From the NCBI GenBank assembly GCA_947629035.1, contig CANRCE010000003.1, positions 1-61,355 on the forward strand: a DNA stretch of 61,355 nt, in the 5' to 3' direction. Made by a program: the position numbers and the translations under genes. The notes under the pieces were generated by a model. The model was not told where the DNA came from and did no database searches. It worked only from the letters and a program-made list of their open reading frames with translations. Every line of letters begins with the position of its first letter. The stretch's first letter is position 1. Source of the DNA: an uncultured Bacilli bacterium (GTDB lineage Bacteria > Bacillota_I > Bacilli_A > RF39 > UBA660). Below, piece after piece: positions 1 through 61,355 of the stretch.

Positions 1-414
1 GGTAAGTATAAAAAGAAAAAGGGTGAAAGAAAAAGCGAACAACAAATACAATTAGGTGTTACTAGGTTGTTAGCTGATGTAAAAGAATATGGTGAATATA
101 TTAAGGATAAAAAACAAAAAGAATATGAGAAGAGCGAATCATATAGTAAGCAAGTAGCATTAGAAACTTGTCTAATGAATATTCAAATTGCTAGAGATTC
201 TGTTAAAATAAATCATGAAATATTAACTAAATTAAATCCTGAAGACCCTACTTATTTAAGACAAGCACAAAGATTATCTAGTATAATATCAGCGGGTCAA
301 AAGACTATATTAGATTATTTAAAAGAATTAAATAGACTTCAACATCTATATAATAAAGATGGTGGAGATGACGATAAAGTTACTTTAGTATTTAATGACA
401 ATGTAGAGAGGTGA
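1..414 (+). CDS. partial CDS (5-prime end outside the window); possible terminase small subunit
   Basis: Frame 1 is open from nt 1, with no stop before the tracked TTG at 67. Lys/Glu-rich helical protein two genes upstream of TerL. Function assigned by position only. Confidence 0.4.
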   Translation, partial: GKYKKKKGERKSEQQIQLGVTRLLADVKEYGEYIKDKKQKEYEKSESYSKQVALETCLMNIQIARDSVKINHEILTKLNPEDPTYLRQAQRLSSIISAGQKTILDYLKELNRLQHLYNKDGGDDDKVTLVFNDNVER

Positions 415-686
415 TTAAGTTGGAAAAATATAAATCAGTTGAATACATTACATTGTTTGGTAAGGAATATGAAATTGAAAGCAATAAAAATGGTTATATT
501 AAATTAAAAGATTCACCTATCTTTATTAAACAAGGTATTGTATATACTCCAAGAAATAGTACTCCACTTTCATTAGCGCAAACTGATAAAATAAGAAAAA
601 AGATGGTTAGGATTGTTGATAATGATACAAGAAGTGAAGAACAAAAAACTAATGAAGCGATAGTGGAAATGTTTAAGGAGGGTTAG
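411..686 (+). CDS. hypothetical protein (91 aa; start may be TTG at 420)
   Basis: Overlaps the upstream stop (GTGA). GAGAGG lies just upstream. No motif recognised. Confidence 0.5.
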   Translation: MIKLEKYKSVEYITLFGKEYEIESNKNGYIKLKDSPIFIKQGIVYTPRNSTPLSLAQTDKIRKKMVRIVDNDTRSEEQKTNEAIVEMFKEG

Positions 687-689
687 TAG

Positions 690-2168
690 ATGACTACTGA
701 TAACCAAATAAGAAAAATCTTAAACAAAATAGATAAAACACCTAAAAATAAAAAGATAGAATTAAATTCTAAAGAAATCTTTGGTTTAGGTTATAAGCCT
801 CTATTAGAAACGAAAGCGAACTTTATCGTTATGAAGGGTTCGCGTAATAGCAAGAAGTCAGTTAATAACTTTAGGCGAGCAGTTTTAAAATTAATAGGTA
901 GAGTAATGGGTACTAATGACCCTAATCTAAAATGTAATGTTTTAGTTATACGTAAATATTTAACAGACCACTCAGGTTCAACTAGAAAAGAAATTATTAA
1001 AGCAATAAAAGCATTAGGATTAACTGATTTATTTATAATACCTAAATCAGAATTAACTATAACATATAAACCAAAAGGAACTTGCTTTTTCTTCCGTGGT
1101 ATGGATGATGTTCAATCTATTACATCCATTACTTGTGAAGAAGGTTATATTACAGATGTAATATTCGAGGAAGCATTCCAAATAACTAATTATGATGATG
1201 TTGATAAAGTTTTATGGTCTATTCGTGCATTACCTGAACCATATTATCCACAATTTATGTTTATGTTAAATAGTTGGAACGAGGAACATTGGATAAATGA
1301 AAAATTCTTTAAACCTTGTCCTAAAAATATGGAATTTACTTTAGAGGATTATGACCAATGGAAATTAGCAAAAGACACTAATGGAAAAGAAGGAGATATT
1401 ACTAGAGGATTCAATAAATGGTGTGAATACGACCATGAAGAATTTGGTAGAGTATTAGTTGGTACTTGTAATTTCATGGATAATGAATTCGTTTCAGAAC
1501 TAGACTTAAAACGATTTGATAGATTAAGACATTCTAATCCAGATGCTTTTAAAGTTATAGGATTAGGTAATTGGGGTGTTACAGAAGGTAATGTATTTAC
1601 ACACTGGAAAGTTAAAGATTTCAATATTATGGAAATTATTAAACGTAGTGTGAATCCTACTACAGGCAAGCCGACAATTAAAATGTTTAATGGTTTAGAT
1701 TTTGGTTTTAGTACTTCTCCTACTTGTTTTGTAAACCTATTTGTAGATGAGAAAGAATCAGTTATATATATAAATAAAAGTTGGGAACAAGTTGGTTTAA
1801 CGAACCCACAAATAGCCGCTAAGCTTAGAGTATCAGGGTTTAGAGAAGCCATTATATGTTGTGATGCCGCTGAACCTAAATCTATATTAGAGTTAAGACA
1901 TCAAGGTGTATGGAATGCAAGAGCAGGAGATAAATTAGAAATAAGAGATAGAATTGCATTACTAAAATCTTATCATATAATTATTCATCCTTCCTGTACT
2001 AATGTTATAGAAGACTTTAAGAATTGTATCTATGACACAGACCCTAAAACAGGAAAACCAAGATTACCTGAAAGATGGAGTAAAGACCCTTCTGTTGACC
2101 CACACAGCATTGATGCTATTTCATATGCTTTAGGAAAACTACACAAAGGTGGTCTATCTTTCGATTAA
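690..2168 (+). CDS. terL: terminase large subunit
   Basis: 492 aa. N-terminal P-loop-like VMKGSRNSKKS. The acidic C-terminal half is typical of the RNaseH-like nuclease domain. Followed by a strong terminator. Confidence 0.85.
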   Translation: MTTDNQIRKILNKIDKTPKNKKIELNSKEIFGLGYKPLLETKANFIVMKGSRNSKKSVNNFRRAVLKLIGRVMGTNDPNLKCNVLVIRKYLTDHSGSTRKEIIKAIKALGLTDLFIIPKSELTITYKPKGTCFFFRGMDDVQSITSITCEEGYITDVIFEEAFQITNYDDVDKVLWSIRALPEPYYPQFMFMLNSWNEEHWINEKFFKPCPKNMEFTLEDYDQWKLAKDTNGKEGDITRGFNKWCEYDHEEFGRVLVGTCNFMDNEFVSELDLKRFDRLRHSNPDAFKVIGLGNWGVTEGNVFTHWKVKDFNIMEIIKRSVNPTTGKPTIKMFNGLDFGFSTSPTCFVNLFVDEKESVIYINKSWEQVGLTNPQIAAKLRVSGFREAIICCDAAEPKSILELRHQGVWNARAGDKLEIRDRIALLKSYHIIIHPSCTNVIEDFKNCIYDTDPKTGKPRLPERWSKDPSVDPHSIDAISYALGKLHKGGLSFD

Positions 2169-2185
2169 AAAAAAATTATATATCA

Positions 2186-2217
2186 AAAAGCCTTGTTTCA
2201 TAAGGCTTTTTATTTTT
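2186..2217 (+). terminator. rho-independent terminator after terL
   Basis: Stem AAAAGCCTT / AAGGCTTTT with a 7-nt loop, then a T-run. Confidence 0.8.
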
Positions 2218-2243
2218 TGCCAAGGAAAACTTAGTAAAAATCC

Positions 2244-2273
2244 TTGACATTTTCTTTCTATATATTATATAAT
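2244..2273 (+). promoter_or_regulatory. sigma-A-type early promoter (TTGACA, 18 nt, TATAAT)
   Basis: TTGACA at 2244-2249 and TATAAT at 2268-2273. Confidence 0.65.
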
Positions 2274-2377
2274 GAATATAAGATAGAAGTCTAGGAGGCG
2301 TTAGTAATGACCTGAGTATTAGTTTTAGCAATGAATTTAGAAATTTAAAAAAAAATTAAAAATTATTAAAAAACTTA

Positions 2378-2406
2378 TTGACAAATTATATAATATATTA
2401 TATAAT
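2378..2406 (+). promoter_or_regulatory. sigma-A-type early promoter (TTGACA, 17 nt, TATAAT)
   Basis: TTGACA at 2378-2383 and TATAAT at 2401-2406. Same cassette as at 30.6-32.9 kb. Confidence 0.7.
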
Positions 2407-2480
2407 ATTAATATAAATTAAATAAAAGGTCACTTTTAAATAATTTATAGCAATTTATAGAAAGAAGGAGGGTATAAGAA

Positions 2481-2834
2481 ATGAACTTATACGAAGATTT
2501 GAAAAACCTATTCGGGCCAGGTAAAGTGTTCGAACTAAAAGAAGGGGACAAAGGTAGTGATGATTTAAAAGATTATATGCCAATAATCTATAACATCAGA
2601 GAAAAATATCCTACTATTCCAGATGATAGATTATATGATATAATCATTGACTCCATTTTATTTTATAATAGTTACTCAAAGAAAACTACTAAAAGAAGTA
2701 ACTTATTAACATTATTTAAAATGGCAGTCACTCAGGGGGCTATAAATTATATAAGTGTAAAAAGAAATAAACTAAATGACAGTGCTATTAGTTATGAACA
2801 ATTATTAGAAGAAGGTATCCAAATAGAGGGATGA
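2481..2834 (+). CDS. small sigma-70 region-2-like protein (117 aa)
   Basis: GAAGGAGGG RBS. Its pattern (IIYNIREKY ... LFKMAVTQGAINYISVKR) parallels ORFs 4212 and 51532 and resembles sigma region 2. The match is weak. Confidence 0.4.
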   Translation: MNLYEDLKNLFGPGKVFELKEGDKGSDDLKDYMPIIYNIREKYPTIPDDRLYDIIIDSILFYNSYSKKTTKRSNLLTLFKMAVTQGAINYISVKRNKLNDSAISYEQLLEEGIQIEG

Positions 2835-2846
2835 GCGCCTAATACA

Positions 2847-2861
2847 TAGACGAGCTGACAT
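2847..2861 (+). repeat. 15-nt exact repeat TAGACGAGCTGACAT (copy 1 of 2)
   Basis: Identical 15-mer at 29269-29283. It has 7 G/C in an AT-rich genome. Confidence 0.9.
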
Positions 2862-2872
2862 CTTAGTTTAAC

Positions 2873-2907
2873 GAAGGTATTATTTATTAGTAATGCCTTC
2901 TATTTTT
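2873..2907 (+). terminator. rho-independent terminator
   Basis: GAAGGTATTA ... TAATGCCTTC stem with one G-T pair, then TATTTTT. Confidence 0.65.
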
Positions 2908-2957
2908 ATTATAAATAGATTTTTAAAAATTATAAGTAAATTATTAAAAAGTTGATT

Positions 2958-2996
2958 TTAAATTTTTAAAAACATATAATAATAATGAAGAGGGAA
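2958..2996 (+). promoter_or_regulatory. conserved promoter-like element TTAAATTTTT-NN-AAAACATATAATAATAATGAAG (copy 1)
   Basis: The 22-mer at 2969-2990 is identical to 52441-52462. TTGATT lies 17 nt upstream of its TATAAT. Confidence 0.5.
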
Positions 2997-3165
2997 ATAT
3001 TTAAAGTCAAAAAAAATCGACTAGTAGTTAGAAAAAGTAACCACTAGTCCAGAACCAAAAGGTCCTGTGGAACCTATTTGCAAGGAATAGATTCCGTAAT
3101 TATAATACTGATTTTCAAAACTTCAGTTTTTAATTACGAAATCTACGAAAAAACTTGAAGATGTT

Positions 3166-3190
3166 TGTATTAAAAATTGAAGGAAGGAGA
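3166..3190 (+). promoter_or_regulatory. TGTATTA box fused to the RBS
   Basis: TGTATTAAAAATTGAAGGAAGGAG. One of at least 14 copies. Confidence 0.4.
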
Positions 3191-3197
3191 AAACAGT

Positions 3198-4166
3198 ATG
3201 AACAGAACAGTTAATTATTTATCTAAAACTTATTTAAACAATAAAGATATAAATAAAGTAATTGATAAAATTGCTTCACACTTATTTAGATACTGCACTA
3301 AAAAAGTATCTTTAGAATATAAATATTCCGTGGCTATTGAGTGGATTAACGAGCTTAATAGCCATCTTTTATGCCCTTTATTAGATACACAGGAATCAAT
3401 TTATTACAATCCTGACTTCATTTATTATAGAGGATTTACAACAACACAAGAAAAAGAATTAGAAGCAGTTGCTAATGAAATAAATAGAAGATATCAAAAT
3501 TATATTAATAATAATTTTAGATTTTCTAAATATCAAGAAATTTTTGAAACTTGGTCTAATTATAATCATCCTAGTGAAGAAAGAAAAGGTAATTGGACTA
3601 TAAAACAAATTAGTGAAGCAAAAGATATTCAAAAACAATTAAAAGAAACATATCCTGAATTATTTAATAGATTAAGAAAGACTTGTCCGAGATTTAATTG
3701 TGGATTAAGTTTAATAATGGAAGTATGTTCTAAATTATTTGTTTTAGAAAGAATTAGTAAAGACCAATATCAATTAAATTTAAAGAATGAAGAAATAATT
3801 CAAGTTATGCGAGAATACTGTGATAAAACTAATAGTCCATATTATGCAAATGAATATGAAAAAGCAAGTTATATTAGAAGTATTCTAAATGACTTAGTAT
3901 ATTTCTGTTTTAGTGATGATTTTAAAATAACTGAAGATGGATATTTAATGATGAAATTTCACAGCAGATTAATATTATCTTTAACAAGTAATCGCTGTAA
4001 ATTCCTGTTTTCAAAGTCAATCAATAATCATTTCATTATATTCAATGATTTATTAAATTCATTACATAAATTTAATAATCATTCTAAATATAATTACACT
4101 AAAATTAATAATAACTTATTAATAAGATGCAAAAATTGCATGGAAACTAAAAGAAATACTTCATAA
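3198..4166 (+). CDS. hypothetical protein (322 aa)
   Basis: ATG at 3198 is preferred over the tracked TTG at 3177 because GAAGGAAGGAG lies 8 nt upstream. No motif recognised. Carries the 25-nt repeat at 3999-4023. Confidence 0.6.
   Translation: MNRTVNYLSKTYLNNKDINKVIDKIASHLFRYCTKKVSLEYKYSVAIEWINELNSHLLCPLLDTQESIYYNPDFIYYRGFTTTQEKELEAVANEINRRYQNYINNNFRFSKYQEIFETWSNYNHPSEERKGNWTIKQISEAKDIQKQLKETYPELFNRLRKTCPRFNCGLSLIMEVCSKLFVLERISKDQYQLNLKNEEIIQVMREYCDKTNSPYYANEYEKASYIRSILNDLVYFCFSDDFKITEDGYLMMKFHSRLILSLTSNRCKFLFSKSINNHFIIFNDLLNSLHKFNNHSKYNYTKINNNLLIRCKNCMETKRNTS
3999..4023 (+). repeat. 25-nt exact repeat AAATTCCTGTTTTCAAAGTCAATCA (copy inside a CDS)
   Basis: Identical to 35258-35282. Reverse complement of the tandem 20-mers at 35106-35146. 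Confidence 0.9.
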
Positions 4167-4171
4167 ACACT

Positions 4172-4192
4172 TGTATTAAATATTGGAAGGAT
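4172..4192 (+). promoter_or_regulatory. TGTATTA box
   Basis: TGTATTAAATATTGGAAGGA upstream of ORF 4212. Confidence 0.35.
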
Positions 4193-4211
4193 TAAATGGA
4201 GGTAAATTTTT

Positions 4212-4646
4212 ATGATGGAAGATTCTTTTAGATATTATGAAAATTTCGCCACCGGCATCCCCGACCCTCATATCCACTACGCCGAGAACGAAAATTGTTT
4301 TGCTGATATAGTTATTCAGTATAAACCATTGTATTATTCAATGGTAGGAAAATATGGTTTTATAGGACAAGATAATATTTTCAATGTTTATGTAGATTGT
4401 ATTTTAGATTGCTTAAAAAGATATAAAGTAGGTGTTGGAAAACAAACATTTGGAAAATATCTTAAAGTAGCATTTCAACAAGGATGTCTAACAGAAATAA
4501 GTAGATTAAATTGTGATAAAAGGAGAGCAAATATAAATACTTATAACTATGATGATATATTTGACGAAAATACAATAATTGATTCTACTAAAGATGAAAA
4601 TAAATTAAATGAACTTGTATCAATTATTGAAGGGAGAACAAGGTAA
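4212..4646 (+). CDS. small sigma-70 region-2-like protein (144 aa)
   Basis: Paralogous pattern to ORF 2481 (YKPLYYSMVGKY ... YLKVAFQQGCLTEISRL). Contains an anomalous GC3-rich patch at 4245-4289. Confidence 0.4.
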   Translation: MMEDSFRYYENFATGIPDPHIHYAENENCFADIVIQYKPLYYSMVGKYGFIGQDNIFNVYVDCILDCLKRYKVGVGKQTFGKYLKVAFQQGCLTEISRLNCDKRRANINTYNYDDIFDENTIIDSTKDENKLNELVSIIEGRTR

Positions 4647-6502
4647 TGGATTACGAAAGTAAATTTAGTGAAATAGGTATATCAATAAATTTAGATAGGC
4701 ATACAAATTGTAAGACTTCTCCAATGTCATATTATTTGAAATTTAATTATAATGTTAAATATATTGATTTGATAAAGTCTTTACCTATTAGGTATTGGTT
4801 GCCTGAACAGAAGATGTGGGAAATACCTGAAAGAGATATAGACGATTTATATAAATTATTCTTTCCTGATGAAACAGGAGTCGAATTACAGCCTTATGAG
4901 AGTAAAACTCCAATGTTTCCACACCAAATAGAAGCATTAAAATTCGCATTAAAGAATGAAAGTTTTATTAATGGTGGAATGCCTGGAGTAGGAAAGACAA
5001 AAGAAAGTTTAGATGTTGCTTGTTATAGAAAGAAATATAACGGATTGAAACACGTATTAATTATATGCGGTGTATCTAATCTTCGTGCTAACTGGGTGAA
5101 TGAAATTAAAAAGCATACAAATGAAAGTTATTGTTTATTAGGACAACCTTTTAGAAAACCAATGAAGTCTAATCCTAATAGATATTATGATGAAACAGTA
5201 GAAGAAAGATTGATGCATTTAAAATCAGTTCCAAATGAATTCTTTTGGATATGCAATCAAGAAACTTTAAGATGTCCACACGTAGGTAGAGGAAAGAAAA
5301 AGAGAATGGCTGAATTAGATGAACTAAGAAAGTCATTAACAGATGAAGAAATAAGTAAAAAATATAAAGGTTTTGATAGATTATATTTAAAAGGATTAGT
5401 TCCTGCTGATATATTAAAAGAATTGTATGAAAAAGGAGAATTAGGATTAATTATAGTCGATGAATTTCACGAATTAAGAAATCCTAAAAATCAATGTACA
5501 GAAACTTTATTAAGTTTAGATTTTAAAATGCCGAAGATATTATTATCAGGTACACCAGTAGTTAATAGTCCATATGATTTATATGTACCTTTAAAATTAT
5601 TAGGAAGAGAAGATAGAGACTATTATAGTTTTAAATCATATTATACTAATTATACTTTAAATTTTGGAAAATATCTACCTGATGGAACTTTTAAAAACTT
5701 AAATCAATTACAAGCAAAAGTTGATAAATTTATGATAAGACAAAAGAAAGATGTATTAGACTTGCCACCAAAAGTATACGAAGAAAAAGTATTAACGATG
5801 TCTAATGAAGAAAGAGTTATTTATGATAAAGTTTCACACGAAATAATGGACGACTTAGATATAGTATTAAAAGAAGGAGGCAGTACAACAGGTTTAGCTG
5901 TTCAAGTAAGATTAAGACAGTTAACATCAGATGTTGGTGTAATATCAACACAAATTGAAAAACCTACTAAACTTGAATACTTAAGACAAATAATTAGGGA
6001 GCATATCAAAAACAATGAAAAAATGATTGTTTATTCTAGTTTTAGAAAAGTAATTCATAGAATGATGGATTATTATAAAGATGATGAAATCATAAAAGAT
6101 TATATGGATAGATTTATGATTATAGAAGGAGGAATGACACAAGAAGACCTTGAGGATAAGAAAAGTAGATATCAAAATATTGAAGGTTTTGCTTGTATAT
6201 TAGGTGTAACGACAGCATTAAAAGCAGGTCATACCTTAAGTGCTTGTAATACAATAGTATTTATGGACTTACCATTTAATAGAGCAACAATGGAACAAGC
6301 AGAAGATAGAGCACACCGTGTAGGTACAGACCATACAGTAGTTATCGTAAGTCTATTATTTGAAAATACAATAGATGAAACTATCTACTTAACTTGTATG
6401 AATAGAGGATTTACAGCAGACCATATCATAGACAAGAAGGAATTGAAACTTATCACTTGTATAAGAGATGTAATAAAATCAAATACTTATTTAGATGAAT
6501 AA
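4646..6502 (+). CDS. SNF2-family helicase / DNA-dependent ATPase
   Basis: Motifs GMPGVGKT (I), IIVDEFHELRN (II), LLSGTPVVNSPYDLY (III) and QAEDRAHRVGT (VI). Confidence 0.85.
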   Translation: MDYESKFSEIGISINLDRHTNCKTSPMSYYLKFNYNVKYIDLIKSLPIRYWLPEQKMWEIPERDIDDLYKLFFPDETGVELQPYESKTPMFPHQIEALKFALKNESFINGGMPGVGKTKESLDVACYRKKYNGLKHVLIICGVSNLRANWVNEIKKHTNESYCLLGQPFRKPMKSNPNRYYDETVEERLMHLKSVPNEFFWICNQETLRCPHVGRGKKKRMAELDELRKSLTDEEISKKYKGFDRLYLKGLVPADILKELYEKGELGLIIVDEFHELRNPKNQCTETLLSLDFKMPKILLSGTPVVNSPYDLYVPLKLLGREDRDYYSFKSYYTNYTLNFGKYLPDGTFKNLNQLQAKVDKFMIRQKKDVLDLPPKVYEEKVLTMSNEERVIYDKVSHEIMDDLDIVLKEGGSTTGLAVQVRLRQLTSDVGVISTQIEKPTKLEYLRQIIREHIKNNEKMIVYSSFRKVIHRMMDYYKDDEIIKDYMDRFMIIEGGMTQEDLEDKKSRYQNIEGFACILGVTTALKAGHTLSACNTIVFMDLPFNRATMEQAEDRAHRVGTDHTVVIVSLLFENTIDETIYLTCMNRGFTADHIIDKKELKLITCIRDVIKSNTYLDE

Positions 6503-6521
6503 GTATTCTTTTTATTTCGAC

Positions 6522-6545
6522 TGTATTTATATATGAGAGGAGATT
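6522..6545 (+). promoter_or_regulatory. TGTATTA-box variant (TGTATTT)
   Basis: CTGTATTTATATATGAGAGGAG upstream of ORF 6553. Confidence 0.3.
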
Positions 6546-6552
6546 TAATAAT

Positions 6553-6867
6553 ATGAATTTTAATGAATGGGTTACAATTAATAAGAAAAGAATCTCTATC
6601 TTGGAAATTCCTGGAGTATATGATAAAAAGAAAGTACTTAATCAAATAGTTAATGTTTCATATCATATGTATTTAGATATGAACTATTCTGTAGAGGATT
6701 TAGAATTTATTCCTAGTTTAAACTTAGATGAGGACCAATTAAATAAATGGTATGATTATATTATTCAAACATCTAAAGAAAATGTACTATTCAAATTAGA
6801 AAAGGATAGAAAGGAAAAACAAGTAGGATTAAAGAGGAAGAGTTTATTAGGAGGTAATTTAAAATGA
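6553..6867 (+). CDS. hypothetical protein (104 aa)
   Basis: RBS present and tightly packed. No motif recognised. Confidence 0.55.
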   Translation: MNFNEWVTINKKRISILEIPGVYDKKKVLNQIVNVSYHMYLDMNYSVEDLEFIPSLNLDEDQLNKWYDYIIQTSKENVLFKLEKDRKEKQVGLKRKSLLGGNLK

Positions 6868-7469
6868 AATGTATTTACGATAAAGTTTGTCCTAATTTAT
6901 CTGATGGGTGTTGGAGAAGTTGTTATCGATATATTAAGTTTAATAATTTAGTTGGCCAACTTAATATAACAGATGGAGCAATAACAACATTTTTAGGTGG
7001 ATATGTTCAAGGAAAGATACATACACTGAAGGAATTATTTTCACAGAATGCTAAAATAGCAATTATAACATTTCAAGATTTTTACTTATGTCAATTCTTG
7101 ATGTTTAAATATTCATTATATTTAATTAATAAGTTTTTAATGCCGATGGATAAAATGCCTATTATATTAAATATAACATTCAATGATGTTTTAGATGCGC
7201 ATTTTAATAATGGAAATAAGAATATAACAACTATTAATGAATGTGAATTATTAATATTAAGAAATTATCACACGGTTACATCCCCAACAGGAAAAAGTAT
7301 AATTGATGATTTAATTAGTAGTAGAATTAGTAAAGGTTTATTTACAATAATGTTATTTGAAAAAGATGTAGTAGATACAAATGAGGGGGTAATAAAGCAC
7401 TGTATTCAAAATTATAAGAATGATGTTATGATGTTGAATGAGTCGAATATAACAACAGAAGAGATATAG
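6864..7469 (+). CDS. hypothetical protein (201 aa); possible helicase-loading accessory, by position only
   Basis: AGGAGG RBS. Cys-rich N-terminus. Lies immediately upstream of the DnaB-like helicase. Confidence 0.5.
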   Translation: MKCIYDKVCPNLSDGCWRSCYRYIKFNNLVGQLNITDGAITTFLGGYVQGKIHTLKELFSQNAKIAIITFQDFYLCQFLMFKYSLYLINKFLMPMDKMPIILNITFNDVLDAHFNNGNKNITTINECELLILRNYHTVTSPTGKSIIDDLISSRISKGLFTIMLFEKDVVDTNEGVIKHCIQNYKNDVMMLNESNITTEEI

Positions 7470-7481
7470 GAGGATTAGACT

Positions 7482-8699
7482 ATGGAAGAGTTGCAACTAA
7501 TATATTTAATTCTACAGAAAAGAAGTCTACAACCTTTATTTGCTAATGATTTAACATCAGAATATTTCACTCATTATAAAAATGTAATAGATTTCATATT
7601 AAAGTTTAATGCTGAAAATATGGAACTACCGACATTAGAAACAGTAGCAAGTACTTTTCCTAATATAGAATGGCCTGAGGAAGAAGAGAATGCTGATTAT
7701 TTATCAAAACAAATCAAAGAAGATTATGTCTATTCTAGTATAAGGACTATATTAAATAAAAATGAAGAAACTTTAAAATCAAATAGTTTTGAAGGTTTAA
7801 GTAAAATCAAAGTAGGATTAGATGAATTAACAAAGATAAATGAAAGTCAAGACGATTCAGTATTAATAAGAACTACTCACGAATTTGATAGAAATGTAAA
7901 GTATATAACAACAGGCTTTAAATTATTAGATAAACAGATAGATGGGTTTAGAGATAAAGATGAGTTAATTACTTTAGTAGGTCGTACTAGGATGGGTAAA
8001 TCTTGGATACTATTAAAAATGTTATTAGAGAATTGGAAGGCTGGATTAAATGTAGGATTATATTCAGGGGAGATGGATACAAAGGATATAGCTGATAGAT
8101 TTGATGCCTTAAATCTAAATAGGTCTAATAAAGAAATATCCGAAGGATTATATGAAAAAGATGCTACTTATAGAAGATACAAAGAAGAACTTGCAGATTC
8201 AGATACTAAGTTTGTAATAAAGACATTTAAGAAACTAAGAAGGAAAGCAACAGTACAAGATATTGAAGCAATGATAGTTAAGCACGATTTAAAAGTAATA
8301 GGTGTTGACCAATTATCATTAATGTTAGACCAAAGATATCAAAGAGGAGATACTTTAAGACAAACTTATGATAATATTTCAATGGATTTATTTCATTTAG
8401 CGGAGAAATATAATGTAGTTATTATTTTATTAGTTCAATTAAATAGGGAAGCCGCTAAAAATGAATTTCCAACATTGGAAAACATAGCAGAGTCAGATAA
8501 TGTAGCACAAAATAGTAGCAAGGTAATAGCAATAAATAGAGATAAAAATAATGTATTAACTATTAGAGTATTAAAAAATAGATATGGTCCAACAGGTAAA
8601 GATGTGAAATATACTTGGGATATTGATTTAGGGTTATTCAATGAAGTAATAAATGAAAAAGTAGAAGTATTGGAGGGTTCTGATGACATATTTATCTAA
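7482..8699 (+). CDS. DnaB-like replicative DNA helicase
   Basis: Walker A GRTRMGKSW, Walker B-like IGVDQLSLM, and LVQLNREA, typical of the DnaB RecA-fold domain. Confidence 0.85.
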   Translation: MEELQLIYLILQKRSLQPLFANDLTSEYFTHYKNVIDFILKFNAENMELPTLETVASTFPNIEWPEEEENADYLSKQIKEDYVYSSIRTILNKNEETLKSNSFEGLSKIKVGLDELTKINESQDDSVLIRTTHEFDRNVKYITTGFKLLDKQIDGFRDKDELITLVGRTRMGKSWILLKMLLENWKAGLNVGLYSGEMDTKDIADRFDALNLNRSNKEISEGLYEKDATYRRYKEELADSDTKFVIKTFKKLRRKATVQDIEAMIVKHDLKVIGVDQLSLMLDQRYQRGDTLRQTYDNISMDLFHLAEKYNVVIILLVQLNREAAKNEFPTLENIAESDNVAQNSSKVIAINRDKNNVLTIRVLKNRYGPTGKDVKYTWDIDLGLFNEVINEKVEVLEGSDDIFI

Positions 8700-9588
8700 C
8701 TTCAATTACGACAAACTAATGAAAGTAATTAGAGAAGTTCAACAAAACACTAAATACTTTAATATAATAAAAGAAACTAATGATAATATTCTAGTTAGTT
8801 GTCCATATCATAAAGGAGGGCAAGAAAGAAGACCAAGTTGTGGTATTCATATTCAAACATTAGTATATCATTGTTTTACTTGTGGAGCAAGTGGTACATT
8901 TTTTGATATGATGCAAGACATATATCAACCAATAGAAGAAACACAATTAATGAATGAAAGAGATGACGATGTCTTTACATTACCTGAAAGAGAAAATAAA
9001 ATGTTAAAATCTAAATTACCTGATGTAGTTCATTATGAATATAATGTTGGATTAACTAAATACTTACAGAAAAGAAAATTAACTAGTGCAGTTTGCCAAG
9101 AATATTTAGTAGGATATAAAGATGATGAAGTAGTATTTCCTATTAGAAATTTAAAGGGAGAGATTAGATTTTATGTAACAAGAAATGTATATAAAAAAGA
9201 ATATAAGTTATCTAATGATGATAAATTATTATATGGATTATATGAATTGTTTCAAAGAGAAAGAAAACCTAATTATTGTTTTATAGTAGAAAGTCCTATT
9301 AACGCATTAACTTTAAGAGTATGGGGCTTTAATGCAATAGCACTAATGGGAACAGGTTCTCATAAACAAATAGAAGATATAAAGAATTTACCTATTAGAG
9401 AATTTATATTATGCTTCGATGGAGATGAGGCAGGAAGAAAAGCAACTAAGACATTTAAAGATAGACTTGTAAATAAATTAGTAAAGACTGTATTAATATA
9501 TGAAGGAAAAGATGTAAATGATTTAACTAAAGAAGAGTTTAGTATCTTATTAAAGGAATGCAATATCGATGAGGAGGGATTACGATGA
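8683..9588 (+). CDS. DNA primase (zinc ribbon + Toprim)
   Basis: CPYHKGG...SCGIH...HCFTCGASG zinc ribbon. Toprim residues VESPINAL and CFDGDEAGRKA. Confidence 0.85.
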   Translation: MTYLSNFNYDKLMKVIREVQQNTKYFNIIKETNDNILVSCPYHKGGQERRPSCGIHIQTLVYHCFTCGASGTFFDMMQDIYQPIEETQLMNERDDDVFTLPERENKMLKSKLPDVVHYEYNVGLTKYLQKRKLTSAVCQEYLVGYKDDEVVFPIRNLKGEIRFYVTRNVYKKEYKLSNDDKLLYGLYELFQRERKPNYCFIVESPINALTLRVWGFNAIALMGTGSHKQIEDIKNLPIREFILCFDGDEAGRKATKTFKDRLVNKLVKTVLIYEGKDVNDLTKEEFSILLKECNIDEEGLR

Positions 9589-10553
9589 AGCAAGATTTTA
9601 CATTATATTTGGCGGCCGCACCTTCAATGTATAGCAATAAATATGTTAAGGAATATGGAGAAAGGTTATCTAATGAACATCATATAGATATTCTTTCAAG
9701 TCAATTTAATGAAAAAGAATTTATTATTAAAGGTATTAAAAATAATTGGTTTCAAGGTAAACTAATGATAGATTCTGGTGCATTTAGTGCTTGGAACTTA
9801 GGTAAGAAATTAAATAAGGATATTAGAGTTGATGTAGATGAATATATTAACTTTATAAATGAATATGGAGATTATTTTGATGTAATAGTACAAATAGATG
9901 CTGTTACAGGTAAAGATGGATTAGATGAAGGTCACGTTGAAAAACAAAAAGCAACTTGGGAAAACTTTATCTATATGAGAAGTAAAATTAGAAAAGATTT
10001 ATGGCCTAAATTCATACCAGTAGTCCATGCAGGAGATACTTGGGACTTTTTAGATATGGTTTTAAATTATGTAGATGAAGATGGAAATCATATTGAATAT
10101 TTAGGATTAGGTGGTCCACAAAACATTCAAGCAGAGAGAAATACAAATTGGTGGTTTGAAGCATTTAGTAGAATAGCAAAGAGTAGTAATCCAAATGTTA
10201 AAACACATGGATTTGGTATGACGACATTAAAAATGTTAGATGAGTTACCATTAACCAGTGCTGATAGTAGTAGTTGGAACGCATTTGGTAGATTTGGAAC
10301 TATTATAACACCATTTGGTCCAATCACTTGTAGTGATAGAAAAATGCATGAAAAGAATAACTTTAATAATTTAACGAAAGAAAAACAAGATGAAATAAGA
10401 AAATATTTAGAAGGATTAGGTTCTACTCCTGAAAAATGTTTAGCATCTATAATGGAAAGAAATTATGTTAATATGTTATATTATCAAGCATACGCTGAAA
10501 AGAAAAGAAATACTGAATTAAGTAGTAAACCTCATAGAAAAAGATTATTTTAA
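9585..10553 (+). CDS. dpdA: DpdA-like (tRNA-guanine-transglycosylase superfamily) DNA 7-deazaguanine transglycosylase candidate
   Basis: IDSGAFSAW resembles the TGT catalytic DSGGFQ box. There is a second Asp box, LTSADSSSW. About 320 aa, in a replication module. No CxCxxC zinc site seen. Confidence 0.5.
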   Translation: MKQDFTLYLAAAPSMYSNKYVKEYGERLSNEHHIDILSSQFNEKEFIIKGIKNNWFQGKLMIDSGAFSAWNLGKKLNKDIRVDVDEYINFINEYGDYFDVIVQIDAVTGKDGLDEGHVEKQKATWENFIYMRSKIRKDLWPKFIPVVHAGDTWDFLDMVLNYVDEDGNHIEYLGLGGPQNIQAERNTNWWFEAFSRIAKSSNPNVKTHGFGMTTLKMLDELPLTSADSSSWNAFGRFGTIITPFGPITCSDRKMHEKNNFNNLTKEKQDEIRKYLEGLGSTPEKCLASIMERNYVNMLYYQAYAEKKRNTELSSKPHRKRLF

Positions 10554-10572
10554 AAAAAAATAAAAAAAAACC

Positions 10573-10601
10573 TTGACATTTCTATTATAATATATTATAA
10601 T
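10573..10601 (+). promoter_or_regulatory. sigma-A-type early promoter
   Basis: TTGACA at 10573-10578, 17-nt spacer, TATAAT at 10596-10601. Confidence 0.65.
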
Positions 10602-10635
10602 TTATTTATAATATTATTAAAGGAGGGAAAATATT

Positions 10636-10854
10636 ATGATTCAAGTAACTAAATGTAGAAAATTTAAAAACAACTACAAATATGATTATTGTAGACTAAC
10701 TCTAAATGATAAAGTAGTTGAAAAATTCTTTTCTGGAAAAGATAAAGATAAAGATGTATTAGATGTTTCAGTTCAATATGATGCAGAAAAAGATGCATTA
10801 ATTATTAAAAAATTAAAATTAGATGAAGAAGATAATGAATCGACTGTATTATAA
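10636..10854 (+). CDS. hypothetical protein (72 aa)
   Basis: AAGGAGGG RBS. No motif recognised. Confidence 0.55.
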   Translation: MIQVTKCRKFKNNYKYDYCRLTLNDKVVEKFFSGKDKDKDVLDVSVQYDAEKDALIIKKLKLDEEDNESTVL

Positions 10855-10866
10855 TATGAAGGAGGA
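10845..10866 (+). promoter_or_regulatory. TGTATTA box
   Basis: CTGTATTATAATATGAAGGAGGA. Overlaps the stop of ORF 10636. Confidence 0.4.
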
Positions 10867-10873
10867 ATAAGAT

Positions 10874-11479
10874 ATGGCGATTAGTCAAGATTTTGCACAA
10901 AAGTTAAGTGAAGGTAGCGGAGGTAATTATTTTTCATTAGCAAATGATAAAGACTTCGCAGTTGTACGATTAATGTATGAAACAATTGAACAAATTGGTG
11001 AAGACATTTATGCAGTACACACAACGGACGATGGAAAGTTTGAATGTAAAAGAAAGAATTTTACAGACCCTATTTCAGTTTGTCCATTATGCCAAAGTGG
11101 TAACAAACCTAAAGCAGTTGTTTACTTAAGACTATATTTAGTTGATACTAAAGAGGCAAAGGTTTGGGAGAAGAGTTATCAATGGTATAAACAAACTTTA
11201 TTACCTGCATTAGAAGAAGTATTAAATGAAAATCCTAATGCTAAAATCTGTAATATTCCAATTAAAATTGTCCGTAATGGAGCGAAAGGTGATATGAAGA
11301 CGATTTACAATCTATTCAATAAAACACCTGATAATGTAGGACTAGCTGAATTAGGTGAACCTGCAAGCATTCCATTAAAAGAATATGATGCAAATGCTCC
11401 TATAGATGACGGAACAGCATCAAATAGTTCAAATAATGCAAACTCTGATAATGATAATGATTTATTCAGAGGTATGTAA
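10874..11479 (+). CDS. ssDNA-binding protein candidate (T4 gp32-like zinc finger, acidic tail)
   Basis: H-x8-C-x11-C-x2-C (HTTDDGKFEC...VCPLC) and an acidic C-terminus, NSDNDNDLF. Located in the replication module. Confidence 0.45.
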   Translation: MAISQDFAQKLSEGSGGNYFSLANDKDFAVVRLMYETIEQIGEDIYAVHTTDDGKFECKRKNFTDPISVCPLCQSGNKPKAVVYLRLYLVDTKEAKVWEKSYQWYKQTLLPALEEVLNENPNAKICNIPIKIVRNGAKGDMKTIYNLFNKTPDNVGLAELGEPASIPLKEYDANAPIDDGTASNSSNNANSDNDNDLFRGM

Positions 11480-11554
11480 TAAGTTTGTTTCAGTACAAAT
11501 TAGATTATAATTTCTAGTTAATGATTTTCTTTTTAAATTTTTTCTTTTATTAAT

Positions 11555-11581
11555 AAAAAGGGTCTTAAAAGGACTCTTTTT
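11555..11581 (+). terminator. rho-independent terminator
   Basis: AAAAGGGTC / GACTCTTTT stem with one G-T pair, in a T-rich context. Confidence 0.6.
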
Positions 11582-11584
11582 AAC

Positions 11585-11606
11585 TGTATTATAATATGAA
11601 GGAGGA
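11585..11606 (+). promoter_or_regulatory. TGTATTA box
   Basis: ACTGTATTATAATATGAAGGAGGA. Identical over 20 nt to the copy at 10845. Confidence 0.45.
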
Positions 11607-11614
11607 AATTGTAA

Positions 11615-13840
11615 ATGGGATTAATTTCAGGAAGACCAGAAAAAGTTTTAAAAAAGCCAATAGTAAAAGAAAAGAAGAAATCTGAACCAAAACAAAATAT
11701 CCTGACATTAATACAACAAATTAAAACTAATTTTGATAAATACTTAACACGATTTAAAGATGATTATGAAGTTATCTATAAAAGAGAAGATTTAGAAAAA
11801 TTCATCAATAATTGTGATGATATAGTTGCAATCGATACAGAAACAACCGGATTAAGTGTTGATGATAAATTAGTTGGTGTTTGTGTATATAGTCCAGGAC
11901 AGAAAGCAATTTATGTTCCAGTTTATCATATTGACTGTATTCTTAATAAGGATGTTGAAGAAGTAGCAAGTAAAGAAGACATTCATTGGTTTATTAGTGA
12001 ATTAAATAAAAAGAAATTAATTTATCACAATGCCGCATTCGACTTAAGAGTATTAAAACTTACAACAGGTGTAGATATGAATTATCCTTATTGGGATACT
12101 TTAGTTGGTGCACACTTAAGTAACTTTGATAAAAATAAAAGAAACTTAAAGGACCAATATAATATGTATGTAGCAAAAGATGATGATGCATTTGGTCATT
12201 ATTCAGATTTGTTCCAAGGAGTTACATTAGAGAAGTTACCAATTAATTTAGTCTATATTTATGCCGCTAGAGACGCTTACATGACGTATGAGCTATATAA
12301 ATATCAAAAAGGATTATTTGATAATGAATATGCTGAACAAAAGAGAGTATTTGATTTAGAGATTAAATTAACTAAAGTTATTAGTGAAATGAAAATCGAA
12401 GGTGTATATTTCGACAAAGAATATACAGAAAAACTTTCTGAAGGATTAAATGCTGAAATGGAAGTAGTTAGAAAAGAACTTTATGAATTAGTAAGTAAAA
12501 GTGTTGGAATAACATTTGATATGAAAAAGTTCGACCCTAACTCACCAGTTAAGTTAAAAGAGTTATTATTTAGGTATATGAAATTAAAATTACCTAGAGG
12601 AGAAACTTATAAGACAGTAAGAGTAGATGAAGAAACTTTATCTAAATTGAATCATCCAGTATGTGTTAAATTATTAGATTATAGAAAACTATTTAAGCAA
12701 ATAAATACTTATGTAGATAAGATGCACACAGTAGTTGATAGTGATGGATGTATACATTCAGATTTTAATAGTTTTGGTGCAATAACAGGAAGGTTTAGTT
12801 CAAGTAATCCAAATTTCCAAAACATTCCAAATGAATTTAAAAGTCCAGGAGGAAATAAATATAATATAAGAGGTATGTTTACTCCTAAACCTGGAGACAT
12901 TTGGATTGGTGCTGATTATAGTGGACAAGAGGTTAGAGTAGCCGCCGCTATATCAAAAGATAAAAATTTATATGATGCATTTGAACATGGAAAAGATATA
13001 CATGCATTCATGGCAAGTCTTGCATTTAAAATGCCATATGAAGAATGCCTAGAATTTAGACCTGAAGATGACCCTCAAGGACGATGGAAAAAAGGCGATG
13101 TTAATAAAGAAGGTAAAGCAAGAAGAAAGAAAGCAAAATCAGTTACTTTTGGTTTAGCATATGGAACAAGTGCTCAAGGGTTAGCTGAGACAATAGGATG
13201 TAGTGTTGAAGAAGCACAAGAAGTAATGGATGCTTATTTTGAAGCCTTTCCAACAATCAAAGATGCTATTAATAAAGCACAAGAATATGGAAAGACACAC
13301 GGTTATGTTAAAACTTTATTAAATAGAATAAGACCTATTGACCATATTTTAGAAGGTCCATTTGTTGTAGAATTAGCAGAAAATACTCAATATAATTTCG
13401 ACCCTGATTTAAACAGTAATGATGGAACAAGTACATTAACTGAATCATTTAAGGAAGAAATTATAGAAAATTATTCTAAATTAAAATCTTATAAAGATAA
13501 GAAATCTTATGAAGATTATTTAAGAAGACAAAACATAGTTATTAAAAATAATCAAAATAACTATAACTCAGCATTAAGACAATGTTTTAATAGTTGGGTA
13601 CAAGGTACTTCTGCTGAACAAACTAAAATAGCATTAGTAAAGATTTTCGAAGATGAAAGATTAAGAAAATTAAATGCTAGAATTGTATTGTCAATACATG
13701 ACGAAAATATTATTACAGTTCCAATTGAAAATAAAGATGAAGCCGCTAAGTATTTATATGAAGATATGATATCAGCCGCAAATGAAGTTGTTGATATTGT
13801 ATTTAAAAGTGATGTCGACTTCTATGAAAGGTGGAAATAG
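11615..13840 (+). CDS. family A DNA polymerase with 3-prime-5-prime exonuclease domain
   Basis: Exo motifs AIDTETTGL, YHNAAFDLRV and YAARDAY. Pol motifs DYSGQEVRV (A), KSVTFGLAYG (B) and SIHDEN (C). Confidence 0.92.
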   Translation: MGLISGRPEKVLKKPIVKEKKKSEPKQNILTLIQQIKTNFDKYLTRFKDDYEVIYKREDLEKFINNCDDIVAIDTETTGLSVDDKLVGVCVYSPGQKAIYVPVYHIDCILNKDVEEVASKEDIHWFISELNKKKLIYHNAAFDLRVLKLTTGVDMNYPYWDTLVGAHLSNFDKNKRNLKDQYNMYVAKDDDAFGHYSDLFQGVTLEKLPINLVYIYAARDAYMTYELYKYQKGLFDNEYAEQKRVFDLEIKLTKVISEMKIEGVYFDKEYTEKLSEGLNAEMEVVRKELYELVSKSVGITFDMKKFDPNSPVKLKELLFRYMKLKLPRGETYKTVRVDEETLSKLNHPVCVKLLDYRKLFKQINTYVDKMHTVVDSDGCIHSDFNSFGAITGRFSSSNPNFQNIPNEFKSPGGNKYNIRGMFTPKPGDIWIGADYSGQEVRVAAAISKDKNLYDAFEHGKDIHAFMASLAFKMPYEECLEFRPEDDPQGRWKKGDVNKEGKARRKKAKSVTFGLAYGTSAQGLAETIGCSVEEAQEVMDAYFEAFPTIKDAINKAQEYGKTHGYVKTLLNRIRPIDHILEGPFVVELAENTQYNFDPDLNSNDGTSTLTESFKEEIIENYSKLKSYKDKKSYEDYLRRQNIVIKNNQNNYNSALRQCFNSWVQGTSAEQTKIALVKIFEDERLRKLNARIVLSIHDENIITVPIENKDEAAKYLYEDMISAANEVVDIVFKSDVDFYERWK

Positions 13841-13843
13841 ATT

Positions 13844-14062
13844 ATGGATTGGGGAACAGAAATTTTCGGTTTAATTGCCGGAGTATTAGTAATGTTATCA
13901 TATATATTCACAGGAAAGAAACTAAGAGTAATAAACTTAGTTGGTTCTATTTTCTTTGTAATATATGGTATAAAATTAGGAGGAGTTAGTGTAGTAGTAC
14001 TAAATGGTGCTTGCATTATAATTCACCTGTATTATTTATTGAAGGAGGTAACTAAAAGATGA
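13844..14062 (+). CDS. small 3-TM membrane protein (SemiSWEET / PnuC-repeat-like?)
   Basis: 72 aa with three predicted hydrophobic helices. RBS AAGGTGG. Confidence 0.5.
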   Translation: MDWGTEIFGLIAGVLVMLSYIFTGKKLRVINLVGSIFFVIYGIKLGGVSVVVLNGACIIIHLYYLLKEVTKR

Positions 14063-14292
14063 ACGAAAAACTAATCGAAGCACTTTCAATCTTTGATGGT
14101 AAAGTTTGTAGTTTAATTGATAAGATTAAAGAAACAGACATTACTAGTCCTGATTATATGTCTTTAGTAAAAAGTTTTGATTTTACTATGGAAGTATATT
14201 CTAGACTATCTAATACTGTTCAAAGCATTCAAAGTCAAAAAGAAGCTGTTGAAATGAAAGCAGAAGGACCTGCTGAAGAAGTTGAAGTTTAG
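14059..14292 (+). CDS. hypothetical protein (77 aa)
   Basis: GAAGGAGG RBS. ATGA overlap with the upstream gene. Confidence 0.55.
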   Translation: MNEKLIEALSIFDGKVCSLIDKIKETDITSPDYMSLVKSFDFTMEVYSRLSNTVQSIQSQKEAVEMKAEGPAEEVEV

Positions 14293-14319
14293 ACCAAGTA
14301 GAAGGAGGAGAATAGTCTA

Positions 14320-15375
14320 ATGAAAGTTGAAGCAGAAAAATTAAACGAATATGTAAACATAGTTGTTAATGGTGTTGGTAAAAAAGGAATGAACCCATTA
14401 AATACAGCAATAACATTGTTAAATGATGACAATAAACTATCATTAATCGCTCAAACAAGTGTAACAACTGTTAAAGTTTATACAGATATTGATGCTACAG
14501 GATTTACTAGTTGTAGTATCGAAAACACTTTGTTTACACAATTATTATCAAAGTTATCAGGAGAAATAGAATTAAGTTTATCTGAAGGTAAGTACCTACT
14601 TATAAGAGGTAAAGGTGAATATAAAATTATAGCAGTATTTGACTATAATGGAAATATAGCATTAATACCTGATGTTAAAAAATTAGAAGTTTCTGAAATG
14701 AAGAAATTAAATTTTGAAGAATTAGTTAGGTCTATAGGAGTATGTAAAAATGCTTGTCCTGAAGACTTAAATGTTCCTGTTTTATATAATATCTATTATG
14801 GAACAGAAGGAGTAGTAGCAACTAATGATTCTAAATTAATTCGTATTCCTAATAAAACAGACTTTTTAGGAAGATTAAGTGTTGCAAACTTAAGTATCAT
14901 AACTTCTGCATTAAAAGGAGATGTTTATTATAAAATAGAAGATAAACGACTAATAATGCAAGATTCAAATAATACTTTAGTAGTAATGGCATATGATGAT
15001 TCAGAAGATTATCCTGCAAAAGATGTAGGAACTGCTGAAATGGTAAAACCTTTTGAATTAGAATATGAACAAGTAATGGAAGTAATAGAAAAAGGTAAGT
15101 TATTTATTTCACCATTTGATAGAAATATAATGCTAGTATCAATTGGAAAAGAAGGAATAACTTTAGAGAGTAAAGATATAGGATTTATTGAAGAAGTTAA
15201 ATTTTCGAGTCCTACTGAAGCAGACGAATTAAAGGATTTACAAATTAATCTATTAGACCTTTATTCAATACTAACAAGTTGTGTAAATGGACCAATTAAA
15301 ATGTCTTGTACACAAGACGGACCATTATATGTTAGTCAAGGCGATTATACAGGATTAATTAGTCTATATGAATAG
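14320..15375 (+). CDS. DNA polymerase sliding clamp (beta-clamp-like) candidate
   Basis: 351 aa, close to DnaN size. Sits between the polymerase and the nuclease, and the phage encodes its own clamp loader. No strict motif exists for this family. Confidence 0.5.
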   Translation: MKVEAEKLNEYVNIVVNGVGKKGMNPLNTAITLLNDDNKLSLIAQTSVTTVKVYTDIDATGFTSCSIENTLFTQLLSKLSGEIELSLSEGKYLLIRGKGEYKIIAVFDYNGNIALIPDVKKLEVSEMKKLNFEELVRSIGVCKNACPEDLNVPVLYNIYYGTEGVVATNDSKLIRIPNKTDFLGRLSVANLSIITSALKGDVYYKIEDKRLIMQDSNNTLVVMAYDDSEDYPAKDVGTAEMVKPFELEYEQVMEVIEKGKLFISPFDRNIMLVSIGKEGITLESKDIGFIEEVKFSSPTEADELKDLQINLLDLYSILTSCVNGPIKMSCTQDGPLYVSQGDYTGLISLYE

Positions 15376-16186
15376 AGGACTTGGAGCAGTAAGTGGTTTA
15401 TTAAGTAGATTAAATACTCCAGATATATTAAATAAACTTTCTGATGCTTTAAAGGCTGAAATAATGGGTGGAGAAAATGGAGAAAGTTTACCGTCAACGT
15501 TCTTCACCCCATCCTCTATGATATGTAAAAGGCAAATGTTTTATAAGGCAAAAGGAGAATCTCCTGAACCTTCACCTTTCGACTATCAAATGACAGGGAT
15601 GGCAGAAAGTGGTACTGATAGACATAATCGATTACAAAATCATCTAAAAAATCTAACAGATTGGGAATATGTAGACGTAGCAAAGTATATAGAAGATAAT
15701 CATATTGATTTAGAGATTGTAAGCCATATTGGAAATGAATGGAAATTACGAAATCTAAAATATAATGTATCGTTTATGTTAGATGGTATTCTACGCTATA
15801 AACCAACTAACAAATATTACATAGTAGAAATTAAAACTGAAATTAGTTTTAAAAGTAATGGAAGACAAGATGTTGACCCGTTCCATAAACATCAAGGCTT
15901 AGCATATACACAACTGCTAAAGATTCCAGATGTAATATTTATATATGAAAATAGGGACGATTGTAGTTTAAAATTTTATCTTTATACTCCAACACCTGAA
16001 GAGATAGAGAAATATTTTAGACGAAAATTAACTGATGTATTATATGCTTTAGAAAAAGATGAATTACCGCCTAAAGTAACAGTTGAGGATATTAGTTTAA
16101 CTGATGTTATTAAAACTGATAAAGTTTGCAACTATTGTCCTTATAGAATGAAATGTGGAAGGGATGATAACAATGTCAAAGGCTAA
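15368..16186 (+). CDS. Cas4/RecB-like PD-(D/E)XK exonuclease with a Cys cluster
   Basis: D...IVEIKTE nuclease core. One N-terminal Cys (MICKRQ) plus C-terminal CNYCPYRMKC, the pattern typical of Fe-S Cas4-family nucleases. Confidence 0.65.
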   Translation: MNRGLGAVSGLLSRLNTPDILNKLSDALKAEIMGGENGESLPSTFFTPSSMICKRQMFYKAKGESPEPSPFDYQMTGMAESGTDRHNRLQNHLKNLTDWEYVDVAKYIEDNHIDLEIVSHIGNEWKLRNLKYNVSFMLDGILRYKPTNKYYIVEIKTEISFKSNGRQDVDPFHKHQGLAYTQLLKIPDVIFIYENRDDCSLKFYLYTPTPEEIEKYFRRKLTDVLYALEKDELPPKVTVEDISLTDVIKTDKVCNYCPYRMKCGRDDNNVKG

Positions 16187-16586
16187 AGCAATAGGAACTG
16201 CCGCTGAAACAGCAGTAGTTAAATATCTTAGAGAAGTACATGGATTAAATAATGTAACTAGAGTTGTCTTACATGGTAAAGATGATGAAGGAGATATTCA
16301 TATTGGAGATGTAGATAACCCAGATGTCATTATAGAAGTAAAATCTAGGAAAAATGAATGTTCTTATAAAGAGGTTGAAGAATTCATAAGAGAATTAGAA
16401 GCTGAAGCAATTCATACTTGGGGAGAGTATTGGAGATTATCACGACCTACGATAAAGAAAGCATTCTTAGTAATTAAAAGACCAGGAAAAGGTAAACCTG
16501 AAGATTGGTGGTTATGTTGGGTAGATAATCATATAATAGTAAGATGTAGATTAGGTGATTATTTTATACCAAAGGAGATGAAGTAA
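16173..16586 (+). CDS. PD-(D/E)XK nuclease, Holliday-junction-resolvase-like
   Basis: GDIHIGD...VIIEVKSRK motif. ATG at 16173 is preferred because GGAAGGG lies 9 nt upstream. Confidence 0.45.
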   Translation: MSKAKAIGTAAETAVVKYLREVHGLNNVTRVVLHGKDDEGDIHIGDVDNPDVIIEVKSRKNECSYKEVEEFIRELEAEAIHTWGEYWRLSRPTIKKAFLVIKRPGKGKPEDWWLCWVDNHIIVRCRLGDYFIPKEMK

Positions 16587-17053
16587 TGGACTTAGCTGAA
16601 AAGAATTTTAAGGTTGAAAGTTTTATTAATAAAACAGTAGACGCTATATGCAAGGAATTAGATTCAGAAATCATATTTATAACAACTAATCTAAATAATA
16701 TGAGTGATTCTGATTTAATGTTAGTGTCATTAAAATTACCAACTATAATTTATAATGTCTACCAACAATTAGAAGTAATTGGAGGAAAAGCAGACACAGC
16801 AAAAATTATAGTAGAACATAAATTTAATTCTAAGTTTACAGAATTAACATCAGGAACAGTAGACTTTAAGAAAGCATTAGCAAGTAAGGAAGTTGCTGAT
16901 GATGAAATGTATGTTGTTGCTTACCAAAGAGCCTATAAATTAATTCAAGGAAAGGTACAAGCCGCATATGAATTAGTTAATAGTGCTAAAAAGATTCTTA
17001 GTGTTAGAGAAATGGAAAGAGCTAATGTTACAAATAGTAATGTAACAAGTTAG
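16586..17053 (+). CDS. hypothetical protein (155 aa)
   Basis: AAGGAG RBS. TAATG overlap with the upstream gene. No motif recognised. Confidence 0.55.
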   Translation: MDLAEKNFKVESFINKTVDAICKELDSEIIFITTNLNNMSDSDLMLVSLKLPTIIYNVYQQLEVIGGKADTAKIIVEHKFNSKFTELTSGTVDFKKALASKEVADDEMYVVAYQRAYKLIQGKVQAAYELVNSAKKILSVREMERANVTNSNVTS

Positions 17054-17126
17054 CTGTACCTAAAAACTTAACGCTAGCGACTTGAAACTAAAAAGATAGT
17101 ATAAATTATTAAGGAGGAAAAATATA

Positions 17127-17390
17127 ATGGAAATTTTAAAAGTATCAAGTAAATCAAAATGTAATTCAGTAGCTGGAGCATTAGCTAATGTTATCAGAGA
17201 TAAAGGAGAAGCAGAAATCCAAGCAATTGGTGCTGGAGCTGTTAATCAAGCAGTAAAAGCAATCGCTATTGCTAGAGGTTTTGTTGCACCAAGCGGAACT
17301 AATTTAATCTGTATTCCGTCATTTATAGATGTAAACATTGATGGTGTGGATAAAACTGCTGTTAAATTTATAGTAAAAGGTGAAGATTAG
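17127..17390 (+). CDS. spoVS: stage V sporulation protein S (SpoVS) homologue
   Basis: Near full-length similarity to SpoVS: MEILKVSSKSKCNSVAGALANVIRDKGEAEIQAIGAGAVNQAVKAIAIARGFVAPSG... Confidence 0.9.
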   Translation: MEILKVSSKSKCNSVAGALANVIRDKGEAEIQAIGAGAVNQAVKAIAIARGFVAPSGTNLICIPSFIDVNIDGVDKTAVKFIVKGED

Positions 17391-17401
17391 GAGGTAATAA
17401 T

Positions 17402-17686
17402 ATGTCAGAAGATAGAATTGCAAGATATGTTGAATTAAAAAATCAAGAAAAAGAAATTAACGCAGAATTAGAAGAAATCAAGAAGGAAATCTATGCAGTA
17501 GGTCAATCTGAATTCGAAGCTGGTGATTATACAATAAGAGTTAGTGAACAAACTAGGATGGATTTCAATAAAGATAATGTAGCTAAACTTATTGAAGCCG
17601 CTATCGCTTCTGGATTAATTAAAAAAGAAGATGTAGAAAATGATTACATCAAAGCAGTTTCATATAAAGTTATTAGAGTAAAATAA
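17402..17686 (+). CDS. hypothetical protein (94 aa)
   Basis: AGGAGG RBS. No motif recognised. Confidence 0.55.
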   Translation: MSEDRIARYVELKNQEKEINAELEEIKKEIYAVGQSEFEAGDYTIRVSEQTRMDFNKDNVAKLIEAAIASGLIKKEDVENDYIKAVSYKVIRVK

Positions 17687-17718
17687 TTGTATAATTTTAA
17701 CGAAGGGAGGAATCTAAA

Positions 17719-17889
17719 TTGACTATTAAAGGATATTATTTAGAAGCCTTGTACCCTCGTTTTAAGGTTTATAGGATAATAGTTATTAACTATGTAAATG
17801 AATTGTCTACTTATACAACTGCTATAAATTTAGGACAAAAAATAGAAGACTATTATCCTTCTTATATAAACCTAGGAGGTATAATATAA
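17719..17889 (+). CDS. small hypothetical protein (56 aa, TTG start; not in the ORF track)
   Basis: GAAGGGAGG lies 8 nt upstream of the TTG. Its stop overlaps the recA-like ATG (TAATG), and it fills an otherwise empty gap. Confidence 0.4.
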   Translation: MTIKGYYLEALYPRFKVYRIIVINYVNELSTYTTAINLGQKIEDYYPSYINLGGII

Positions 17890-18908
17890 TGAGTGCATTA
17901 GATGAAGTATTTGCTAAAATTAATAAAGATATGAAAGAGGAAGTTTGTTTTAAAGGTTCCGCTCAAAGATTAAAGTTTGAAATGTTGCCTAGTGGAATAT
18001 TATCAGTTGATTATGCAACATATGGTGGTTTACCGATGGGAAGAATTCACGAATTTGGTGGAGAACAACATGCAGGTAAAACATTGTTATCATTAATGTT
18101 CATTGCTAGTGCTCAAAAGATATACCCAGAAAGAAAAGCAATCTTTGTAGATGCTGAGAGTAGATTTGATTCTAAATGGGCCAATAAATTAGGAGTTAAC
18201 ATAGATGACCTTTATGTATTCAATCCAGTAACACAATCCGCTGAAGAAATATTTGATTCAATTATAGAGTTTGTAAAAACAGGTGAAGTAAGTATTATCG
18301 TTTTAGATAGTATTGGTCATTTAGTAAGTGGTAAAGTTATTGATGAGAGTATAGATAAAGGAAATTATGGTGGTATAGCCGCTTCGTTAACTAGATTTAG
18401 TAATATTATAACAGGTTTATTAACAAAGTTTAATACTTGTATGATTTGTCTAAATCAAGTTAGAGAAGATTTAGGAGCAATGTTTCCAACTTATAATACA
18501 CCTGGAGGTAAAGCATTTAAACACGCTTGTTCAACTAGAATAGAATTAAGAAAAGGTACATTCATTGATGAAAATGGAAATGATTGTAGTCAAGCTGTAG
18601 AAAATCCTGCAGGTAATAGAGTAAACTTTGTTATACATAAGTTAAGTAATGCTTCTTTAGATAGAAAGAAAGGTCAATTTACACTAAGATATTTAGATGG
18701 TGTTGATTTATATGGTGATTTAATGGATATAGCAATGAAATATGATATAATTCAACAATCAGGTGCTTGGTATAGTTGTATTGTAGATGGTAACGAAATA
18801 TTTAAAGTATCTGGTAAGAAAAGTGTAATTGAAAAATTTAAAAATGATAAAAGTATATATGATTTAGTATATGGAAAGGTAAAGGAAATGTATGAAGACA
18901 TATCTTAA
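17889..18908 (+). CDS. RecA/UvsX-like recombinase
   Basis: Walker A GGEQHAGKT, Walker B IIVLDSIG. The length and layout match RecA. Confidence 0.8.
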   Translation: MSALDEVFAKINKDMKEEVCFKGSAQRLKFEMLPSGILSVDYATYGGLPMGRIHEFGGEQHAGKTLLSLMFIASAQKIYPERKAIFVDAESRFDSKWANKLGVNIDDLYVFNPVTQSAEEIFDSIIEFVKTGEVSIIVLDSIGHLVSGKVIDESIDKGNYGGIAASLTRFSNIITGLLTKFNTCMICLNQVREDLGAMFPTYNTPGGKAFKHACSTRIELRKGTFIDENGNDCSQAVENPAGNRVNFVIHKLSNASLDRKKGQFTLRYLDGVDLYGDLMDIAMKYDIIQQSGAWYSCIVDGNEIFKVSGKKSVIEKFKNDKSIYDLVYGKVKEMYEDIS

Positions 18909-19065
18909 AGGTTTGAAACACAGAGATGGTTGGGTCAATTTTGTAGTTTATTTTAAAGATGGAACACACTATTGTTTCCAATTTATTGAGGGTGGACATC
19001 AAAAAATCAAACAATTATTTGATGAATATGGTGTAGCTTACGAAATGGAAGAAATAAAAAGATGA
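18892..19065 (+). CDS. small hypothetical protein (57 aa; not in the ORF track)
   Basis: ATG at 18892 follows AAGGAAA. Its stop overlaps the next ATG (ATGA), and it fills the gap. Confidence 0.35.
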   Translation: MKTYLKGLKHRDGWVNFVVYFKDGTHYCFQFIEGGHQKIKQLFDEYGVAYEMEEIKR

Positions 19066-19895
19066 TGCGAGTAGGTATTATTAGTTATCTTCCTCATAAT
19101 GAAAAAAGAGAGTCAAGAAAAGCTAATATTAATAGAATATTAGATAAACTCCTTTTAATCATTCCAGAAGGTGTTAAAATATATGTAGTAGCACAAGGAT
19201 ATGACGAAGAAGATTATAGACCTGAATTTAATTATTTTAAATTTAAAGAAGGATTAGGACCTAGTAAAGCAAGAAATGTTTTATTAGACGAATTCTATAA
19301 AAGTGATGACGATAATATGTTATATATAGATGATGATAATATGATATATGATAGATATCACGCTAAAGATTTATTATATGAATGGCATACTAATCCAGAC
19401 AAATTTAAAATGATTGATGTATGTGGATGTGTTAATGGAAGATTTACACCATTTACTAAAAAGAATTCTGCATTAGATTTAGATAACTTTTATCATTTCG
19501 ATAAACTTATTTTTCAAACTACCGGAGAGTGTAGAATAATTAAGAATTTTAGAAAAATAGGAAAACCTTTAATCTGGTACGATGAAAATTGTCCATTAGG
19601 CGAAGATTTAAAATTAAGATTACAATTAGAAGCAAGAAAAGATATTTTCGTTTATCAATGTTCTAATTTAATTCAAGGTTCATTTTGTATGAGAGCAAAA
19701 CAATCAGTATGTTGGGATGCTGAAAGTGATTCTGAATATTATAAAATGCAATTAGAGAGTGCAATGAAAATAAAAGAAGAATTTCACTTTCCTAAAGGTA
19801 GGTTATTAGTTAGATTTAAACAAGGTCAAAATACTTTATTAATACCTAACGAATATAAGAAAATTAAAGAAAATTTAAGCTCGTCTACTAATTAG
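19062..19895 (+). CDS. GT-A fold (family 2-like) glycosyltransferase candidate
   Basis: N-terminal VGIISY, then GPSKARNVLLDEF, then a DxD-type LYIDDDNMIY motif. Confidence 0.45.
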   Translation: MMRVGIISYLPHNEKRESRKANINRILDKLLLIIPEGVKIYVVAQGYDEEDYRPEFNYFKFKEGLGPSKARNVLLDEFYKSDDDNMLYIDDDNMIYDRYHAKDLLYEWHTNPDKFKMIDVCGCVNGRFTPFTKKNSALDLDNFYHFDKLIFQTTGECRIIKNFRKIGKPLIWYDENCPLGEDLKLRLQLEARKDIFVYQCSNLIQGSFCMRAKQSVCWDAESDSEYYKMQLESAMKIKEEFHFPKGRLLVRFKQGQNTLLIPNEYKKIKENLSSSTN

Positions 19896-19904
19896 ACGAG
19901 TTTT
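19880..19904 (+). terminator. rho-independent terminator overlapping the stop codon
   Basis: CTCGTCTA / TAGACGAG stem followed by TTTT. Confidence 0.7.
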
Positions 19905-19907
19905 AAC

Positions 19908-19930
19908 TGTATTAATATGTGAAGGAAGGT
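19908..19930 (+). promoter_or_regulatory. TGTATTA box
   Basis: AACTGTATTAATATGTGAAGGAAGG, directly after the terminator. Confidence 0.45.
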
Positions 19931-19937
19931 AATAGAA

Positions 19938-20153
19938 ATGGATTCAAAATTTTATGCAGTAAAAGAATATGTAGAGAACAAAATTAAATATATCAATGAA
20001 AAACTAAAGAGTGATGAAATCAAAAAGTATCCAGGTTATAGGGAAACAATGAAAGGTAGAAGAACTTGTTTAAGAGTATATGAAGAAATATATTTAGCAA
20101 TTCAACTAGCTGAAAAAGGAGAAGATATTAATGGAGAGAAAAACATTATTTAG
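19938..20153 (+). CDS. hypothetical protein (71 aa)
   Basis: RBS present. No motif recognised. Confidence 0.55.
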   Translation: MDSKFYAVKEYVENKIKYINEKLKSDEIKKYPGYRETMKGRRTCLRVYEEIYLAIQLAEKGEDINGEKNII

Positions 20154-20826
20154 TTCAACAAAGACACTAGTAACATTCGAAGATTATAAAGAAGCCGCTA
20201 TATTAAAAGCATTAAATGGAAAAAGAGACGATGCTTATAAATGTTTAATGAAATTAACAAAAGAACAGTTAGATAAATATAAGGCATCAAAAGAAAAGAA
20301 TAAATTAATTAATTTATTTGATGATGCAGGAATAATATTAGAGGATGATAAATTAAGAAGTACTTATAAAAGATATTTCTTTACAATGGTAGCTTCATTA
20401 GCAATTTTATCTGATAAGAAATATGATTATAGAGCAAAGGATGAATTACCAAAAGAAAGAAAGAAACAAATAAAAGAATTTTATGAAAAAGAAAAATTAA
20501 GGTTTGATAGACAATGTATTCCGTCAGGATTAGAATTAAAAGAATGTATTAGAAGAGCATTAAAAATGACTGCTCCCAAAAAAGCCGATTTGGGACATGT
20601 TTGTGAAAACCTTACTTTAGAGCATTTAATTTACTATTATGTGTCTGGTGATATGACTGAATTATGTTTCGATTTTGGTTATACTGATGATTCTAAAAGA
20701 GGTCTAGTTAAAAAGTTCTTAGAAAATCTTGCCGCTGTATCAGGTATTTATAATTTTATTAGAACACCTGAAGTAAGAAAATTATATCCCGATGTTAGAC
20801 AAAAGAAATTAGCAGAGGAGGAATAA
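20131..20826 (+). CDS. hypothetical protein (231 aa)
   Basis: AAAGGAGAAG RBS. No motif recognised. Confidence 0.55.
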   Translation: MERKTLFSSTKTLVTFEDYKEAAILKALNGKRDDAYKCLMKLTKEQLDKYKASKEKNKLINLFDDAGIILEDDKLRSTYKRYFFTMVASLAILSDKKYDYRAKDELPKERKKQIKEFYEKEKLRFDRQCIPSGLELKECIRRALKMTAPKKADLGHVCENLTLEHLIYYYVSGDMTELCFDFGYTDDSKRGLVKKFLENLAAVSGIYNFIRTPEVRKLYPDVRQKKLAEEE

Positions 20827-20827
20827 A

Positions 20828-21169
20828 ATGGAATATAAATCAACTAGAGCAAAATCAAAAGAACAAGAGAGTATTGTTAGTAAGAATTTAGATATGAAAA
20901 GACAGTCTAATTCTGGCGCTACAGCCTTTTACAAAGGCGATGTCATTGGTTCCAATATACTTATAGAATGTAAGACAGTAATGAAAGAATCAAAGTCATT
21001 TACTATTAAAAAAGACTGGTTAGAAAAGAATAAAGAAGAAGCATTTCAAATGAAAAAGAATTATAGTGCATTAGCATTTAATTTCGGTGATAATAAACAA
21101 AACTACTATATAATAGATGAAAAATTATTTAGACAATTGGTTAGTTACATAGATTCAAATAGTGATTAA
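20828..21169 (+). CDS. small PD-(D/E)XK-like nuclease candidate
   Basis: GDVIGSNILIECKTV gives a D...ExK pattern. 113 aa. Confidence 0.4.
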   Translation: MEYKSTRAKSKEQESIVSKNLDMKRQSNSGATAFYKGDVIGSNILIECKTVMKESKSFTIKKDWLEKNKEEAFQMKKNYSALAFNFGDNKQNYYIIDEKLFRQLVSYIDSNSD

Positions 21170-21172
21170 CTT

Positions 21173-21194
21173 TGTATTATATAATGAAGGAGGT
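21173..21194 (+). promoter_or_regulatory. TGTATTA box
   Basis: TTTGTATTATATAATGAAGGAGG. Confidence 0.4.
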
Positions 21195-21202
21195 ATAACG
21201 AA

Positions 21203-21874
21203 ATGTACCAAAAAATAATAGATGAATTTAATTCAATTCAATTCGTTCATACATTATCAATTAATAGGAAAGCAGTTATCGATGATTTGATTATTGAAAT
21301 AAATGATGACCATTTAACTATAGATAACGCTTTAGTAATAAAAAATATGCTATTATTACTAGCAAAAGCAGGAAAGTTTGTTAATTTAAAAAGACCACTA
21401 AGTATCGGTGGATGGGTTATAATTTCAAGAAAAGGTTATACAGAACCTGAACCAATGAAGAAACTTATTAAAGAACCTATTGAAGTAAAAGAAACTAGTG
21501 TAGATTTATTAGACTCTTTAAGATATGCTTTCGAAGTAGATAAATCAGATGAAAAGTTAGAGCCACAAAAGGCAAAAGGTGCTGAATTACAAGGTAAAGT
21601 TGATTTTAAAGATATTAATTTAGCATTAGATGCTAAAAGTAAAATAGAAGAATTCAGTAAATATGCTTATGAAGAAGAATTACATCCATCTAAACCAACT
21701 AAAATAGCAAATGGTGTACCTATTGAATTTATAGAAGATAGATTCAATCCTAATAATAGAGAGTTAGCTGAAAAATATGGAAAGACAGTAGCAACTATTA
21801 GAAGATGGAGAAGAGAATTAGTTTCTGCTGAAAAGGAAGGTGTTAAGTTAGATGAGTTTAGCAAACAAATATAG
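21203..21874 (+). CDS. hypothetical protein with a C-terminal HTH-like segment
   Basis: NRELAEKYGKTVATIRRWRRE resembles a sigma-region-4 or HTH helix pair. Confidence 0.5.
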   Translation: MYQKIIDEFNSIQFVHTLSINRKAVIDDLIIEINDDHLTIDNALVIKNMLLLLAKAGKFVNLKRPLSIGGWVIISRKGYTEPEPMKKLIKEPIEVKETSVDLLDSLRYAFEVDKSDEKLEPQKAKGAELQGKVDFKDINLALDAKSKIEEFSKYAYEEELHPSKPTKIANGVPIEFIEDRFNPNNRELAEKYGKTVATIRRWRRELVSAEKEGVKLDEFSKQI

Positions 21875-22823
21875 ACCAAAAGATTGGGATGATGTAATAG
21901 AACAAAAATATGCAGTACAAATATTACAGAATCATTTAATGAATAAGAAGTTTAATTCAGTTTATTTGTTTTTAGCACCTGCAGGTGTCGGTAAAACAAC
22001 TTTAGCAAGATTATTTGCTAGTAAAATTAATAATGCTCCAGATAGTTATGTAGAAATAGATGCCGCTAGTTATAATAGTGCTGAAGCAATGAGAACATTA
22101 GTTGAAAATGCTAGTACAGGGTCAATTGGATATGAATATAAAATATTTATTATAGATGAAGTACACGCGTTATCTACTCAAGCCTTTCAAGTATTATTAA
22201 AAATATTTGAAGAGTCTCCTAAGAAAACAATATTTATGTTATGTACTACTGAGTATAAAAAGGTACCAGATACTATTAAGAGTCGTAGTTTAATTCTTAA
22301 ATTAGCAAAGATAACTAATAAAGGTTTACATGATAGATTGAAATATATATGTGAAAAAGAAGGATTAAATGTTAGCGACGATATATTAACTTATATTTCT
22401 AATGTAGCACACGGAGGATTAAGAAGTGGTATAAGTAAATTAGAACAAGTTATTAGTGCAGGAGTTACAGATTTAGCATCAGCAAAGAAGGTATTAGATT
22501 TAGGTATTAGTGAAGATGTATTATTAGAAGTAATAACTAATTTAGATGATTGTAGTAAAGTATTGAGAATTGTTGAAGATGAAATTTATGCACAATGTTT
22601 TGGACCCGAAGATTTTAAAGTAAGTTTACAACAATATGTAACAGATGTCTTAAAATATTATTACACTAATGAAATTAGATATACTAATTTAAGTAGTGTT
22701 GAAGGTTTAAATAATGTAGACCCTATCAAGTTAAGAAAATTATTAAAGAAATTAACTTTTATGAATGTTGTAAACAAAGAGATAATGGATGGTTTATTCA
22801 TATTATTTAATGAGGAGGAATAG
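21852..22823 (+). CDS. clamp-loader AAA+ ATPase (DnaX gamma/tau-like)
   Basis: KYRPKDWDDVIEQ, Walker A APAGVGKTT, Walker B IIDEVHAL, sensor TIKSRS. Confidence 0.85.
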   Translation: MSLANKYRPKDWDDVIEQKYAVQILQNHLMNKKFNSVYLFLAPAGVGKTTLARLFASKINNAPDSYVEIDAASYNSAEAMRTLVENASTGSIGYEYKIFIIDEVHALSTQAFQVLLKIFEESPKKTIFMLCTTEYKKVPDTIKSRSLILKLAKITNKGLHDRLKYICEKEGLNVSDDILTYISNVAHGGLRSGISKLEQVISAGVTDLASAKKVLDLGISEDVLLEVITNLDDCSKVLRIVEDEIYAQCFGPEDFKVSLQQYVTDVLKYYYTNEIRYTNLSSVEGLNNVDPIKLRKLLKKLTFMNVVNKEIMDGLFILFNEEE

Positions 22824-22824
22824 T

Positions 22825-23541
22825 ATGGAATATATAGGCCAAGAACATTTAAAAGAATCAGTAAATGATATTTATAAAAAAGGTGCCGCTATTGTTATTG
22901 GTCCTGATAAATATGGTAAAACATATTATGCACAGGAAGTAGCAAAAGAATTAAATTTAGAATATATTTTAGTAGAGAGTAATGTAGAAAATACTAAAGC
23001 ATTAATTGCTGAAATAAAAGAAGGTAATCTATATCATATAAAAGATTTACATAAAGCAAGACAACAAGTATTAAGTAGATTATTAAAATTATTAGAAGAA
23101 AATATTCCACAAGGAGCTGTTATATTAATAACAACAGAAGCAACTAATACTATTGATACAATATTAAGTAGATGTTTAGTTCTAAAATGTAAGAAATATA
23201 GATTAGAAGAATTAGAAGAAGTGAAAGAACTAGATAAAATGTTATATAATATTTATGATACACCTACTAAGTTAAATGAAGTAAATGAAAATATAGATAA
23301 AGTTATTGATAGTATTGAAGAATATATTAGTGAACCAGCAACATATAAGACAAATGATTTAGGAGATTTTGATTTTAAATTAGTATCGAATGTATTAATT
23401 AGTAAGCTCGCCTTAAAAGGTAATTATATTGCTATAAGGAAAGTAGCATCATTAGCAAAAGGATTTGCAAGAAATGATTATATTCCTAATTGGCAAGCTG
23501 TTCATATGATATTGGAGGAGATAAGAGATGACCTTATTTGA
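22825..23541 (+). CDS. clamp-loader subunit (delta-prime-like)
   Basis: ATG at 22825 is preferred (GAGGAGG RBS). YIGQEHLKE, GPDKYGKTY, and an SRC motif (TILSRC). Confidence 0.6.
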   Translation: MEYIGQEHLKESVNDIYKKGAAIVIGPDKYGKTYYAQEVAKELNLEYILVESNVENTKALIAEIKEGNLYHIKDLHKARQQVLSRLLKLLEENIPQGAVILITTEATNTIDTILSRCLVLKCKKYRLEELEEVKELDKMLYNIYDTPTKLNEVNENIDKVIDSIEEYISEPATYKTNDLGDFDFKLVSNVLISKLALKGNYIAIRKVASLAKGFARNDYIPNWQAVHMILEEIRDDLI

Positions 23542-24415
23542 ATTCAAGGAAAAAGTAAAGAATAAGGATTTAAAGGGTATTTATGTATTGTCAGGTCCAG
23601 AATATTATATAAAAAAGCAATATGTAGATAAAATAACAGAAGACTTTCATTTAGTTAAAGTTAAAGATGTAAATGATTTATATGCTAAGTTAGGTAAAAG
23701 AAGTTTAACTGGTAATTCAGTTAACAATTTATTGTTGTATACAGAAACAATAAAAGATGTTGATTTTGAAAAACTAAAAACAACTAGTGATTCTTTAGTT
23801 ATTATTGTAACTTTAGATGATAAAAAAGACACTATATATTTCGAGCAACTAACCGATGAAGTATTAAAAAAGTATACATCTAGTCCATTATTAAAGTATA
23901 GAGGACAAATAGAAATAGTTAAAGATGCTTTAAGTATTTTAGGAAAAGATGAAAGTCATATTATTGATGTAGGATTAGTGGAAAATGAACTAAAAGCACC
24001 GACACCTGAAGAATATGCAGTAGCAGTAATAGTAGGAGATAAGAAATTACTAATTAGATATAATTATATATTAGTTAACTTAGAAGTATCACCTTATATG
24101 TATATATCAGCATTAATAGAAATGTTATCTATATATAATTTATTTATTAAAAAGAGAAATGTCTTTGATGGCACTAATGAAGCTTATAATTTAGGTTTAA
24201 ATTATGCTTATAGTAAATTGTTAAGAGAGAACTTTGTTCGTCCTAAAACAGAGGCTGAAAAAGCCGCTGGAGGGTATGGAAATTGGAAAACTCTAAGGCA
24301 ATTAAAGGATATCAACTGTATTAAAATACGAGGGGAGGTTTTGGATATATTATTAAATAACTATATGTATTATGATGCAGAAGCTATTTATAATTATCTA
24401 ACATTTTGTTTATGA
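23528..24415 (+). CDS. clamp-loader subunit (delta/HolA-like) candidate
   Basis: The N-terminal LKGIYVLSGPEYYIKKQYVDKI resembles the HolA N-terminus. Position fits. Confidence 0.45.
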   Translation: MTLFEFKEKVKNKDLKGIYVLSGPEYYIKKQYVDKITEDFHLVKVKDVNDLYAKLGKRSLTGNSVNNLLLYTETIKDVDFEKLKTTSDSLVIIVTLDDKKDTIYFEQLTDEVLKKYTSSPLLKYRGQIEIVKDALSILGKDESHIIDVGLVENELKAPTPEEYAVAVIVGDKKLLIRYNYILVNLEVSPYMYISALIEMLSIYNLFIKKRNVFDGTNEAYNLGLNYAYSKLLRENFVRPKTEAEKAAGGYGNWKTLRQLKDINCIKIRGEVLDILLNNYMYYDAEAIYNYLTFCL

Positions 24416-24759
24416 TGGATAGATTAAGGTTTTGGTTCGAAACTGAATGCCTTTGCTATTTAAGATGCATTTGGTTATCTATTAGATATGGATATGATGA
24501 AGATAACCTTGCTGAAATGTTTAATACTAGAGTAAATATAAAACCAGAAGATAGGTTGAAACTAAAAGAAGCATTAGATAGTAGAGATATGAAAAAGTTT
24601 GACGAACTAATGGAAAAGTTAGACATAAGATATGATTTCGATGAAAAAGGATATAATATGTTTTTATATAAAGTAAAATTATATAAGGCAATTATATTTA
24701 TATTATCGATAATATTAGTATATGGTTTACTTGTATTAATATATGAAGGAGGAAAGTAG
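24412..24759 (+). CDS. hypothetical protein with a C-terminal TM helix (start uncertain)
   Basis: No clear RBS. The C-terminal IIFILSIILVYGLLVLIY is hydrophobic. Confidence 0.4.
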   Translation: MMDRLRFWFETECLCYLRCIWLSIRYGYDEDNLAEMFNTRVNIKPEDRLKLKEALDSRDMKKFDELMEKLDIRYDFDEKGYNMFLYKVKLYKAIIFILSIILVYGLLVLIYEGGK

Positions 24760-24760
24760 A

Positions 24761-25357
24761 GTGAACGATAATAACAAAGTAGTTTTAAGTAAAGAACAAT
24801 TAGATAATAATTGGGAGTATTTAAAAACATTATTAAAATCAACTAAAAGAGAAGGAATAGATGATTTAATCAAGTACATTGAATCAACAGATTTTAGGTT
24901 AAGTCCTGCTAGTGCTAGTTATCATCATTCTTATATAGGAGGTTTAGTTGTCCATACTATTGAAGTTTATAAAAATGCTGTTGAATTAAATAAAGCAATG
25001 AAATTCAAAATTAGTGATGAACAAATGATAATTGCCGCTGTATTACATGATTTATGTAAAGCAAATACATATGACACTTATAAAAGAAATGTAAAAGAAA
25101 ATGGTCAATGGAAAGAAGTTGATGCATTCACTAATAATGATAAATGGCCTATAGGTCACGCTTCAAAATCAATTATTATTGCACAAATGTTCATCAAATT
25201 AGATGATTTAGAAATAAGTATGATTTATGGACACATGGGTCCATTTGATGGAAATGAACATTTCTATACAGCATTGACTCAAAAATATCCTGAAGCAATT
25301 TTAATGCATACAGCTGATATGTTGTCAAGTAAGGATACAAGAATTTATGAAAAATAA
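24761..25357 (+). CDS. HD-domain metal-dependent phosphohydrolase
   Basis: GTG at 24761 follows GAAGGAGGAAAG. HHSYIGGLVVHT and VLHDLCK provide the H...HD motif. Confidence 0.7.
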   Translation: MNDNNKVVLSKEQLDNNWEYLKTLLKSTKREGIDDLIKYIESTDFRLSPASASYHHSYIGGLVVHTIEVYKNAVELNKAMKFKISDEQMIIAAVLHDLCKANTYDTYKRNVKENGQWKEVDAFTNNDKWPIGHASKSIIIAQMFIKLDDLEISMIYGHMGPFDGNEHFYTALTQKYPEAILMHTADMLSSKDTRIYEK

Positions 25358-25646
25358 GAAAGTAGGTATTGAGTATTATAATATAGGTAATTATTTAGTT
25401 GCTTATACTGATTATTTACCTAAAAGAAAATTACCTATTTATGTAATATGTCAAAAAGACAATGAATTTATTCATATGGGAATAGTAAAGTATTATGGTC
25501 CTTGGAGAAAATATATTTGGGATACAGACGGAATATTTGATAATATAATATTTGATTCTAAATGTCTTAGAGCAATGGCTGACTTTGTTGATTACATAAA
25601 TAAAGAATATAAAGAAGGAAGGATAGAGGTTAATAGATATGTATAA
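25347..25646 (+). CDS. hypothetical protein (99 aa)
   Basis: Overlaps both neighbours. Weak RBS. Confidence 0.45.
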   Translation: MKNKKVGIEYYNIGNYLVAYTDYLPKRKLPIYVICQKDNEFIHMGIVKYYGPWRKYIWDTDGIFDNIIFDSKCLRAMADFVDYINKEYKEGRIEVNRYV

Positions 25647-26307
25647 AGGTAAAGTATTGATAACAGGAACATCTTCAGGTATTGGTAGAGATACAGCAAT
25701 TCTATTCTGTGAAAAAGGATATGAAGTAATAGGATTCGACATACAAGAATCCGCTATTGCTTATGAAAATTATACACACTATATAGTTGATGTAGGAAAG
25801 AAAGAACAATTACCTGATATAGATGGTGTAGAATATTTAATTAATAATGCTGGAACTATAGAAGAAGATAAATCAATAGAAACAAATTTAATGGGATACA
25901 TAAATGTAGCTGAAAAATATGGTTTTAATGATAGTATTAAATCTATAGTTAATGTAGGTAGTATTAGTGGATTAGTAGGATTAGATACACCAATATATGC
26001 CGCTTCACAAGGAGGAAGAATATCTTATACTAAAAATTTAGCAATAAGAATAGCAGAAAAATATAAGATTCCAGTTAATTGTGTAGCATTCGGAGCAGTA
26101 CTTTCAGGATTAGAACCAAAGTTATATGCTCATAAAGAATTAGTCGACGCTGTCGCTAATGAAAATCTTCTTAATAAATGGATACAACCTGATGAAGCCG
26201 CTGAATGGGTTTATTTCGTCAGTGTTAAAAATAAATCGATGACAGGACAAGTTATCTTAATTGATAATGGTGAGCAAGCGAAATATAATTTCATTAAAGC
26301 ACGATAG
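25639..26307 (+). CDS. short-chain dehydrogenase/reductase-fold protein
   Basis: ITGTSSGIGR (TGxxxGxG) and LINNAG. The expected YxxxK reads Y-A-A-S-Q, so the catalytic Lys may be absent. Confidence 0.7.
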   Translation: MYKGKVLITGTSSGIGRDTAILFCEKGYEVIGFDIQESAIAYENYTHYIVDVGKKEQLPDIDGVEYLINNAGTIEEDKSIETNLMGYINVAEKYGFNDSIKSIVNVGSISGLVGLDTPIYAASQGGRISYTKNLAIRIAEKYKIPVNCVAFGAVLSGLEPKLYAHKELVDAVANENLLNKWIQPDEAAEWVYFVSVKNKSMTGQVILIDNGEQAKYNFIKAR

Positions 26308-26309
26308 GT

Positions 26310-26331
26310 TGTATTATATATTAGGAGGAGG
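26310..26331 (+). promoter_or_regulatory. TGTATTA box
   Basis: GTTGTATTATATATTAGGAGGAGG. Confidence 0.4.
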
Positions 26332-26339
26332 TGTAAAGA

Positions 26340-26831
26340 ATGAGAGTTTACCTAGCGCAATGCATGGATAATCTAGCATACTATGAGCATTTCACAAAGT
26401 TATGCAATTATTTAGAAGGTTTAGGATATTCAGTTTATCATCCTTGGAGAGACGAAGGAGTTATTTTAGAGGATAAATGTACACTTGCTGAATCATTAAG
26501 AACTTTTAATAATGATGTAAACAATATTAGAACTTGTGATGTAATGGTAGCTTGTATTGATGGTTTAGGTCCAGATAGTGGAACTTGTGTTGAGACAGGT
26601 ATTGGTTATGCATTAAATAAACCAGTTATCTTATACACAACAGAATTCAAGTATCTAAAAGAAGGAACTAATATCAATGATGTTTATCCAAAAGAATGCT
26701 TACCTGCTAACGAAAATAGCAAAGTAAGAACACAACCAATGATAAACAATATGTTAATTGGTGTAAGTAACGGAACTGTATGTCATACTTTTGAAGAAGT
26801 TGCTGAAACTATTAAAAACTTGAACTTATAA
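26340..26831 (+). CDS. nucleoside 2-deoxyribosyltransferase-family protein
   Basis: GPDSGTCVETGIGYALNKPVILY matches the DxGTxxExG...KPV core of the family. Confidence 0.65.
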   Translation: MRVYLAQCMDNLAYYEHFTKLCNYLEGLGYSVYHPWRDEGVILEDKCTLAESLRTFNNDVNNIRTCDVMVACIDGLGPDSGTCVETGIGYALNKPVILYTTEFKYLKEGTNINDVYPKECLPANENSKVRTQPMINNMLIGVSNGTVCHTFEEVAETIKNLNL

Positions 26832-26835
26832 TCGT

Positions 26836-26858
26836 TGTATTATATATTGAAGGAGGAA
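26836..26858 (+). promoter_or_regulatory. TGTATTA box
   Basis: GTTGTATTATATATTGAAGGAGGAA. Confidence 0.4.
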
Positions 26859-26862
26859 GAAT

Positions 26863-27447
26863 ATGACTAATAGTTCTAAAAAGATTAAATTTACAGATGA
26901 TAACAATAGTAATAAAAAAATTAGATGTTCTGTTGGTTTAACTATAGAGCCATACGGTTATAGACAAGGTCAAAGAGTTGCAGTATTAAATATTGATAAA
27001 CACAACGGCGAAATGACTTTTAAACAAATCGTATTAGAAATCTATAAAAAGAAAACAAATTGTATTACAATTACATTACCTGAAAATCAAGATTATGATT
27101 GTAATATAAAAGAACTAATAGAATATTTACAAAAGTTTGTTAACTATTGTAAGATTCATCTAATGCATTCTCTAAACAAAGACGGAAAAGCAGTTCATTA
27201 CGATAAAGTATTGAATACTTATTTCGAATATGTTGAAGGATTAGATGAAACAGATTCTATTGTATTATTTGTAAAAGAAGAAAAAGAATTAGAAAGCATT
27301 ATTATTGAAGCTGATAGAATTAGAACAGAAAATAAATTTAATGGAAAAATATTCATTTTATTTATGCAAGAGCCTAGTTCTGACGCTTACGTTACGATGC
27401 TTGATAAAAGTGTACACTATAAGACTCGCTATCAAAAAATTAATTAA
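26863..27447 (+). CDS. hypothetical protein (194 aa)
   Basis: GAAGGAGG RBS. No motif recognised. Confidence 0.55.
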   Translation: MTNSSKKIKFTDDNNSNKKIRCSVGLTIEPYGYRQGQRVAVLNIDKHNGEMTFKQIVLEIYKKKTNCITITLPENQDYDCNIKELIEYLQKFVNYCKIHLMHSLNKDGKAVHYDKVLNTYFEYVEGLDETDSIVLFVKEEKELESIIIEADRIRTENKFNGKIFILFMQEPSSDAYVTMLDKSVHYKTRYQKIN

Positions 27448-27523
27448 TTAATTTTCGAAAGTTAATTACTCTCGAAACCAGGAGTTAGAAATAACTCACG
27501 TTTAACCGAAGGAGGAAAAAGAA

Positions 27524-28261
27524 ATGACATTAAACGTAATATTAGCGATAGTTGAATTCATTTTCATATTTGGAATGATTCCTGTTGTAAGAAAGTTTTT
27601 CGGAAAGAGTGGGTTAGTAGGTATGATGGTAATGTGTATCCTACTAGCAAATGTACAAACTCTAAAAGTAATAGAATTAGGAACTAGTTGGTTATCAGTA
27701 GGATTAGGTAATGTAGCATTCGCCGCTATATTTACAATATCAGACTTAATCAATCATAAATATTCCGCTAAAGAAGCACGACAAGGTGTTACAATCGCAA
27801 CATTCTGTTATGTATTATTCTTTATCGCTATGCAATTAACTATAGCATTTGTTCCAGGACAATTAGACTGGATACAAGATGGTTTAAAAACAGTATATGG
27901 TACTGATGGATTATATATTTGGGTTAGTATAGGAGGTATTATAGCATTCTATATTGGTCAATTATTAAATACATTTATATTTGATTGGTTAGTTAAAAAG
28001 ATTAAAAGTCAAAGTAAGTTAGCATTATGGTTTAAGAGTGCAACATCTAGTATGGCAAACCTAATAGAAAATTTCATATTTGGATATTTAGGTTATGTAT
28101 TACTTCCATCAATATTTGTATCAAAAGTAATTATGCCATTTAGTTATGTAGTATCAACATCAATGATTGGAACAATACTTGAAGGAATTATTACAGTATT
28201 CTCTCCAATAGCATTGTTACTAGGTTCTATGAAATTCTTTACACCTAAAGATGAAAGATAA
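27524..28261 (+). CDS. yhhQ: YhhQ/DUF165-like queuosine-precursor (preQ0/preQ1) transporter candidate
   Basis: About 6-7 TM helices. FTISDLINHKYSAKEARQGV resembles the conserved YhhQ TD-x-I-N-E-x-YG...AR segment. Confidence 0.6.
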   Translation: MTLNVILAIVEFIFIFGMIPVVRKFFGKSGLVGMMVMCILLANVQTLKVIELGTSWLSVGLGNVAFAAIFTISDLINHKYSAKEARQGVTIATFCYVLFFIAMQLTIAFVPGQLDWIQDGLKTVYGTDGLYIWVSIGGIIAFYIGQLLNTFIFDWLVKKIKSQSKLALWFKSATSSMANLIENFIFGYLGYVLLPSIFVSKVIMPFSYVVSTSMIGTILEGIITVFSPIALLLGSMKFFTPKDER

Positions 28262-28276
28262 ATATAAATTAATTTA

Positions 28277-28305
28277 AAACCTGACGCTTCGTTAGGTTTT
28301 TTTTA
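28277..28305 (+). terminator. rho-independent terminator
   Basis: AAACCT ... AGGTTT stem followed by T8. Confidence 0.7.
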
Positions 28306-28323
28306 TTTTCTTTAAAAAAGGTA

Positions 28324-28352
28324 TTGACTTTTTATATAATATATTATATAAT
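28324..28352 (+). promoter_or_regulatory. sigma-A-type early promoter cassette
   Basis: GGTATTGACT, 17-nt spacer, TATAAT at 28347-28352. Confidence 0.7.
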
Positions 28353-28389
28353 ATATTTATAAATTAAATAAAAGAGGAGGAATTAATTT

Positions 28390-28719
28390 ATGAAATTAAA
28401 TGAAAAAATAAGAAAAGGAGAAATCAAATTAACTGAATACGAAAAGATGGCGCTTCAAGCAATAAGAGATGAAGGTAGCTTCTTTGAAGAGTCAGGTGGT
28501 AATGAAACAATAGCCAGGTCAGGTAATTGTTTCTTCGGATGGGAAATATCTGAAAGAGATGTAGACAATAAATTCAATCCTGCAGGAGTTATTAGTTCAT
28601 TAGTAAAGAAAGGTGTTTTATCAACATATGAAGATGAAGGCTTAACAGGTTATATATTAAATTATGAATTAGATTTTGCAGAAGATGATAAATATAAATT
28701 AATATTTGAGGAGGTGTAA
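28390..28719 (+). CDS. hypothetical protein (109 aa)
   Basis: GAGGAGG RBS. No motif recognised. Confidence 0.55.
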   Translation: MKLNEKIRKGEIKLTEYEKMALQAIRDEGSFFEESGGNETIARSGNCFFGWEISERDVDNKFNPAGVISSLVKKGVLSTYEDEGLTGYILNYELDFAEDDKYKLIFEEV

Positions 28720-28722
28720 TTA

Positions 28723-29121
28723 ATGATAAGATTCATAGTTGTAGAAGATAATTATTATCATACAAAGCATACATTTAGTAGCCGGAAGGAGTTGAAAGAC
28801 TACCTGAAGGTTCACGCTTCAGATGTCAGCAATATATATGAAATAACTAGAAAGACTGATAGATATTTAGATTATATGATGGATGAAGACGAAAAAAGAT
28901 ATATTGTTAGAATAAATAAAATGTATGATGATGAGTGGTATTGCTTAAATGTAGATAAACAATATCCAGTAAGAGTATTTGCTAAAAATAAAAAAGAAGC
29001 ATTTGATAAAGCAGTTAAAGTATTAGTTGAGCAATATGATTGTGATGCTGAATATCTAGAATTAGTAGAAATACAAGAATATCCTTATACAGAGTTAGAC
29101 GACTTGAAGATTGAAAATTAG
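28723..29121 (+). CDS. hypothetical protein (132 aa)
   Basis: GAGGAGG RBS. No motif recognised. Confidence 0.55.
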   Translation: MIRFIVVEDNYYHTKHTFSSRKELKDYLKVHASDVSNIYEITRKTDRYLDYMMDEDEKRYIVRINKMYDDEWYCLNVDKQYPVRVFAKNKKEAFDKAVKVLVEQYDCDAEYLELVEIQEYPYTELDDLKIEN

Positions 29122-29203
29122 ACGCTTCTTTTTAATGCTTGACTTTTAGTTCGACGCTTCGTTTAAATGCTTGAAAGTTAGACGCTTCGTTTCTATGCTT
29201 GAG
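29118..29203 (+). repeat. three tandem repeats of about 29-31 bp, consensus TAGACGCTTCGTTTNNATGCTTGA
   Basis: Copies at 29118-29143, 29149-29175 and 29177-29203. The first overlaps the stop codon of ORF 28723. Confidence 0.85.
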
Positions 29204-29268
29204 AATTTTAAATTTTAAAATATTCTTTCTTTCTTTTTAATAAATCTTTTAAATTCGACAATGCAATT

Positions 29269-29283
29269 TAGACGAGCTGACAT
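29269..29283 (+). repeat. 15-nt exact repeat TAGACGAGCTGACAT (copy 2)
   Basis: Identical to 2847-2861. Confidence 0.9.
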
Positions 29284-29397
29284 GTTTCTAGTGTGAGTAA
29301 TATAAATATACCTTCTAGAAATTAATCTTTAGCATTTTAGTTGTTTTAATAGAATTCTTTTAGTTTTATTCTTTCTTTCTAAAAGTCTTTTAGACAG

Positions 29398-29536
29398 GCA
29401 ACCAAATGAAGCCAACCAAAGTCAATGCCAACCTAAGGCGACACCAACCTGCCAACCATTTCCACCACCAGTGTCGACACCAGACAGGTCGCCACCAGGC
29501 ACGACACCAGGCGACCGCCACCAGACACGACACCAC
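29398..29536 (+). repeat. AC-rich array of short direct repeats: GCCAACC x5, then CG(A/C)CACCAG x5-6
   Basis: GCCAACC-type copies start at 29398, 29411, 29427, 29443 and 29451. CACCAG cores start at 29466, 29478, 29493, 29505, 29519 and 29531, spaced 12-15 bp. My hand count for 29401-29580 is about 36% C, 36% A, 17% G and 10% T. Confidence 0.85.
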
Positions 29537-29574
29537 TCTGAAATCGTCAAGGTCAAGGTGCAAAATCTCACCAC

Positions 29575-29598
29575 AAAAAAAGGAGGTCTACTCCTCCT
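29575..29598 (-). terminator. rho-independent terminator of the minus-strand gene
   Basis: On the minus strand: AGGAGG, 6-nt loop, CCTCCT, then a T-run. Overlaps the stop codon. Confidence 0.75.
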
Positions 29599-29818
29599 CA
29601 TCGAAATGAAATATAGAATTTAATAAGGTATAAGCAATATACCAATATAAGCAATGGGTTGCTAATCCGAACCAGGTAAAACCGGCGAAGCTAAATAAGA
29701 CGGTTTTTAAATCTTTTAATATTAATATTATAAAGAAAATTGCTAATATTAATTTTAAAATATTGTCCCATCTTACCTTTCTTAATTTTCTAATAAATTT
29801 TCTAATTCTTTTTTTCAT
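29588..29818 (-). CDS. small membrane protein (76 aa); the only convincing minus-strand gene
   Basis: Has its own early-type promoter, an RBS (GAAGGAAAAGG) and a terminator. Two hydrophobic helices. Confidence 0.65.
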   Translation of the reverse strand: MKKRIRKFIRKLRKVRWDNILKLILAIFFIILILKDLKTVLFSFAGFTWFGLATHCLYWYIAYTLLNSIFHFDEEE

Positions 29819-29856
29819 ATCCTTTTCCTTCTTTCTTTTATTTATTTTATATATAT

Positions 29857-29885
29857 ATTATATAATATTATAATAAAAATGTCAA
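29857..29885 (-). promoter_or_regulatory. sigma-A-type early promoter cassette (minus strand)
   Basis: The reverse complement reads AAAAAAGGTATTGACA, 17-nt spacer, TATAAT. Confidence 0.7.
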
Positions 29886-29984
29886 TACCTTTTTTAAAAA
29901 ATTTTTAATTTTTTTTAAATTAATTTTCATCCTATTTCCTTATTTATATATAATATTATAAAAATTGACGGTTTTTTGAGGGTC

Positions 29985-30020
29985 GGTGCAAAATTCGGCT
30001 TTGCAAAATAGGGCAAATTT
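29985..30020. repeat. short direct repeats TGCAAAAT x2 plus GCAAATT
   Basis: Copies at 29987-29994, 30002-30009 and 30013-30019. Confidence 0.6.
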
Positions 30021-30089
30021 TAGTTTTTTAAAGGTTGTTAATATAAAATGTAATGCAAACCTAAAAATGTCGCTATAGGCGTTTTACGC

Positions 30090-30180
30090 GGTAATTTTAG
30101 GTATATGGTGAAATTTAAGGTAATTTAAGGTAATTTTTAATAGAAATTTAAGGTTTAAGGGTATAATTTTTGGTAATTTA
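30090..30180. repeat. iteron-like repeats AATTTAAGGT / GGTAATTT
   Basis: Perfect tandem 10-mer at 30112-30121 and 30122-30131, a third copy at 30145-30154, and GGTAATTT four times. Confidence 0.75.
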
Positions 30181-30235
30181 TATATAATAATAATATAAAT
30201 AATTAAAGAATTTTAAATTTTCTTTAAAAAAGGTA

Positions 30236-30264
30236 TTGACTTTTGATTATATATAATATATAAT
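30236..30264 (+). promoter_or_regulatory. sigma-A-type early promoter cassette
   Basis: AAAAAGGTATTGACT, 17-nt spacer, TATAAT at 30259-30264. Confidence 0.7.
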
Positions 30265-30299
30265 ATATATATAAATTAAAAAGAAAGAGGTATAGAAAA

Positions 30300-30599
30300 A
30301 TGAATAAGGAATTAATTAAAAAATTAGAAAGTATAGTAGACTTAGACGAAATTAAAGATAGCATTATATTTTCTTTAAAAAAAGAGGAGGAAGAAAAATT
30401 AAATAAATATTTAGAAATTAAAAGTCTAAATATTCCGGAATTAAGATGTCTAAGAAATTTCTTAGTAATGGAAATTAGTAGATATATAAATCCATTAGCT
30501 GAAAAAGATTTTAATAAATGGATTAAATATAATAAATTAATAACTATTACGACGACATTAATAGACAGGGAAATATATAGCCAAGGCGGAAAAATATAA
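30300..30599 (+). CDS. hypothetical early protein (99 aa)
   Basis: Has its own promoter cassette and RBS. A GGCGGA/TCCGCC hairpin overlaps the stop. Confidence 0.55.
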   Translation: MNKELIKKLESIVDLDEIKDSIIFSLKKEEEEKLNKYLEIKSLNIPELRCLRNFLVMEISRYINPLAEKDFNKWIKYNKLITITTTLIDREIYSQGGKI

Positions 30600-30650
30600 T
30601 CCGCCTCCTATATAAAAGATTAAAAAATTAAAAAAAAATTAAAAAAGGTA

Positions 30651-30679
30651 TTGACAAATTATATTATATATTATATAAT
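30651..30679 (+). promoter_or_regulatory. sigma-A-type early promoter cassette
   Basis: AAAAAAGGTATTGACA, 17-nt spacer, TATAAT at 30674-30679. Confidence 0.75.
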
Positions 30680-30720
30680 ATATATATAAAATAAATAAAA
30701 AAGAAGGAAGGAAAGAAAAA

Positions 30721-31038
30721 ATGAAAAAGATTAAAATTAATGAACCATTAAACAAATATTTCAAAGTAGCAACTAGAAAGGATATTTATAATTATACCGG
30801 AGAGGAATTTAAAAGTATAAAAGGATTAATTAAAAAATATTCTCCTATAGTAGGATATGAGGATATTAATATAATAGGATATGCAATAGCAAAAGATAAA
30901 TATATGGAAAGACTTGCATTTGATGGATATGAATTATTAGAAATCGATGACGAAGGTAATTTATATTTCCACGGTGGAGGAAGACTTTTCAATATTTCAA
31001 AATCTGAAATTGAAAATTGCATAAATGGATGGAATTAA
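30721..31038 (+). CDS. hypothetical early protein (105 aa)
   Basis: Promoter cassette and RBS present. No motif recognised. Confidence 0.55.
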   Translation: MKKIKINEPLNKYFKVATRKDIYNYTGEEFKSIKGLIKKYSPIVGYEDINIIGYAIAKDKYMERLAFDGYELLEIDDEGNLYFHGGGRLFNISKSEIENCINGWN

Positions 31039-31071
31039 TATAAAAAAAAATAAATTAAGGAGGTAATTAGG

Positions 31072-31572
31072 ATGAAAGAAAAGCAAATAGGTTATATTAA
31101 AGCACAAATAGAAGACATTGACTATTTATTAGACAAAGCAAATAAAGGATATGAAGTCGGAGATGTCTTAAAATTAGAAAGTAAAAAAGAGCAATTAGAA
31201 AATAGGTTGCTAAAATTAAATAATAATGAAAAATTAACTAAGGAGGAGGAAGACGAAAATAATGTCTTGGAACAAATATATTATTATAGAAATAAATATA
31301 TGGAATCCGAAAAAGAAAAAAGAAAAGTCTTTAGTTGGAAGGTAATTATATTATTATTTATATGGATGACTATAGTAGCAATTATAGGCACTAATAATAG
31401 CAACAGAAAAGCAGTAATAGAAAATGAGGAAAAAGAAAATGCCATTAATTGCTATAGACAATTATTAAAGGATGACGAAATTTATAGCCAATGCGAAATA
31501 TATTTTCAAAATGACGAATGGTATAAGGATTATTTAGACGAAGTTAATAATTATAATAATCTTAATAATTAA
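31072..31572 (+). CDS. hypothetical early protein with one central TM helix (166 aa)
   Basis: AAGGAGG RBS. WKVIILLFIWMTIVAIIG is hydrophobic. Confidence 0.55.
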   Translation: MKEKQIGYIKAQIEDIDYLLDKANKGYEVGDVLKLESKKEQLENRLLKLNNNEKLTKEEEDENNVLEQIYYYRNKYMESEKEKRKVFSWKVIILLFIWMTIVAIIGTNNSNRKAVIENEEKENAINCYRQLLKDDEIYSQCEIYFQNDEWYKDYLDEVNNYNNLNN

Positions 31573-31601
31573 AAAAAATTAAAATTTTTATTAAAAAGGT
31601 A

Positions 31602-31630
31602 TTGACAAATTATATTATATATTATATAAT
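31602..31630 (+). promoter_or_regulatory. sigma-A-type early promoter cassette
   Basis: Nearly identical to the 30651 cassette across about 60 nt. Confidence 0.75.
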
Positions 31631-31670
31631 ATATATATAAAATAAATAAAAAAGAAAGAAGGAAAAAGAA

Positions 31671-31928
31671 ATGAAAAAAGAAAATGAAAAAGAATTAGGA
31701 TTAAAAATCTTAGCAAAAGAAATGGAAATCGATATCCTAAAAGAAATTAAGGAGAAAGGTTGGAGTTTAGATTATGACAATGAAAGTATAAATGAAATAT
31801 TTTCTAATTATATAGAAAATTATTATAGCAAAAGATTTGTAGACTACCAAGACTCTAATAATTTAGAATTAGGATATGACATTACTTTTGTCGATAATAA
31901 TGTAAAAGTAAATGTATGGAAATGGTAA
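31671..31928 (+). CDS. hypothetical early protein (85 aa)
   Basis: Promoter cassette and RBS present. Confidence 0.55.
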   Translation: MKKENEKELGLKILAKEMEIDILKEIKEKGWSLDYDNESINEIFSNYIENYYSKRFVDYQDSNNLELGYDITFVDNNVKVNVWKW

Positions 31929-31966
31929 AAAAATTAAAAAAAATAAAAAAAAATTAAAGAAAGGTA

Positions 31967-31995
31967 TTGACAAATTAATATATATATTATATAAT
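31967..31995 (+). promoter_or_regulatory. sigma-A-type early promoter cassette
   Basis: GGTATTGACA, 17-nt spacer, TATAAT at 31990-31995. Confidence 0.75.
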
Positions 31996-32037
31996 ATATA
32001 TATAAAATAAATAAAAAAGAAAGAAGGAAAAATTAAA

Positions 32038-32853
32038 ATGGAAAAGAAATTAACAAAGGCTCAATTAAAAGAAATTGAAGAAAGAGAAGAGGAATTAAGG
32101 GGAAAAAGAAGGGAATTAGTTATTGCTATTAATAACTTTTGGGAAGACAATTCTGCCGCAAGTCGTTATTTAAGTAATAGAGGTGAAAAATTAACGGAAG
32201 AGGAAGAAGAAAAGAACCTAAGAAGATATGAAGCATTAAATGACTATAAATTAAATTACGACAGGGAAGACCCAGAATATAGTACCTGGGGTACCTTAAG
32301 GGATATAGTTATTGTCGAAGGTAAAAAAGCAAATTATGACAAGACGGAAAGATATTGCTTAAGCATTAAAATATTAGAAGATGATTTCTATATGGAGGAT
32401 AGTAATTGGAATACTAATGAAATTAAATTAACAATTAAATTACTTAGAAAATATGGATATAAAAGAATCCTATATGGAAATGAAAGCACTTTAGGCGTAC
32501 CTAATTTAGCTTGGTTTATCCAATATGGAGCAAAGGTAGAAGGTAGTTTCTATAATGCAAATTCTCAAAGAAATGGATTAATATTAAATATAGAAGAATG
32601 CAATATAGAAGGTTCAGATGAAAAATATTTAGAGGAAGCAAAAAGAAGAATTAAGGAATATATTAAAAATGTCGACGAATTAAGAAGATTTAATTTAAGA
32701 TATGAAAAAGGTGATTTATATAATTTAGTAAGCGACTTAAATCTTAATTATATAGAAATAGAAAGTATTATAGAAAATTCATTTAAAGAAGTAAAAGACG
32801 AAAAAGATAAAGAATTAAGAGAAGCCTTAGAAAATCAAAAGGAAAATAATTAA
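32038..32853 (+). CDS. hypothetical early protein (271 aa)
   Basis: Promoter cassette and RBS present. Glu/Lys-rich termini. Confidence 0.55.
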   Translation: MEKKLTKAQLKEIEEREEELRGKRRELVIAINNFWEDNSAASRYLSNRGEKLTEEEEEKNLRRYEALNDYKLNYDREDPEYSTWGTLRDIVIVEGKKANYDKTERYCLSIKILEDDFYMEDSNWNTNEIKLTIKLLRKYGYKRILYGNESTLGVPNLAWFIQYGAKVEGSFYNANSQRNGLILNIEECNIEGSDEKYLEEAKRRIKEYIKNVDELRRFNLRYEKGDLYNLVSDLNLNYIEIESIIENSFKEVKDEKDKELREALENQKENN

Positions 32854-32884
32854 TTAATTTTAATTATTTTCTTTAATAAAGGTA

Positions 32885-32913
32885 TTGACAAATCATATTA
32901 TATATTATATAAT
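32885..32913 (+). promoter_or_regulatory. sigma-A-type early promoter cassette
   Basis: GGTATTGACA, 17-nt spacer, TATAAT at 32908-32913. Confidence 0.75.
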
Positions 32914-32948
32914 ATAATTGTAAAATAAATAAATAAGGAGGAATAAAA

Positions 32949-33188
32949 ATGCCAATAAGTAAGACGGAATTAGTAAAAGAATATTTAGCAAAAGAAGAAT
33001 ATGAAAAGGCTTTAAGGATTGGCAAGACATTTAGAAAAGGAGATAAGCAATTAATAGCTGACATCCAAAGGGGTTGGGATGCTATAAAAAATCAAGAATT
33101 TTATAAGCAATTAAAATTAGACCCAAATCAATTATATAATAAAGGAATAGAAAGTTTAAAGAAATTAATTAATAAGGAGGTATATTAG
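32949..33188 (+). CDS. hypothetical early protein (79 aa)
   Basis: AAGGAGG RBS. Confidence 0.55.
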   Translation: MPISKTELVKEYLAKEEYEKALRIGKTFRKGDKQLIADIQRGWDAIKNQEFYKQLKLDPNQLYNKGIESLKKLINKEVY

Positions 33189-33189
33189 A

Positions 33190-33924
33190 ATGGAAGAATT
33201 AATTAATTATAAAATAGAAAATTTAGCAATAACAAAATTGGAGACATATACAAAAGTCCATAATAGATTTGAATATTATAATATAGAAGAAGAAAAGGTA
33301 TTTAAAATAGAAGACGATTTATCCATTAAAAAGAAATTAGAAATAATAGATGCCATGACGGAAGGATTAGGTTCATATATATTAGAATTAATATTAAAAT
33401 ATGAAACCGCTAAAAATGAAAAAGCAATTAAAATGACACAATATGGAGGTTTTAATAAAAATTCTTTAAACAAATGGATAAAAGAAAATGACCCTAGAAA
33501 AATATGCTATATTAGTTATGACTCTTCTTTTCCAAGATATAAATTCGAAGGTAATTTATATAAATTAGAAAGTATAACTCCAAGGACGGATTATAGTTAT
33601 AAAAGATTATATGACGGTAAAGATATAATCCACCAATTATTTCACGATTTATTAATAAATAGATATAAAGACGAAATTGAATATTATAGGAATAATGACC
33701 CAATCCAAATAAAAATGAATAAGGTAAGAGATTTAGCAAATAAATATAATATATATCCAGAAAATAATGAAAAATTATCAAACCTAATTTTCAATAATAA
33801 AAGGGAAGGCATAAGCGCGGAAGAAATAAATGCTTATCTAAATATATTAAATGATTTAGAAAAACAAATAGAATATACATATCATAAATTAGAAATAGCA
33901 GGAAATTATTATAAAGAAAAATAA
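33190..33924 (+). CDS. hypothetical early protein (244 aa)
   Basis: AAGGAGG RBS. Translationally coupled to the upstream gene. Confidence 0.55.
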   Translation: MEELINYKIENLAITKLETYTKVHNRFEYYNIEEEKVFKIEDDLSIKKKLEIIDAMTEGLGSYILELILKYETAKNEKAIKMTQYGGFNKNSLNKWIKENDPRKICYISYDSSFPRYKFEGNLYKLESITPRTDYSYKRLYDGKDIIHQLFHDLLINRYKDEIEYYRNNDPIQIKMNKVRDLANKYNIYPENNEKLSNLIFNNKREGISAEEINAYLNILNDLEKQIEYTYHKLEIAGNYYKEK

Positions 33925-34274
33925 AAATAAATAAAAAAGAAAATTAAAAATAATAAATATATATTATAATAAAATTAAAATTAAATAAAAATAAAAATAG
34001 AAATTAAGAAAAATGAGGGTATAAAAAATAAGGTATAAGTGCCTTGAAAAAGAGAAATAATAAGTAAAAGAATTTCAAACCAGGTCGACGGAGGTCCGGG
34101 GAGATAGATAAAAATATAGGTAAAGAAAAATAAAGAAAAATGTTATTAGTAGAAATATTAATAGCATTTTTATTATTGTTAAATAAATATAAAGTATAAG
34201 CAAAATAGTATTAGTCCTATATAATGTAATAAAGCAAATTAAGCAGTAATAAGCATTAAGCATAATATATAAAT

Positions 34275-34383
34275 GACATTATATAAAGGTGACTGAAAAA
34301 GATTATATATGAATTGACATTATTTTTTATATAAAGATTTCTTATATATAAAGGCGACATTATTTTTTATATATAAAGGTGAT
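34275..34383. repeat. three direct repeats at about 40-bp period (GACATTATTTTTTATATATAAAGGYGA)
   Basis: GACATTAT starts at 34275, 34316 and 34356. Confidence 0.75.
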
Positions 34384-34423
34384 ATAGAGTAAAGTAGCAA
34401 GAAAGAAATATTTAAAATAATTT

Positions 34424-34488
34424 CTCCATACCAATCCGTCTACCTCCAATACATCCTCAATAAATCTCCAACCAATCTCCAGCCAAAT
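34424..34488 (+). other. C-rich, G-poor tract with repeated (T/C)CTCCA
   Basis: TCTCCA or CCTCCA at 34423, 34443, 34465 and 34476. I counted only about 2-3 G in 65 nt. Confidence 0.7.
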
Positions 34489-34805
34489 AGTGTCTTTTAT
34501 GTTAAGTTATCATTTATATTAATAGACAATAAAGGCGGAAGGAAATAAATATAATAATGGTAATATTATTAATGTATATAATTAATTAGCATATAAAGCT
34601 AACTATATTAACTATATGTATATGTATATATTAATAAATAAATAATAATTATTATTTTAGCTACCATCTAATATACCACCTCCTCCCTTAAAGCCTTGCT
34701 AATAGCCATTACTCGCCGCTTAGTATGGTGCAAAAGGTACGGTTATAGCGCGAACTGGCGTGTCGTTGGGGGACCATTAATTTAACTTTTTGCCATAAAA
34801 TCCAA

Positions 34806-35208
34806 AAATGCGAACAAGCCGGAGAAAACTCCGATTCGGTGTTAACGCGCCCCAATGTTCACTCCAAATCAAAAATACCGGGGGTGGAATTCTCTGGTTA
34901 AAGCGTCGATATAAGTCAAAACAGGCTTGCTTATTGCAAACCGTAAATGCGAAACATCGGAGAAATCCTTGCGAAAGTGTTACTGCGCCCCAGTGTTCGA
35001 TTAAAAAGTAACGGGTCTAAAACTGGGGCAGATGTCAATCCATAATATTTTAGATAATGATTTTTAGTAAAATCGACTAAAAATATCGTGAATTTTAGAG
35101 AAAAATTACTTTGAAAACAGGAATTCTTACTTTGAAAACAGGAATTGGCGGTGAAAAAGATACAAGGAAAACTGGAGAAGAGTGTTATCTCGCCCCAGTG
35201 TTCACTCC
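34806..35208 (+). repeat. three imperfect direct repeats (about 40-60 nt) with the GC-rich core CGCCCCA(A/G)TGTTC
   Basis: Copy A at 34806-34865, copy B at 34945-35002, copy C at 35172-35208. Cores at 34848, 34986 and 35191. Local GC is far above the window background. Confidence 0.8.
35106..35146 (+). repeat. tandem 20-mer TTACTTTGAAAACAGGAATT x2 (21-nt period)
   Basis: Copies at 35106-35125 and 35127-35146. An inverted copy lies at 35259-35276. Confidence 0.9.
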
Positions 35209-35257
35209 GCTGACGAAATCTAATAATTATGGTTATTTTATCTAATATTATGAACTA

Positions 35258-35282
35258 AAATTCCTGTTTTCAAAGTCAATCA
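35258..35282 (+). repeat. 25-nt exact repeat AAATTCCTGTTTTCAAAGTCAATCA (intergenic copy)
   Basis: Identical to 3999-4023. Forms an inverted repeat with 35106-35146. Confidence 0.9.
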
Positions 35283-35429
35283 TATATAATATATAAATAT
35301 ATTAATAACTAATATTAACATATTATTTATTTATATTTATATCTTAAATACTAATAATAAATATTAGTATAAGAAGTTTTGTTGCAAAACTAACGGTATG
35401 AATGTTTTGTTTATATTATGTAAATTAAA

Positions 35430-35447
35430 AAGGTATTATTTATTAGT
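35430..35447 (+). repeat. 18-nt exact repeat AAGGTATTATTTATTAGT
   Basis: Identical to 2874-2891, which is the 5-prime arm of the 2873 terminator. Confidence 0.85.
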
Positions 35448-35524
35448 GTATTTAAAAATTTCGTCTGCCCCACCACCCCTGTCGCCTGTATTATATAGTG
35501 AGGAAGGAAATAGAGGTGATTTTG

Positions 35525-35746
35525 ATGAAGTTGAGTGGTGAGGATGTTATCGAGTATACTTTTAGAGATGTTAATGATAATGAACTTAAAGTTGCATTTA
35601 ATTTAGTTTCTATTGAAGGTAGTACTCCTAATTTCTATCAACATATTAGAGAAGCATTTAAAAATGTTGATTGTTTTGATATTGAACATTGTCAAATTGT
35701 TGAAAGAAAATTGATTACTAATGTTATTAACTATAAAGAAGATTAA
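35525..35746 (+). CDS. hypothetical protein (73 aa)
   Basis: ATG at 35525 follows GAGGTG and is preferred over the tracked GTG at 35498. Confidence 0.5.
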   Translation: MKLSGEDVIEYTFRDVNDNELKVAFNLVSIEGSTPNFYQHIREAFKNVDCFDIEHCQIVERKLITNVINYKED

Positions 35747-35766
35747 TTTTTCTTTTTATTTAGGTA

Positions 35767-35795
35767 TTGACTTTTTATATAATATATTATATAAT
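35767..35795 (+). promoter_or_regulatory. sigma-A-type early promoter cassette
   Basis: GGTATTGACT, 17-nt spacer, TATAAT at 35790-35795. Confidence 0.7.
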
Positions 35796-35830
35796 ATTTA
35801 TATAAATAAAAAAGATAGGAGGTTAGTACA

Positions 35831-35983
35831 TTGACATTAGAGAAATTGATTAAAGACGGTAAACCGATTGAAACAAATTATAATGATGATTTTATTATTA
35901 GTACTATTTATGAATGTCAGGGTGTTAGGTATTTAGTTGAATTAGATACAGAAACAATGATTAGTCAAATTAAAGAAATTTAA
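35831..35983 (+). CDS. small hypothetical protein (50 aa, TTG start; not in the ORF track)
   Basis: TAGGAGG lies 8 nt upstream of the TTG. Fills the gap between the promoter and ORF 35996. Confidence 0.4.
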   Translation: MTLEKLIKDGKPIETNYNDDFIISTIYECQGVRYLVELDTETMISQIKEI

Positions 35984-35995
35984 TAGGAGGAAGTT

Positions 35996-36409
35996 ATGAG
36001 AGTAAATGTAGGAGATATTGTTTTAGCAGTATATAGAGATTTTAATCAAGAATTAAAAAAGGCATACTTTGTTGTATGCTATCACGAGTGTTATGATATA
36101 CCTACTAGCACTAATTTTACAGCAATTAAGATATCATCAGAAGAAAGAGGTTATGGAATTTTATTACAACCTGAATATTTACCTTTTTTGAGTCATAATT
36201 CTTATCTTAATTGTAATATTCAATTTACTTTTAGAGAAAGTGAAGTTTTAAAGGTAATGGGACATTTAACTCCTTATTATCTAAATAAACTTTTACAACA
36301 AACAAAGAATTATAATAATAAAATGAGTAAACAAATAACAGAAATGATAGGCGAACATAATTTATTCAAAGATTTTAGTAAACCACAAAGAGTTGAGGAA
36401 GAGAATTAG
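35996..36409 (+). CDS. hypothetical protein (137 aa)
   Basis: AGGAGG RBS. The N-terminal VGDIVLAVY is SH3- or MazF-like, but this is too weak to call. Confidence 0.5.
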   Translation: MRVNVGDIVLAVYRDFNQELKKAYFVVCYHECYDIPTSTNFTAIKISSEERGYGILLQPEYLPFLSHNSYLNCNIQFTFRESEVLKVMGHLTPYYLNKLLQQTKNYNNKMSKQITEMIGEHNLFKDFSKPQRVEEEN

Positions 36410-36425
36410 AAAGGAAGTTATAGTA

Positions 36426-36851
36426 ATGAGTAATTATAATTTAGCAAGAAAGTTTGTTAAAGAGAAAGCAAAGTATTTAGCAAGAATACAAGTAAGAGAC
36501 CAAGGTGTACTAAGAAGAAAGTTAGTTAATACATTAATTGATTATACAATTGAAAGATATGATTTAACAGCAATTGAAGGTTTGAAATTAACAAAAGTAG
36601 TTAACTTGATAGTTTTATCGAATTTAGGAGATTTTAAAACAAGTAATCCTGATTATAAAAATTTACCAAAGGATTGGGCCTATGTTATTAAACAAAGACC
36701 TAGATTATATAGTTTGAAACAATTAACACCTGTTGAAATTACTTATCATAGAAATTATTGTAGTATTGAAGATGGTTGTAGATTTGGACCAAGAGAAACT
36801 TGTCCTGTTGCTAAAGGTTGGCTATCTCCTGTAGAAAGGAAAAAGAAATGA
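36426..36851 (+). CDS. hypothetical protein (141 aa)
   Basis: ATG at 36426 follows AAAGGAAG and is preferred over the tracked TTG at 36393. Confidence 0.5.
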   Translation: MSNYNLARKFVKEKAKYLARIQVRDQGVLRRKLVNTLIDYTIERYDLTAIEGLKLTKVVNLIVLSNLGDFKTSNPDYKNLPKDWAYVIKQRPRLYSLKQLTPVEITYHRNYCSIEDGCRFGPRETCPVAKGWLSPVERKKK

Positions 36852-37375
36852 ATAAGGAAGCTTTACTTAAAAAGTTGTTAAAACTTAGTGAACAAGGTAT
36901 AGGTGGTGAAAAAGAAAACGCTGAAGCCTTATTAAATAAGTTGTTAAAGAAATATGAAATAAATATAGAAGATATTTCAGAAGAAGAAAAGCCAAAACAA
37001 AGAGATATTTGGTATGAAAATGATTATGAATTAAGATTGTTAAATCAATTATACTATGCTTGGTTTCCAAAAAGAGATAGTTGGAATTATACAAATAAAA
37101 GATATAAGAAAGCAAGACACACAATGATATTAGAACTAACAGATGCTGAACTTATTCAGTTTGAATATGCTTATGAAATATTAAAAGAGAATTGGTATAA
37201 GGAAGTTGATTTATTTTATCACGCCTTTATACAGAAGAATAATATATTTCCTAAGGAGGAAGATGCATTAGATTTACCTAGTGACAATAAAAAAGTTGAT
37301 ATGAAAGATTTAATTAAAATGGAGTCATACGCTAGAGGTATTGATACTGTAGCTATTAGACAAGCAATAGAATAA
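36848..37375 (+). CDS. hypothetical protein; the N-terminus resembles DUF2786
   Basis: LLKLSEQGIGGEKENAEALLNKLLKKYEI resembles the DUF2786 helical motif. ATGA overlap with the upstream gene. Confidence 0.45.
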   Translation: MNKEALLKKLLKLSEQGIGGEKENAEALLNKLLKKYEINIEDISEEEKPKQRDIWYENDYELRLLNQLYYAWFPKRDSWNYTNKRYKKARHTMILELTDAELIQFEYAYEILKENWYKEVDLFYHAFIQKNNIFPKEEDALDLPSDNKKVDMKDLIKMESYARGIDTVAIRQAIE

Positions 37376-37376
37376 C

Positions 37377-37400
37377 TGTATTAATTAATGAAGGAGGAGA
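37377..37400 (+). promoter_or_regulatory. TGTATTA box
   Basis: AACTGTATTAATTAATGAAGGAGGAG. Confidence 0.4.
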
Positions 37401-37408
37401 ATAAAGTT

Positions 37409-37684
37409 ATGAAATGTTGTATATGTGGAGAACAAATAGAGGAAGTATTTAGCAATAATGCTTTACCAATTAAAGATGGAAGATGTTGCAATACTTGTAA
37501 TGATGTTTATGTCATCCCAGCAAGAATAGCTGAATTAGAAATCATTAATGATGAAAAGAAGGCTATGATTAAGGAACTAAAAAATAAAATAGGTGTTAAT
37601 GATGCAGTAGCTAAGTTAGCATTATCAAAAAATAACTGGGATGTTGAAACTGCATATGAATGGTTAAAAGGAAAAGCATTCTAA
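37409..37684 (+). CDS. zinc-ribbon protein with a C-terminal EF-Ts-N-terminal/UBA-like domain
   Basis: CCICGE...CCNTCND. The C-terminal IKELKNKIGVNDAVAKLALSKNNWDVETAYEWLKGK parallels the EF-Ts N-terminal VKELRERTGAGMMDCKKAL...AIEWLRKKG. Confidence 0.5.
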   Translation: MKCCICGEQIEEVFSNNALPIKDGRCCNTCNDVYVIPARIAELEIINDEKKAMIKELKNKIGVNDAVAKLALSKNNWDVETAYEWLKGKAF

Positions 37685-37694
37685 GGAGGATTGT

Positions 37695-37913
37695 ATGAGT
37701 AAGAATAAATATAATAGATTACAAGGTGCTGAATGGAATTTAGTGAAAGATAATTTCAAATTATTATATGCTTTTATTAATGAACAAGGACATATTAAAG
37801 GAATTTATTCTGATGGCGAAAATAAAATATCTCATTGGATGACTGATGAGGAGAAGATTGAATATTTAGATATGTTAAGAAAGGAGGTTAGCAAGAATGA
37901 AACTAAAATATAA
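37695..37913 (+). CDS. hypothetical protein (72 aa)
   Basis: AAGGAGG RBS. Confidence 0.5.
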   Translation: MSKNKYNRLQGAEWNLVKDNFKLLYAFINEQGHIKGIYSDGENKISHWMTDEEKIEYLDMLRKEVSKNETKI

Positions 37914-38148
37914 TATAGGTGATGAATTTACTTATGTTAATCGTCAAGGTAAACCTACTATAGTAAAGATAATAGGTGTTAAATATCAATTAGATAAACG
38001 GGTAGCAAATTCAACTAGTATGAGTGAAGAAACTATTGAAGATTTAATTGATGAAGGCACATTATTATTAGGACAAGAAGCCTATGAAGATGCTAGAATT
38101 AAAGCATTAGAAGAAGAATTAGGTATTAAATTAAAGAAGGAGGAATAA
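37897..38148 (+). CDS. hypothetical protein (83 aa)
   Basis: AAGGAGG RBS. Confidence 0.5.
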   Translation: MKLKYNIGDEFTYVNRQGKPTIVKIIGVKYQLDKRVANSTSMSEETIEDLIDEGTLLLGQEAYEDARIKALEEELGIKLKKEE

Positions 38149-38149
38149 T

Positions 38150-38392
38150 ATGAATAAGTTTATTAATTATGATGTAGAAACTTTAAAAGTATTATTCGTA
38201 AATGAAGTATTAACAGTTGGTATCTATTCGGGAAAGAATGATAAAGGTCAATTAATAACTTTAACAGTTAATAATAATGGTTTTACTATTAGAACAGCAC
38301 AAGATAACGGGTGGTATAGAGATGATATCTATGAATATATTGATTATACTTGGATATATAGTGAGACTTATCCAGAAAGGTGGAAAGATTAA
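38150..38392 (+). CDS. hypothetical protein (80 aa)
   Basis: GAAGGAGG RBS. Confidence 0.5.
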   Translation: MNKFINYDVETLKVLFVNEVLTVGIYSGKNDKGQLITLTVNNNGFTIRTAQDNGWYRDDIYEYIDYTWIYSETYPERWKD

Positions 38393-38616
38393 TGGAAAGA
38401 AGAGCTGTTGAAATTGATTATAAAGCGGAATATGAAAGATTAAAAGTTATAATCGAACAACTAAGAGAAGACCATAGAAAAGAATTAGTTGATATGGACA
38501 ATCGCCATAGAGACGAAATGGAAAGACAAGAAAATACTTATAAAATTATAATTAAAGAGTTACAAGATGATTTGAAATTTAATAAGAATATTATCAAAGG
38601 TATATTACATTTCTAA
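38392..38616 (+). CDS. hypothetical coiled-coil protein (74 aa)
   Basis: ATG at 38392 (TAATG overlap, AAAGGTGG upstream) is preferred over the tracked GTG at 38380. Confidence 0.5.
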   Translation: MERRAVEIDYKAEYERLKVIIEQLREDHRKELVDMDNRHRDEMERQENTYKIIIKELQDDLKFNKNIIKGILHF

Positions 38617-38626
38617 TATACCTTTT
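38596..38626 (+). terminator. rho-independent terminator overlapping the stop codon
   Basis: AAAGGTATATTA / TAATATACCTTT 12-bp stem followed by T. Confidence 0.7.
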
Positions 38627-38630
38627 CAAC

Positions 38631-38652
38631 TGTATTATATAATGTAGGAGGA
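38631..38652 (+). promoter_or_regulatory. TGTATTA box
   Basis: CAACTGTATTATATAATGTAGGAGG, directly after the terminator. Confidence 0.45.
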
Positions 38653-38660
38653 ATTAATTA

Positions 38661-39308
38661 ATGAACTATTTAATAAAATTAAGTATCTTTTGTTTAGGTG
38701 ATAGCATTACTTATGGTGTTGGCACTACAAAAGGCAGTTATCCTGATTATATTAGAAAAGAATTTACAAAACCTAATAAGTTTCCTATGTTTGATATAGT
38801 TGATGTATTTAATTTAGGTATTCCAGGTAATACCAGCCATGATTTAGCATCTAGAATTTTAGAAGAAGTAAAGAATAGGTTATATAGTTATGACACTACT
38901 TTATCTCAATGTTTCTTTATAATAATGATTGGAAATAATGATTATAGGTTAGCAATTAATAAAGATAGTTATAAAGAAAATCTAATTATTATTATGCAGA
39001 GGCTAAAAAGTATTTTACCTCCAGTAAGATGTAATATACTTTTCATAAATCCTATACCTGATTATAGTAAAGATAAAAGTAGATGCTTTTATGATTTAGC
39101 CGAATACAAAGATGTATTACAAAGAGTAACTACTATGTATAATGTTAATTTAATTGATATACCTTTAAAAGAAGATTGTTATACTGAAGACGGAATACAT
39201 CCTAATGATAAAGGTACTGAAATGATAGCATTTTATGTTAAGAGATATATGGAAGATAAAATTTTAGGAAGGATTGTTATAAATGAACAAGTTAAGAAAG
39301 AAAATTAG
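38661..39308 (+). CDS. SGNH/GDSL-family hydrolase
   Basis: Block I FCLGDSITYG, block III IMIGNNDY, block V DGIHPN. Confidence 0.8.
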   Translation: MNYLIKLSIFCLGDSITYGVGTTKGSYPDYIRKEFTKPNKFPMFDIVDVFNLGIPGNTSHDLASRILEEVKNRLYSYDTTLSQCFFIIMIGNNDYRLAINKDSYKENLIIIMQRLKSILPPVRCNILFINPIPDYSKDKSRCFYDLAEYKDVLQRVTTMYNVNLIDIPLKEDCYTEDGIHPNDKGTEMIAFYVKRYMEDKILGRIVINEQVKKEN

Positions 39309-39456
39309 AGAATTCAAATGTAATACGTTAGATTGGCATAAACCAATACCAACTAGTACATTTGATGGAGTAAATTTAAAGTCAAGATGTAGATATTGTA
39401 ATAAAGTAATATTAAAAGATAGTCAAGGAAATTGGTTCAGCATTAATAGGAGGTAG
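39283..39456 (+). CDS. small hypothetical protein (57 aa; not in the ORF track)
   Basis: ATG at 39283 lies 12 nt after AGGAAGG. Contains CN...CRYC. Fills the gap before ORF 39460. Confidence 0.35.
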   Translation: MNKLRKKIREFKCNTLDWHKPIPTSTFDGVNLKSRCRYCNKVILKDSQGNWFSINRR

Positions 39457-39459
39457 TTT

Positions 39460-40101
39460 ATGGATAAACTAACTGAAAAGTTTATTGAAAGAAAGAAAGA
39501 GAATCCAGACTATCATAAAATAATTAATATAAAGAGGATTAAGAAACGAATAACAATGTTATTAGGGCCAAATGGTACTGGTAAATCTAGGTCTTTACAC
39601 GATATGAAGATTGATTTACAAAATGACCATACTAAATTCGTTGAATATTCAACTAGTAAAGATGATTTAGTAGGAAAGTTTGGTAGTCCTTTTGGTAATT
39701 TTGGAATAGAATGTATAGCGGCCGCTTTTCATTCAGAAGGCGAAAGAATGGTAGAAAGTTTTTATACTTGGATGAATGGTCCATTCTTAAAAGAAGTACT
39801 TTCTACTAAAGAACCATTATATGTATTCATAGATGAAGCAGACTCAGGTTTATCTATAGATAGATTGATAGAAACCTTATCTACTATGATATTTATTAGT
39901 AATGAAGAAGAAAAGAAAGGTAGAGAATTACATTTTATACTAACAGTCAATAGTTATGAAATGTATGAAATACTTAATAAAGCTGGAGCTGAAGCGATTT
40001 GGGTTCCTACAGGTAAAGTAATAAAACCAAAATCTTATGAGGATTTTAAATGGAGGTATGTAGAATATTATGAAGCAATCAGAGAGCAATTTCAAGGTTG
40101 A
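39460..40101 (+). CDS. small ABC/SMC-type P-loop ATPase (213 aa)
   Basis: Walker A LLGPNGTGKS, signature-like HSEGERM, Walker B VFIDEADSGLS. Confidence 0.65.
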   Translation: MDKLTEKFIERKKENPDYHKIINIKRIKKRITMLLGPNGTGKSRSLHDMKIDLQNDHTKFVEYSTSKDDLVGKFGSPFGNFGIECIAAAFHSEGERMVESFYTWMNGPFLKEVLSTKEPLYVFIDEADSGLSIDRLIETLSTMIFISNEEEKKGRELHFILTVNSYEMYEILNKAGAEAIWVPTGKVIKPKSYEDFKWRYVEYYEAIREQFQG

Positions 40102-40489
40102 CGATTTTAAATCAATAAGAAATTATATTCACAATTATTTAGGATTAACTAAAGAAGAAGTCAAGGATATTATTTTAGACGAAGTCAGGAAAATATGTCA
40201 AGAAGAATGTAGAAAAGTATTCAATGATAATGAGTATTTAGAAAACTTAATTAAAAATACTATAAGAAATACCCTTCAACATTGGTATAATGAAGATAAG
40301 AATAATAAAGGTGCATATCAAAGAACAGAATATGTAGTTAATACTATGAATAAGATATATAGCCAAATAGATAAAGAAATCCATCAAATAGTTTGTAGTA
40401 GATTATTAGTAGGACTAAAAGAACCTGATGGAAATCAAGTTTATGGAAATGATGGTAAAGTATATACTACTAATATTAGAGGTGATTAA
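40070..40489 (+). CDS. hypothetical protein (139 aa)
   Basis: Overlaps the upstream gene by 32 nt. GGAGGT lies 13 nt upstream. Confidence 0.45.
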   Translation: MKQSESNFKVDDFKSIRNYIHNYLGLTKEEVKDIILDEVRKICQEECRKVFNDNEYLENLIKNTIRNTLQHWYNEDKNNKGAYQRTEYVVNTMNKIYSQIDKEIHQIVCSRLLVGLKEPDGNQVYGNDGKVYTTNIRGD

Positions 40490-40996
40490 ATGAAATTTAC
40501 TTTTGGTGATATTGTTGTTGTAGAACATAACTTAATAGGTGTAGTTGTTAAATGTTGGAGTGGTGAAGATTACGAATTCACTTATGAAGTATATGTTAGA
40601 GATTGGAATGGTATAAAAACTTATCCTGAAGATGAAATCGAAAGATATATGGTAAGACACAAGGAACTAAATGAAGAAGAAATAACTTACCAAATGGAAG
40701 CATTAAAGAATAAAGACACTAAAGAAGATATAGACTTTAAGATTAAAGTTTTAGATATGATGTCTGATGAAGAAGGATGGTATATCTATACTACTCTTAA
40801 ATTGAAGAAGAAATTCGTAGGCAATTATATTTTAACTGACGACGGATTAAAGAAAATAATAGAAGTTAAAGTTGATAGAGATTATTACAATCAAAAAATG
40901 AATAGAGTAGTAGATGAAGACGGTAATATTTATTTTATTAGTGATATTGATAAGATATTTAGAGAGAGTGAGGTGAATTATGAAGGAGAAAATTAA
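40490..40996 (+). CDS. hypothetical protein (168 aa)
   Basis: AGAGGTG RBS. No motif recognised. Confidence 0.5.
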   Translation: MKFTFGDIVVVEHNLIGVVVKCWSGEDYEFTYEVYVRDWNGIKTYPEDEIERYMVRHKELNEEEITYQMEALKNKDTKEDIDFKIKVLDMMSDEEGWYIYTTLKLKKKFVGNYILTDDGLKKIIEVKVDRDYYNQKMNRVVDEDGNIYFISDIDKIFRESEVNYEGEN

Positions 40997-41264
40997 AAAT
41001 GCTTGGAATACTTATAAATATGACATTTTATGGTCTTCAACTTTATTCTTTATATTAGTTAATATTTTATTATTGATATTTATTTACATAACTAGTGTAA
41101 TGGTTAAAGACATTGTAGCACAATTAGAAGAGTCAAAAGCAACTATTTCAGAATTAGAAGGCGAAAGAAATTATTGGTATATGATTTCAGATGAAATGTC
41201 ACAAGAATTAGATAGATGCTTTTCAAATTACTATTGCCAAGAGGAGGATATAAATGGAAACTAG
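40980..41264 (+). CDS. hypothetical membrane protein (94 aa, one TM helix)
   Basis: SSTLFFILVNILLLIFIYITSV is hydrophobic. RBS GAGGTG. Confidence 0.5.
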   Translation: MKEKIKNAWNTYKYDILWSSTLFFILVNILLLIFIYITSVMVKDIVAQLEESKATISELEGERNYWYMISDEMSQELDRCFSNYYCQEEDINGN

Positions 41265-41736
41265 AAGATTTGAAAAAATAAGTTATGAACAGTTTGAAAA
41301 AGACACAGGTGAGGTATTCACTAAAGAAGATTATGAAAGAATACAAATACCAAAGAGAGCGACTAGCAAGTCAGCAGGATATGATATTAGTGCCGCAAGA
41401 CCTTGCCTAATTGGTCCAGGTAAAACTAAAATGATACCTACCGGATTAAAAGTAGCGATGGAAGATGATGATGTATTTATTTTAGCAGTAAGAAGTAGTA
41501 TCGGTATTAAGAAATTATGTATAATGCCAAATAGTATAGGTGTTATAGATGCTGATTATTACAATAATAAAGATAACGAAGGACACTTTTGGATAGCACT
41601 AACTAATATTAGTGATGAAACATTAGAAATTCAAACAGGAGATAGAATAGCACAAGGAATATTCTTAAAATATAATAAAGTAATAAATGATAATGCAGAA
41701 GGTAATCGTGAGGGAGGATTTGGTTCTACGAACTAA
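41254..41736 (+). CDS. dut: dUTP diphosphatase (dUTPase)
   Basis: Motifs SAGYDI, VRSSIG, GVIDADY and GDRIAQ, plus the C-terminal GGFGSTN. Confidence 0.9.
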   Translation: METRRFEKISYEQFEKDTGEVFTKEDYERIQIPKRATSKSAGYDISAARPCLIGPGKTKMIPTGLKVAMEDDDVFILAVRSSIGIKKLCIMPNSIGVIDADYYNNKDNEGHFWIALTNISDETLEIQTGDRIAQGIFLKYNKVINDNAEGNREGGFGSTN

Positions 41737-41741
41737 TCCTC

Positions 41742-41762
41742 TGTATTAATTATTGGAGGAGA
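41742..41762 (+). promoter_or_regulatory. TGTATTA box
   Basis: CTCTGTATTAATTATTGGAGGAG. Confidence 0.4.
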
Positions 41763-41767
41763 TATAA

Positions 41768-43171
41768 TTGAAAGAGATATTAGATTGTTTAGAAACTGTA
41801 ATAAATACTACAGGACTAATTGCTAAAAAAGAAGTATTAGGTCGATTTAAAGATAATGAAGAAATGATTATTGCATTAAATTTAGCATTCAATCCTTTTA
41901 AAATAACGGGTATAGCTAAGAAAAAGTTAAACAAAGAAGTAGAAGTAGTTCCAGTCATTAATAAAAACGAAGGAAGAAAGTCGCTACTTGGCGCTAGCAC
42001 GGCGAAAAAAGAAGAGGTTATAAATTATATTGATACAAACTTTAAATCTTTAGCAAACTTCTTTCTAAACCACAACACAGGTAGAGATTCAGATATTAAA
42101 TCAGTTCAAGCATTTATTAATAAATGTATAAAAGAACATAATCTAACATTTAGTGAAACAAAAATATTAGAAGATATAATAACTAAAGATTTAACTTTAG
42201 GATTAAATGTAAAATCTATAAATGAAGTATACGGTAAGGTAATTCAAACTTTTAGTTGTATGTTGGGAGTTAAATTAGAAGGTGTTGAAGATAGTTTAGT
42301 AGGTAAGAAAGTAACAGTAACAGAAAAATTAGATGGTAATAGATGTTTAGCAGTAGTTAAACAATATGAAAACCAAGAAAATAACGATATTTATTCTGAT
42401 GTAACATTTTATTCCAGAAATGGTAAGCCAATAGAAGGATTAGATGATATTAGAGAAGTAATGAAAGATTTACCTGAAGGAGTATATGATGGTGAACTAC
42501 TAGCAGACGACTTCAATGATACTCAATCAACATTAAGAACTAAAGGTAATAAAAAAGGATTAGTTTACAATATATTTGATTTTATGTTAAAAGTAAATGA
42601 ATTTTTTGATGATAATTTAAAAGAAGTATCTGAACCTTATCATTTAAGAAGAGTAAATTTAGAAGATTTGTTTTTAGAATATGGTGATGCAAACGGTCAA
42701 TATATTGGAGCAAATAAATGTGTTAAAAAGGTTGAAGTTTTATATAGTGGAATATATGATAACGATATAGTAATGCAACTTCACGATGAAATAAAAGCAA
42801 AAGGTGGAGAAGGTGTTATGATAAATGTTGAAGATAGTAACTATATAAAAGATAGAACTAAAAATTTAGTTAAGGTAAAAGCAATGAAAACTTGTGATAT
42901 ACCTTGTATAGCAATTGAAAATGGGGACGGAAGGTTAGCAAATACTTTAGGTTACATTATATGTGATTATAAAGGATATGAAGTAAAAGTAGGTAGTGGT
43001 TTTGATGACGGTAGTAGAGATTACTATTATCATAATCCAGATAAAATTATAAATCATATAGTAGAGGTACAATATTTTGAAGAAACAACAAATCAAGACG
43101 GAACAGTAAGTTTAAGATTTCCTGTATTCTTGCAAGTAAGAAGTGATAAAGAAGAGGTTAGTTATGAATAA
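41768..43171 (+). CDS. ATP-dependent DNA ligase (TTG start)
   Basis: Motif I EKLDGNR (KxDG), motif IV EGVMIN, motif V NLVKVKA. Confidence 0.8.
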   Translation: MKEILDCLETVINTTGLIAKKEVLGRFKDNEEMIIALNLAFNPFKITGIAKKKLNKEVEVVPVINKNEGRKSLLGASTAKKEEVINYIDTNFKSLANFFLNHNTGRDSDIKSVQAFINKCIKEHNLTFSETKILEDIITKDLTLGLNVKSINEVYGKVIQTFSCMLGVKLEGVEDSLVGKKVTVTEKLDGNRCLAVVKQYENQENNDIYSDVTFYSRNGKPIEGLDDIREVMKDLPEGVYDGELLADDFNDTQSTLRTKGNKKGLVYNIFDFMLKVNEFFDDNLKEVSEPYHLRRVNLEDLFLEYGDANGQYIGANKCVKKVEVLYSGIYDNDIVMQLHDEIKAKGGEGVMINVEDSNYIKDRTKNLVKVKAMKTCDIPCIAIENGDGRLANTLGYIICDYKGYEVKVGSGFDDGSRDYYYHNPDKIINHIVEVQYFEETTNQDGTVSLRFPVFLQVRSDKEEVSYE

Positions 43172-43511
43172 AAGATATGAGCAATTAGAATTAGATTTAG
43201 GTTTGCCAAAGGTTGAATTACCAAAAGTAGATTTACCTAAAATAGAATTACCAAACATAGAATTACCTAAAACAAATATTGATTTAGATGTTCTTCCACT
43301 AACAGAATCACCTTTTAAAGGAGGAAAGATTCCTTGGGATAGAATAGTATTTTCAGAAAGTTATAAAAAGCAATTGAGGACTATAATTGAATCAACTATA
43401 ATTGGAGAAGAACATTTAGGAGAGAATTTAAAAAGAGATTGTTTAACATACTTAGCACAGGTTACGAAAGAGGATGAAGACAGATGGAAAGAAAGTCAAA
43501 GAAATCAGTAA
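43164..43511 (+). CDS. hypothetical protein with LPK(V/I)(E/D) pentapeptide repeats
   Basis: ATG at 43164 is preferred. Contains LPKVELPKVDLPKIELPNIELPKTNIDL. Confidence 0.5.
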   Translation: MNKRYEQLELDLGLPKVELPKVDLPKIELPNIELPKTNIDLDVLPLTESPFKGGKIPWDRIVFSESYKKQLRTIIESTIIGEEHLGENLKRDCLTYLAQVTKEDEDRWKESQRNQ

Positions 43512-43714
43512 AGAAAAAGAATAAGAAATGCTGTTGTGAAGATTGTACAAACTTTGTACCAATAGGAGAGGGAGACCATATCTGTATAGCAGGTAAGGAA
43601 CCTGTATTAATATTAGAAGATTATATACCTACCGATAATTATTTATATTGTAATGGTTCTGACTACGAAAGTTGGGACGATTTAGACGATGATAATGATT
43701 CAAAAGGGAAATAA
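43484..43714 (+). CDS. hypothetical Cys-rich protein with an acidic tail (76 aa)
   Basis: CCCEDC...HIC...C, with a C-terminal DDLDDDND. Confidence 0.45.
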   Translation: MERKSKKSVKKKNKKCCCEDCTNFVPIGEGDHICIAGKEPVLILEDYIPTDNYLYCNGSDYESWDDLDDDNDSKGK

Positions 43715-43758
43715 TTTAAAAAGAATTTAAAATTTTTAATTAAATTTTAAATTTTTTA

Positions 43759-43787
43759 TTGACAAATTAAATAATATATTATATAAT
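43759..43787 (+). promoter_or_regulatory. sigma-A-type early promoter
   Basis: TTGACA at 43759-43764, 17-nt spacer, TATAAT at 43782-43787. Confidence 0.7.
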
Positions 43788-43847
43788 ATATAATGTAAAT
43801 ATTAAATTATTTACTTCATTCGATTAGTTTAAAAGGAGGAATAGAAA

Positions 43848-44309
43848 ATGAAGTTTATAAGATTTAATGCAAACCCAAAGAATTGGAAAACGGGTGATTG
43901 TGTAGTAAGGGCACTATCAGTTGCGACTCAACAAACTTGGGAAGAAACTTATAAGGAGTTATGTGAAATTGGTGCTAAGAAATGTAGAATGCCAAATGAT
44001 GACCAATCATTTGAAGCATTTCTAAAGCAAAAAGGCTTTATGCAAATGAAACAAGAAAAGGATGAAAATGGTAATTGGTTAGATGTAGAACAATTAATAG
44101 ATGCTCATCCAGACGATATACTAGTTATTAGAGTAGCCCGTCACTTAACAGTAGCAATTAAAGGAGTATTAATTGACACTTGGAATTGTGGTTGCAGTAA
44201 AACAGGAAGGTTCTATGTTAAGATGATACCTGATGCATTAGAAGGAGACATTATTAGATACTTACAATTTTTAGAAGAAAATAGAATGATAGTAAAGAGA
44301 AGGTTATAA
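43848..44309 (+). CDS. hypothetical protein; possible papain-like Cys peptidase fold
   Basis: GDCVVRALS, then ARHLTVAIKG..IDTWN, fits a Cys-His-Asp/Asn spacing. Weak. Confidence 0.35.
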   Translation: MKFIRFNANPKNWKTGDCVVRALSVATQQTWEETYKELCEIGAKKCRMPNDDQSFEAFLKQKGFMQMKQEKDENGNWLDVEQLIDAHPDDILVIRVARHLTVAIKGVLIDTWNCGCSKTGRFYVKMIPDALEGDIIRYLQFLEENRMIVKRRL

Positions 44310-44322
44310 AATAGCCTTCCCT

Positions 44323-44345
44323 TGTATTAATAATTGAAGGAGGAT
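44323..44345 (+). promoter_or_regulatory. TGTATTA box
   Basis: CCTTGTATTAATAATTGAAGGAGGA, after a GAAGGTTA/TAGCCTTC hairpin. Confidence 0.4.
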
Positions 44346-44349
44346 TAAA

Positions 44350-44733
44350 ATGAAATTTAAAGTAGAGGGTTGTTATGGAATTGGTATTGTTTTGGAAACA
44401 GATGATGTAGATGAAGCAATAAAATATGTACAAGATAAAGAAGGCAGTGATTATGAAAGTCATTTAGAGTATAGACAACATTGTGCAGAAGATTATGAAA
44501 GACCTGCTGATTATTATCCGACATATTATATCATATTTAATAATAAGAATTATTCAATAGAAGACATATCGAGTCTTAGAACTAATGTTAAAACTTTTAG
44601 TATCTATGAAGAAGATATTGCTGATTTAAAAGCAATGAAAGAACAATTTATTAAAGAAAAGAAATCTGAAAATACTATTGATTCTATTACAAGAGAAATA
44701 GAAGACATTGAAAAGAAAATGAAGGCGGTATAG
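44350..44733 (+). CDS. hypothetical protein (127 aa)
   Basis: GAAGGAGG RBS. Confidence 0.5.
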   Translation: MKFKVEGCYGIGIVLETDDVDEAIKYVQDKEGSDYESHLEYRQHCAEDYERPADYYPTYYIIFNNKNYSIEDISSLRTNVKTFSIYEEDIADLKAMKEQFIKEKKSENTIDSITREIEDIEKKMKAV

Positions 44734-44734
44734 T

Positions 44735-45010
44735 ATGTCAGTAAGAAAAAGAATATCTAATGAAAGATTAGAACAATTATATGTAAAAGCAATTTCAAAA
44801 TTAAATAGTATACCTAATGTAGAATTATTATACCATTTAGAATTATATATGAAGATAGCAGGTATTATTAATTATATTAAAGAAAATGGTAAAGTATCAG
44901 TTAGACAATATGAATGGTTAGTTAGTTTTGTAAAGGGAGGAGATGTAGACGAATGTTTAAACATGACGAGAGTGTTGCAGGAGAAAAGAGAAGAGTTATC
45001 GAAGATGTAA
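44735..45010 (+). CDS. hypothetical protein (91 aa)
   Basis: AAGGCGG RBS. Confidence 0.5.
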   Translation: MSVRKRISNERLEQLYVKAISKLNSIPNVELLYHLELYMKIAGIINYIKENGKVSVRQYEWLVSFVKGGDVDECLNMTRVLQEKREELSKM

Positions 45011-45225
45011 CACATCAAGGAATAGGTGGAAAAGAAATAACTTTAGAATTCGGTTTATCAGTTGATGAAGTTTTTCACTTATGTGTATGTGAAGGTAATT
45101 GGGCCTGTAAAAATTTCTTAGATAGAAGAAAAGATATAACAGGAGCTTATAAAGGTAAATTATATTATGGCAAAGTTGAAGGCTTAGGTTATATAGTAAC
45201 TGAAGAAGAGTTGATGGATTTATGA
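44953..45225 (+). CDS. hypothetical protein (90 aa)
   Basis: GGGAGGAG lies 11 nt upstream. 58-nt overlap with the upstream gene. Confidence 0.4.
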   Translation: MFKHDESVAGEKRRVIEDVTHQGIGGKEITLEFGLSVDEVFHLCVCEGNWACKNFLDRRKDITGAYKGKLYYGKVEGLGYIVTEEELMDL

Positions 45226-45836
45226 TAGCAAAAGAAATAGAAGAGATGTTTGCTAAAATAGGTTATGATAATTTATTTTATCCTTTTCAAGATGATTTTA
45301 GAAATGATAGAATAGTAGCCTGGAGTAATGAAACAGGTAATAGAATTGAAATAACTAACTTACCTTATGTTTATAAATTTAATGAAAGAACAGGAAGGGT
45401 ACTAAGAATCACTAAAGCTGAGTATAAAGCAATAGTCAAGCTTAAAGAAAGTTTAAATTGGAATACAAATATTAGTGTAGATTACTTAACGCCTGACAGC
45501 GACGAAGTAATAGGTATTCCTTATAGGAATAAAAGTTTCTATTCTAAAGATATAGATATGAAAATAGTATCACCTATGTTAAAGGAACTAATTAAAACAT
45601 TAAATTTTGAAGAGGTATGTAAATTATTCAAAGAGATATGTTTTGACCAAGTTGCCTATTGGGATGATGAAGCTAAAGGTATAATATATAAAGACGATTC
45701 TTATAGTAAACTAAATAGAGAACAAGCTTGTCAATTACAAAGGAAAGTATCTACAGCAGTTGATTTATTTAGTCAATCAATAGTAAATAAGAATACATTC
45801 GACGAAAATTATCTAAGGGAGAGATTAGGTCTATGA
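45222..45836 (+). CDS. hypothetical protein (204 aa)
   Basis: ATGA overlap with the upstream gene. No motif recognised. Confidence 0.5.
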   Translation: MIAKEIEEMFAKIGYDNLFYPFQDDFRNDRIVAWSNETGNRIEITNLPYVYKFNERTGRVLRITKAEYKAIVKLKESLNWNTNISVDYLTPDSDEVIGIPYRNKSFYSKDIDMKIVSPMLKELIKTLNFEEVCKLFKEICFDQVAYWDDEAKGIIYKDDSYSKLNREQACQLQRKVSTAVDLFSQSIVNKNTFDENYLRERLGL

Positions 45837-46042
45837 CAAAGTTATATAAGTGGTCTAGGAAAGATATTGAAAACGTAGGTAAACAAGGATATAAATTTAT
45901 TCATTGTGAAACTGAAGACGAAGCGAATGAAGTTAAAGATAATTTAAAAAGTAGAGGTAGATGCGCTCAAGCCGCATTTGCAATAAATCGGGAGGGTAAG
46001 GTTATTTACTTTGTAGCAACAAAGGAAAGAAATAAACACTAG
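45833..46042 (+). CDS. hypothetical protein (69 aa)
   Basis: ATGA overlap with the upstream gene. GGGAGAG RBS. Confidence 0.5.
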   Translation: MTKLYKWSRKDIENVGKQGYKFIHCETEDEANEVKDNLKSRGRCAQAAFAINREGKVIYFVATKERNKH

Positions 46043-46051
46043 GAGGTGTCT

Positions 46052-46288
46052 ATGTATAACCGATTAATCAGATATCTAAAAGATGATTTAAAAACATTTG
46101 ATAGAGAAGATTGTGCAAAGGTTAAGTTAATTTTAGCGTATTTAAAAAATCATAAAAACATTCCATTAAAGATTATAAAAGAAAAATCATTTGAATATTA
46201 TCAAGGTTATAGTTTAGCTCAAGGAATAGAACCATTAGATGAATGGTCATTCTATCTTTGTAAAACAGAATTGACTTGGGAAGAATAA
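46052..46288 (+). CDS. hypothetical protein (78 aa)
   Basis: ATG at 46052 follows AGGAGG and is preferred over the tracked GTG at 46046. Confidence 0.5.
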   Translation: MYNRLIRYLKDDLKTFDREDCAKVKLILAYLKNHKNIPLKIIKEKSFEYYQGYSLAQGIEPLDEWSFYLCKTELTWEE

Positions 46289-46297
46289 CTAATAGAT

Positions 46298-46319
46298 TGT
46301 ATTAATATGTGAAGGAGGA
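46298..46319 (+). promoter_or_regulatory. TGTATTA box
   Basis: GATTGTATTAATATGTGAAGGAGGA. The same 21-mer core as at 19908, with one mismatch. Confidence 0.45.
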
Positions 46320-46325
46320 TTAGCA

Positions 46326-46631
46326 ATGGAAATAGTAAAGAAACACGAAATCATTGTAGAAGAAATTTTAGAAAAGTATCCTAAGACAAGAAATGACGAC
46401 TTCTTACTTTATGCCGCTGTTTGTCAAGCATATGGTTTAGATATTAGAAATGATACTATAGCAAACTGGGCTAAGAATCACAAAGAATTAGGATATCCAG
46501 CATTTACCTCAATTAATAGAGCAAGATTAAGGGTTGAGGAAAGAAGACCTGATTTAGTAGGGTCTATAAAACAAAGTAGATTAGAAAAAGCAAACGCTAT
46601 TAAGAAGGAGTTAGGTTATGAAACAAATTGA
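46326..46631 (+). CDS. hypothetical protein (101 aa), possibly winged-helix-like
   Basis: EILEKYPKTRNDDFLLYAAV resembles a recurrent small phage protein family. Weak. Confidence 0.45.
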   Translation: MEIVKKHEIIVEEILEKYPKTRNDDFLLYAAVCQAYGLDIRNDTIANWAKNHKELGYPAFTSINRARLRVEERRPDLVGSIKQSRLEKANAIKKELGYETN

Positions 46632-47865
46632 ATTAAGTTTAGGTAAGAATTATGTTTGTAATTGGGGTTTATGGGAAGCCGTCAGAGAGATAATGCAAAA
46701 TGCACAAGACTCTGAAAAAGATGGTCATCCTTTATCAATAACATATGAAAATGAAGACCTTCCAGAAGGTGGAACATTAACAATAACTAATGATGATGTT
46801 AGATTAAACATTTCTTCATTAATATTAGGTAATAGTACTAAAACAGATGATGTTAGTATGATAGGTAAATATGGGGAAGGGTATAAATTAGCATTATTAG
46901 TATTACTTAGATTAGGTAAAACAATAACTATTTATACAGGTAGTGAAAAATGGAAACCTAAATTTAGAAAAAGTAAAACATTTGAAACAGATGTCTTAAC
47001 AATAGAAAGAGAACCTTATGAAGGAGCAGTAGATAGAGAAAGAGTTATGTTTATCATAGATGGTATAACAATAACAGAGTTTGAAATGTTAAAGTTAAAG
47101 TCTATTAGAATAAGACAAGAAACAAATAGATATCATAAAATTAAGATGGTAGATTGTGATTATGGTAAAATACTATTAGATGATGAATATAAAGGTAAGT
47201 TCTATGTAGAGGGATTATTCATTCAAAATGATGAAAATTTCAAATACGGTTATAGTTTTAATAGTGAAGATGTTAATTTAGATAGAGATAGAAAAGCAAT
47301 TAACTATTATGAATTATGTGAATTAACAACTAAATCATTATTATCACAAACTGAAGATTTCAAAATAGTAGAAACTTCTATAACATCTAAAACTCACGAT
47401 ACTTCAGATTTACAATATTATTATAAAAATGCTAGTGATGAATTTAAAGAAGGATTCGCTAAAGATTATGTTGAAAGACATGAAATTGATTCAGATACTT
47501 TTGTAGGAACTGAAAAAGAAGTAATAGTATCAGGTAAAGATAAAGTAAAAGTAGTTGACGAAATTACAGCAAGATGGGTAAATGATGGCCTAGGTAAAGA
47601 AGATGAATATCAAGAAATTAGAAGAAAAGTTGAAGATAAAGATAATGAGGAAGTAGCTATGAAATACTATAATAATAGTGTACTACCTAAATTATATGAT
47701 TGGGCTATTCATAATAGAAAAAGAATATCTAAAACTCAATTAATTAATCTATTTAATTTATTAGACGAAGTTCCTGTTGATGGAATTAGATATATTAGAT
47801 ATGATGTTAAATTAAGAATGGCTGAAGAATGTGGCTTAAGCAAAGACGATTTACAAATGAATTAA
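46618..47865 (+). CDS. GHKL (Bergerat-fold) ATPase-like protein (415 aa)
   Basis: N-box-like AVREIMQNAQDS and a Gly-rich GKYGEGYKLA. Confidence 0.45.
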   Translation: MKQIELSLGKNYVCNWGLWEAVREIMQNAQDSEKDGHPLSITYENEDLPEGGTLTITNDDVRLNISSLILGNSTKTDDVSMIGKYGEGYKLALLVLLRLGKTITIYTGSEKWKPKFRKSKTFETDVLTIEREPYEGAVDRERVMFIIDGITITEFEMLKLKSIRIRQETNRYHKIKMVDCDYGKILLDDEYKGKFYVEGLFIQNDENFKYGYSFNSEDVNLDRDRKAINYYELCELTTKSLLSQTEDFKIVETSITSKTHDTSDLQYYYKNASDEFKEGFAKDYVERHEIDSDTFVGTEKEVIVSGKDKVKVVDEITARWVNDGLGKEDEYQEIRRKVEDKDNEEVAMKYYNNSVLPKLYDWAIHNRKRISKTQLINLFNLLDEVPVDGIRYIRYDVKLRMAEECGLSKDDLQMN

Positions 47866-47946
47866 TATTTATATTGATAAATAGGAAACATTAAGCAAGC
47901 GTTAAATAGCGCGGTATAGCGTATAAGTTTTAAGGAGGTGCTATAT

Positions 47947-48426
47947 ATGATGCAAGTTGAATTAGATAAATTAAAAGTAGGAGACACAGTTTACTATAGA
48001 GATGAAGACTATGACGGAAATGTTACTATAGTAAAAAGGAAAATAAGAAAGATATATGTAGCGCCTTTACCTATTGAACCTAAAGATGGTAAAAGATATA
48101 TGTGTACTTTCTATGAAATAGCTGATGGTTTTGGATGTCAAAGAAATTGTATATTTACTCTTAATGATTTGTTTACACTTTCTAATTATGCATTAGATAG
48201 TATGTATAATAAAAATGTAAGGAGGAAGAGTAAAATGAAAATACCAGAGGAATTATTAGAAAAGATAAAAGAAAAGACACAATGGTTTGAAAAAGAATAC
48301 GCTAGTATTTATGGAGAATTATGTAGTTGTGCAGGAGCAGGTGCTAAAAGATTACCTGTTATAACAATATATGATTTAACTAACATATTAGAAGAGTACT
48401 TTAAAAGTCAGGAGGAAGAGAAATGA
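47947..48426 (+). CDS. hypothetical protein (159 aa)
   Basis: ATG at 47947 follows AAGGAGG. Confidence 0.5.
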   Translation: MMQVELDKLKVGDTVYYRDEDYDGNVTIVKRKIRKIYVAPLPIEPKDGKRYMCTFYEIADGFGCQRNCIFTLNDLFTLSNYALDSMYNKNVRRKSKMKIPEELLEKIKEKTQWFEKEYASIYGELCSCAGAGAKRLPVITIYDLTNILEEYFKSQEEEK

Positions 48427-48866
48427 CGAACTTTATGAAAGATGGAAAATGTAGTAAGTGTGGTAGTTGTTGTAGTAACTTTATTCCTTTAACTGAAGAA
48501 GAAATAAAAGAATTAAAGGAATTAGTAAAGAAACCTGACACGGAAGTACAAATAAAATATGATGATAAAGGTAGATTTTACTTTATGTGTCCATTCTTAA
48601 TATTAAATGCTGTAAGCAAAGAAACAAGATGTTCAATATATGAGAATAGACCTAGTATATGTAGATTATTTAGATGTGATAAACCTAATGAAAAATTACC
48701 TTTAGAAGAAGCAAAGAAATATAGAGTTGTTGATATGTTGCATGAAATAGTTAATTATGATTATCAGAAAGATATAGGTATGACATTTGAAGAAGCAAGA
48801 TATTGGCATAATCAAAAATGCCTAGCAGATAGGGAGCATGACAATGATAAGACCAAGAGAGTTTGA
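48423..48866 (+). CDS. YkgJ-family CxxCxxCC cysteine-cluster protein
   Basis: CSKCGSCCSNF, then CPF...ETRCSIYENRPSICRLFRC. Confidence 0.7.
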   Translation: MTNFMKDGKCSKCGSCCSNFIPLTEEEIKELKELVKKPDTEVQIKYDDKGRFYFMCPFLILNAVSKETRCSIYENRPSICRLFRCDKPNEKLPLEEAKKYRVVDMLHEIVNYDYQKDIGMTFEEARYWHNQKCLADREHDNDKTKRV

Positions 48867-49272
48867 TAGGTATAATAGATATCTGAATGAATTACAAGTT
48901 ATTCTTAATAAATTAGATGCTTGGGAAGAAAGATTAGATAATGAAGTGAAAGAATTATCTAATGTCGATAAGGAAATAGGTGATTATCTTCATATTATAG
49001 AAGGAGATAACGAAATTAAAAATCCTAAGACATTTTTAAATAAAATGAGATTAGCAAGAAGAAGGAGACGCGAAATCAAAGTTATTACGGGGGTTTTACA
49101 TAGATATAGACAACTAACAAATAGGTTAGGAAATAAAGATAGTAGAGCAATACTTCTGACAGAGTTAAGAAAAGAAGTAAAGGCTCAGTTAAAAGATTAT
49201 AATTTTAGAATAGTGGAAGGTGAAGAAAATGAAGGTGTTTATAAGCCAGCCTATGATAAACAAACCAAATGA
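48844..49272 (+). CDS. hypothetical coiled-coil protein (142 aa)
   Basis: The second ATG has better spacing to GGGAG. Confidence 0.45.
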   Translation: MIRPREFDRYNRYLNELQVILNKLDAWEERLDNEVKELSNVDKEIGDYLHIIEGDNEIKNPKTFLNKMRLARRRRREIKVITGVLHRYRQLTNRLGNKDSRAILLTELRKEVKAQLKDYNFRIVEGEENEGVYKPAYDKQTK

Positions 49273-49510
49273 TATTCTTTATAGAGAAAGAGAAGAAGTA
49301 GTAAAGCAATTAAAAGCTGAAGGATATGAAGTAATAGACTCTATATTAGATATTCCAAATGCAACTCCTTTATTATATTTAGCAAAATCAGTTGAATTAA
49401 TGAATGAAGCTGATGGAGTAGTATTTATGAAGGGTTGGGAACAATCTAGAGGATGTACAATGGAACATGATATAGCAGTATTATATGGAAAGTTCGTAAA
49501 ATTATTATAG
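49229..49510 (+). CDS. DUF4406-like protein (nucleoside deoxyribosyltransferase superfamily)
   Basis: MKVFISQPM..., EADGVVFMKGWEQSRGCTMEHDIA. ATG at 49229 follows GGAAGG. Confidence 0.55.
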   Translation: MKVFISQPMINKPNDILYREREEVVKQLKAEGYEVIDSILDIPNATPLLYLAKSVELMNEADGVVFMKGWEQSRGCTMEHDIAVLYGKFVKLL

Positions 49511-49522
49511 GAGGAGATAATA

Positions 49523-49747
49523 ATGTGTAGCGCATTAAGAAAAATTGAAAGAAATAAATTAAAACAACAAATAGGTTGTAATAATATTTCAGATGCTTGG
49601 AGAGAACATCAAATAGTAAAATATGGTCCAAAAGAATATGTTGCATTAAGAAATTCTAATAGACGATTTAATAAAACTCACTATGTTGGAGAAAAATTCT
49701 TAGTAGATAAAAATGCTAGAATTACAACTGTATTAAATTCTAAATAG
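49523..49747 (+). CDS. hypothetical protein (74 aa)
   Basis: AGGAGGAG RBS. Confidence 0.5.
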   Translation: MCSALRKIERNKLKQQIGCNNISDAWREHQIVKYGPKEYVALRNSNRRFNKTHYVGEKFLVDKNARITTVLNSK

Positions 49748-49758
49748 GAGGTAATTAA

Positions 49759-50109
49759 ATGATTACTAAAGAAGTAGAAATCCAAGTAAAAGATTTCACT
49801 TATAAAGTTATGCTAGTTGATGAAGATTATAAGTATTTAAGAAATAAAGATGAGCAATTCGAAAATATGGGATTAACAGATGTAATAAAACAAGTCATCT
49901 ATATTAGAAATGATTTAAAACCTAACAGAATGTTTCAAGTTATCCTACATGAAGTGACTCACGCTTATTTAGATGCTTATGGTTTTGCTGGTTCAAGATT
50001 TACTGAAGAAGGTGTTTGTACCTTTATTGAAGCATATGGACAAGATATATATTCTTTAGCACAGTATATTATCAGGAGGTTTACAGTAAATGAAGGAAAG
50101 CAAGATTGA
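49759..50109 (+). CDS. small HExxH zinc-metallopeptidase-like protein
   Basis: Contains ILHEVTHAYLD. 116 aa. Confidence 0.45.
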   Translation: MITKEVEIQVKDFTYKVMLVDEDYKYLRNKDEQFENMGLTDVIKQVIYIRNDLKPNRMFQVILHEVTHAYLDAYGFAGSRFTEEGVCTFIEAYGQDIYSLAQYIIRRFTVNEGKQD

Positions 50110-50329
50110 TATAGTTTTTAGAATCATATTTAGTATATTAGGTCTAATATTTATAACAACGTTATTTTATATGTCATTTTATCATATAGAGAAGATATAT
50201 GATAGGTTAGAAGAATTAGAAAATAAAGTAGAAGTATTAGAAAAAGAAAAGAATGAATATGAAGAAATAGCAAATACCTGGTATGAAAATTATATCGAGT
50301 TAGGTATTACTTGTGGAGCAAACGAATAA
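50090..50329 (+). CDS. small membrane protein (one TM helix plus coiled coil)
   Basis: FRIIFSILGLIFITTLFYMSF is hydrophobic. RBS AGGAGG. Confidence 0.5.
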   Translation: MKESKIDIVFRIIFSILGLIFITTLFYMSFYHIEKIYDRLEELENKVEVLEKEKNEYEEIANTWYENYIELGITCGANE

Positions 50330-50421
50330 TATTATTAGTTGGTGGCGGAATATAGACGCGAAGGTATAACCTTGGAGCAATCTGTGTGGTAGTGAAAGTC
50401 TATCACCCGACGACAATTAAT

Positions 50422-50797
50422 GGGGATGTTTAGGTTTCGACTGCAGGTTGTTAGTATGAGTAGCAAGTACTAGGCCGCTAGTATAAAGAGCAAACAAAAT
50501 AAACGCTAAAACTTTTATTTCTAGATTAGCAAATTTATTTGCACCTAAAGCTTCTTACGCTTTAGTATAATCTATGCTCATATAGTAGGTCCAGCATTCG
50601 TCGACTATATGAGTATCGTAAAAGAATGCAACCCTCTCGGTTGAAAGTTTTAAGAGTAAATTAAACTTTATATGTTAGTGTAGTGTTGTTTAGTTACTAG
50701 ACTGACCTCTAATCCTCCTTAACTAAAATAAACTTGTAGGATAACTTGTATTTTAGCAGTTTGTAGGACACGAGTTCGATTCTCGTCATCTCCACCA
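50422..50797 (+). ncRNA. ssrA: tmRNA (SsrA)
   Basis: 5-prime GGGGATGTTTAGGTTTCGACTGCAGG, 3-prime GGACACGAGTTCGATTCTCGTCATCTCCACCA. The acceptor GGGGATG/CATCTCC has G3-U. An internal tag frame begins after AAAUAAAC. Confidence 0.85.
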
Positions 50798-50801
50798 ATA
50801 T

Positions 50802-50875
50802 GCAGGTTTAGTTCAATGGTAGAATGATGGTCTCCAAAACCACTGATAAATGTTCAAATCATTTAACCTGTGCCA
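50802..50875 (+). tRNA. trnW: tRNA-Trp (anticodon CCA) with encoded CCA end
   Basis: Acceptor GCAGGTT/AACCTGT. D arm TAGTTCAATGGTAGAA. Anticodon loop CTCCAAA at 50832-50838. T loop TTCAAAT. One A-C mismatch in the anticodon stem. Confidence 0.75.
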
Positions 50876-51013
50876 TGAAAGATACACCCCGTACTTTCTA
50901 GCAAATTTCATTTTAATTGTAGGTTATTTAGTAGTGAGAAAGCATGGTACTGCTGTGAGTAACTAAATGTAATTATATGAATGTTAATTCTATCTCCTAC
51001 AACTTCTTTCTAT

Positions 51014-51043
51014 AAAAGTGCTCGTGTCTATAGCACTTTTTTT
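51014..51043 (+). terminator. rho-independent terminator after the RNA genes
   Basis: AAAAGTGCT / AGCACTTTT stem followed by a T-run. Confidence 0.8.
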
Positions 51044-51077
51044 GTTTAGTAAATTATATATGAAGGAGATGATTAAA

Positions 51078-51557
51078 ATGATAAAATTAGCAAAGGAAAT
51101 GCCTTTAGAAGGACAATATGTTAACGAAGTAACAGAGATTAATTTCAAGGATATTAGTAAAGGTAATTGTAATGTTGTTTATTTAAAAAATCCTGAAGTT
51201 AATAAAGAACTTATCGAAGGTATTAAAAAACTTTTAAATCGTAAAAGAGCCTATCTAATTTATATTGAAAGTGCTGATAATGCTATTATCAAAGAAGAAC
51301 TAAAGAATCATCCCAAAAAGAGTATGCTATCTTTCATATATGATTTTATGGAGATGGACCAATCTGGAAAACTTACCATTTATGATTATATAAGAGTAGA
51401 TTTAGAAGGAAAAATGGAATACTGGGATAAGTTAATTAAATTTAGTGAAAAGGTGCCTTGTATATATATTATTAAAAACGCTCCAGATTTATCTAAAGTA
51501 AAAAATATACCGGGCAATTATAGGTTCGAATATGAGACAAATAAACAAGAAATATAG
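51078..51557 (+). CDS. hypothetical protein (159 aa)
   Basis: The tracked start at 51018 lies inside the terminator. ATG at 51078 lies 9 nt after AAGGAG. Confidence 0.5.
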   Translation: MIKLAKEMPLEGQYVNEVTEINFKDISKGNCNVVYLKNPEVNKELIEGIKKLLNRKRAYLIYIESADNAIIKEELKNHPKKSMLSFIYDFMEMDQSGKLTIYDYIRVDLEGKMEYWDKLIKFSEKVPCIYIIKNAPDLSKVKNIPGNYRFEYETNKQEI

Positions 51558-52053
51558 AAATTCAACTGTTGTAGCTAATAAACTAGCAACAGAGAATATG
51601 AATATCGTTTATAAAGTTTTATATGATAAGTTTAAAGGTAACGCTTATGACCTATTATTAAGTGTCGCTTACGATGAATTATATAATGCCGCTTATAGGT
51701 ATGACACTAATAGCAATCTAAAGTTCACAACCTATGCTTATAATTGTATTTATTTTAAATTATTAGAAGCATTAAATAAAGAAAAGACCTATAAAGATAA
51801 TGTATCCTTATGTGGAGACTTCGGTAGTGATGATGTAATGACTGAAGATATAAAAGCAGTAATGTTAAAGAATTTTAATAGAGGTGGAATAGATACAGAT
51901 TATGATGAATTACAAACTTTAGCTGATTTAGGATTATACGAAATGGGTTGGGAGATGCGACATCAGGAATTAAAAGGTGGGAGAGATGCAAAACCAAGAG
52001 ACTTTAAACAAAGAAAGATAATAAAGAGGGTGGATGAAAATGAGAATGATTGA
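51532..52053 (+). CDS. sigma-70 region-2-like protein (173 aa), candidate late sigma factor
   Basis: NIVYKVLYDKF...LLLSVAYDELYNAAYRYD...KFTTYAYNCIYFKLLEAL resembles sigma regions 2.1-2.4. Lies just upstream of the structural operon. The start is uncertain. Confidence 0.45.
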   Translation: MRQINKKYRNSTVVANKLATENMNIVYKVLYDKFKGNAYDLLLSVAYDELYNAAYRYDTNSNLKFTTYAYNCIYFKLLEALNKEKTYKDNVSLCGDFGSDDVMTEDIKAVMLKNFNRGGIDTDYDELQTLADLGLYEMGWEMRHQELKGGRDAKPRDFKQRKIIKRVDENEND

Positions 52054-52333
52054 TAGAACTAAAAAGTTAGCAAAAACTAGACCCGATATGTCTTGCATAT
52101 TTCAAACACCTATTTTAATATATCCCAGATTCACTATTTATAGAACATATATTTGGTGTTATGGTTTAAATAGATTAGAAACTTATAACACAACGGAACT
52201 AAAAGAAGATATTATTAGGTTAGATAAAGAAGATAAAAACCTTAATGAAAAACTAAAACTTTTAGGATATGACCCTGAAGAAAACGTAATTTACTCATTT
52301 TACTTAGAAAACGACCGCGCTAAACACTGCTAG
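52034..52333 (+). CDS. hypothetical protein (99 aa; start 52034 or 52040)
   Basis: GAGGGTGG RBS. Confidence 0.45.
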   Translation: MKMRMIDRTKKLAKTRPDMSCIFQTPILIYPRFTIYRTYIWCYGLNRLETYNTTELKEDIIRLDKEDKNLNEKLKLLGYDPEENVIYSFYLENDRAKHC

Positions 52334-52372
52334 CGACATGTTTCGAACACCGTTAAGGTAAATGTACGTAGG

Positions 52373-52394
52373 GAAATTTATGAAAACATATAAT
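52373..52394 (+). promoter_or_regulatory. conserved AAAACATATAATAATAATG element (copy 2, embedded in a terminator stem)
   Basis: A 19-nt match to the copies at 2969 and 52441. Confidence 0.4.
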
Positions 52395-52423
52395 AATAAT
52401 GTAGGAATAAAAACCTGCATTAT
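52382..52423 (+). terminator. rho-independent terminator
   Basis: AATAATAATGTAGG / CCTGCATTATTATT stem with one G-T pair, then a T-run. Confidence 0.7.
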
Positions 52424-52428
52424 TATTT

Positions 52429-52468
52429 TTTTTGCATATTAAATTTTTGCAAAACATATAATAATAAT
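52429..52468 (+). promoter_or_regulatory. conserved promoter-like element (copy 3) upstream of the structural operon
   Basis: TTAAATTTTTGCAAAACATATAATAATAATGAAGGGAG. The 22-mer at 52441-52462 is identical to 2969-2990. Confidence 0.5.
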
Positions 52469-52551
52469 GAAGGGAGATAAATCTTTTATTTCCTCTCATT
52501 TGTTTCATTAGTTTCAATCGTCGGCTCAGGACGTAAAGGAGGAAAAACGAA

Positions 52552-53277
52552 ATGGATAAAGAACAAATAAAAGCCTTACTTACAGGTTTAGGTATTACTA
52601 TTACTGATGAACAAGCTGATACTATTTTAGCAGGTTTCAATAAGTCATTAGATAATAATTATGTAACAAAGGCAAGATTTGACGAAGTTAATGAAAAGAA
52701 TAAAACATTAACTACTCAATTATCTGAAAGGGATGCTTCTATAACTCAATTAAAGAAGGATATAGAAGATAAACCAAGTAAAGAAAAAGTTGATGAATTA
52801 GAAAAGAAATTAGCTGATAAAGATAAAGAGTATGCTTTGCAATTGGCTGAAAATACTAAGAAAATTAGAATTATTTCAGAAATAGCAGGAAAGGTACATG
52901 ACAATGATTTAGTTATCGGTCAACTTAACTTGGATAAAATTACAGTTGATGGTGATAATGGTCCAATAATTGGTTTAAATGAACAATTAGAAGCTTTAAA
53001 GAAATCTAAAGGTTTCTTATTTAAAGATGAAAAACCATTACCAGGTGATGGAAATGCTACTCCAAATGGAACACCTAATACTAATAATGGTATGAATGTT
53101 CCAGAAGGTAATAATAATGCAAATCCTGCCGCTAATGTTAAATCACCAAATGTTGGCCAACAACCAGGAGGTAATGTAGACCCTGAAGATAAAGTTACTA
53201 AGCAAAGGGATGCAATAATCCAAAAAATGTTAGCTAAACAAAAGCTAAATCAATCTAAAAGAGAAGGAGAAGAGTAA
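52552..53277 (+). CDS. head scaffolding protein (GP20-like)
   Basis: The N-terminal MDKEQIKALLTGLGITITDEQADTIL and a coiled-coil middle are typical of phage scaffolds. Precedes the capsid genes. Confidence 0.6.
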   Translation: MDKEQIKALLTGLGITITDEQADTILAGFNKSLDNNYVTKARFDEVNEKNKTLTTQLSERDASITQLKKDIEDKPSKEKVDELEKKLADKDKEYALQLAENTKKIRIISEIAGKVHDNDLVIGQLNLDKITVDGDNGPIIGLNEQLEALKKSKGFLFKDEKPLPGDGNATPNGTPNTNNGMNVPEGNNNANPAANVKSPNVGQQPGGNVDPEDKVTKQRDAIIQKMLAKQKLNQSKREGEE

Positions 53278-53278
53278 G

Positions 53279-53632
53279 ATGGAAGTTAAGAAAAAAGATT
53301 ATGGTATGGAAAACACTATTCTTTATAACCTTGACCCATATGTAGGAAAATCTATTACTATCGATGATTCTGAAGTTGAAGAAGATGAAAATGGTAAAAA
53401 GATTGTAAAAGCTGGTTCAATCGTTGATAAAGAAGGTAAAATTGTTAGTGACGACACTGCTCGTTATATCGTTCTTCAAAATGTTGATGTAACTGCTGGT
53501 CCTAGAAGCGCAACTGGTATTTATAGAGGTACTGTTGATGTTTCTAAAATGCCTGTAGCACCTACTGCTGATGTTATCTCAGCTATTAGTGGTATAACAT
53601 TTATGAAAAATGATTCAGATTATAAAGCTTAA
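53279..53632 (+). CDS. head decoration protein candidate (gpD/DUF2190-like)
   Basis: 117 aa, between scaffold and major capsid. Contains GIYRGTVDVSKM. Confidence 0.45.
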   Translation: MEVKKKDYGMENTILYNLDPYVGKSITIDDSEVEEDENGKKIVKAGSIVDKEGKIVSDDTARYIVLQNVDVTAGPRSATGIYRGTVDVSKMPVAPTADVISAISGITFMKNDSDYKA

Positions 53633-53676
53633 TTTAATCTGAAATTAAAAATAATTTAAAGAAGGAGAGAATAAAC

Positions 53677-54750
53677 ATGGATGAGATTTTTGAACTTTTA
53701 TCTGCAAAAAATCTAGAAACTGTTTGGGATGAAACAGTTGTTAATAGAATTCCATATGCAGGTGAAAAATTGTTTGGAACATCTAAACAATATGACTTAA
53801 CACTATCAATGTTTAAAGGTAGCAAAGGTTTACCTGTTGCATTAAAACCTTCAACATTTGATGCAAAAGCGACTTTACGTCCTAGAATTGGAGTAAGTAA
53901 ACTTGAAACTGAAATTCCATTCTTCCGTGAAGCATTCAAATTAACTGAAAAAGATAGAAGACAACTAGTTGCATTTAGAGCAAGTTCTCCTGAATTATTT
54001 AATAGCATTATAGAAAATATTTATAATGATAGTAATAATTTAGTTGAAGGTGCATTAGCTGTTAATGAACAAATGAGATGGTCATTATTAACTGATATGG
54101 CTATTACAGTAAGTTCTAATGAAGCTGATTATGATTATGACTTCGACCCTGATAATAGTTGGCATACAAATAACTTTGTTCAATTAGCTGGTACATCATT
54201 ATGGACTGACTTAGTAAACTCTAATCCATTAGAAGATTTACAAGAAGGTATTGATAGTATTGCTAATAGAACTGGTGAAACAATCACTAAAGTTTATATG
54301 AATAAAGTTACATTCGCATTACTAAGACAAAACAAAAACATCAAAGATGCTATCACTGTAAATAATAACAGTTTTGCTACTGTTTCTAAAATCCGTGAAT
54401 TATTAATGAGTGAATTAGGAGTAACTGTTGAATTATATGATAAACAATTCCAAAAAACTCAAGACAACGGAACTTTAGTTAGTGAAAAATATCTTAAAGA
54501 TGGTTTTGTAGTATTGTTACCAGATGGACAAATTGGTACAACAGTATTCGCTTACACACCTGAAGAAATTGATGCCGCCGCATTAGAAAATAAAGGTGCT
54601 GATGTTGCTGTTGTTGAAACTGGTGTTACTTTAACAAGTATTATCCATGAACATCCAGTAACAAGCGAAATTATATGTTCTGAATTATGCTTACCTACTC
54701 TTGAAAAAGCTGATTCAGTATATGTATTAAAAGTAACTCAAACTGATTAG
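53677..54750 (+). CDS. major capsid protein (lambda gpE-like family)
   Basis: 357 aa. Position after scaffold and decoration genes. A strong terminator-like structure follows. Confidence 0.7.
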   Translation: MDEIFELLSAKNLETVWDETVVNRIPYAGEKLFGTSKQYDLTLSMFKGSKGLPVALKPSTFDAKATLRPRIGVSKLETEIPFFREAFKLTEKDRRQLVAFRASSPELFNSIIENIYNDSNNLVEGALAVNEQMRWSLLTDMAITVSSNEADYDYDFDPDNSWHTNNFVQLAGTSLWTDLVNSNPLEDLQEGIDSIANRTGETITKVYMNKVTFALLRQNKNIKDAITVNNNSFATVSKIRELLMSELGVTVELYDKQFQKTQDNGTLVSEKYLKDGFVVLLPDGQIGTTVFAYTPEEIDAAALENKGADVAVVETGVTLTSIIHEHPVTSEIICSELCLPTLEKADSVYVLKVTQTD

Positions 54751-54757
54751 AAAAATT

Positions 54758-54897
54758 AAAACGCATACTTAAGCTCTTATGTCAGCATCAATAGTTTTTA
54801 TATCAGATGGTATAAATATATTAACTGATGGAAAACATTAAGCTCGCCAAAGAGCTTGGTTGATATTGATATTAGTTTTTGTATGCGTTTTTTTTAT
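54758..54897 (+). other. long compound hairpin / terminator after the capsid gene
   Basis: Outer stem AAAACGCATAC (54758-54768) pairs with GTATGCGTTTT (54881-54891), then a T-run. Inside there is an AAGCTC/GAGCTT hairpin and a duplicated TTAAGCTC. Confidence 0.5.
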
Positions 54898-54933
54898 TAT
54901 TGTAATATATTCTATGAAAGGAGAAAAAGTCAG

Positions 54934-55356
54934 ATGACTAATAAATTTACAGTTAAATTAGACGGTGTTATTTATGCACCAGGTGAACTTGAGATTACTA
55001 GTAAAGGTTATAAACCCATTAAGGTTAAAGCTCCTGCTGAATCTGAAGTAGAAAAAGCCAAAGCTGAAGAAGCCGCTAAGATTGCTAAAGAAGAAGCTGA
55101 AAAAGCTAAAGCTGAAGAGGAAGCTCGTAAAGCTGAAGAAGCTAAAAAAGCTGAGGAAGAGGCAAAGAAAGTTGAAGAATTAGCTAAGGCAGAAGAGGAA
55201 GCTAAAAAGAAAGCAGAGGAAGATGCTAAAAAGGCTGAAGAAGCTAAAGCAAAGGAAGCTGAAAAGAATGCTAAAGAAGCAACTGATGCTAAAGCAACTG
55301 ATAAAGTTGAAGACAAAGCAAAAACTGATGCTAATAAAACTACAGAAAAGAAATAA
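54934..55356 (+). CDS. Lys/Ala/Glu-rich repetitive head-module protein (140 aa)
   Basis: ATG at 54934 follows AAAGGAGAAAAAG and is preferred over the tracked start at 54856. About 100 aa of AEEAKKAEEEAKK-type repeats. Confidence 0.55.
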   Translation: MTNKFTVKLDGVIYAPGELEITSKGYKPIKVKAPAESEVEKAKAEEAAKIAKEEAEKAKAEEEARKAEEAKKAEEEAKKVEELAKAEEEAKKKAEEDAKKAEEAKAKEAEKNAKEATDAKATDKVEDKAKTDANKTTEKK

Positions 55357-55370
55357 GGAGGTGTTAACTT

Positions 55371-55769
55371 ATGACTAGAATTCAAATTCTAGAACATCAG
55401 TTAAAAACAAGCCTCACTGAAGACGACTATTGTTCTATAACAGAAGACGATAAGTCTTTTGTTTTGGCTAAAGCTAAACAAATCGTTGACGGTTATGTAA
55501 ATTACAAAAGTGGTAGTGAATTAGATTATGTTGTTTGTGATATAGCATTAGATATGTTATTAAATCAAATGACTAATAGAGTTGATAGGAAACCATTAGC
55601 TGTTCCTTCCAATGTTGCTTCTATCAAAGAAGGTGATACTATTATCACTCTTAATACTAAAGAGGATGATAAAACAGAAAAGAAAACATCTTCAATGACT
55701 GGAATGGATGCTTATTATATTGATACTTATAGAGATGAGTTAAATAGATATAGGCGATTAAGGAGGTAA
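55371..55769 (+). CDS. head-tail connector protein (gp6-like) candidate
   Basis: 132 aa. Called by position and size in the head-completion module. Confidence 0.45.
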   Translation: MTRIQILEHQLKTSLTEDDYCSITEDDKSFVLAKAKQIVDGYVNYKSGSELDYVVCDIALDMLLNQMTNRVDRKPLAVPSNVASIKEGDTIITLNTKEDDKTEKKTSSMTGMDAYYIDTYRDELNRYRRLRR

Positions 55770-55775
55770 TGAAGG

Positions 55776-56165
55776 ATGGAATTACCTGATATGAGAGCAA
55801 TTCACGCCTTACTTTATAATGATAAAATGACTGTAAGACGAACTAATAGCGATCCAAATGAATATGGAATAATCGAAGACGAACGTACTATAGTTTATGA
55901 AGATGAACCTTGTAAACTTAGTATGTATACGTTATCTAGAGAAGACTTACCAAATGACGATAGTGTATATTTTAGAAAGTCGAATTCAATTATCAAAATT
56001 TTCTGTGACCCTAAATACTACTTTAAAGCAGGTGATTGGGTTGATGTTTATAGAAAAAGAAGAGATAATGATGAATGGGAACTATTCTTTAAAGGGTTAT
56101 GCAATAAACCAAATGTACACGGAAGTCACCAAGAAGTTGAAGTCTCTGAAAGGGAGGTAAACTGA
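55776..56165 (+). CDS. head closure / head-tail adaptor candidate
   Basis: 129 aa. Called by position. Contains the only GATC I found (55851). Confidence 0.4.
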   Translation: MELPDMRAIHALLYNDKMTVRRTNSDPNEYGIIEDERTIVYEDEPCKLSMYTLSREDLPNDDSVYFRKSNSIIKIFCDPKYYFKAGDWVDVYRKRRDNDEWELFFKGLCNKPNVHGSHQEVEVSEREVN

Positions 56166-56166
56166 T

Positions 56167-56607
56167 ATGGCTACTAGTGTTGGTTCAATTTCGTTAAAAA
56201 TGGAAATTGGTGATATACAAAAGTATATCGATAAAATGAAAGCGGCTAAAAAGAGTCTACCTCAATTTTTTAGAATGGTAGTAACCCAAATGGGAGATGC
56301 CGCTATAGATTATGCTATTCCAAGAACTAGAGTTCGTACTGGTAGATTAATAAGTAGTTATGTCTTATCTCCGATTGAAGAAAGAGATAATTCATATAAA
56401 ATAACAGTGTCAAATAGTGCATCAGAGAATGGGGAAAGCTCTTATGCAATATATAATGAATTTGGTACAAGATTCATGGCACCAAGATTAATGCTTACTA
56501 CTGCTAGGGAAATGATTCTTACAGAAGGACCTGAACTAATAGAGAAAGCATTTATTAGAGTATTGAGAGGTGATTCTAGTGGAGGATATACTTTCAAACT
56601 CAATTAG
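56167..56607 (+). CDS. HK97 gp10-family tail-component protein
   Basis: YNEFGTRFMAPRLML matches the EFGT...P(R)PF signature of the family. Confidence 0.6.
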   Translation: MATSVGSISLKMEIGDIQKYIDKMKAAKKSLPQFFRMVVTQMGDAAIDYAIPRTRVRTGRLISSYVLSPIEERDNSYKITVSNSASENGESSYAIYNEFGTRFMAPRLMLTTAREMILTEGPELIEKAFIRVLRGDSSGGYTFKLN

Positions 56608-57040
56608 TTTGATGATTCATAGTCATCCAGAACTATCTGATATCCCCATCTATGTAGATAGAAAAAACCAAGATTTTAAGGTTCCTGCTTTTTATGTATA
56701 TAATGCTTATACTAAAATAACAAAAGGTAGGAGAGATAGAGAAGTATTTGATGAAAATGTTAGGTATTCATATTTTATAATTTATAAAAATGGAATTGAC
56801 CAAATGTTTTCTGCAGATGCTAATCACGTTCTTGGTATATTAAGAAGAGTTTTTCGTTATGTTGAAATTATAATGCCTGATAAATCGAAACGCCTTTTCC
56901 ATGTAAATGATTTTGATGTAAGTTATAATGATTTAGCAATGACGATAACTATAAGATTTAAGATACCATATAGATATATATCTGAATGCGAAAAAGTTAA
57001 ATCGCTAGAAGATATAATAATAGTGAAGGAGGAAAATTAA
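56570..57040 (+). CDS. tail completion protein candidate (start uncertain)
   Basis: Lies between the gp10-like gene and the sheath gene. No clear RBS for the tracked GTG. Confidence 0.4.
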   Translation: MILVEDILSNSISLMIHSHPELSDIPIYVDRKNQDFKVPAFYVYNAYTKITKGRRDREVFDENVRYSYFIIYKNGIDQMFSADANHVLGILRRVFRYVEIIMPDKSKRLFHVNDFDVSYNDLAMTITIRFKIPYRYISECEKVKSLEDIIIVKEEN

Positions 57041-57041
57041 T

Positions 57042-58400
57042 ATGGCAATTGGAACTTGGGTTACACAAAACAAAGTTAGACCTGGTGTTTATATTAATTA
57101 CGTATTTAGTGATGCTGAATTAATAAACTATGCTAGTGACGGTGTATTAGCACTACCATATGTTTTACCTTTAAGTCCTGATGAAAATTCAGTAATTGAA
57201 GTAACAGCAAACACTATGAAATCTAAAGCATTAGATAAGTATGGCGTAATTAGTGGTAGTGATGCCTATAAGTATATCACAACATTACTTAAATATTCTT
57301 CAAAACTATTACTTTTCTCTGCAGGTAAAGGTGGTACAAAAGCTAAATTAACAGTTAGCTCTGAATTTACTGCTACTGCAAAAGGTGCTGGTATTGAAGG
57401 TAATAAGTTTGCTGTTGAAGTATTAGCTTTAAAAGATAAAAAGCAAACTTTTAATACTTACTATAATAATGAATTAGTAGCTATTCAAGTTTATGATTTT
57501 GATTCAAAAACTATGAGTGGTGAAAATGACTATGTTGATATCGTTGTTGACGGTGAAACAGTTACTGAAGCTGTACCAACAGTTTTAGCTGGTGGTGTAG
57601 ATGGAGAAATAGATGCTAAAGAAACATTAACAGCAATGTTTGCCGCATTAAGTTGTTATGAATTAGAAATAGTATCTATTCCATTTGACGAAGACAAATA
57701 TGATTTCAGTGTTGTAGAAGATTTCATTAATGATTATAATGCAAATCATGTACAAAAAGTTGTTGTTGTATATCCTAAAACAGATGATGAATCAGCAAGT
57801 AAAAATAGTGAGTTTGTTATAGCAGTTGCCGCTCAAACAGCTACATTAGCAAATGGATTAGTATTAGACCCATTAAAATTATCTACTTATGTAGCCGCAA
57901 AAGAAGCAGGTGCTACTTATACTGATGACTTAACATTTAACTTATGTGATGATATAGTTTCTATTAATGAATTATCAAATGAAAAAGTAGAACAAAATAT
58001 CAAAATGGGAGTTTTAAATCTAAGTTTAAGAAGTGATAGAAGTGTAGTTATAGAAGATGACATTAATACGTTAGTTATTCTTTCTGAAAATCAATCTAGT
58101 TCATTAAAAGCAAACGATACTTTAAGATTATTAAATAATTTATCTTATAGAATTGTAAGTTTTGGTGAAAATACTATTATTGGTAAAAAGAAAGTTACTG
58201 AAACAACTTTAAATCTTGTTAAATCATTTGTTATTGGTATAATGAATGAATATGTTGAAGAACAAGCAATTGTTAATTTCGACCCTAACAACGATGTTCA
58301 AGTTGTATTTGGTGAACAACCTGATGGAATCTTATGTACTATCGCTATACAAAAAACACAAAGTGCTAAGAAATTATACTTTAGCATTGGTGTAAGATAG
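57042..58400 (+). CDS. contractile tail sheath protein (XkdK-like)
   Basis: 452 aa. N-terminal GTWVTQNKVRPGVYINY. Immediately upstream of the tube gene. Confidence 0.8.
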   Translation: MAIGTWVTQNKVRPGVYINYVFSDAELINYASDGVLALPYVLPLSPDENSVIEVTANTMKSKALDKYGVISGSDAYKYITTLLKYSSKLLLFSAGKGGTKAKLTVSSEFTATAKGAGIEGNKFAVEVLALKDKKQTFNTYYNNELVAIQVYDFDSKTMSGENDYVDIVVDGETVTEAVPTVLAGGVDGEIDAKETLTAMFAALSCYELEIVSIPFDEDKYDFSVVEDFINDYNANHVQKVVVVYPKTDDESASKNSEFVIAVAAQTATLANGLVLDPLKLSTYVAAKEAGATYTDDLTFNLCDDIVSINELSNEKVEQNIKMGVLNLSLRSDRSVVIEDDINTLVILSENQSSSLKANDTLRLLNNLSYRIVSFGENTIIGKKKVTETTLNLVKSFVIGIMNEYVEEQAIVNFDPNNDVQVVFGEQPDGILCTIAIQKTQSAKKLYFSIGVR

Positions 58401-58413
58401 GAGGTAATATTAG

Positions 58414-58893
58414 ATGAACAATCATAGTGAAAGAGAATTATTAGATATTCAAAACCTTGTAAATGGTGCTGAAGGTACAGTTTATTTACAAAGAGATAAC
58501 ACAATGATTCCGCTATTAAATGTTAGAACTATTACCGCCACTGTTACTAAAGAAAAAGAAACAAAGAAAGTAATAGGTTCTAAAGTAGCGAAAAATAGAT
58601 TGTCTGGATATACTTTAGCAGGTACAATGAATGTTTATTATTGTAGTTCATACTTTACTCAAATGTTAAGAGATGATATCAAAAATGGTACTAATACAAC
58701 ATTTACTTTAATCGTAACAAACGAAGACCCTGCATCAATGATTGGTAGACAATCAATTGCTTTATATCATGTTGATATTGATAGCCATGATATTTTAGCA
58801 ATCGATATTGATGCATCTGATATGAATAGTGATATTCCATTTACATTTGATGATTTTGAAATCCTTGAAGCCTTTGAAGAAGTTAATAAGTAA
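58414..58893 (+). CDS. tail tube protein (XkdM-like)
   Basis: 159 aa. Gene order is sheath, tube, chaperone. Confidence 0.7.
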   Translation: MNNHSERELLDIQNLVNGAEGTVYLQRDNTMIPLLNVRTITATVTKEKETKKVIGSKVAKNRLSGYTLAGTMNVYYCSSYFTQMLRDDIKNGTNTTFTLIVTNEDPASMIGRQSIALYHVDIDSHDILAIDIDASDMNSDIPFTFDDFEILEAFEEVNK

Positions 58894-58922
58894 TATATTA
58901 ACGAAAGGAGATATGATTTCAA

Positions 58923-59309
58923 ATGGGTTTATTACAATTTTTAAAAGACAATCCGATTGATGAAACGTCCAAAACATTCAAAATCAAATTAGATGGTCGT
59001 TTAGCACAAGCTGAACCATTCGAAATGAATACTATTAATAGGGCTGAATATAAGAACCTTCAAAATATGGCAATTAAAAATGGTAAATTACAAACTGATA
59101 AATTAGCTACTTCAGTAGTTGTTAACAGTTGTGTTAATCCTAAATTTAATGATGTCGATTTGATTAAGGAACTTAAAGTTGCTACACCTGAGCAAGCAGT
59201 TGAAAAATTACTTACAGCAGGTGAAATTAGTGCCCTAGCCTTACAAGTAGTTGAGTTGTCTGGACTAAATGTTTCTGCAGATGTACTTGAAGAAGAAGTA
59301 AAAAACTAA
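58923..59309 (+). CDS. tail assembly chaperone (XkdN-like, G product)
   Basis: 128 aa, upstream of the tape measure. Ends in a slippery heptamer. Confidence 0.65.
   Translation: MGLLQFLKDNPIDETSKTFKIKLDGRLAQAEPFEMNTINRAEYKNLQNMAIKNGKLQTDKLATSVVVNSCVNPKFNDVDLIKELKVATPEQAVEKLLTAGEISALALQVVELSGLNVSADVLEEEVKN
59300..59306 (+). promoter_or_regulatory. programmed -1 frameshift slippery site A_AAA_AAC
   Basis: In the zero frame it reads gtA AAA AAC TAA. The -1 frame is open from 59306 into ORF 59333-59518. Confidence 0.65.
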
Positions 59310-59518
59310 TAAAAGCGGGCGACCCAGACACAATGTATGCATACTATTGTTTGCATAAATTCCACTGGTCTCCTGCTTTTTTTGTTAATCTGCCCCTTAA
59401 GGAAAAGGTTGTGATTAAGGTAATGATTGACGAAAGAATCAAGGAAGAGAAGAAGCATTCATCAACCACAAAAACTGGACAATCCTCCAAACATATATCG
59501 TCTAGACGAAGGAGGTGA
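59306..59518 (+). CDS. frameshift extension of the tail chaperone (GT-type product)
   Basis: The -1 frame relative to 58923 has no stops. HKFHWSPAFFVNLPLKEKVVI is typical of the T-part. ORF 59333 has no RBS of its own. Confidence 0.55.
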   Translation, partial: LIKAGDPDTMYAYYCLHKFHWSPAFFVNLPLKEKVVIKVMIDERIKEEKKHSSTTKTGQSSKHISSRRRR

Positions 59519-59524
59519 TAGGGT

Positions 59525-61355
59525 ATGGATGGAGAAATTACTCTACCTATTGAAGTCATTGATAATGCCACTAAACAATTAGATAACATTATTAATGAAA
59601 TGAATAAATTCAAAAACACTGCTGAAAAAAGTAAAAAAGTAACTTTTATGGACAAACTTTCAGATGGTGTTGACAGTGCCCTATTAAAATTATCGAAAGG
59701 CGAAAAATTATTAAATAGCTTCGGTCTTAAAACGACTGGAGCTTTTAGTAATTTCGCTTCAGGTAATTATGTTGAAGCCACAACAGCCTTGATGGATATG
59801 TCTGATGAAGCTACTAGATTACAAGGTAGACTAGCATTAGCATTAGACCAAGGTAGTAGTGTAAATGCTTTTAAAGATGAAATAAGAAAAGCCGCTGACG
59901 AAGCTCGTACTAGTTTTGATGCTATAGCAGAAGGTGTTGCAGGTATAGGTTTAGCTTCTGGTGATATGTTTAATGATAAAGAATTATTAGACTTTACTAA
60001 ATCCTTATCTATGTTATATAAGATAGGCGGAGCAACAACAACTGAAACAAAAGCCGCTATGGTTCAAATTAGACAAGCATTAGCAAAAGGTAAATTACAA
60101 GGTGATGAGTTTAAATCATTATCTTCATTACCAGGATTCTTAGATTTAATGGCAAAAGAACTAGGTGTAGCAAAAGGCGAAGTTAAAGAATTAGCAAGTG
60201 AAGGAAAAATTACTGCTGAAGTATTTAAAAATGCTATGTTACATGGGGCTACAGAATTACAAAGTAAGTTAGACACTATTCCAAAAACATTTGGTGATAG
60301 AGTCAATGAAGTAAATAATGCTTTAAAACAATTTCAAAATAAAATAGGTTTATTATTAAATAAATTAGCAAATTCTAAGCCAGTTATTATATTTTTTGAA
60401 GCCTTAAAGAAGACATTTGATAAATTAGTAAATGCCGCTAGAAGGTTAACAAGATTTTTAGATAAATTAATACCTAAAGATATTGCAGACGAGTTTGATG
60501 ATATATCAGACAAGGCTGATAAGTTAGCTAATATATTCGCTACAGCCGTTTTAGTAGTATTAGGCTTAGTTATAGCCAAAGTCGCTTTACTTGGTGCACA
60601 ATTTATCATAATGGGTATACAAGGCTTTATAGGAACTTTTTCAATATTATGGCCACTATATTTACTTATTGCTGTTCTATTGTTAATAGGATATGCAACA
60701 GGTGAATTAGGAAATACATTCCAAGAAGTATTTGGTTTCATTGGTGCCTTTGTAGGAGTTACAATAGCATTAATATGGAACTTATTCTTAGCTTTATTAG
60801 ATTTAATTTTAGGTGTCGTTAATACCTTAGGAAGAGCATGGATGATGTTTGCAAACTTCTTTGGTAACATATTTAATGACCCAATCGCATCTATTATTTA
60901 TTTATTCCGAGATTTAGCAAATACCGTTTTAGGTATATTAAAAGCAATAGCAAGTGCTATTGATAAGTTGTTTGGCTCTAATTTAGCAGGTGCTGTTCAA
61001 GGATGGATGGATGGTGTTGATAATTTAGCTGATAAAGCCGCAAATAAATGGGGTAATGGTTCATACGACGCAGATGAATGGGAAGACATAAAAAGTGAAT
61101 CATTGGGACTATCAAGGATGGATTATGTTGATGCTGGTGTTACTGGTTATAACATTGGTGCTGGTATTGGTAAAGGATTAGACAGTGTATTAGATGGTAG
61201 TTTATTTAGTGATATAAGTGATTTAGGAGATAGTACTGATATGTTTGGTACTGACTTAAATGATTATGATGCAAGTACAGGTACAGGTTCGCTATCAACT
61301 AAATTAGATGACGATACTGTAGATGAATTAAAAGCATTTGCTGAAATTCAATACA
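59525..61355 (+). CDS. tail tape measure protein (partial; 3-prime end outside the window)
   Basis: GAAGGAGGTG RBS. N-terminal tape-measure domain (QIRQALAKGKLQGDEFKSLSSLPGFLDLMAKELGVAKGEVKELASEGKITAEVFKNAM). Hydrophobic central segment. Open to the end of the window. Confidence 0.85.
   Translation, partial: MDGEITLPIEVIDNATKQLDNIINEMNKFKNTAEKSKKVTFMDKLSDGVDSALLKLSKGEKLLNSFGLKTTGAFSNFASGNYVEATTALMDMSDEATRLQGRLALALDQGSSVNAFKDEIRKAADEARTSFDAIAEGVAGIGLASGDMFNDKELLDFTKSLSMLYKIGGATTTETKAAMVQIRQALAKGKLQGDEFKSLSSLPGFLDLMAKELGVAKGEVKELASEGKITAEVFKNAMLHGATELQSKLDTIPKTFGDRVNEVNNALKQFQNKIGLLLNKLANSKPVIIFFEALKKTFDKLVNAARRLTRFLDKLIPKDIADEFDDISDKADKLANIFATAVLVVLGLVIAKVALLGAQFIIMGIQGFIGTFSILWPLYLLIAVLLLIGYATGELGNTFQEVFGFIGAFVGVTIALIWNLFLALLDLILGVVNTLGRAWMMFANFFGNIFNDPIASIIYLFRDLANTVLGILKAIASAIDKLFGSNLAGAVQGWMDGVDNLADKAANKWGNGSYDADEWEDIKSESLGLSRMDYVDAGVTGYNIGAGIGKGLDSVLDGSLFSDISDLGDSTDMFGTDLNDYDASTGTGSLSTKLDDDTVDELKAFAEIQY

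Follow-up and report, generated by a model that had tools for sequence, protein, structure and literature searches.

The stretch of DNA analyzed here (the window, 61,355 nucleotides assigned to an uncultured Bacilli bacterium) is the whole of contig C3 and represents ~72% of a circular phage map of ~85 kb. The map is completed by contig C14, which overlaps C3 at both ends (315 bp and 601 bp, 97% identity), and an independent ENA contig spans the junction between the two. The gene for the large terminase subunit (690–2165, + strand; PF04466 at 1e-32, PF17288) marks the contig as that of a tailed phage. The replication module is complete, with genes for an SNF2 helicase (4646), DnaB (7482), primase (8683), a family A DNA polymerase (11615–13837, + strand), RecA (17889) and the clamp loader (21852 and 22789), and this gene content suggests a virulent, self-replicating phage. 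A structural block (53677–61354, + strand) encodes the major capsid protein (53677–54747, + strand; PF03864 match), the tail sheath (57042–58397, + strand) and, from 59525 to the end of C3 on the same strand, a tape measure protein that runs on into C14. The window is probably most of an ~85-kb, contractile-tailed, virulent phage of a low-GC gut Firmicute.

The phage is distant from those in culture. Amino acid identity to isolated phages is at most 38%, and the only nucleotide-level matches are short stretches of ligase and dUTPase in Fusobacterium and Clostridium phages. A search of IMG/VR with the polymerase returned no close relative (one match, 24% identity), the capsid protein had no match in JGI metagenomes, and the terminase found only distant homologues in 400 genomes of the host's order.

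Two genes in the window are associated with the metabolism of 7-deazaguanines. A DpdA-like DNA-guanine transglycosylase (9585–10550, + strand) is encoded just after the primase gene and matches phrog_887 ('queuine tRNA-ribosyltransferase', E 5.9e-45); the protein has no Pfam match, as the Pfam TGT model falls short, and no sequence match in the PDB. A YhhQ/Vut_1-type transporter of queuosine precursors is encoded at 27524–28258 (+ strand; PF02592 at 7e-19, confirmed at 27704–28162 of C3). True QueC is absent from both the phage and the bacterial genome binned with it, thus the precursor preQ0 or preQ1 would need to be imported; the bacterial genome contains two further YhhQ-like transporters and Tgt. 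Judging from these genes, the phage probably also modifies its guanines, and 7-deazaguanine in its DNA is a candidate for a second, chemical layer of protection against restriction.

The sequence GCWGC is absent from the window. The initial annotation had proposed this absence from inspection by hand, and an exact scan of positions 1–61355 returns zero GCAGC and zero GCTGC, together with 43 GCCGC (estimated by hand at ~40) and three GCGGC, or 46 GCSGC. As also proposed, the tetramers GCAG (102) and GCTG (128) are common, and the next base is always A, T or G. The absence extends over the full 85 kb of the phage. A maximal-order Markov model of both strands predicts 28.7 GCWGC in the window. 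In 500 synonymous-codon shuffles that hold the proteins and codon usage fixed, the expectation is 35.8±2.4 for the window (minimum 27) and 47.7±2.7 for the whole phage. The count of zero is therefore far below an expectation that preserves both proteins and codon usage, for the window as for the phage as a whole. A control word with one letter changed, GCAGT/ACTGC, occurs at its expected frequency in the window (53 observed, 50.8 expected). Avoidance does not extend to GCNGC in general, in agreement with the earlier observation, and GCSGC is enriched approximately 7-fold (40 observed, 6.0 expected). An apparent depletion of ACGGC/GCCGT (6 observed, 24.6 expected) is an artefact of the GCCG count, which is raised by GCC-GCN codon pairs.

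Nearly all of the expected sites (45.8 of 47.7 in the whole phage) derive from the dipeptide Ala-Ala. The first codon of the 40 Ala-Ala pairs tabulated in the window is GCC in 37 cases and GCG in three, and never GCA or GCT, as had been suspected; in the whole phage 52 of 52 pairs are GCC/GCG-GCN. Alanine is otherwise encoded in the window mainly by GCA (398) and GCT (314), which account for 87% of alanine codons, and GCC (76) and GCG (33) make up the remaining ~13%. The initial reading of GCCGC as a codon pair holds for 37 of the 43 occurrences, all of them GCC-GCN in frame 0 of ORFs on the + strand, at places where one would predict GCW-GCN; the other six are non-coding. Some of the example positions given earlier are exact and others are shifted by 1–10 bases; the corresponding GCCGC instances begin at 1815, 8451, 12941/12944, 24263, 54574/54577, 55072 and 60053. 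The first of these (1815–1819, + strand) is the pair GCC-GCT in the large terminase gene, and the major capsid gene contains GCCGCCGC (54574–54581, + strand), which encodes Ala-Ala-Ala and in which GCCGC begins twice. The Ala-Ala dipeptide itself is not depleted in C3 (39 observed, 34.9 expected from amino acid frequencies), and the removal of GCWGC is synonymous, leaving the protein sequences unchanged. Outside Ala-Ala, no GCWGC is observed where ~4.5 are expected (~1.8 in other frames and 2–3 in intergenic DNA; P ~0.01), which lends weak independent support to avoidance at the level of DNA.

Three further words are depleted, none of which the initial annotation had reported. GATC, itself a classical restriction target, shows a stronger purge than GCWGC: the only copy in the window (55851–55854) is also the only one in the phage, compared with 86.6 and about 140 expected from synonymous shuffles of the window and of the whole phage, respectively. 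CATG is partly purged (35 observed and 94 expected in the window, 63 and 147 in the whole phage), as is AGCT (93 and 175, 141 and 257). A precedent for the first of these words is Staphylococcus phage K, which is reportedly free of GATC.

We used the structural block to compare the phage with its relatives, for which orthologous blocks are found in loci L027, L031, L033 and L036. Relatives with capsid proteins 86–91% identical retain 10–14 GCWGC per 20 kb, and at 11 of 23 aligned sites where a relative has GCWGC the window reads GCCGC. A more distant relative (48% identity) has 37 GCWGC where 33 are expected. The five relatives differ in their purge profiles for GCWGC, CATG and AGCT: one has no CATG (63 expected), and another has 26 AGCT (70 expected). 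GATC is purged in all five, with 0 to 6 sites per locus compared with 56 to 74 expected, and CCGC is not avoided in the relatives. Since the close relatives keep GCWGC and purge other words such as CATG or AGCT, the GCWGC purge is specific to the present lineage, and variation of this kind among related phages is the mark that an arms race leaves. GCWGC is also scarce or absent in two further phage-like elements, from genomes within the same bacterial family (1 observed and 14.8 expected; 0 and 7.7).

The co-binned bacterial genome, which is 90% complete and linked to the phage by binning alone, shows the opposite extreme of codon choice, with 604 of 613 Ala-Ala pairs (98.5%) encoded as GCW-GCN compared with 100% as GCS-GCN in the phage. 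This excludes a translational rule against the pair in the host clade. GCWGC is present at expectation in the host (observed/expected 1.06–1.08), and its chromosome carries ~650 GCWGC and ~1290 GATC. The host has no CRISPR array, and hence no spacers that would connect it to the phage; what looks like an array at the end of contig C1 and on C68 proves to be a tandem repeat of 98 bp. The tmRNA tags of the phage and the host differ, which is uninformative as to the link.

We identified no GCWGC or GCAGC methylase or nuclease in this 90% complete bin, and no N4/N6 methylase (PF01555). The cognate restriction-modification (R-M) system that restriction-site avoidance calls for was thus not found in the co-binned host, and the true host strain may differ. 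The only C5-methylase locus in the bin is an AciI-like island on C1 that encodes two methylases and two nucleases. This composition would suit an asymmetric site, and we considered the island as a source of a GCWGC or GCAGC enzyme. However, the host has specifically purged CCGC (102 observed and 440 expected, 4-fold; observed/expected 0.23–0.47) and not GCWGC, with other CpG tetramers near 1, which rules out that assignment; the island fits CCGC rather than GCWGC. In the phage, CCGC is not avoided, with 33 observed and 33.4 expected outside GCSGC in addition to the 52 that are obligatory in Ala-Ala. Among seven related genomes, the two with GCWGC-poor mobile elements both have no C5 methylase, and their PF01555 matches are weak and phage-borne. 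Searches of the whole assembly with PF00145 and PF01555 gave no match on C3 or C14, leaving no methyltransferase identified on the phage that might shield the sites in place of avoidance.

The removal of GCWGC very likely reflects classical avoidance of a restriction enzyme, either of the TseI/ApeKI/LmoJ2 type (GCWGC) or of the BbvI type (GCAGC). The data establish the counts, the fact that the changes are synonymous, their confinement to one lineage and the difference from the host; a restriction enzyme as selective agent, and its type, are inferred. The initial annotation had read the codon-pair choice as active avoidance, and that reading is strengthened by a purge that is synonymous, complete over 85 kb, lineage-specific and accompanied by the loss of GATC. 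The bacteria infected by this lineage, now or recently, would carry a Type II enzyme that cuts unmethylated GCWGC or GCAGC, and selection would have led to the loss of every GCAGC and GCTGC. With codons that end predominantly in A or T, nearly all GCWGC would arise from Ala-Ala encoded as GCA/GCT-GCN, and the sites would have been removed by replacing the first alanine codon, mostly with GCC, which is rare elsewhere, and in fewer cases with GCG. This switch would have produced the 7-fold excess of GCCGC as a by-product, and the same process would have taken out GATC completely, save for the single site, and CATG and AGCT partially. Because GCAGC and GCTGC are mutually complementary, avoidance of either target removes both, and the TseI and BbvI types are indistinguishable from sequence. 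Both types are common in Firmicutes. GCWGC is a known R-M recognition sequence in the wider group of the host, where m5C methylases or R-M systems specific for it are documented in Listeria (LmoJ2), Bacillus cereus, B. amyloliquefaciens and Clostridium thermocellum (PMC10059834, PMC3459991, PMC6791906).

A refinement of this reading, rather than a replacement for it, is a two-layer defence in which DpdA-type 7-deazaguanine protects the CCGC forms and avoidance is kept for the uncovered words GCWGC and GATC. An Ala-Ala pair (GCN-GCN) always contains either GCWGC or else CCGC/GCGG, making the choice a forced one, and the phage carries the DpdA-like and YhhQ-like genes and tolerates CCGC, which the host has purged and its island is predicted to recognize. 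In phage CAjan, DpdA acts on a G that stands in GA or GGC but not on one in GC or GT, with protection from enzymes following the same rule (PMC7544227), and each G of GCWGC lies in a GC context. However, the present protein may have another target motif, a GA-type DpdA would also shield GATC even though GATC is purged, the missing QueC makes the scheme dependent on import, and the phage may never meet hosts that restrict CCGC, which its relatives leave unavoided as well. We regard the refinement as unlikely. Slightly more doubtful still is its specific form, in which the phage infects the CCGC-restricting host and survives because the GGC that lies opposite every GCCGC is covered by 7-deazaguanine; if true, codon-pair recoding and base modification would be coupled halves of one anti-restriction strategy.

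It is very improbable that the phage is instead avoiding its own enzyme, a GCWGC-specific and perhaps GATC-specific nuclease that destroys host DNA and spares the phage genome. The sites in the host chromosome are numerous enough for it to be shredded, many phage ORFs are without annotation, and a weak match to Mrr_cat/PD-(D/E)xK, below threshold, occurs in one ORF of 143 amino acids (16155–16583). However, this ORF adjoins a Cas4-like exonuclease in a recombination module, a setting typical of resolvases, and no restriction-endonuclease family match was found among the ~60 phage ORFs scanned. The patchy and differing purges in the relatives are also better suited to changing host enzymes than to a conserved phage enzyme.

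An origin other than at the DNA level, through a translational preference for GCC before an alanine codon or through m5C deamination in methylated GCWGC, is the least probable of all: although the dominance of Ala-Ala makes it hard to separate the codon pair from the DNA word, GCW-GCN is the rule in the host and is found at the same positions in close relatives, sites are also missing from other frames and intergenic DNA, codon-pair bias at one dipeptide could not produce the parallel purge of GATC, and deamination would yield C-to-T changes (GTWGC) where the changes seen are W to C.

Restriction-site avoidance in phages was reportedly described by Sharp in 1986. Its occurrence in virulent dsDNA phages has been surveyed by Rusinov et al. 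2018 (PMC6286503). As in those phages, short Type II words are missing here to an extent that chance does not explain, their removal is synonymous and the sets of words differ among related phages. Nothing differs in principle, although the present purge is unusually clean (0 of ~48, by a single codon-pair rule). The nearest parallel is in Listeria monocytogenes, where LmoJ2 (GCWGC) and LmoJ3 (GCNGC) are R-M systems (PMC10059834) and, as that paper reports citing Lee et al. 2012, two lytic phages, A511 and P100, have fewer of their sites, clustered in a few genes. The word, the Firmicute host and the virulent myoviruses are alike. However, the enzyme is known in Listeria, and here the purge is total, GCNGC overall is unavoided and GCSGC is enriched. 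Self-methylation is another answer to the GCWGC-cutting enzymes of Firmicutes: Bacillus phages have multispecific m5C methylases, with GCWGC and GGCC methylated in phi3T (PMC6791906), and a prophage methylase, M.BatI, acts on GCDGC (PMC8936443). In those cases the sites are kept and methylated, whereas here they are deleted and no methylase is detectable. DNA modification with 7-deazaguanine is described for phages CAjan, 9g, Dp-1 and iggy (PMC6884629, PMC7544227, PMC10484667), which resemble the present phage in a DpdA-like gene in the replication module, a YhhQ-like transporter and, for Dp-1, a polymerase A that is ~32% identical; unlike them, it has no preQ0 synthesis genes that we could find (QueC was looked for), and its modification is predicted from its genes.

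The GCWGC purge is a textbook and ordinary phenomenon in a new uncultured phage, and the DpdA-like gene is accessory to it. The purge profile, with GATC and GCWGC absent and CATG and AGCT partly removed, serves to fingerprint the restriction enzymes that circulate in a clade of uncultured gut Bacilli with reduced genomes, and predicts that enzymes cutting GCWGC and GATC are common in that clade. The single recoding rule, Ala-Ala as GCC-GCN, is a very simple marker with which other phage genomes could be scanned for a like pressure. Finally, the mirror-image coding of Ala-Ala in the phage and its putative host, together with the DpdA-like gene, offers a testable case in which site avoidance and base modification may share the task of restriction evasion.

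The word GCWGC (W = A or T) is absent from the window, as the initial annotation had reported. An exact scan of the 61,355 bases (28.0% G+C) found no GCAGC and no GCTGC in addition to 43 copies of GCCGC and three of GCGGC. The plus strand is purine-rich (41% A, 31% T, 18% G and 10% C) and carries all of the long ORFs. GCAG and GCTG are indeed common, with 102 and 128 copies respectively, and C is never the next base. On both strands 28.7 copies of GCWGC are expected under a maximal-order Markov model, and 500 synonymous-codon shuffles that preserve proteins and codon usage give an expectation of 35.8±2.4 (minimum 27). The neighboring word GCAGT/ACTGC, used as a control, is at expectation (53 seen, 50.8 expected). 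The suggested recoding of Ala-Ala proved cleaner when tabulated than had been guessed: the first codon of the 40 pairs in the window is GCC in 37 and GCG in three, and never GCA or GCT, which together make up 87% of all alanine codons. The GCCGC copies are in-frame GCC-GCN in 37 of 43 instances and non-coding in the other six, and the example positions listed for such pairs were right to within 0–10 bases. A stronger purge had been missed, that of GATC, which is seen once (at 55851) versus 86.6 expected. CATG (35 versus 94 expected) and AGCT (93 versus 175) are partially purged.

Contig C3, which the window spans in full, belongs to an assembly of 80 contigs (1.25 Mb, 25% GC, rated 90% complete) and encodes a large terminase, scaffold, major capsid protein, tail sheath and tape measure protein. 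Its replication genes encode an SNF2 helicase, DnaB, primase, family A DNA polymerase, sliding clamp, clamp loader and RecA, and there are further genes for a Cas4-like exonuclease, an ATP-dependent ligase and a dUTPase. The only other long contig of the assembly without GCWGC and without GATC is C14 (24.5 kb), which encodes a portal, a Mu-F-like protein, a LysM/CHAP lysin and a tail fibre. At each end C3 shares sequence with C14, over 315 bp at 96.8% identity and over 601 bp at 97.7%, and one junction is spanned by an independent ENA contig (L025) that is 99.7–99.8% identical to both. Metagenomes that contain the phage are the ENA assemblies ERZ27249647, ERZ27249167, ERZ27060145 and ERZ27249446. 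Because the overlaps (window 1-315 and 60755-61355) are only 97% identical, at least two phage strain variants coexist in the sample, and this coexistence accounts for the break in the assembly. The map of the joined contigs is circular, about 84,982 bp long, and has no GCWGC, one GATC and 56 GCSGC (S = C or G). Codon shuffling of the whole phage predicts 47.7±2.7 copies of GCWGC, and the Markov analysis singles out two missing words above all others, GATC (1 versus 197) and GCWGC (0 versus 39); an apparent depletion of ACGGC was rejected as an artefact produced by the surplus of GCC-GCN. The closest isolate capsids, from phages of Psychrobacillus, Brevibacillus and Streptococcus, are at most 38% identical; for the polymerase, identity to the enzymes of Clostridium phage phiCTP1 and Streptococcus phage Dp-1 is about 32%. 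Isolate matches for both proteins are exclusively to Firmicutes phages, and the phage lies far from every isolate. At 50422-50875 it also carries a tmRNA gene (tag AKTFISRLANLFAPKASYALV) directly followed by tRNA-Trp(CCA).

Of the 47.7 expected sites, 45.8 fall in Ala-Ala pairs and about 1.8 in other coding frames, with intergenic sequence expected to contribute about 2–3; outside Ala-Ala none is seen, at a P of only about 0.01. The argument that selection acts on the DNA word rather than the codon pair therefore depends on comparisons. In the co-binned host, an uncultured Bacilli bacterium counted as all contigs of the assembly except C3, C14 and C18, Ala-Ala is GCW-GCN in 604 of 613 pairs and GCWGC is at expectation (observed/expected 1.06 by Markov; 619 seen versus 571 by shuffle), so the pair is not disfavoured by translation in this bacterial clade. 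Alignment of related phages to the window (about 75% nucleotide identity) covers 23 of their GCWGC sites, and 11 of these are GCCGC in the window, a direct synonymous W-to-C change. A translational or mutational cause is thus contradicted by both the host and the relatives, and m5C deamination cannot produce W-to-C changes because it yields C-to-T. Phage-like loci from two further genera of the host's family are also nearly or wholly free of the word: one copy versus 14.8 expected in L019 (G394:C8) and none versus 7.7 in L021 (G361:C14). Both loci also lack CATG, and C5 methylase is missing from their genomes. These host, relative, orthologous-site and family-element patterns are the marks expected of restriction-site avoidance, and they support the active avoidance proposed initially.

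A protein search of Logan and ENA assemblies identified capsids 86–91% identical to that of the window, and about 20 kb around several of these was fetched. In the orthologous 17.7 kb of the window the seen/expected counts are 0/12.4 for GCWGC, 1/48.4 for GATC, 19/61.1 for CATG and 61/84.2 for AGCT. The corresponding counts, in the same order, are 10/20.5, 0/67, 0/63 and 65/87.1 in L027 (capsid 87% identical); 10/18.9, 0/74.4, 40/71.0 and 26/70 in L031 (86%); 14/22.6, 6/70, 38/73.1 and 78/94.6 in L033 (90%); and 37/33, 0/56, 17/68.3 and 111/121.3 in the more distant L036 (48%). The purge profile differs from lineage to lineage on a GATC-poor background common to all. The sister phages L027/L028 and L031 (ENA ERZ27060145, ERZ27249446; Logan DRR848831), with capsids 86–87% identical, have purged different words and all have lost GATC; they would be a good natural series for the turnover rate of purge profiles. 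Within the assembly itself, contig C18 (22.7 kb; L024) has no GATC (about 44 expected), four CATG (about 50), one TCGA (about 12) and no CTCAG, and its GCWGC count is only mildly low (7 versus 12). It is a second element with its own purge profile, probably another phage or a plasmid with a different restriction history.

The phage could instead encode a GCWGC nuclease itself and avoid its own sites. Among about 60 phage ORFs scanned no restriction-enzyme family was matched, save for a sub-threshold match to Mrr_cat in a 143-aa ORF adjoining the Cas4-like gene, and changing host enzymes account better for the patchiness of the relatives' profiles. TseI and ApeKI recognize GCWGC and BbvI recognizes GCAGC (PMC3643589, PMC8557920). 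The sequence cannot discriminate between a TseI-type and a BbvI-type target. GCWGC m5C methylases or restriction-modification (R-M) systems are found in Bacillus cereus ATCC 10987 and B. amyloliquefaciens TA208 (PMC3459991) and in Clostridium thermocellum (PMC6791906). LmoJ2 of Listeria monocytogenes is a GCWGC system, and its sites are reported to be depleted in lytic phages A511 and P100 (PMC10059834). With systems documented in several Firmicutes, the target class is well precedented there. Bacillus phage phi3T shows the opposite strategy, methylation of GCWGC (PMC6791906), while the window phage lacks the sites.

Methylase searches and a motif scan of the co-binned host did not find a gene for a GCWGC or GCAGC enzyme. 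The host has only two C5 methylases, adjacent on contig C1 and facing two small unannotated ORFs, and no PF01555 methylase. The motif scan returned only an orphan Dam-type methylase, a few small proteins with an NPPY motif (one each on C24, C76 and C43 or more) and housekeeping candidates that from context are probably PrmC-like and RsmD-like. The Dam-type methylase (D12 class, DPPY; C64:1309-2160) adjoins an amidase fragment on a prophage-like contig of 3.5 kb, and the NPPY proteins on C24 and C76 are a nearly identical pair of 176 aa.

The host itself shows a purge of CCGC, with an observed/expected ratio of 0.47 by Markov while ACGC, TCGC, GCGC, CCGG and CGCG are at 0.98–1.25; by codon shuffle 102 copies are seen versus 440±22 expected, an approximately four-fold depletion. 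This indirect test, together with the scarcity of GCS-GCN among the host's Ala-Ala pairs (nine of 613), supports CCGC as the target of the R-M island on C1 (37.3-41.0 kb) that holds the two C5 methylases, and the specificity of the purge argues against the island encoding a GCAGC enzyme. Other depleted host words are GATC (0.44), CTAAG (0.31), CTCAG (0.33) and CACTG (0.46). Elsewhere on C1 (89133-90147) a tandem array of a unit of about 98 bp with palindromes TTTCCCGGGAAA and GTTTCACGTGAAAC has at least ten copies, continues on C68 (1-400) and breaks the assembly; it is not a CRISPR array.

Any GCN-GCN pair contains either GCWGC or CCGC/GCGG, and phage and host are mirror images in this choice. 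The host uses the GCWGC form in 98.5% of Ala-Ala pairs and GCS-GCN in only nine of 613, and the phage uses the CCGC/GCGG form in 52 of 52. Outside Ala-Ala, phage CCGC is exactly at the shuffled expectation (33 seen, 33.4 expected), so the phage is fully exposed to the apparent CCGC system of its putative host. The phage may not infect this strain, or it may have another form of protection. Phage and host are linked only through binning, a search for CRISPR evidence connecting them found none, and their tmRNA tags differ (AKTFISRLANLFAPKASYALV in the phage, GNSYKNAVAYA on C10 of the host).

A candidate for such protection is DNA modification by a DNA-guanine transglycosylase (DpdA). A DpdA-like gene (9585-10550, plus strand; phrog_887, the phage DpdA family, E 5.9e-45) directly follows the primase gene. 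Separate from it, a module at 24743-28258 encodes an HD hydrolase, an SDR protein, a nucleoside 2-deoxyribosyltransferase and a YhhQ/Vut_1 transporter (27524-28258, plus strand), a family that transports queuosine precursors. A true QueC is missing from phage and host alike, and the host carries Tgt and two YhhQ-like genes; 7-deazaguanine precursors would accordingly be salvaged. Together the DpdA-like gene, the module and the absence of QueC suggest that the phage DNA may contain a salvaged 7-deazaguanine base. The DpdA of phage CAjan modifies G where it stands in GA or GGC and not in GC, GT or GGT, and restriction protection tracks this rule (PMC7544227). Each G of GCWGC is in a GC context, and the complement of GCCGC contains GGC. 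Suggestively, such a rule would leave GCWGC unmodified and cover the GCCGC form that the phage uses. However, an enzyme acting on GA would make the GATC purge unnecessary, and we regard a coupling of DpdA-type protection to the Ala-Ala trade-off as improbable.

Restriction-site avoidance in phages was recognized long ago and is the subject of a survey (Rusinov et al. 2018, PMC6286503), and the window phage is a clean new example of this counter-defence. What could go beyond the ordinary is confined to the Ala-Ala trade-off and a possible coupling of it to DpdA modification.

Follow-up and report, generated by a model that had tools for sequence, protein, structure and literature searches.

A C-rich, T-poor repeat tract whose motif differs between related phages lies ahead of a convergent early gene

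Introduction

The CCTAAAG array of phage T7 occupies bases 175 to 345, where eight copies of the 7-mer recur at a spacing of 13 bp (or 25 to 26 bp) in DNA containing 40% A, 32% C, 11% G and 18% T. This array adjoins the 160-bp terminal repeat and precedes the host-polymerase promoters A1 to A3, and phages T3 and gh-1 have 7-mers of their own at their ends. To our knowledge, the function of the T7 array has not been established. By analogy, it is the closest described look-alike of a tract of about 140 bases (29397-29536) in the window, the 61,355-nt stretch of phage DNA analysed here. Both are non-coding, A+C-rich on one strand (72% A+C in T7 and 74% here) and closely followed by strong early promoters for the host polymerase, with a motif that varies among related phages; the tract also resembles the T7-group arrays in general, which repeat a 7-mer approximately 8 to 12 times in one orientation, with units approximately 13 bp apart, over approximately 150 bp. 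The T7 array, however, lies next to a direct terminal repeat that forms a physical end, whereas the module containing the tract described here is internal in several contigs. The gene content and terminase type of the two phages are unrelated, and the G+C content of the tract stands out far more than that of the T7 array, being 59% in a 28% genome. The original prediction, made from the letters of the window, was that no described element matches this locus; that statement held for Rfam and for GenBank phages and plasmids, against which a BLAST search with the whole module gave no match, but not for the T7-group arrays, which are a described look-alike.

A second point of comparison is provided by Rho-utilisation (rut) sites, such as lambda tR1 and those of Bacillus subtilis. 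The mapped Rut sites of B. subtilis average approximately 100 nt, have little G (with a C>G bias), are unstructured and follow no strict consensus; approximately 80% of them are antisense to genes and they are enriched in prophages (PMC12350095). The tract is similarly untranslated, has a length of 100 nt or more with C>G, and is distinguished by composition rather than by a consensus. It is also placed, as rut sites are, where transcription would enter a gene in the antisense direction and is then followed by a hairpin, a possible pause site.

Results

The original prediction described an AC-rich, T-poor array with approximately 72% A+C and 10% T. This array was found to be real and to start one base earlier than predicted, at 29397 rather than 29398. 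Positions 29398-29536 contain 33.8% A, 40.3% C, 18.0% G and 7.9% T (74% A+C), while the window-wide background is 10.2% C and 30.8% T. Among 140-nt segments of the 61 kb, the tract was the extreme: no other segment was as rich in A+C, C or G+C, or as poor in T. Its G+C fraction was 0.586, compared with 0.280 ± 0.050 in the window and 0.486 for the highest value elsewhere, and its C fraction was 0.40, compared with 0.10 ± 0.03.

Approximately 11 short direct repeats, with C-rich, T-free motifs, are present in the tract in one orientation. The first half (29397-29458, + strand) has five copies of (G/A)(G/C)CAACC located 8 to 16 nt apart, and the second half (29463-29536, + strand) has six copies of C(A/G)(A/C)CACCA(G/C) located 12 to 15 nt apart and showing a 26-nt super-period. 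The sequence CAACC starts at 29399, 29413, 29429, 29445 and 29453, giving spacings of 14, 16, 16 and 8, while the shorter form C(A/G)(A/C)CACCA occurs seven times, at 29439, 29463, 29475, 29490, 29502, 29516 and 29528, with spacings of 24, 12, 15, 12, 14 and 12. The two predicted repeat families were, therefore, both present. Five copies of the strict form CG(A/C)CACCA(G/C) were detected among the seven, as predicted; only three of the five predicted GCCAACC copies were exact, and the spacing was 8 to 24 bp instead of 12 to 16 bp. Most units are 8 to 16 bp apart (one is at 24), an irregular spacing that is out of helical phase, and Tandem Repeats Finder reported periods of 16, 12 and 26. Local palindromes, GTGTCGACAC and GGTCGCC...GGCGACC, are contained within the second half. 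The redundancy of 5- to 8-mers in the tract was higher than in all of 2000 dinucleotide-preserving shuffles of its own sequence (0/2000 reached it), and both motifs were essentially restricted to the tract within the window. The T-free motifs fill two thirds of the tract and are the main source of its T-poverty, the spacers having a T content of 23%.

Relatives were found via the neighbouring proteins, in ENA and Logan assemblies only; protein searches of IMG/VR, JGI metagenomes and GTDB genomes detected none. An exact 24-mer of the tract had 0 matches in IMG/VR. A degenerate three-unit pattern had more than 119 matches in this database, but those inspected were exact tandem repeats, read as Gly/Pro-type coding linkers, and were rejected, and a pattern derived from the upstream repeats (array A, below) produced chance or coding matches only. 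A common module was present in the window and in three related lineages (L122, L130 and L140) and was partial in a fourth (L126). The order of its parts is repeats past the last + strand gene, a sigma-70-like + strand promoter, a T-rich leader, the GC-rich T-poor tract, an A-run with a hairpin, and the convergent gene.

The coordinates agreed with the predicted setting of the tract between the end of a + strand operon and the terminator of the only minus-strand gene. Upstream, an early promoter (TTGACT-17-TATAAT; 28324-28352, + strand) is predicted to drive the genes for a 109-aa and a 132-aa protein, and from its position the transcript of this operon would head toward the tract. The promoter is part of a copy (28282-28366) of an early promoter cassette of approximately 85 nt, of which the window contains 11 copies, 10 on the + strand and 1 inverted. 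The last + strand gene before the module (28723-29121) encodes the 132-aa protein, which is acidic and has no assigned function; in L122, L126 and L140 the module likewise follows a homologue of it, while in L130 one gene intervenes. Five aligned sequences of this protein share 81% to 100% identity. Array A (29111-29202, + strand) consists of three direct repeats of 28 to 32 nt, TTAGACGCTTCnTTTnnATGCTTGA (period 28, 3.1 copies). In L122, L130 and L140 the equivalent sequences fold into intrinsic terminators directly past the last + strand gene, whereas array A forms no hairpin in the window (fold z score, +1.7). Array A thus has the appearance of decayed terminators, as the relatives build hairpin-plus-U terminators from similar sequence. 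No intrinsic + strand terminator was detected in the window between 29121 and the convergent gene.

A conserved promoter-like element aimed at the tract (29267-29306, + strand) was recognised from the sequence and its alignment with relatives. It comprises a TTTAGACG box (29267-29274), a −35 element CTGACA (29277-29282), an 18-nt spacer and a −10 element TATAAA (29301-29306). The −10 element is imperfect in the window and reads TATAAT in L122, L130 and L140, so that the sigma-70-like promoter aimed at the tract in these three lineages is weaker in the window; the upstream promoters are TAGACA-16-TATAAT (11/12) in L140 and GCGACA-17-TATAAT in L130. The T-rich leader that follows (29312-29396, + strand) contains TTTTAGT and TTTAGAC boxes, which recur in the leaders of the relatives, and no conserved fold was found when the leaders were compared across relatives. 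Two other candidate elements were discarded: a CU-rich anti-ribosome-binding-site box in the leader was present in the window and missing in the relatives, and TTAGACG, considered as a dispersed promoter box, consisted outside the module mostly of codons for Leu-Asp-Glu.

Downstream of the tract, a tail beginning CTCTGAAATCGTCAAGG and ending in an A-run (29537-29579, + strand) has similar counterparts in L130 and L140. It leads into a hairpin plus T-run (29580-29599, minus strand), the predicted intrinsic terminator of the convergent gene, whose stop codon is in the loop. Read on the + strand, this shared hairpin is without a U-tract in the window and L130 and has one in L122 and L140, in which it looks bidirectional. 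The convergent early gene (29588-29818, minus strand) encodes a predicted small membrane protein of 76 aa with a basic N-terminus, two hydrophobic stretches (assigned by eye) and an acidic C-terminus. This protein is fast evolving, having 49% identity to a 69-aa protein of L140; no further homologue was found. Its promoter, TTGACA-17-TATAAT (29857-29885, minus strand), matches the consensus at 12/12 positions and lies within the inverted cassette copy (29836-29930). As the minus-strand open reading frames near 59 to 61 kb are antisense within a + strand gene that begins at 59526 and extends past the end of the window, the 76-aa gene is the only minus-strand gene of the window.

A check on the conservation of the repeats in related phages, as suggested with the original prediction, revealed that the tract, its place and its composition were kept while the sequence of the motif differed in each lineage. 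In all four lineages the tract retained its position, a length of approximately 140 to 190 nt, high G+C, T-poverty, C-enrichment and an upstream + strand promoter. The tracts have 55% to 60% G+C and 8% to 16% T in genomes of 27% to 28% G+C. C was enriched 2.3- to 4-fold and T was depleted in every lineage; the C/G ratio was 2.2 in the window, 1.5 in L140 and 1.0 to 1.5 across the relatives (with C approximately equal to G in L122 and L130), and the background ratio is 0.57. The repeats are CAACC/CACCAG in the window and, in the other lineages, AAAGCG, AAAG(G/C) plus CGCCACCAG, and CCGAAG/CCTAGC/GAAGTC. The motif differs between the window and L140 while the 132-aa proteins of these phages are 83% identical. 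Between near-identical phages, the tract had 5.9% variable columns and a 6-nt unit indel, compared with 1.4% variable columns in the promoter-like element and leader, the least variable segment, and 0% to 2% in neighbouring genes. L126 has a divergent G/A-rich version of the tract and no convergent gene. The possibility that the L126 tract is inverted and fed by an inverted promoter was rejected, as the promoter at that contig end is on the + strand.

Six-frame translation of the tracts of five lineages detected no shared open frame, and the L140 tract has stops in all six frames. The open frames of the window tract can be attributed to T-poverty, and a 67-aa open reading frame was, as predicted, an artefact of the repeats, no frame staying open in the relatives. 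The tract is not a gene. Nor is it a recognised RNA, and it is probably not a stably folded one: there was no Rfam match at the gathering threshold in the whole window or at an E value of ≤1 in 29.0 to 36.1 kb, and ARAGORN found no tRNA in the tract, detecting only a tmRNA and a tRNA-Trp elsewhere in the window. Fold z scores relative to shuffled sequences were −2.2 in the window (due to one local hairpin), +3.25 in L122, +0.2 in L130 and −1.2 in L140. The L122 tract hence folds significantly worse than its own shuffles, and no consistent fold was observed across lineages.

Several specific identities were also rejected. A G-quadruplex or i-motif tract was excluded by the absence of CCC and GGG from 29397-29536; the predicted non-B structure of the G/T-rich complement found no support, this strand having no run of three G and GGTTGG not being conserved in the relatives. 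The sequence CCACCAG, present three times in the tract, is the complement of 7/8 bases of the Escherichia coli Chi site. A Chi cluster was rejected, as this sequence is missing in L122 and L140 and the relatives are phages of Gram-positive bacteria. Mimicry of tRNA 3′ ends by CACCA was confined to the window. The arrangement also recalls type I toxin-antitoxin loci (txpA/RatA, bsrG/SR4 and par of pAD1), in which a small hydrophobic protein gene meets a convergent non-coding unit at a shared terminator, here on a phage. Only the hairpin overlaps, however, with no further RNA complementarity, and the energies of duplexes with the convergent mRNA were no better than those of shuffles (z scores of +0.6, +1.9 and −0.5). 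The protein is also longer than typical type I toxins, at 64 to 76 aa with two hydrophobic stretches.

The phage, which is uncultivated and tailed, has a low G+C content (approximately 27% to 28%), and its genes encode a contractile-tail sheath, a family A polymerase, a clamp loader, RecA and a large terminase of the Terminase_3 kind. Its proteins for replication and packaging most closely resemble those of phages that infect Gram-positive bacteria; the large terminase has its nearest named relatives (approximately 31% identity) in temperate phages of such hosts, presumably mostly headful packagers. One related contig carries the label pig metagenome. The replication genes are 5 to 25 kb from the tract. 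Pfam and PHROGs scans of the genes in 23.5 to 40.1 kb detected no Rep, ParA/ParB/ParR, TubZ/TubR or recognisable DNA-binding domain, and the GC skew exhibited no switch at the locus beyond the tract itself. The module is internal in several 40- to 60-kb contigs, and no second copy of the tract flanks was found in the window. Eight contigs stop 90 to 160 nt past the Vut_1 gene; the view that these are genome ends was rejected, as the stops are inside the repeated promoter cassette.

Discussion

Comparison of the related modules suggests that the tract is best read as the fast-evolving core of a conserved non-coding buffer between converging early units, and that this buffer is transcribed. We infer the latter from the promoter of the module, together with an early promoter upstream and the lack of an intrinsic terminator. 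Most likely, the tract works through its composition, probably as a transcription-stopping RNA, rather than as a specific binding site. A composition-based role is favoured over a fixed site, such as an iteron, centromere, pac or Chi site, because the motif has been rewritten in each lineage while composition and place have been kept. Such a role would make this locus a clear natural case of free sequence turnover with base composition, position and strand held, and a ready model of how a factor could insulate convergent early genes in phages whose hosts are low in GC.

Our tentative proposal for this role is a rut-like element that insulates the convergent gene. The + strand RNA of the tract would be a C-rich, U-poor and largely single-stranded landing site for Rho. 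This RNA would probably be mostly read-through from the 109/132-aa early operon, which appears to have lost the intrinsic terminator present in its relatives, with an additional contribution from the weakened promoter of the module. Rho would load on the tract and end + strand transcription near the shared hairpin, and termination there would keep antisense transcription off the 76-aa gene and avoid a collision with the consensus promoter of that gene. If the factor reads composition and not sequence, this would explain how slippage can change the sequence with the composition preserved.

A rut insulator was among the original predictions; it is compatible with the findings in this phage and agrees only partly with those in its relatives. 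In the window, over 120 to 160 nt, the tract has 38% to 41% C, 18% G and a C/G ratio of 2.1 to 2.2, and so has the C>G composition of rut sites; the + strand of the 61 kb has only nine C-rich, C>G blocks, of which the tract is the longest, with no intrinsic + strand terminator upstream and a hairpin that lacks a U-tract downstream. The C>G bubble is not, however, family-wide. Unlike rut sites, the tract has overt repeats and a G content no lower than the genome average. It is also depleted in U, in contrast to mapped Rut sites, which are rich in pyrimidines overall. The concentration of T-poverty in the motifs would be equally expected from a motif-specific binder, and the window tract has some local structure. 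The correlation between the absence of an intrinsic terminator and the most C-rich tract is based on four lineages only. Retention of the tract and a good promoter in L122 and L140, despite upstream terminators and a bidirectional-looking hairpin, suggests an RNA role beyond termination.

Such a role is a feature of a possible, if rather doubtful, alternative, in which the tract forms the body of a phage non-coding RNA of approximately 270 to 300 nt extending from the promoter of the module to the shared hairpin. The repeated motifs would bind or sequester, or be cut by, a lineage-specific partner (for example, an RNA-binding or defence protein of the host, a ribonuclease or a small RNA), and motif turnover would be due to an arms race with this partner. 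CsrB/RsmZ, anti-sRNA sponges and ToxI-type decoys are comparable non-coding promoter-to-terminator units with many short, single-stranded motifs at uneven spacing. This alternative accounts for the promoter and leader being the least variable segments, for the + strand U-tract past the hairpin in L122 and L140, for the uneven, unphased spacing and apparently unstructured nature of the tracts, for spacers that are closer to background than the T-free motifs and for retention of the tract where termination is already provided; fast evolution is compatible with diversifying selection. Against it, the motif differs even between phages with an 83%-identical neighbouring protein, whereas CsrB/RsmZ RNAs have a conserved motif such as GGA. 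The −10 element in the window is defective, complementarity to the convergent mRNA is absent and there is no match to an Rfam family. The tract is also not built from long exact units as is ToxI, whose repeats are approximately 36 nt, and has no adjacent partner gene. A narrower version, which we consider unlikely, is an undescribed class of fast-evolving early phage non-coding RNA acting as a U-poor decoy or sponge, with host Rho, a ribonuclease used in defence or some other RNA-binding protein as its possible target. On this view, an arms race would account for the rewriting of the motif in each lineage with promoter, leader, length, composition and terminator kept, and the locus would provide a handle on a new class of phage RNA.

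The tract could instead act as DNA that offers multiple binding sites to a phage protein (origin iterons, a partition centromere or a regulatory array) with co-evolving specificity. Approximately 11 direct T-free 7- to 9-mers in one orientation are in keeping with this, as are array A and the TTTTAGT/TTTAGAC boxes, two other sets of repeats that share the intergenic region, and a very AT-rich stretch close by (11% to 17% G+C at 29700-29925). Intergenic direct repeats of one orientation, with a specificity that differs among relatives, are also found in oriV iterons, R1 parC, omega-repressor heptads and tubC, and the lineage-specific motifs resemble the specificity switching of iterons and centromeres. 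The units, however, are shorter than typical iterons and irregularly spaced off the helical phase. No Rep, Par, Tub or DNA-binding domain was recognised in the neighbouring genes, although unrecognised folds are possible, and the adjacent 132-aa protein is acidic and conserved between phages with unrelated motifs. Replication genes are distant, and GC skew does not switch besides the tract. These findings disfavour the centromere, iteron or pac array of the original prediction, and we regard a DNA array as improbable.

There is a similarly small chance that the tract has no function and is a slippage-prone minisatellite in a tolerant intergenic gap. Hypervariability between lineages is consistent with this explanation. 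So are the differences between near-identical phages, where the tract has the 6-nt unit indel and a substitution level several-fold above that of flanking genes, and the divergent version in L126, which has no convergent gene. Neutral drift should, however, favour A+T, and four lineages independently hold 55% to 60% G+C and 8% to 16% T over 140 to 190 nt. Position, orientation and bounding sequences are conserved, and L122 avoids secondary structure beyond chance.

An end-proximal array as in T7-group phages, marking a genome end or concatemer junction and serving packaging, end processing or DNA entry, is very unlikely: the original prediction of a genome-end or origin element finds an analogue at the T7 left end, and both groups combine lineage-specific motifs and a kept architecture with, here, a consensus early promoter cluster just downstream, but a tail sheath, a family A polymerase, a clamp loader and RecA set this phage apart from T7, its Terminase_3 is nearest to those of temperate Gram-positive phages, the module is internal in several contigs, its flanks have no second copy in the window, and nearby contig ends are assembly breaks at the repeated cassette. 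Were it true, it would offer a way into the T7-type repeat arrays, which have long lacked an explanation. The breaks at this locus in assemblies of the phage group can be accounted for by the module together with the 11 copies of the early promoter cassette, and the two also delimit the early region in an uncharacterised lineage of gut phages.

Composition and conservation of the tract

The C-rich, T-poor tract at 29397-29536 contains 40% C, 34% A, 18% G and 8% T, against 10% C and 31% T in the whole window, and no other 140-nt stretch of the window reaches such high A+C, C and G+C or such low T. Repeats of two types, (G/A)(G/C)CAACC (n = 5) and C(A/G)(A/C)CACCA (n = 7), were detected at spacings of 8 to 24 nt, mostly 12 to 16 nt, with periods of 16, 12 and 26 being reported by Tandem Repeats Finder. 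Both the strand-asymmetric, AC-rich composition and the two families of short direct repeats described in the original prediction were thus confirmed. Repetition of 5- to 8-mers was higher than in all 2,000 of 2,000 dinucleotide-preserving shuffles of the tract itself, indicating that it is not merely a consequence of composition. T-free motifs fill two-thirds of the tract and are the main carriers of its T-poverty, the spacers having 23% T.

No relatives were found in IMG/VR, JGI metagenomes or GTDB genomes. Two neighboring proteins, a Vut_1-family transporter and the 132-aa protein encoded before the tract, had homologues that led to related contigs in ENA and Logan; two of these contigs (L001 and L002) hardly differed from the window in this region and added no information. 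A homologous intergenic module was present in four other lineages (L122-L124, L130, L140-L147 and, in a divergent form, L126). In order, this module comprises a set of two to six ...CTTCnTTTnnATGCT-type repeats immediately past the last + strand gene (array A, 29111-29202 in the window); a TTTAG(A/G)CG box and rightward sigma-70-like promoter (TAGACA-16-TATAAT in L140, GCGACA-17-TATAAT in L130 and CTGACA-18-TATAAA, with a weakened −10, in the window); a T-rich leader with TTTTAGT/TTTAGAC boxes; a GC-rich, T-poor short-repeat tract of 140 to 190 nt; a semi-conserved tail with an A-run and hairpin; and a convergent gene whose small product (64 to 76 aa) has hydrophobic stretches (49% identity between the window and L140). 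This order is kept although the early genes are shuffled between lineages, an AAA_22 gene lying between the 132-aa homologue and the module in L130. Comparison of the early genes (28.3-40.1 kb) with L130, L132, L122 and L140 detected homologues of the 99-aa, 79-aa, 132-aa and AAA_22 genes in differing orders, consistent with recombination between repeated promoter cassettes. In L126 (7443-7906; Vut_1 71% identical), the convergent small gene and promoter spacing are missing, a G/A-rich GAAGG/AAGGTT run replaces the C-rich tract and the next + strand early promoter follows directly.

The dominant motifs of the tract differ between lineages, being CAACC and CACCAG in the window, AAAGC(G) in L122, AAAG(G/C) and then CGCCACCAG in L130, and CCGAAG, CCTAGC and GAAGTC in L140; only the 3′ end of the L130 tract aligned recognizably with that of the window. 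All four tracts have a G+C content of 55 to 60% within DNA of 27 to 30% G+C, 8 to 16% T and a 2.3- to 4-fold enrichment of C over background. Hence the module and the position and composition of the tract are conserved in relatives, but the predicted repeat motif is replaced. No strongly stable fold was detected in any of the four tracts, and the L122 tract folded significantly worse than its own shuffles (z = +3.25). The short open reading frame noted earlier within the repeats is an artifact, as no frame is shared across lineages and the L140 tract is closed in 6/6 frames.

Among phages with an identical 132-aa protein, variable columns amounted to 5.9% in the tract (plus an indel of one 6-nt GAAGTC unit), 7.5% in array A, 1.4% in the promoter and leader, 2.9% in the tail and hairpin, and 0 to 2% in adjacent genes. 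As this variability exceeds that of the adjacent genes, these alignments indicate that the tract is a mutational hot spot, yet its composition, length, strand and position persist despite the pressure of the genome toward A+T. The feature is real, its statistical basis is solid and evolution has maintained it as part of a conserved module.

Transcription around the tract

An ∼85-nt early promoter cassette (an A-rich upstream part, GGTATTGACA, 17 nt and TATAAT) occurs in 11 copies in the window, 10 on the + strand (2336, 10531, 28282, 30194, 30609, 31560, 31925, 32843, 35725 and 43717) and one inverted (29836-29930). Its promoter part had weak BLAST matches in noncoding regions of Streptococcus thermophilus phages. 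The inverted copy, whose promoter matches the consensus at 12/12 positions, drives the minus-strand 76-aa gene (29588-29818), while transcription of the 109-aa and 132-aa genes, which end at 29121, starts from a + strand copy (promoter at ∼28324-28352). This places the tract at the convergence of two early transcription units, in agreement with the convergent location proposed originally. The 76-aa gene is also, as proposed, the sole exception to the + strand orientation of all convincing genes, since minus-strand open reading frames at ∼59-61 kb lie within a + strand gene running off the window.

A good intrinsic terminator for the 76-aa gene is present at 29599-29580. In the window, no + strand intrinsic terminator was found between 29121 and this gene, and no + strand U-tract follows the shared hairpin. 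In L122, L130 and L140, the last + strand gene is followed at once by a hairpin-plus-U terminator, and the repeats there (7515-7605, 4828-4935 and 3385-3590, respectively) form tandem intrinsic terminators. Array A of the window, with three direct repeats forming no hairpin, is the remnant equivalent and is similar to the 5′ half of the terminator following Vut_1 (28274-28302). Another upstream motif recurs, (A)CTGTATTAtAtAATG with AAGGAGG and a start codon immediately behind it; it was detected at 3165, 9488, 10839, 11579, 14022, 19902, 21172, 24726, 26835, 35477, 37371, 38625 and 44322 and may represent a middle or late promoter class.

Possible functions of the tract

The conserved composition, apparent single-strandedness and strand, together with the predicted feeding promoter, point to a function of the + strand RNA in which composition rather than sequence is read. 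Rho is the best-known factor reading RNA in this manner. The tract could act as a Rho-utilization (rut)-like site, located exactly where + strand transcription would otherwise continue antisense into the 76-aa gene; this reading, part of the original prediction, is the best supported but tentative. In its favor, the window tract has a C/G ratio of 2.2 (+ strand background, 0.57), ranks first in length among just nine C>G blocks of the + strand, is followed 45 nt downstream by the hairpin and, in a phage lacking the upstream terminator of L122, L130 and L140, is the most C-skewed of the four lineages. Mapped Rut sites of Bacillus subtilis average ∼100 nt, are G-poor, C>G biased and unstructured, lack a usable consensus, lie antisense to genes in ∼80% of cases and are enriched in prophages (PMC12350095). 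The main objections are that C and G are at similar levels in the L122 and L130 tracts, and that lineages for which further termination would be superfluous nonetheless retain the tract, with a good promoter aimed at it.

A stand-alone noncoding RNA of ∼280 nt, with repeated motifs serving to bind a partner specific to each lineage or to act as its decoy, would account for the conserved promoter and leader and for the rapid motif turnover but was considered unlikely, and a new class of decoy RNA slightly more so. Similarly low weight was given to a DNA array bound by a co-evolving protein that the Pfam and PHROGs libraries do not recognize, as the repeats are unevenly spaced and do not follow the helical phase and no Rep or Par protein was recognized nearby with these libraries. 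A neutral minisatellite, to be set against the maintained composition, appeared about equally improbable.

Least probable of these was an end-associated array of the T7 type. In T7, bases 175-345 (40% A, 32% C, 11% G and 18% T) contain eight copies of CCTAAAG spaced by 13 bp (or 25 to 26 bp) between the terminal repeat and early promoters A1-A3, and T3 and gh-1 each have their own 7-mers. These arrays of short, lineage-specific motifs, A+C-rich in T7, are the closest described look-alike; the claim that no described element matches was nearly upheld, the module having no database match. The phage itself is not T7-like, its terminase grouping with those of temperate phages of Gram-positive bacteria, which are mostly headful packagers. 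Contig ends cluster near the module but fall within the repeated promoter cassette, indicating assembly breaks rather than genome ends. Among known kinds, the tract comes nearest to rut-like tracts and T7-type repeat arrays.

Other readings were weakened or excluded. A fixed site read by its sequence, such as pac, a host-factor site or Chi, is hard to square with complete motif replacement where the flanking protein is 83% identical, and classical iterons or centromeres are disfavored further by the irregular, out-of-phase spacing, weakening the suggested protein-binding array. GGG and CCC are both absent, which excludes a G-quadruplex and, in that form, the suggested non-B DNA. A protein-coding or structured-RNA gene was excluded by the lack of a shared frame, an Rfam or ARAGORN match or a strongly stable fold, and type I toxin-antitoxin-like pairing with the convergent gene had no support beyond the shared hairpin. 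Composition-level RNA readings are favored over sequence-specific ones.

Other features of the phage

A second C-rich, very G-poor run, with ∼5 copies of CTCCA(A) at a period of ∼11 (34420-34490; 33% C and 5% G over 34415-34492), lies within a 1.6-kb gene-less stretch and has two to three direct copies of GACATTAT...TATAAAGG ahead of it, at ∼34280-34390. A further GC-rich island, the second in the window (34650-35230; 42 to 48% G+C), contains three spaced copies of GTGTTAnnnCGCCCCA(A/G)TGTTCAC (34839, 34977 and 35182) and, at 35106-35146, a 21-nt sequence duplicated perfectly in tandem; it had no Rfam match at E ≤ 1 and looks like three paralogous structured RNA elements.

The window, of 61,355 bases, is the full metagenomic contig of an uncultivated tailed phage of ∼28% G+C, with no DNA-level similarity found to GenBank phages; one related contig is labeled pig metagenome. 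Recognized genes encode a large terminase (Terminase_3), SNF2 and DnaB-type helicases, family A DNA polymerase, RecA, clamp loader, ligase, tail sheath and major head protein, the polymerase and terminase being only ∼31 to 33% identical to counterparts in Clostridium, Streptococcus and Bacillus phages. A Cas4-domain/PD-(D/E)XK-type exonuclease gene (15368-16186; PHROG "CRISPR/Cas system associated") adjoins the polymerase processivity factor gene (14320-15375). A tmRNA with an unusual predicted tag (AKTFISRLANLFAPKASYALV), followed immediately by tRNA-Trp, lies at 50422-50875. Genes for an HD-domain protein, short-chain dehydrogenase, nucleoside 2-deoxyribosyltransferase and Vut_1/YhhQ-like queuosine-precursor transporter form a cluster (24743-28261) that every relative keeps and that may point to modification, of the deazaguanine type, of nucleotides or DNA bases.

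Follow-up and report, generated by a model that had tools for sequence, protein, structure and literature searches.

A GC-rich, non-coding island of tandem repeats in a gut phage: a candidate RNA acting through linear motifs

The gene-free gap that follows the early genes of a gut phage contains a GC-rich island built of three diverged tandem units. This island is a selected, non-coding and directional element, with an elevated GC content over ~400 nt and a fixed order of its blocks. The reading preferred here, to which a probability of about 35% is given, is that the island specifies a rightward-transcribed non-coding RNA which would work through linear motifs, as a candidate platform or sponge; made from sequence, this reading infers the transcription, the strand, the action at the RNA level and the identity of the partner. 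Rightward transcription would either include the early genes or start at a promoter of the AT-rich flank, and the RNA would present, in this order, a GG-rich segment (aCGG-N6-C-N-GG), GTGT and a C-rich core, offering a protein or a G-rich RNA several sites as a platform or sponge. A terminator would close units 1 and 2, and the loop of a long stem made by an 18-bp inverted repeat would display unit 3. The three cores have been homogenised in the lineage of the window.

The window, i.e., the whole contig (C3) of 61,355 bp, belongs to a 1.25-Mb MAG of 25-28% GC and consists of phage DNA. It carries genes for a terminase, SNF2 and DnaB helicases, a primase, PolA, RecA and a ligase, as well as the virion genes for the major capsid protein, tail sheath and tape measure, and it encodes a tmRNA and a tRNA-Trp at 50.4 kb (ARAGORN), its only matches at Rfam gathering thresholds. 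Nearly every gene lies on the + strand. The gap (Table 1) adjoins a run of small early genes and is followed by the next gene block; all of its frames contain stops and no ORF in it is conserved, which is consistent with a non-coding RNA. The GC content of the island reaches 39% overall and 41-47% in the first 400 nt (34650-35050), compared to 28% for the contig and 11-25% for the flanks, whose immediate stretches have 11-14%. The first-pass annotation had put the local GC content at roughly double the background; the rise is real, and its size is about 1.6-fold (41-47% vs 28%). GC-rich islands in AT-rich genomes are a signature used for finding ncRNAs (PMC6429828), and the elevation over the full first 400 nt, beyond the motifs and in surroundings of 11-28% GC, argues for an RNA.

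Table 1. Positions in the window of the gap, the island, its repeats and neighbouring features
Feature	Positions	Strand	Basis or remark
Gene-free gap, 1.57 kb	33925-35497	+	Follows the last early gene (33190-33924) and precedes the next small gene
GC-rich non-coding island, ~620 nt	34660-35280	+	Composition profile; homologous islands in L069 and L082
Repeat unit 1: GGTTATAGCG block, AAATGCGAA, CGGAGAAA, core A	34720-34875	+	Three-unit alignment
GGTTATAGCG, longest block invariant in 3/3 lineages	34741-34750	+	Island comparison
67-aa ORF, judged spurious	34808-35011	+	No family match; no homologous ORF in L069 or L082
Core A GTGTTAACGCGCCCCAATGTTCACTCC	34839-34865	+	Repeat search, 13-mer scan
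Repeat unit 2: GGTTAAAGCG, AAATGCGAA, CGGAGAAA, core B	34876-35012	+	Three-unit alignment
Core B GTGTTACTGCGCCCCAGTGTTCGATTA	34977-35003	+	Repeat search, 13-mer scan
ACTGGGGCAG, complement of cores B and C, hairpin partner (ACTGGGGC = 35021-35028)	35021-35030	+	Complementarity
Repeat unit 3: two 20-nt direct repeats, CTGGAGAA, core C	35070-35218	+	Three-unit alignment
Tandem pair of TTACTTTGAAAACAGGAATT	35106-35146	+	Counterparts L082 1193-1231, L069 2971-3006
Core C GTGTTATCTCGCCCCAGTGTTCACTCC	35182-35208	+	Repeat search, 13-mer scan
Inverted copy AATTCCTGTTTTCAAAGT	35259-35276	+	18-bp perfect inverted repeat with 35129-35146
137-aa MazF-fold protein, conserved, 0.7 kb downstream of the island	35996-36409	+	AlphaFold2, Foldseek

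The pattern GTGTTAnnnCGCCCCARTGTTC is present three times in the window (34839, 34977 and 35182, all on the + strand), where the repeats had initially been located, and the 27-nt core copies are 74-89% alike in the repeat search. Their spacing of 138 and 205 nt is irregular, and the array is therefore not a CRISPR array, as had been recognised from the start. The 13-mer CGCCCCARTGTTC, allowing up to 2 mismatches, has only these 3 sites in the window, all on the + strand, against a chance expectation of 0.26, and none of 100 shuffles reached 3; together with the lack of a conserved ORF, this bears out the earlier implication that the repeats are non-random and non-coding. The 22-mer core pattern found no match in the other 79 contigs of the host MAG. 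Copies A and B align over ~60 nt (AAATGCGAA..CGGAGAAA..GTGTTA..core) and copy C retains the 3' part only, both as first described. The repetition extends beyond that description, into three diverged tandem units of 140-200 nt, each ending in a core, with pairwise local alignment scores of 47-61 vs 18-19 +/- 3 in shuffles. Units 1 and 2 have GGTTAWAGCG, AAATGCGAA and CGGAGAAA in common, and a degenerate second copy of GGTTATAGCG is found at 34896-34905. Judged from these alignments, the three repeats are the best-kept 3' ends of three old tandem copies of an ancestral unit of ~150 nt.

Two proteins of the window, one of 175 aa (36818-37375) and one of 137 aa (35996-36409), served to find relatives in ENA/Logan gut assemblies. 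Four contigs represent the same phage, with an identical island. In L069, whose 175-aa protein is 69% identical, a syntenic gap of 1.8 kb (1563-3358) holds a GC-rich island at 2476-3125; in L082, with ~51% identity in the 175-aa protein and ~68% in the 137-aa protein, the gap spans 1-1553 and the island 646-1335. L108 shares the right border too, its contig breaking there, and several contigs end at the gap. The element is rare: its sequence is known from three lineages (the window, L069 and L082), and a fourth (L108) contributes the border only. The gap was absent from the more distant relatives examined; the 244-aa protein (33190-33924) as query led only to jumbo phages lacking the gap, scans of a viral contig collection with one flanking protein each gave no useful relatives, and the MazF-fold protein revealed no further copy of this phage group in 401 family and 400 class genomes. 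Conservation in relatives, a check that the first-pass annotation had proposed, is evident in the two other lineages, in which the island is kept in place and in block order.

The three islands begin with GGTTATAGCG..TGG..GGGG(A/T)CC, followed by TTTTTCTGC/TTTTTGCC, the modules and GGGTCTAAA. An AT-rich TTTTAG block, two direct copies of (G)ACTTTGAA.. and the last module come next, and an inverted CAAAGTC(A)AT and a conserved AT-rich flank complete the series. Each island has 3-4 modules, and the ten modules of the three lineages align nearly without gaps (consensus aCGG.g.tt.C.gG......GTGT.agt.cG.cCca). All 10 point in the same direction as the genes, as would suit a rightward RNA that works through linear motifs. 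The cores are 77-88% identical within the window and 81% between m3 and m4 of L082, compared to 58-65% between the window and L082, while the three cores of L069 are mutually only 35-50% identical and CGCCCCARTGTTC has no counterpart there at up to 2 mismatches. As far as these sequences go, the exact core is lineage-specific: the C-rich motif is CGCCCCA (three times) in the window, GTCCCAC/GCCCCAC in L082 and ACCCCG/CUCCCG/CACCCG in L069. The lack of a repeated core in L069 counts against the preferred RNA reading, and it implies that an array of identical sites is unnecessary for the function of the island.

The same comparison brings in an explanation nearly as likely as the RNA, namely that the island acts in cis at the DNA level, its cores, GG-rich motifs and direct and inverted 18-mers being bound as double-stranded DNA by a protein of the phage or the host. 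Cores that have become alike inside each genome (window 77-88%, L082 81%) and differ between orthologues are expected if the sites co-evolve with one binding protein, and it is primary sequence rather than a fold that is conserved. A replication origin, an early/middle control region or an analogue of the T5 injection-stop region are possible roles. Very AT-rich stretches lie beside the island, and the gap follows the block of small genes, with promoter cassettes seen in L069; the L069 contig stops within these repeated cassettes, at a break of the assembly rather than a demonstrated terminus. The distances of 138 and 205 bp from core to core do not resemble those of iterons, no initiator gene of an iteron-type origin adjoins the island, and no candidate binding protein was found. 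DnaA boxes (TTATCCACA, up to 1 mismatch) are absent from the gaps of the window, L069 and L082. The missing repeated cores of L069 burden this explanation as well, and binding sites alone need no GC content that is high between the motifs too.

In layout, the nearest analogue of such a DNA region is the iss region of T5 (Davison), a non-coding stretch of 1.66 kb, rich in direct and inverted repeats, which immediately follows the pre-early genes, is conserved while the neighbouring genes are not and is marked by DnaA boxes (10.1101/866236). The gap of the window and the T5 region are both non-coding repeat stretches of 1.6-1.7 kb that follow small early genes directly, with a repeat order conserved among relatives. 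The genes to the left of the gap differ between lineages and its architecture is retained, matching the description of the T5 region (10.1101/866236) and favouring DNA sites. Unlike T5, this is a phage of Bacillota and of the myovirus type, its gaps have no DnaA boxes, the GC-rich island is without a T5 counterpart and there is no common sequence.

Two pairing features are conserved. The inverted repeat formed by 35129-35146 and 35259-35276 encloses core C and closes unit 3, its arms lying 112 nt apart; the L082 version is likewise 18 bp long and perfect, with a separation of 111 nt. Its distal eight positions are CTAAACTT in L082 vs CAGGAATT in the window, and since the 18-bp pairing remains perfect, both arms have changed together. 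Only 10-12 bp are retained in L069, where the arms lie 116-137 nt apart; the 5' arm is tandemly duplicated in all three lineages. That length and spacing are kept while both arms change is consistent with the linear-motif RNA, whose third unit would be displayed on this stem. The 3' arm recurs in the window at 3999-4023 (25 nt identical, 31 kb away); the 18-mer thus has two direct copies, an inverted one and a fourth at 4000-4017, an arrangement that favours sites on DNA. Many of the best-conserved blocks are AT-rich, and together with the distant 25-nt copy this means that DNA-level sites fit equally well, a point against the RNA.

The second feature is a terminator-like hairpin. In the gaps of L069 and L082 the sole + strand terminator-like site lies at a homologous spot after module B, with unrelated stems (L069 2911-2926 GATGCC/GGCATT; L082 1111-1126 GTATCC/GGATAC), and the recurrence of the site with different stems speaks for the linear-motif RNA. 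Against this, in the window no terminator was called at the homologous spot and no convincing promoter was found upstream of the island; promoters and terminators for each unit were also sought there and none was found. Promoters for a phage sigma factor were considered and rejected: the sigma-like protein of L077/L079 lacks a homologue in the window, and the gap is the only place where the motif was seen.

Small RNAs of low-GC bacteria offer a model for how the linear motifs could act. LhrC1-5, RsaE/RoxS and FsrA carry repeated UCCC or C-rich motifs, and protein sponges of the CsrB/RsmZ type carry repeated GGA motifs (PMC4132741). With at least three C-rich motifs per lineage, the island resembles these C-rich sRNAs (PMC4132741), a likeness that speaks for the preferred reading: several short copies of a C-rich motif are present, each core is preceded by a GG-rich motif, and paralogous units share a single intergenic region in an AT-rich genome and would function via linear motifs. 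The C-rich sRNAs, in contrast, are separate molecules of ~100 nt, whereas the units of the island are joined, measure 140-200 nt and have no promoter or terminator of their own, the relatives L069 and L082 having one terminator-like site per island. The island also differs in being phage-encoded and in that no complementary target was found. A search for antisense targets of the cores returned no complement of at least 9 nt in the MAG or the phage, and 8-mer matches were as frequent as in the control (96 vs 106 for reversed words), which counts against the preferred reading; short SD-type pairing lies below the reach of this search.

The first-pass annotation had favoured paralogous structured small RNAs, and with one large structured RNA of a new family as a variant, this explanation now appears unlikely. 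A GC-rich island in an AT-rich phage would suit it, the long inverted repeat co-varies, and the window folds somewhat better than shuffles on the + strand (z = -3.6 with 20 shuffles and -2.8 with 80). The MFE z-scores of the islands on the + and - strands are -2.8/-2.1 for the window, -1.6/-1.2 for L069 and +0.9/-0.25 for L082, values that are weak for the linear-motif RNA too and, in L082, run against a stable fold. Single modules have z-scores of -0.6 to -1.8, and their folds differ from one another. RNAalifold on the ten modules of the three lineages gave 0 consensus pairs, leaving the proposed structured RNAs unsupported. The structure conservation index over five anchored blocks of the three islands was 0-0.19 on either strand, no better than column shuffles. 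The block with the long inverted repeat exceeded column shuffles on this index, on the - strand only. The covariation analysis that had been suggested turned out negative, with 23 compensatory pairs vs 25.6 in shuffles in the whole-island alignment, and the consensus energy of the whole island (-21.2 kcal/mol vs -18.1 +/- 4.1) was like that of shuffles on both strands. All of these comparative tests have little power, with three lineages at ~60% identity, where misalignment lowers such measures and could mask covariation.

The hairpin originally seen between the core of copy B and a downstream segment fares little better. The pairing of GCCCCAGT with ACTGGGGC comprises 8 Watson-Crick pairs in the window, as claimed, but is marginal (P about 0.035), and in the relatives L069 and L082 it is lost (52% of cells paired, equalled in 108 of 500 shuffles). 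Apart from ACTGGGGC in the window, complementarity of the cores to G-rich blocks is at chance level. Nothing shows a shared RNA fold of the repeats, which hence look like linear recognition motifs, and of the roles first proposed that of recognition sites survives.

No known family claims the island, in agreement with the first inspection. Rfam 15, searched at gathering thresholds and at E<=10, gave none in any of the three gaps (window, L069, L082); the only matches at E<=10 were of miRNA/snoRNA type, at chance level and far below gathering scores, a result that also weighs against a structured RNA. Among the families not matched in the gaps are ROOL, GOLLD, tRNA, CRISPR-DR and ribozymes. ROOL and GOLLD are comparable as GC-rich non-coding elements of at least 600 nt in Bacillota phages with tRNA/tmRNA genes, but the island has neither an Rfam match at E<=10 nor a covariation-supported fold. 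BLAST against GenBank phages gave no match to the island. The suggestion of a mimic or decoy found no backing, as no look-alike was detected in the host MAG, in 401 family MAGs or with CRISPR or tRNA models; the 22-mer (up to 2 mismatches) gave only single matches with 2 mismatches in the family MAGs, and the two that were inspected lay in coding-looking sequence. Matches to the core pattern in public collections (0 in viral contigs, 18 in metagenome and 32 in genome sequences) came mostly from unrelated GC-rich organisms, lacked extended similarity and were rejected as chance, as were those of the Block I patterns in viral contigs (0 for one, 22 for the other). Similarity to an attP site or a tRNA 3' end amounted to a single shared 8-mer and was discarded. 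The segment TTCACT-N7-CGAAA of copy C has, by eye, a MuA-site-like spacing reminiscent of the Mu consensus; since copies A and B lack this segment, it was dismissed as coincidence.

Two explanations deny the island a non-coding function. That it is a decaying, functionless relic, such as a dead gene or a degraded tRNA array, is a distinctly improbable one. It draws on L083, one of the more distant relatives, where the 181-aa homologue is directly followed by GC-rich gaps with 12 tRNA genes and one for a tmRNA, on the tmRNA and the one tRNA which the window retains elsewhere, and on GTTCGA/GTTCAA in the core, which recalls a T-loop. ARAGORN, however, recognised no tRNA in any of the gaps of L064, L069, L082 and the window, RF00005 had no match in the gaps of the window, L069 and L082 even at E<=10, and BLAST found no similarity to the island in the tRNA gaps of L083. 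The island moreover occupies the same place in three lineages with otherwise tightly packed genomes, whose flanking proteins are ~65-70% identical, and its GC content has held up against AT mutational drift.

The other takes the cores for small coding sequences whose peptides start at the GTG in GTGTTA (MLTRPNVHS..., MLLRPSVRL..., MLSRPSVHS...), and it is scarcely credible. The three cores do share one frame, with the variable NNN as one codon, differences between m3 and m4 of L082 fall mostly at third codon positions, and core B of the window and m3 of L082 share ..RP(S/T)V..KS(N/D)GSK. A workable Shine-Dalgarno sequence, however, precedes only copy C; TAA is the second codon in m4 of L082, the L069 cores have no peptide, and the products would be of 13-49 aa with unrelated tails. 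Matches by tblastx between the islands occur in all six frames and are equally good, and TAA, TAG and TGA are plentiful in all six frames of the three homologous islands. Coding under alternative genetic codes was rejected, all three stop codons being present in nearly every frame. The ORF singled out in the first-pass annotation does exist, at 67 aa, and has neither a family nor a counterpart in the relatives.

The MazF-fold protein downstream of the island suggests a further role. AlphaFold2 models this 137-aa protein with a pLDDT of 90, and the best 50 Foldseek matches in the PDB are all MazF-type endoribonucleases (top match MazF-mt3, E 3e-6, TM 0.80), with no ToxN-type chain among these 50; it also matches PHROG 1936 'MazF-like growth inhibitor' (E 0.0017). 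The island might accordingly be an array of RNA antidotes or decoys for this endoribonuclease, as an oversized, degenerate relative of type III TA systems, a role which appears less probable still than decay. The cores of each lineage would co-evolve with the sequence preference of its RNase, and would hence be homogenised within a genome and differ between lineages; a terminator after unit 2 would set the ratio of RNA to RNase, and the system would be carried by a phage of lytic type. As in the type III antitoxins ToxI, CptI and TenpI, repeated non-coding units lie upstream of a gene for an RNase of MazF/Kid-like fold, with a terminator-like hairpin in between (here in the relatives) and little stable structure when free. 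The repeats of type III antitoxins are 34-45 nt long, near-identical, strictly tandem and located directly before the toxin gene, whereas the units of the island are diverged and 140-200 nt long, and only their 22-27-nt cores are alike. The MazF-fold gene is 0.7 kb away in the window and ~2.6 kb away in L082 (1335 -> 3950), with one to nine ORFs between. In the jumbo-phage relatives, homologues of the 137-aa and 244-aa proteins flank a gene for a T4-type RNA ligase 1 and sit beside polynucleotide-kinase/phosphatase-like genes; here the MazF-fold gene occurs without an island.

The present work thus describes an island for which a linear-motif RNA is the preferred, tentative reading. It also illustrates a limit of screening for GC islands in AT-rich genomes, which may yield elements without a demonstrable conserved fold. 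If functional, the island would be an unclassified non-coding element of ~0.6 kb in a clade of gut phages infecting reduced-genome Bacillota, a host group of which we know no cultured members. It sits at the junction of the host-takeover genes and the remaining genome, and an RNA sponge or a DNA control site at this place would act at a decisive early step of infection.

Short blocks near both ends of the gene-free gap are conserved across lineages. In the window and in L069, its left half also contains tandem repeats particular to the lineage. A C-rich tract at the right border (in L069, the 69% relative, GGTGCCTCCCCTG) is common to four lineages; 15-25 nt downstream of it, the gene that immediately follows the gap has its ribosome-binding site, of the GAGGAGG type. 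The tract could pair with the Shine-Dalgarno and gate translation of this gene. The small G-rich block towards the left border, found in all three lineages (the window, L069 and L082), ends in GGGGAGAT(A/G)(G/C)A.AAAA. The lineage-particular tandem repeats comprise three copies of ~40 bp in the window (34275-34383); L069 has three copies of the 22-bp sequence GATATTATAATACGGTAGTTTT (1948-2014).

Within the GC-rich island of L069 lie a G-quadruplex-like run, GGGGGTGGGGTGGAGGGG (2571-2594), and, in the third module, a perfect palindrome, TCACCGGTGA (3037-3046), at the site of the C-rich core of the other lineages. The 83-kb L069 contig stops inside three tandem copies of the early promoter cassette (1-340; ..ACTATTGACAAATATATTATAATATATTATAAT..), so the assembly broke at a repeat here, and the contig end does not show that the genome physically ends at this point. 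Of the inverted repeat around unit 3, the 3' arm has an exact copy 31 kb from its own position; this copy falls within the 3' part of an ORF (3177-4166) and has no partner arm in its vicinity.

Features in and around the gap and in related phage contigs
Feature	Window	Relatives	Remarks
244-aa protein	33190-33924	L059 10001-10717; L110 8646-9362	left of gap
Small G-rich block	34075-34103	L069 1777-1800; L082 113-140	near left end of gap
C-rich tract	35466-35497	L069 3300-3358; L082 1500-1553; L108 170-220	right end of gap
137-aa protein	35996-36409		right of gap; conserved; MazF (endoribonuclease toxin) fold, confident
25-nt exact copy of 3' arm (AAATTCCTGTTTTCAAAGTCAAT..)	3999-4023		arm at 35258-35282
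tRNA/tmRNA array		L083 8620-16511	GC-rich gaps directly after 175-aa protein homologue

The array of L083, a more distantly related phage which lacks the gap, comprises 12 tRNA genes and one tmRNA (tag AKIKNFVAKVKSAFVAAPAVA). Some of these tRNAs are set apart by spacers of 350-690 nt.

The 244-aa protein matches no family in Pfam or PHROG, and its only distant relatives are two proteins, 40-42% identical, in phage contigs of 114-189 kb (L059 and L110), where the homologue follows an RNA ligase 1 gene. On the other side of the gap, the 137-aa protein adds a long C-terminal helix to the MazF fold; no obvious candidate for a MazE partner was identified. In the related jumbo phages L109-L111 and L059, its homologue adjoins genes for a T4-type RNA ligase 1 and for polynucleotide-kinase/phosphatase-like proteins, an arrangement which suggests that in these phages the MazF-fold gene and its neighbors form an RNA-cleavage and repair module.
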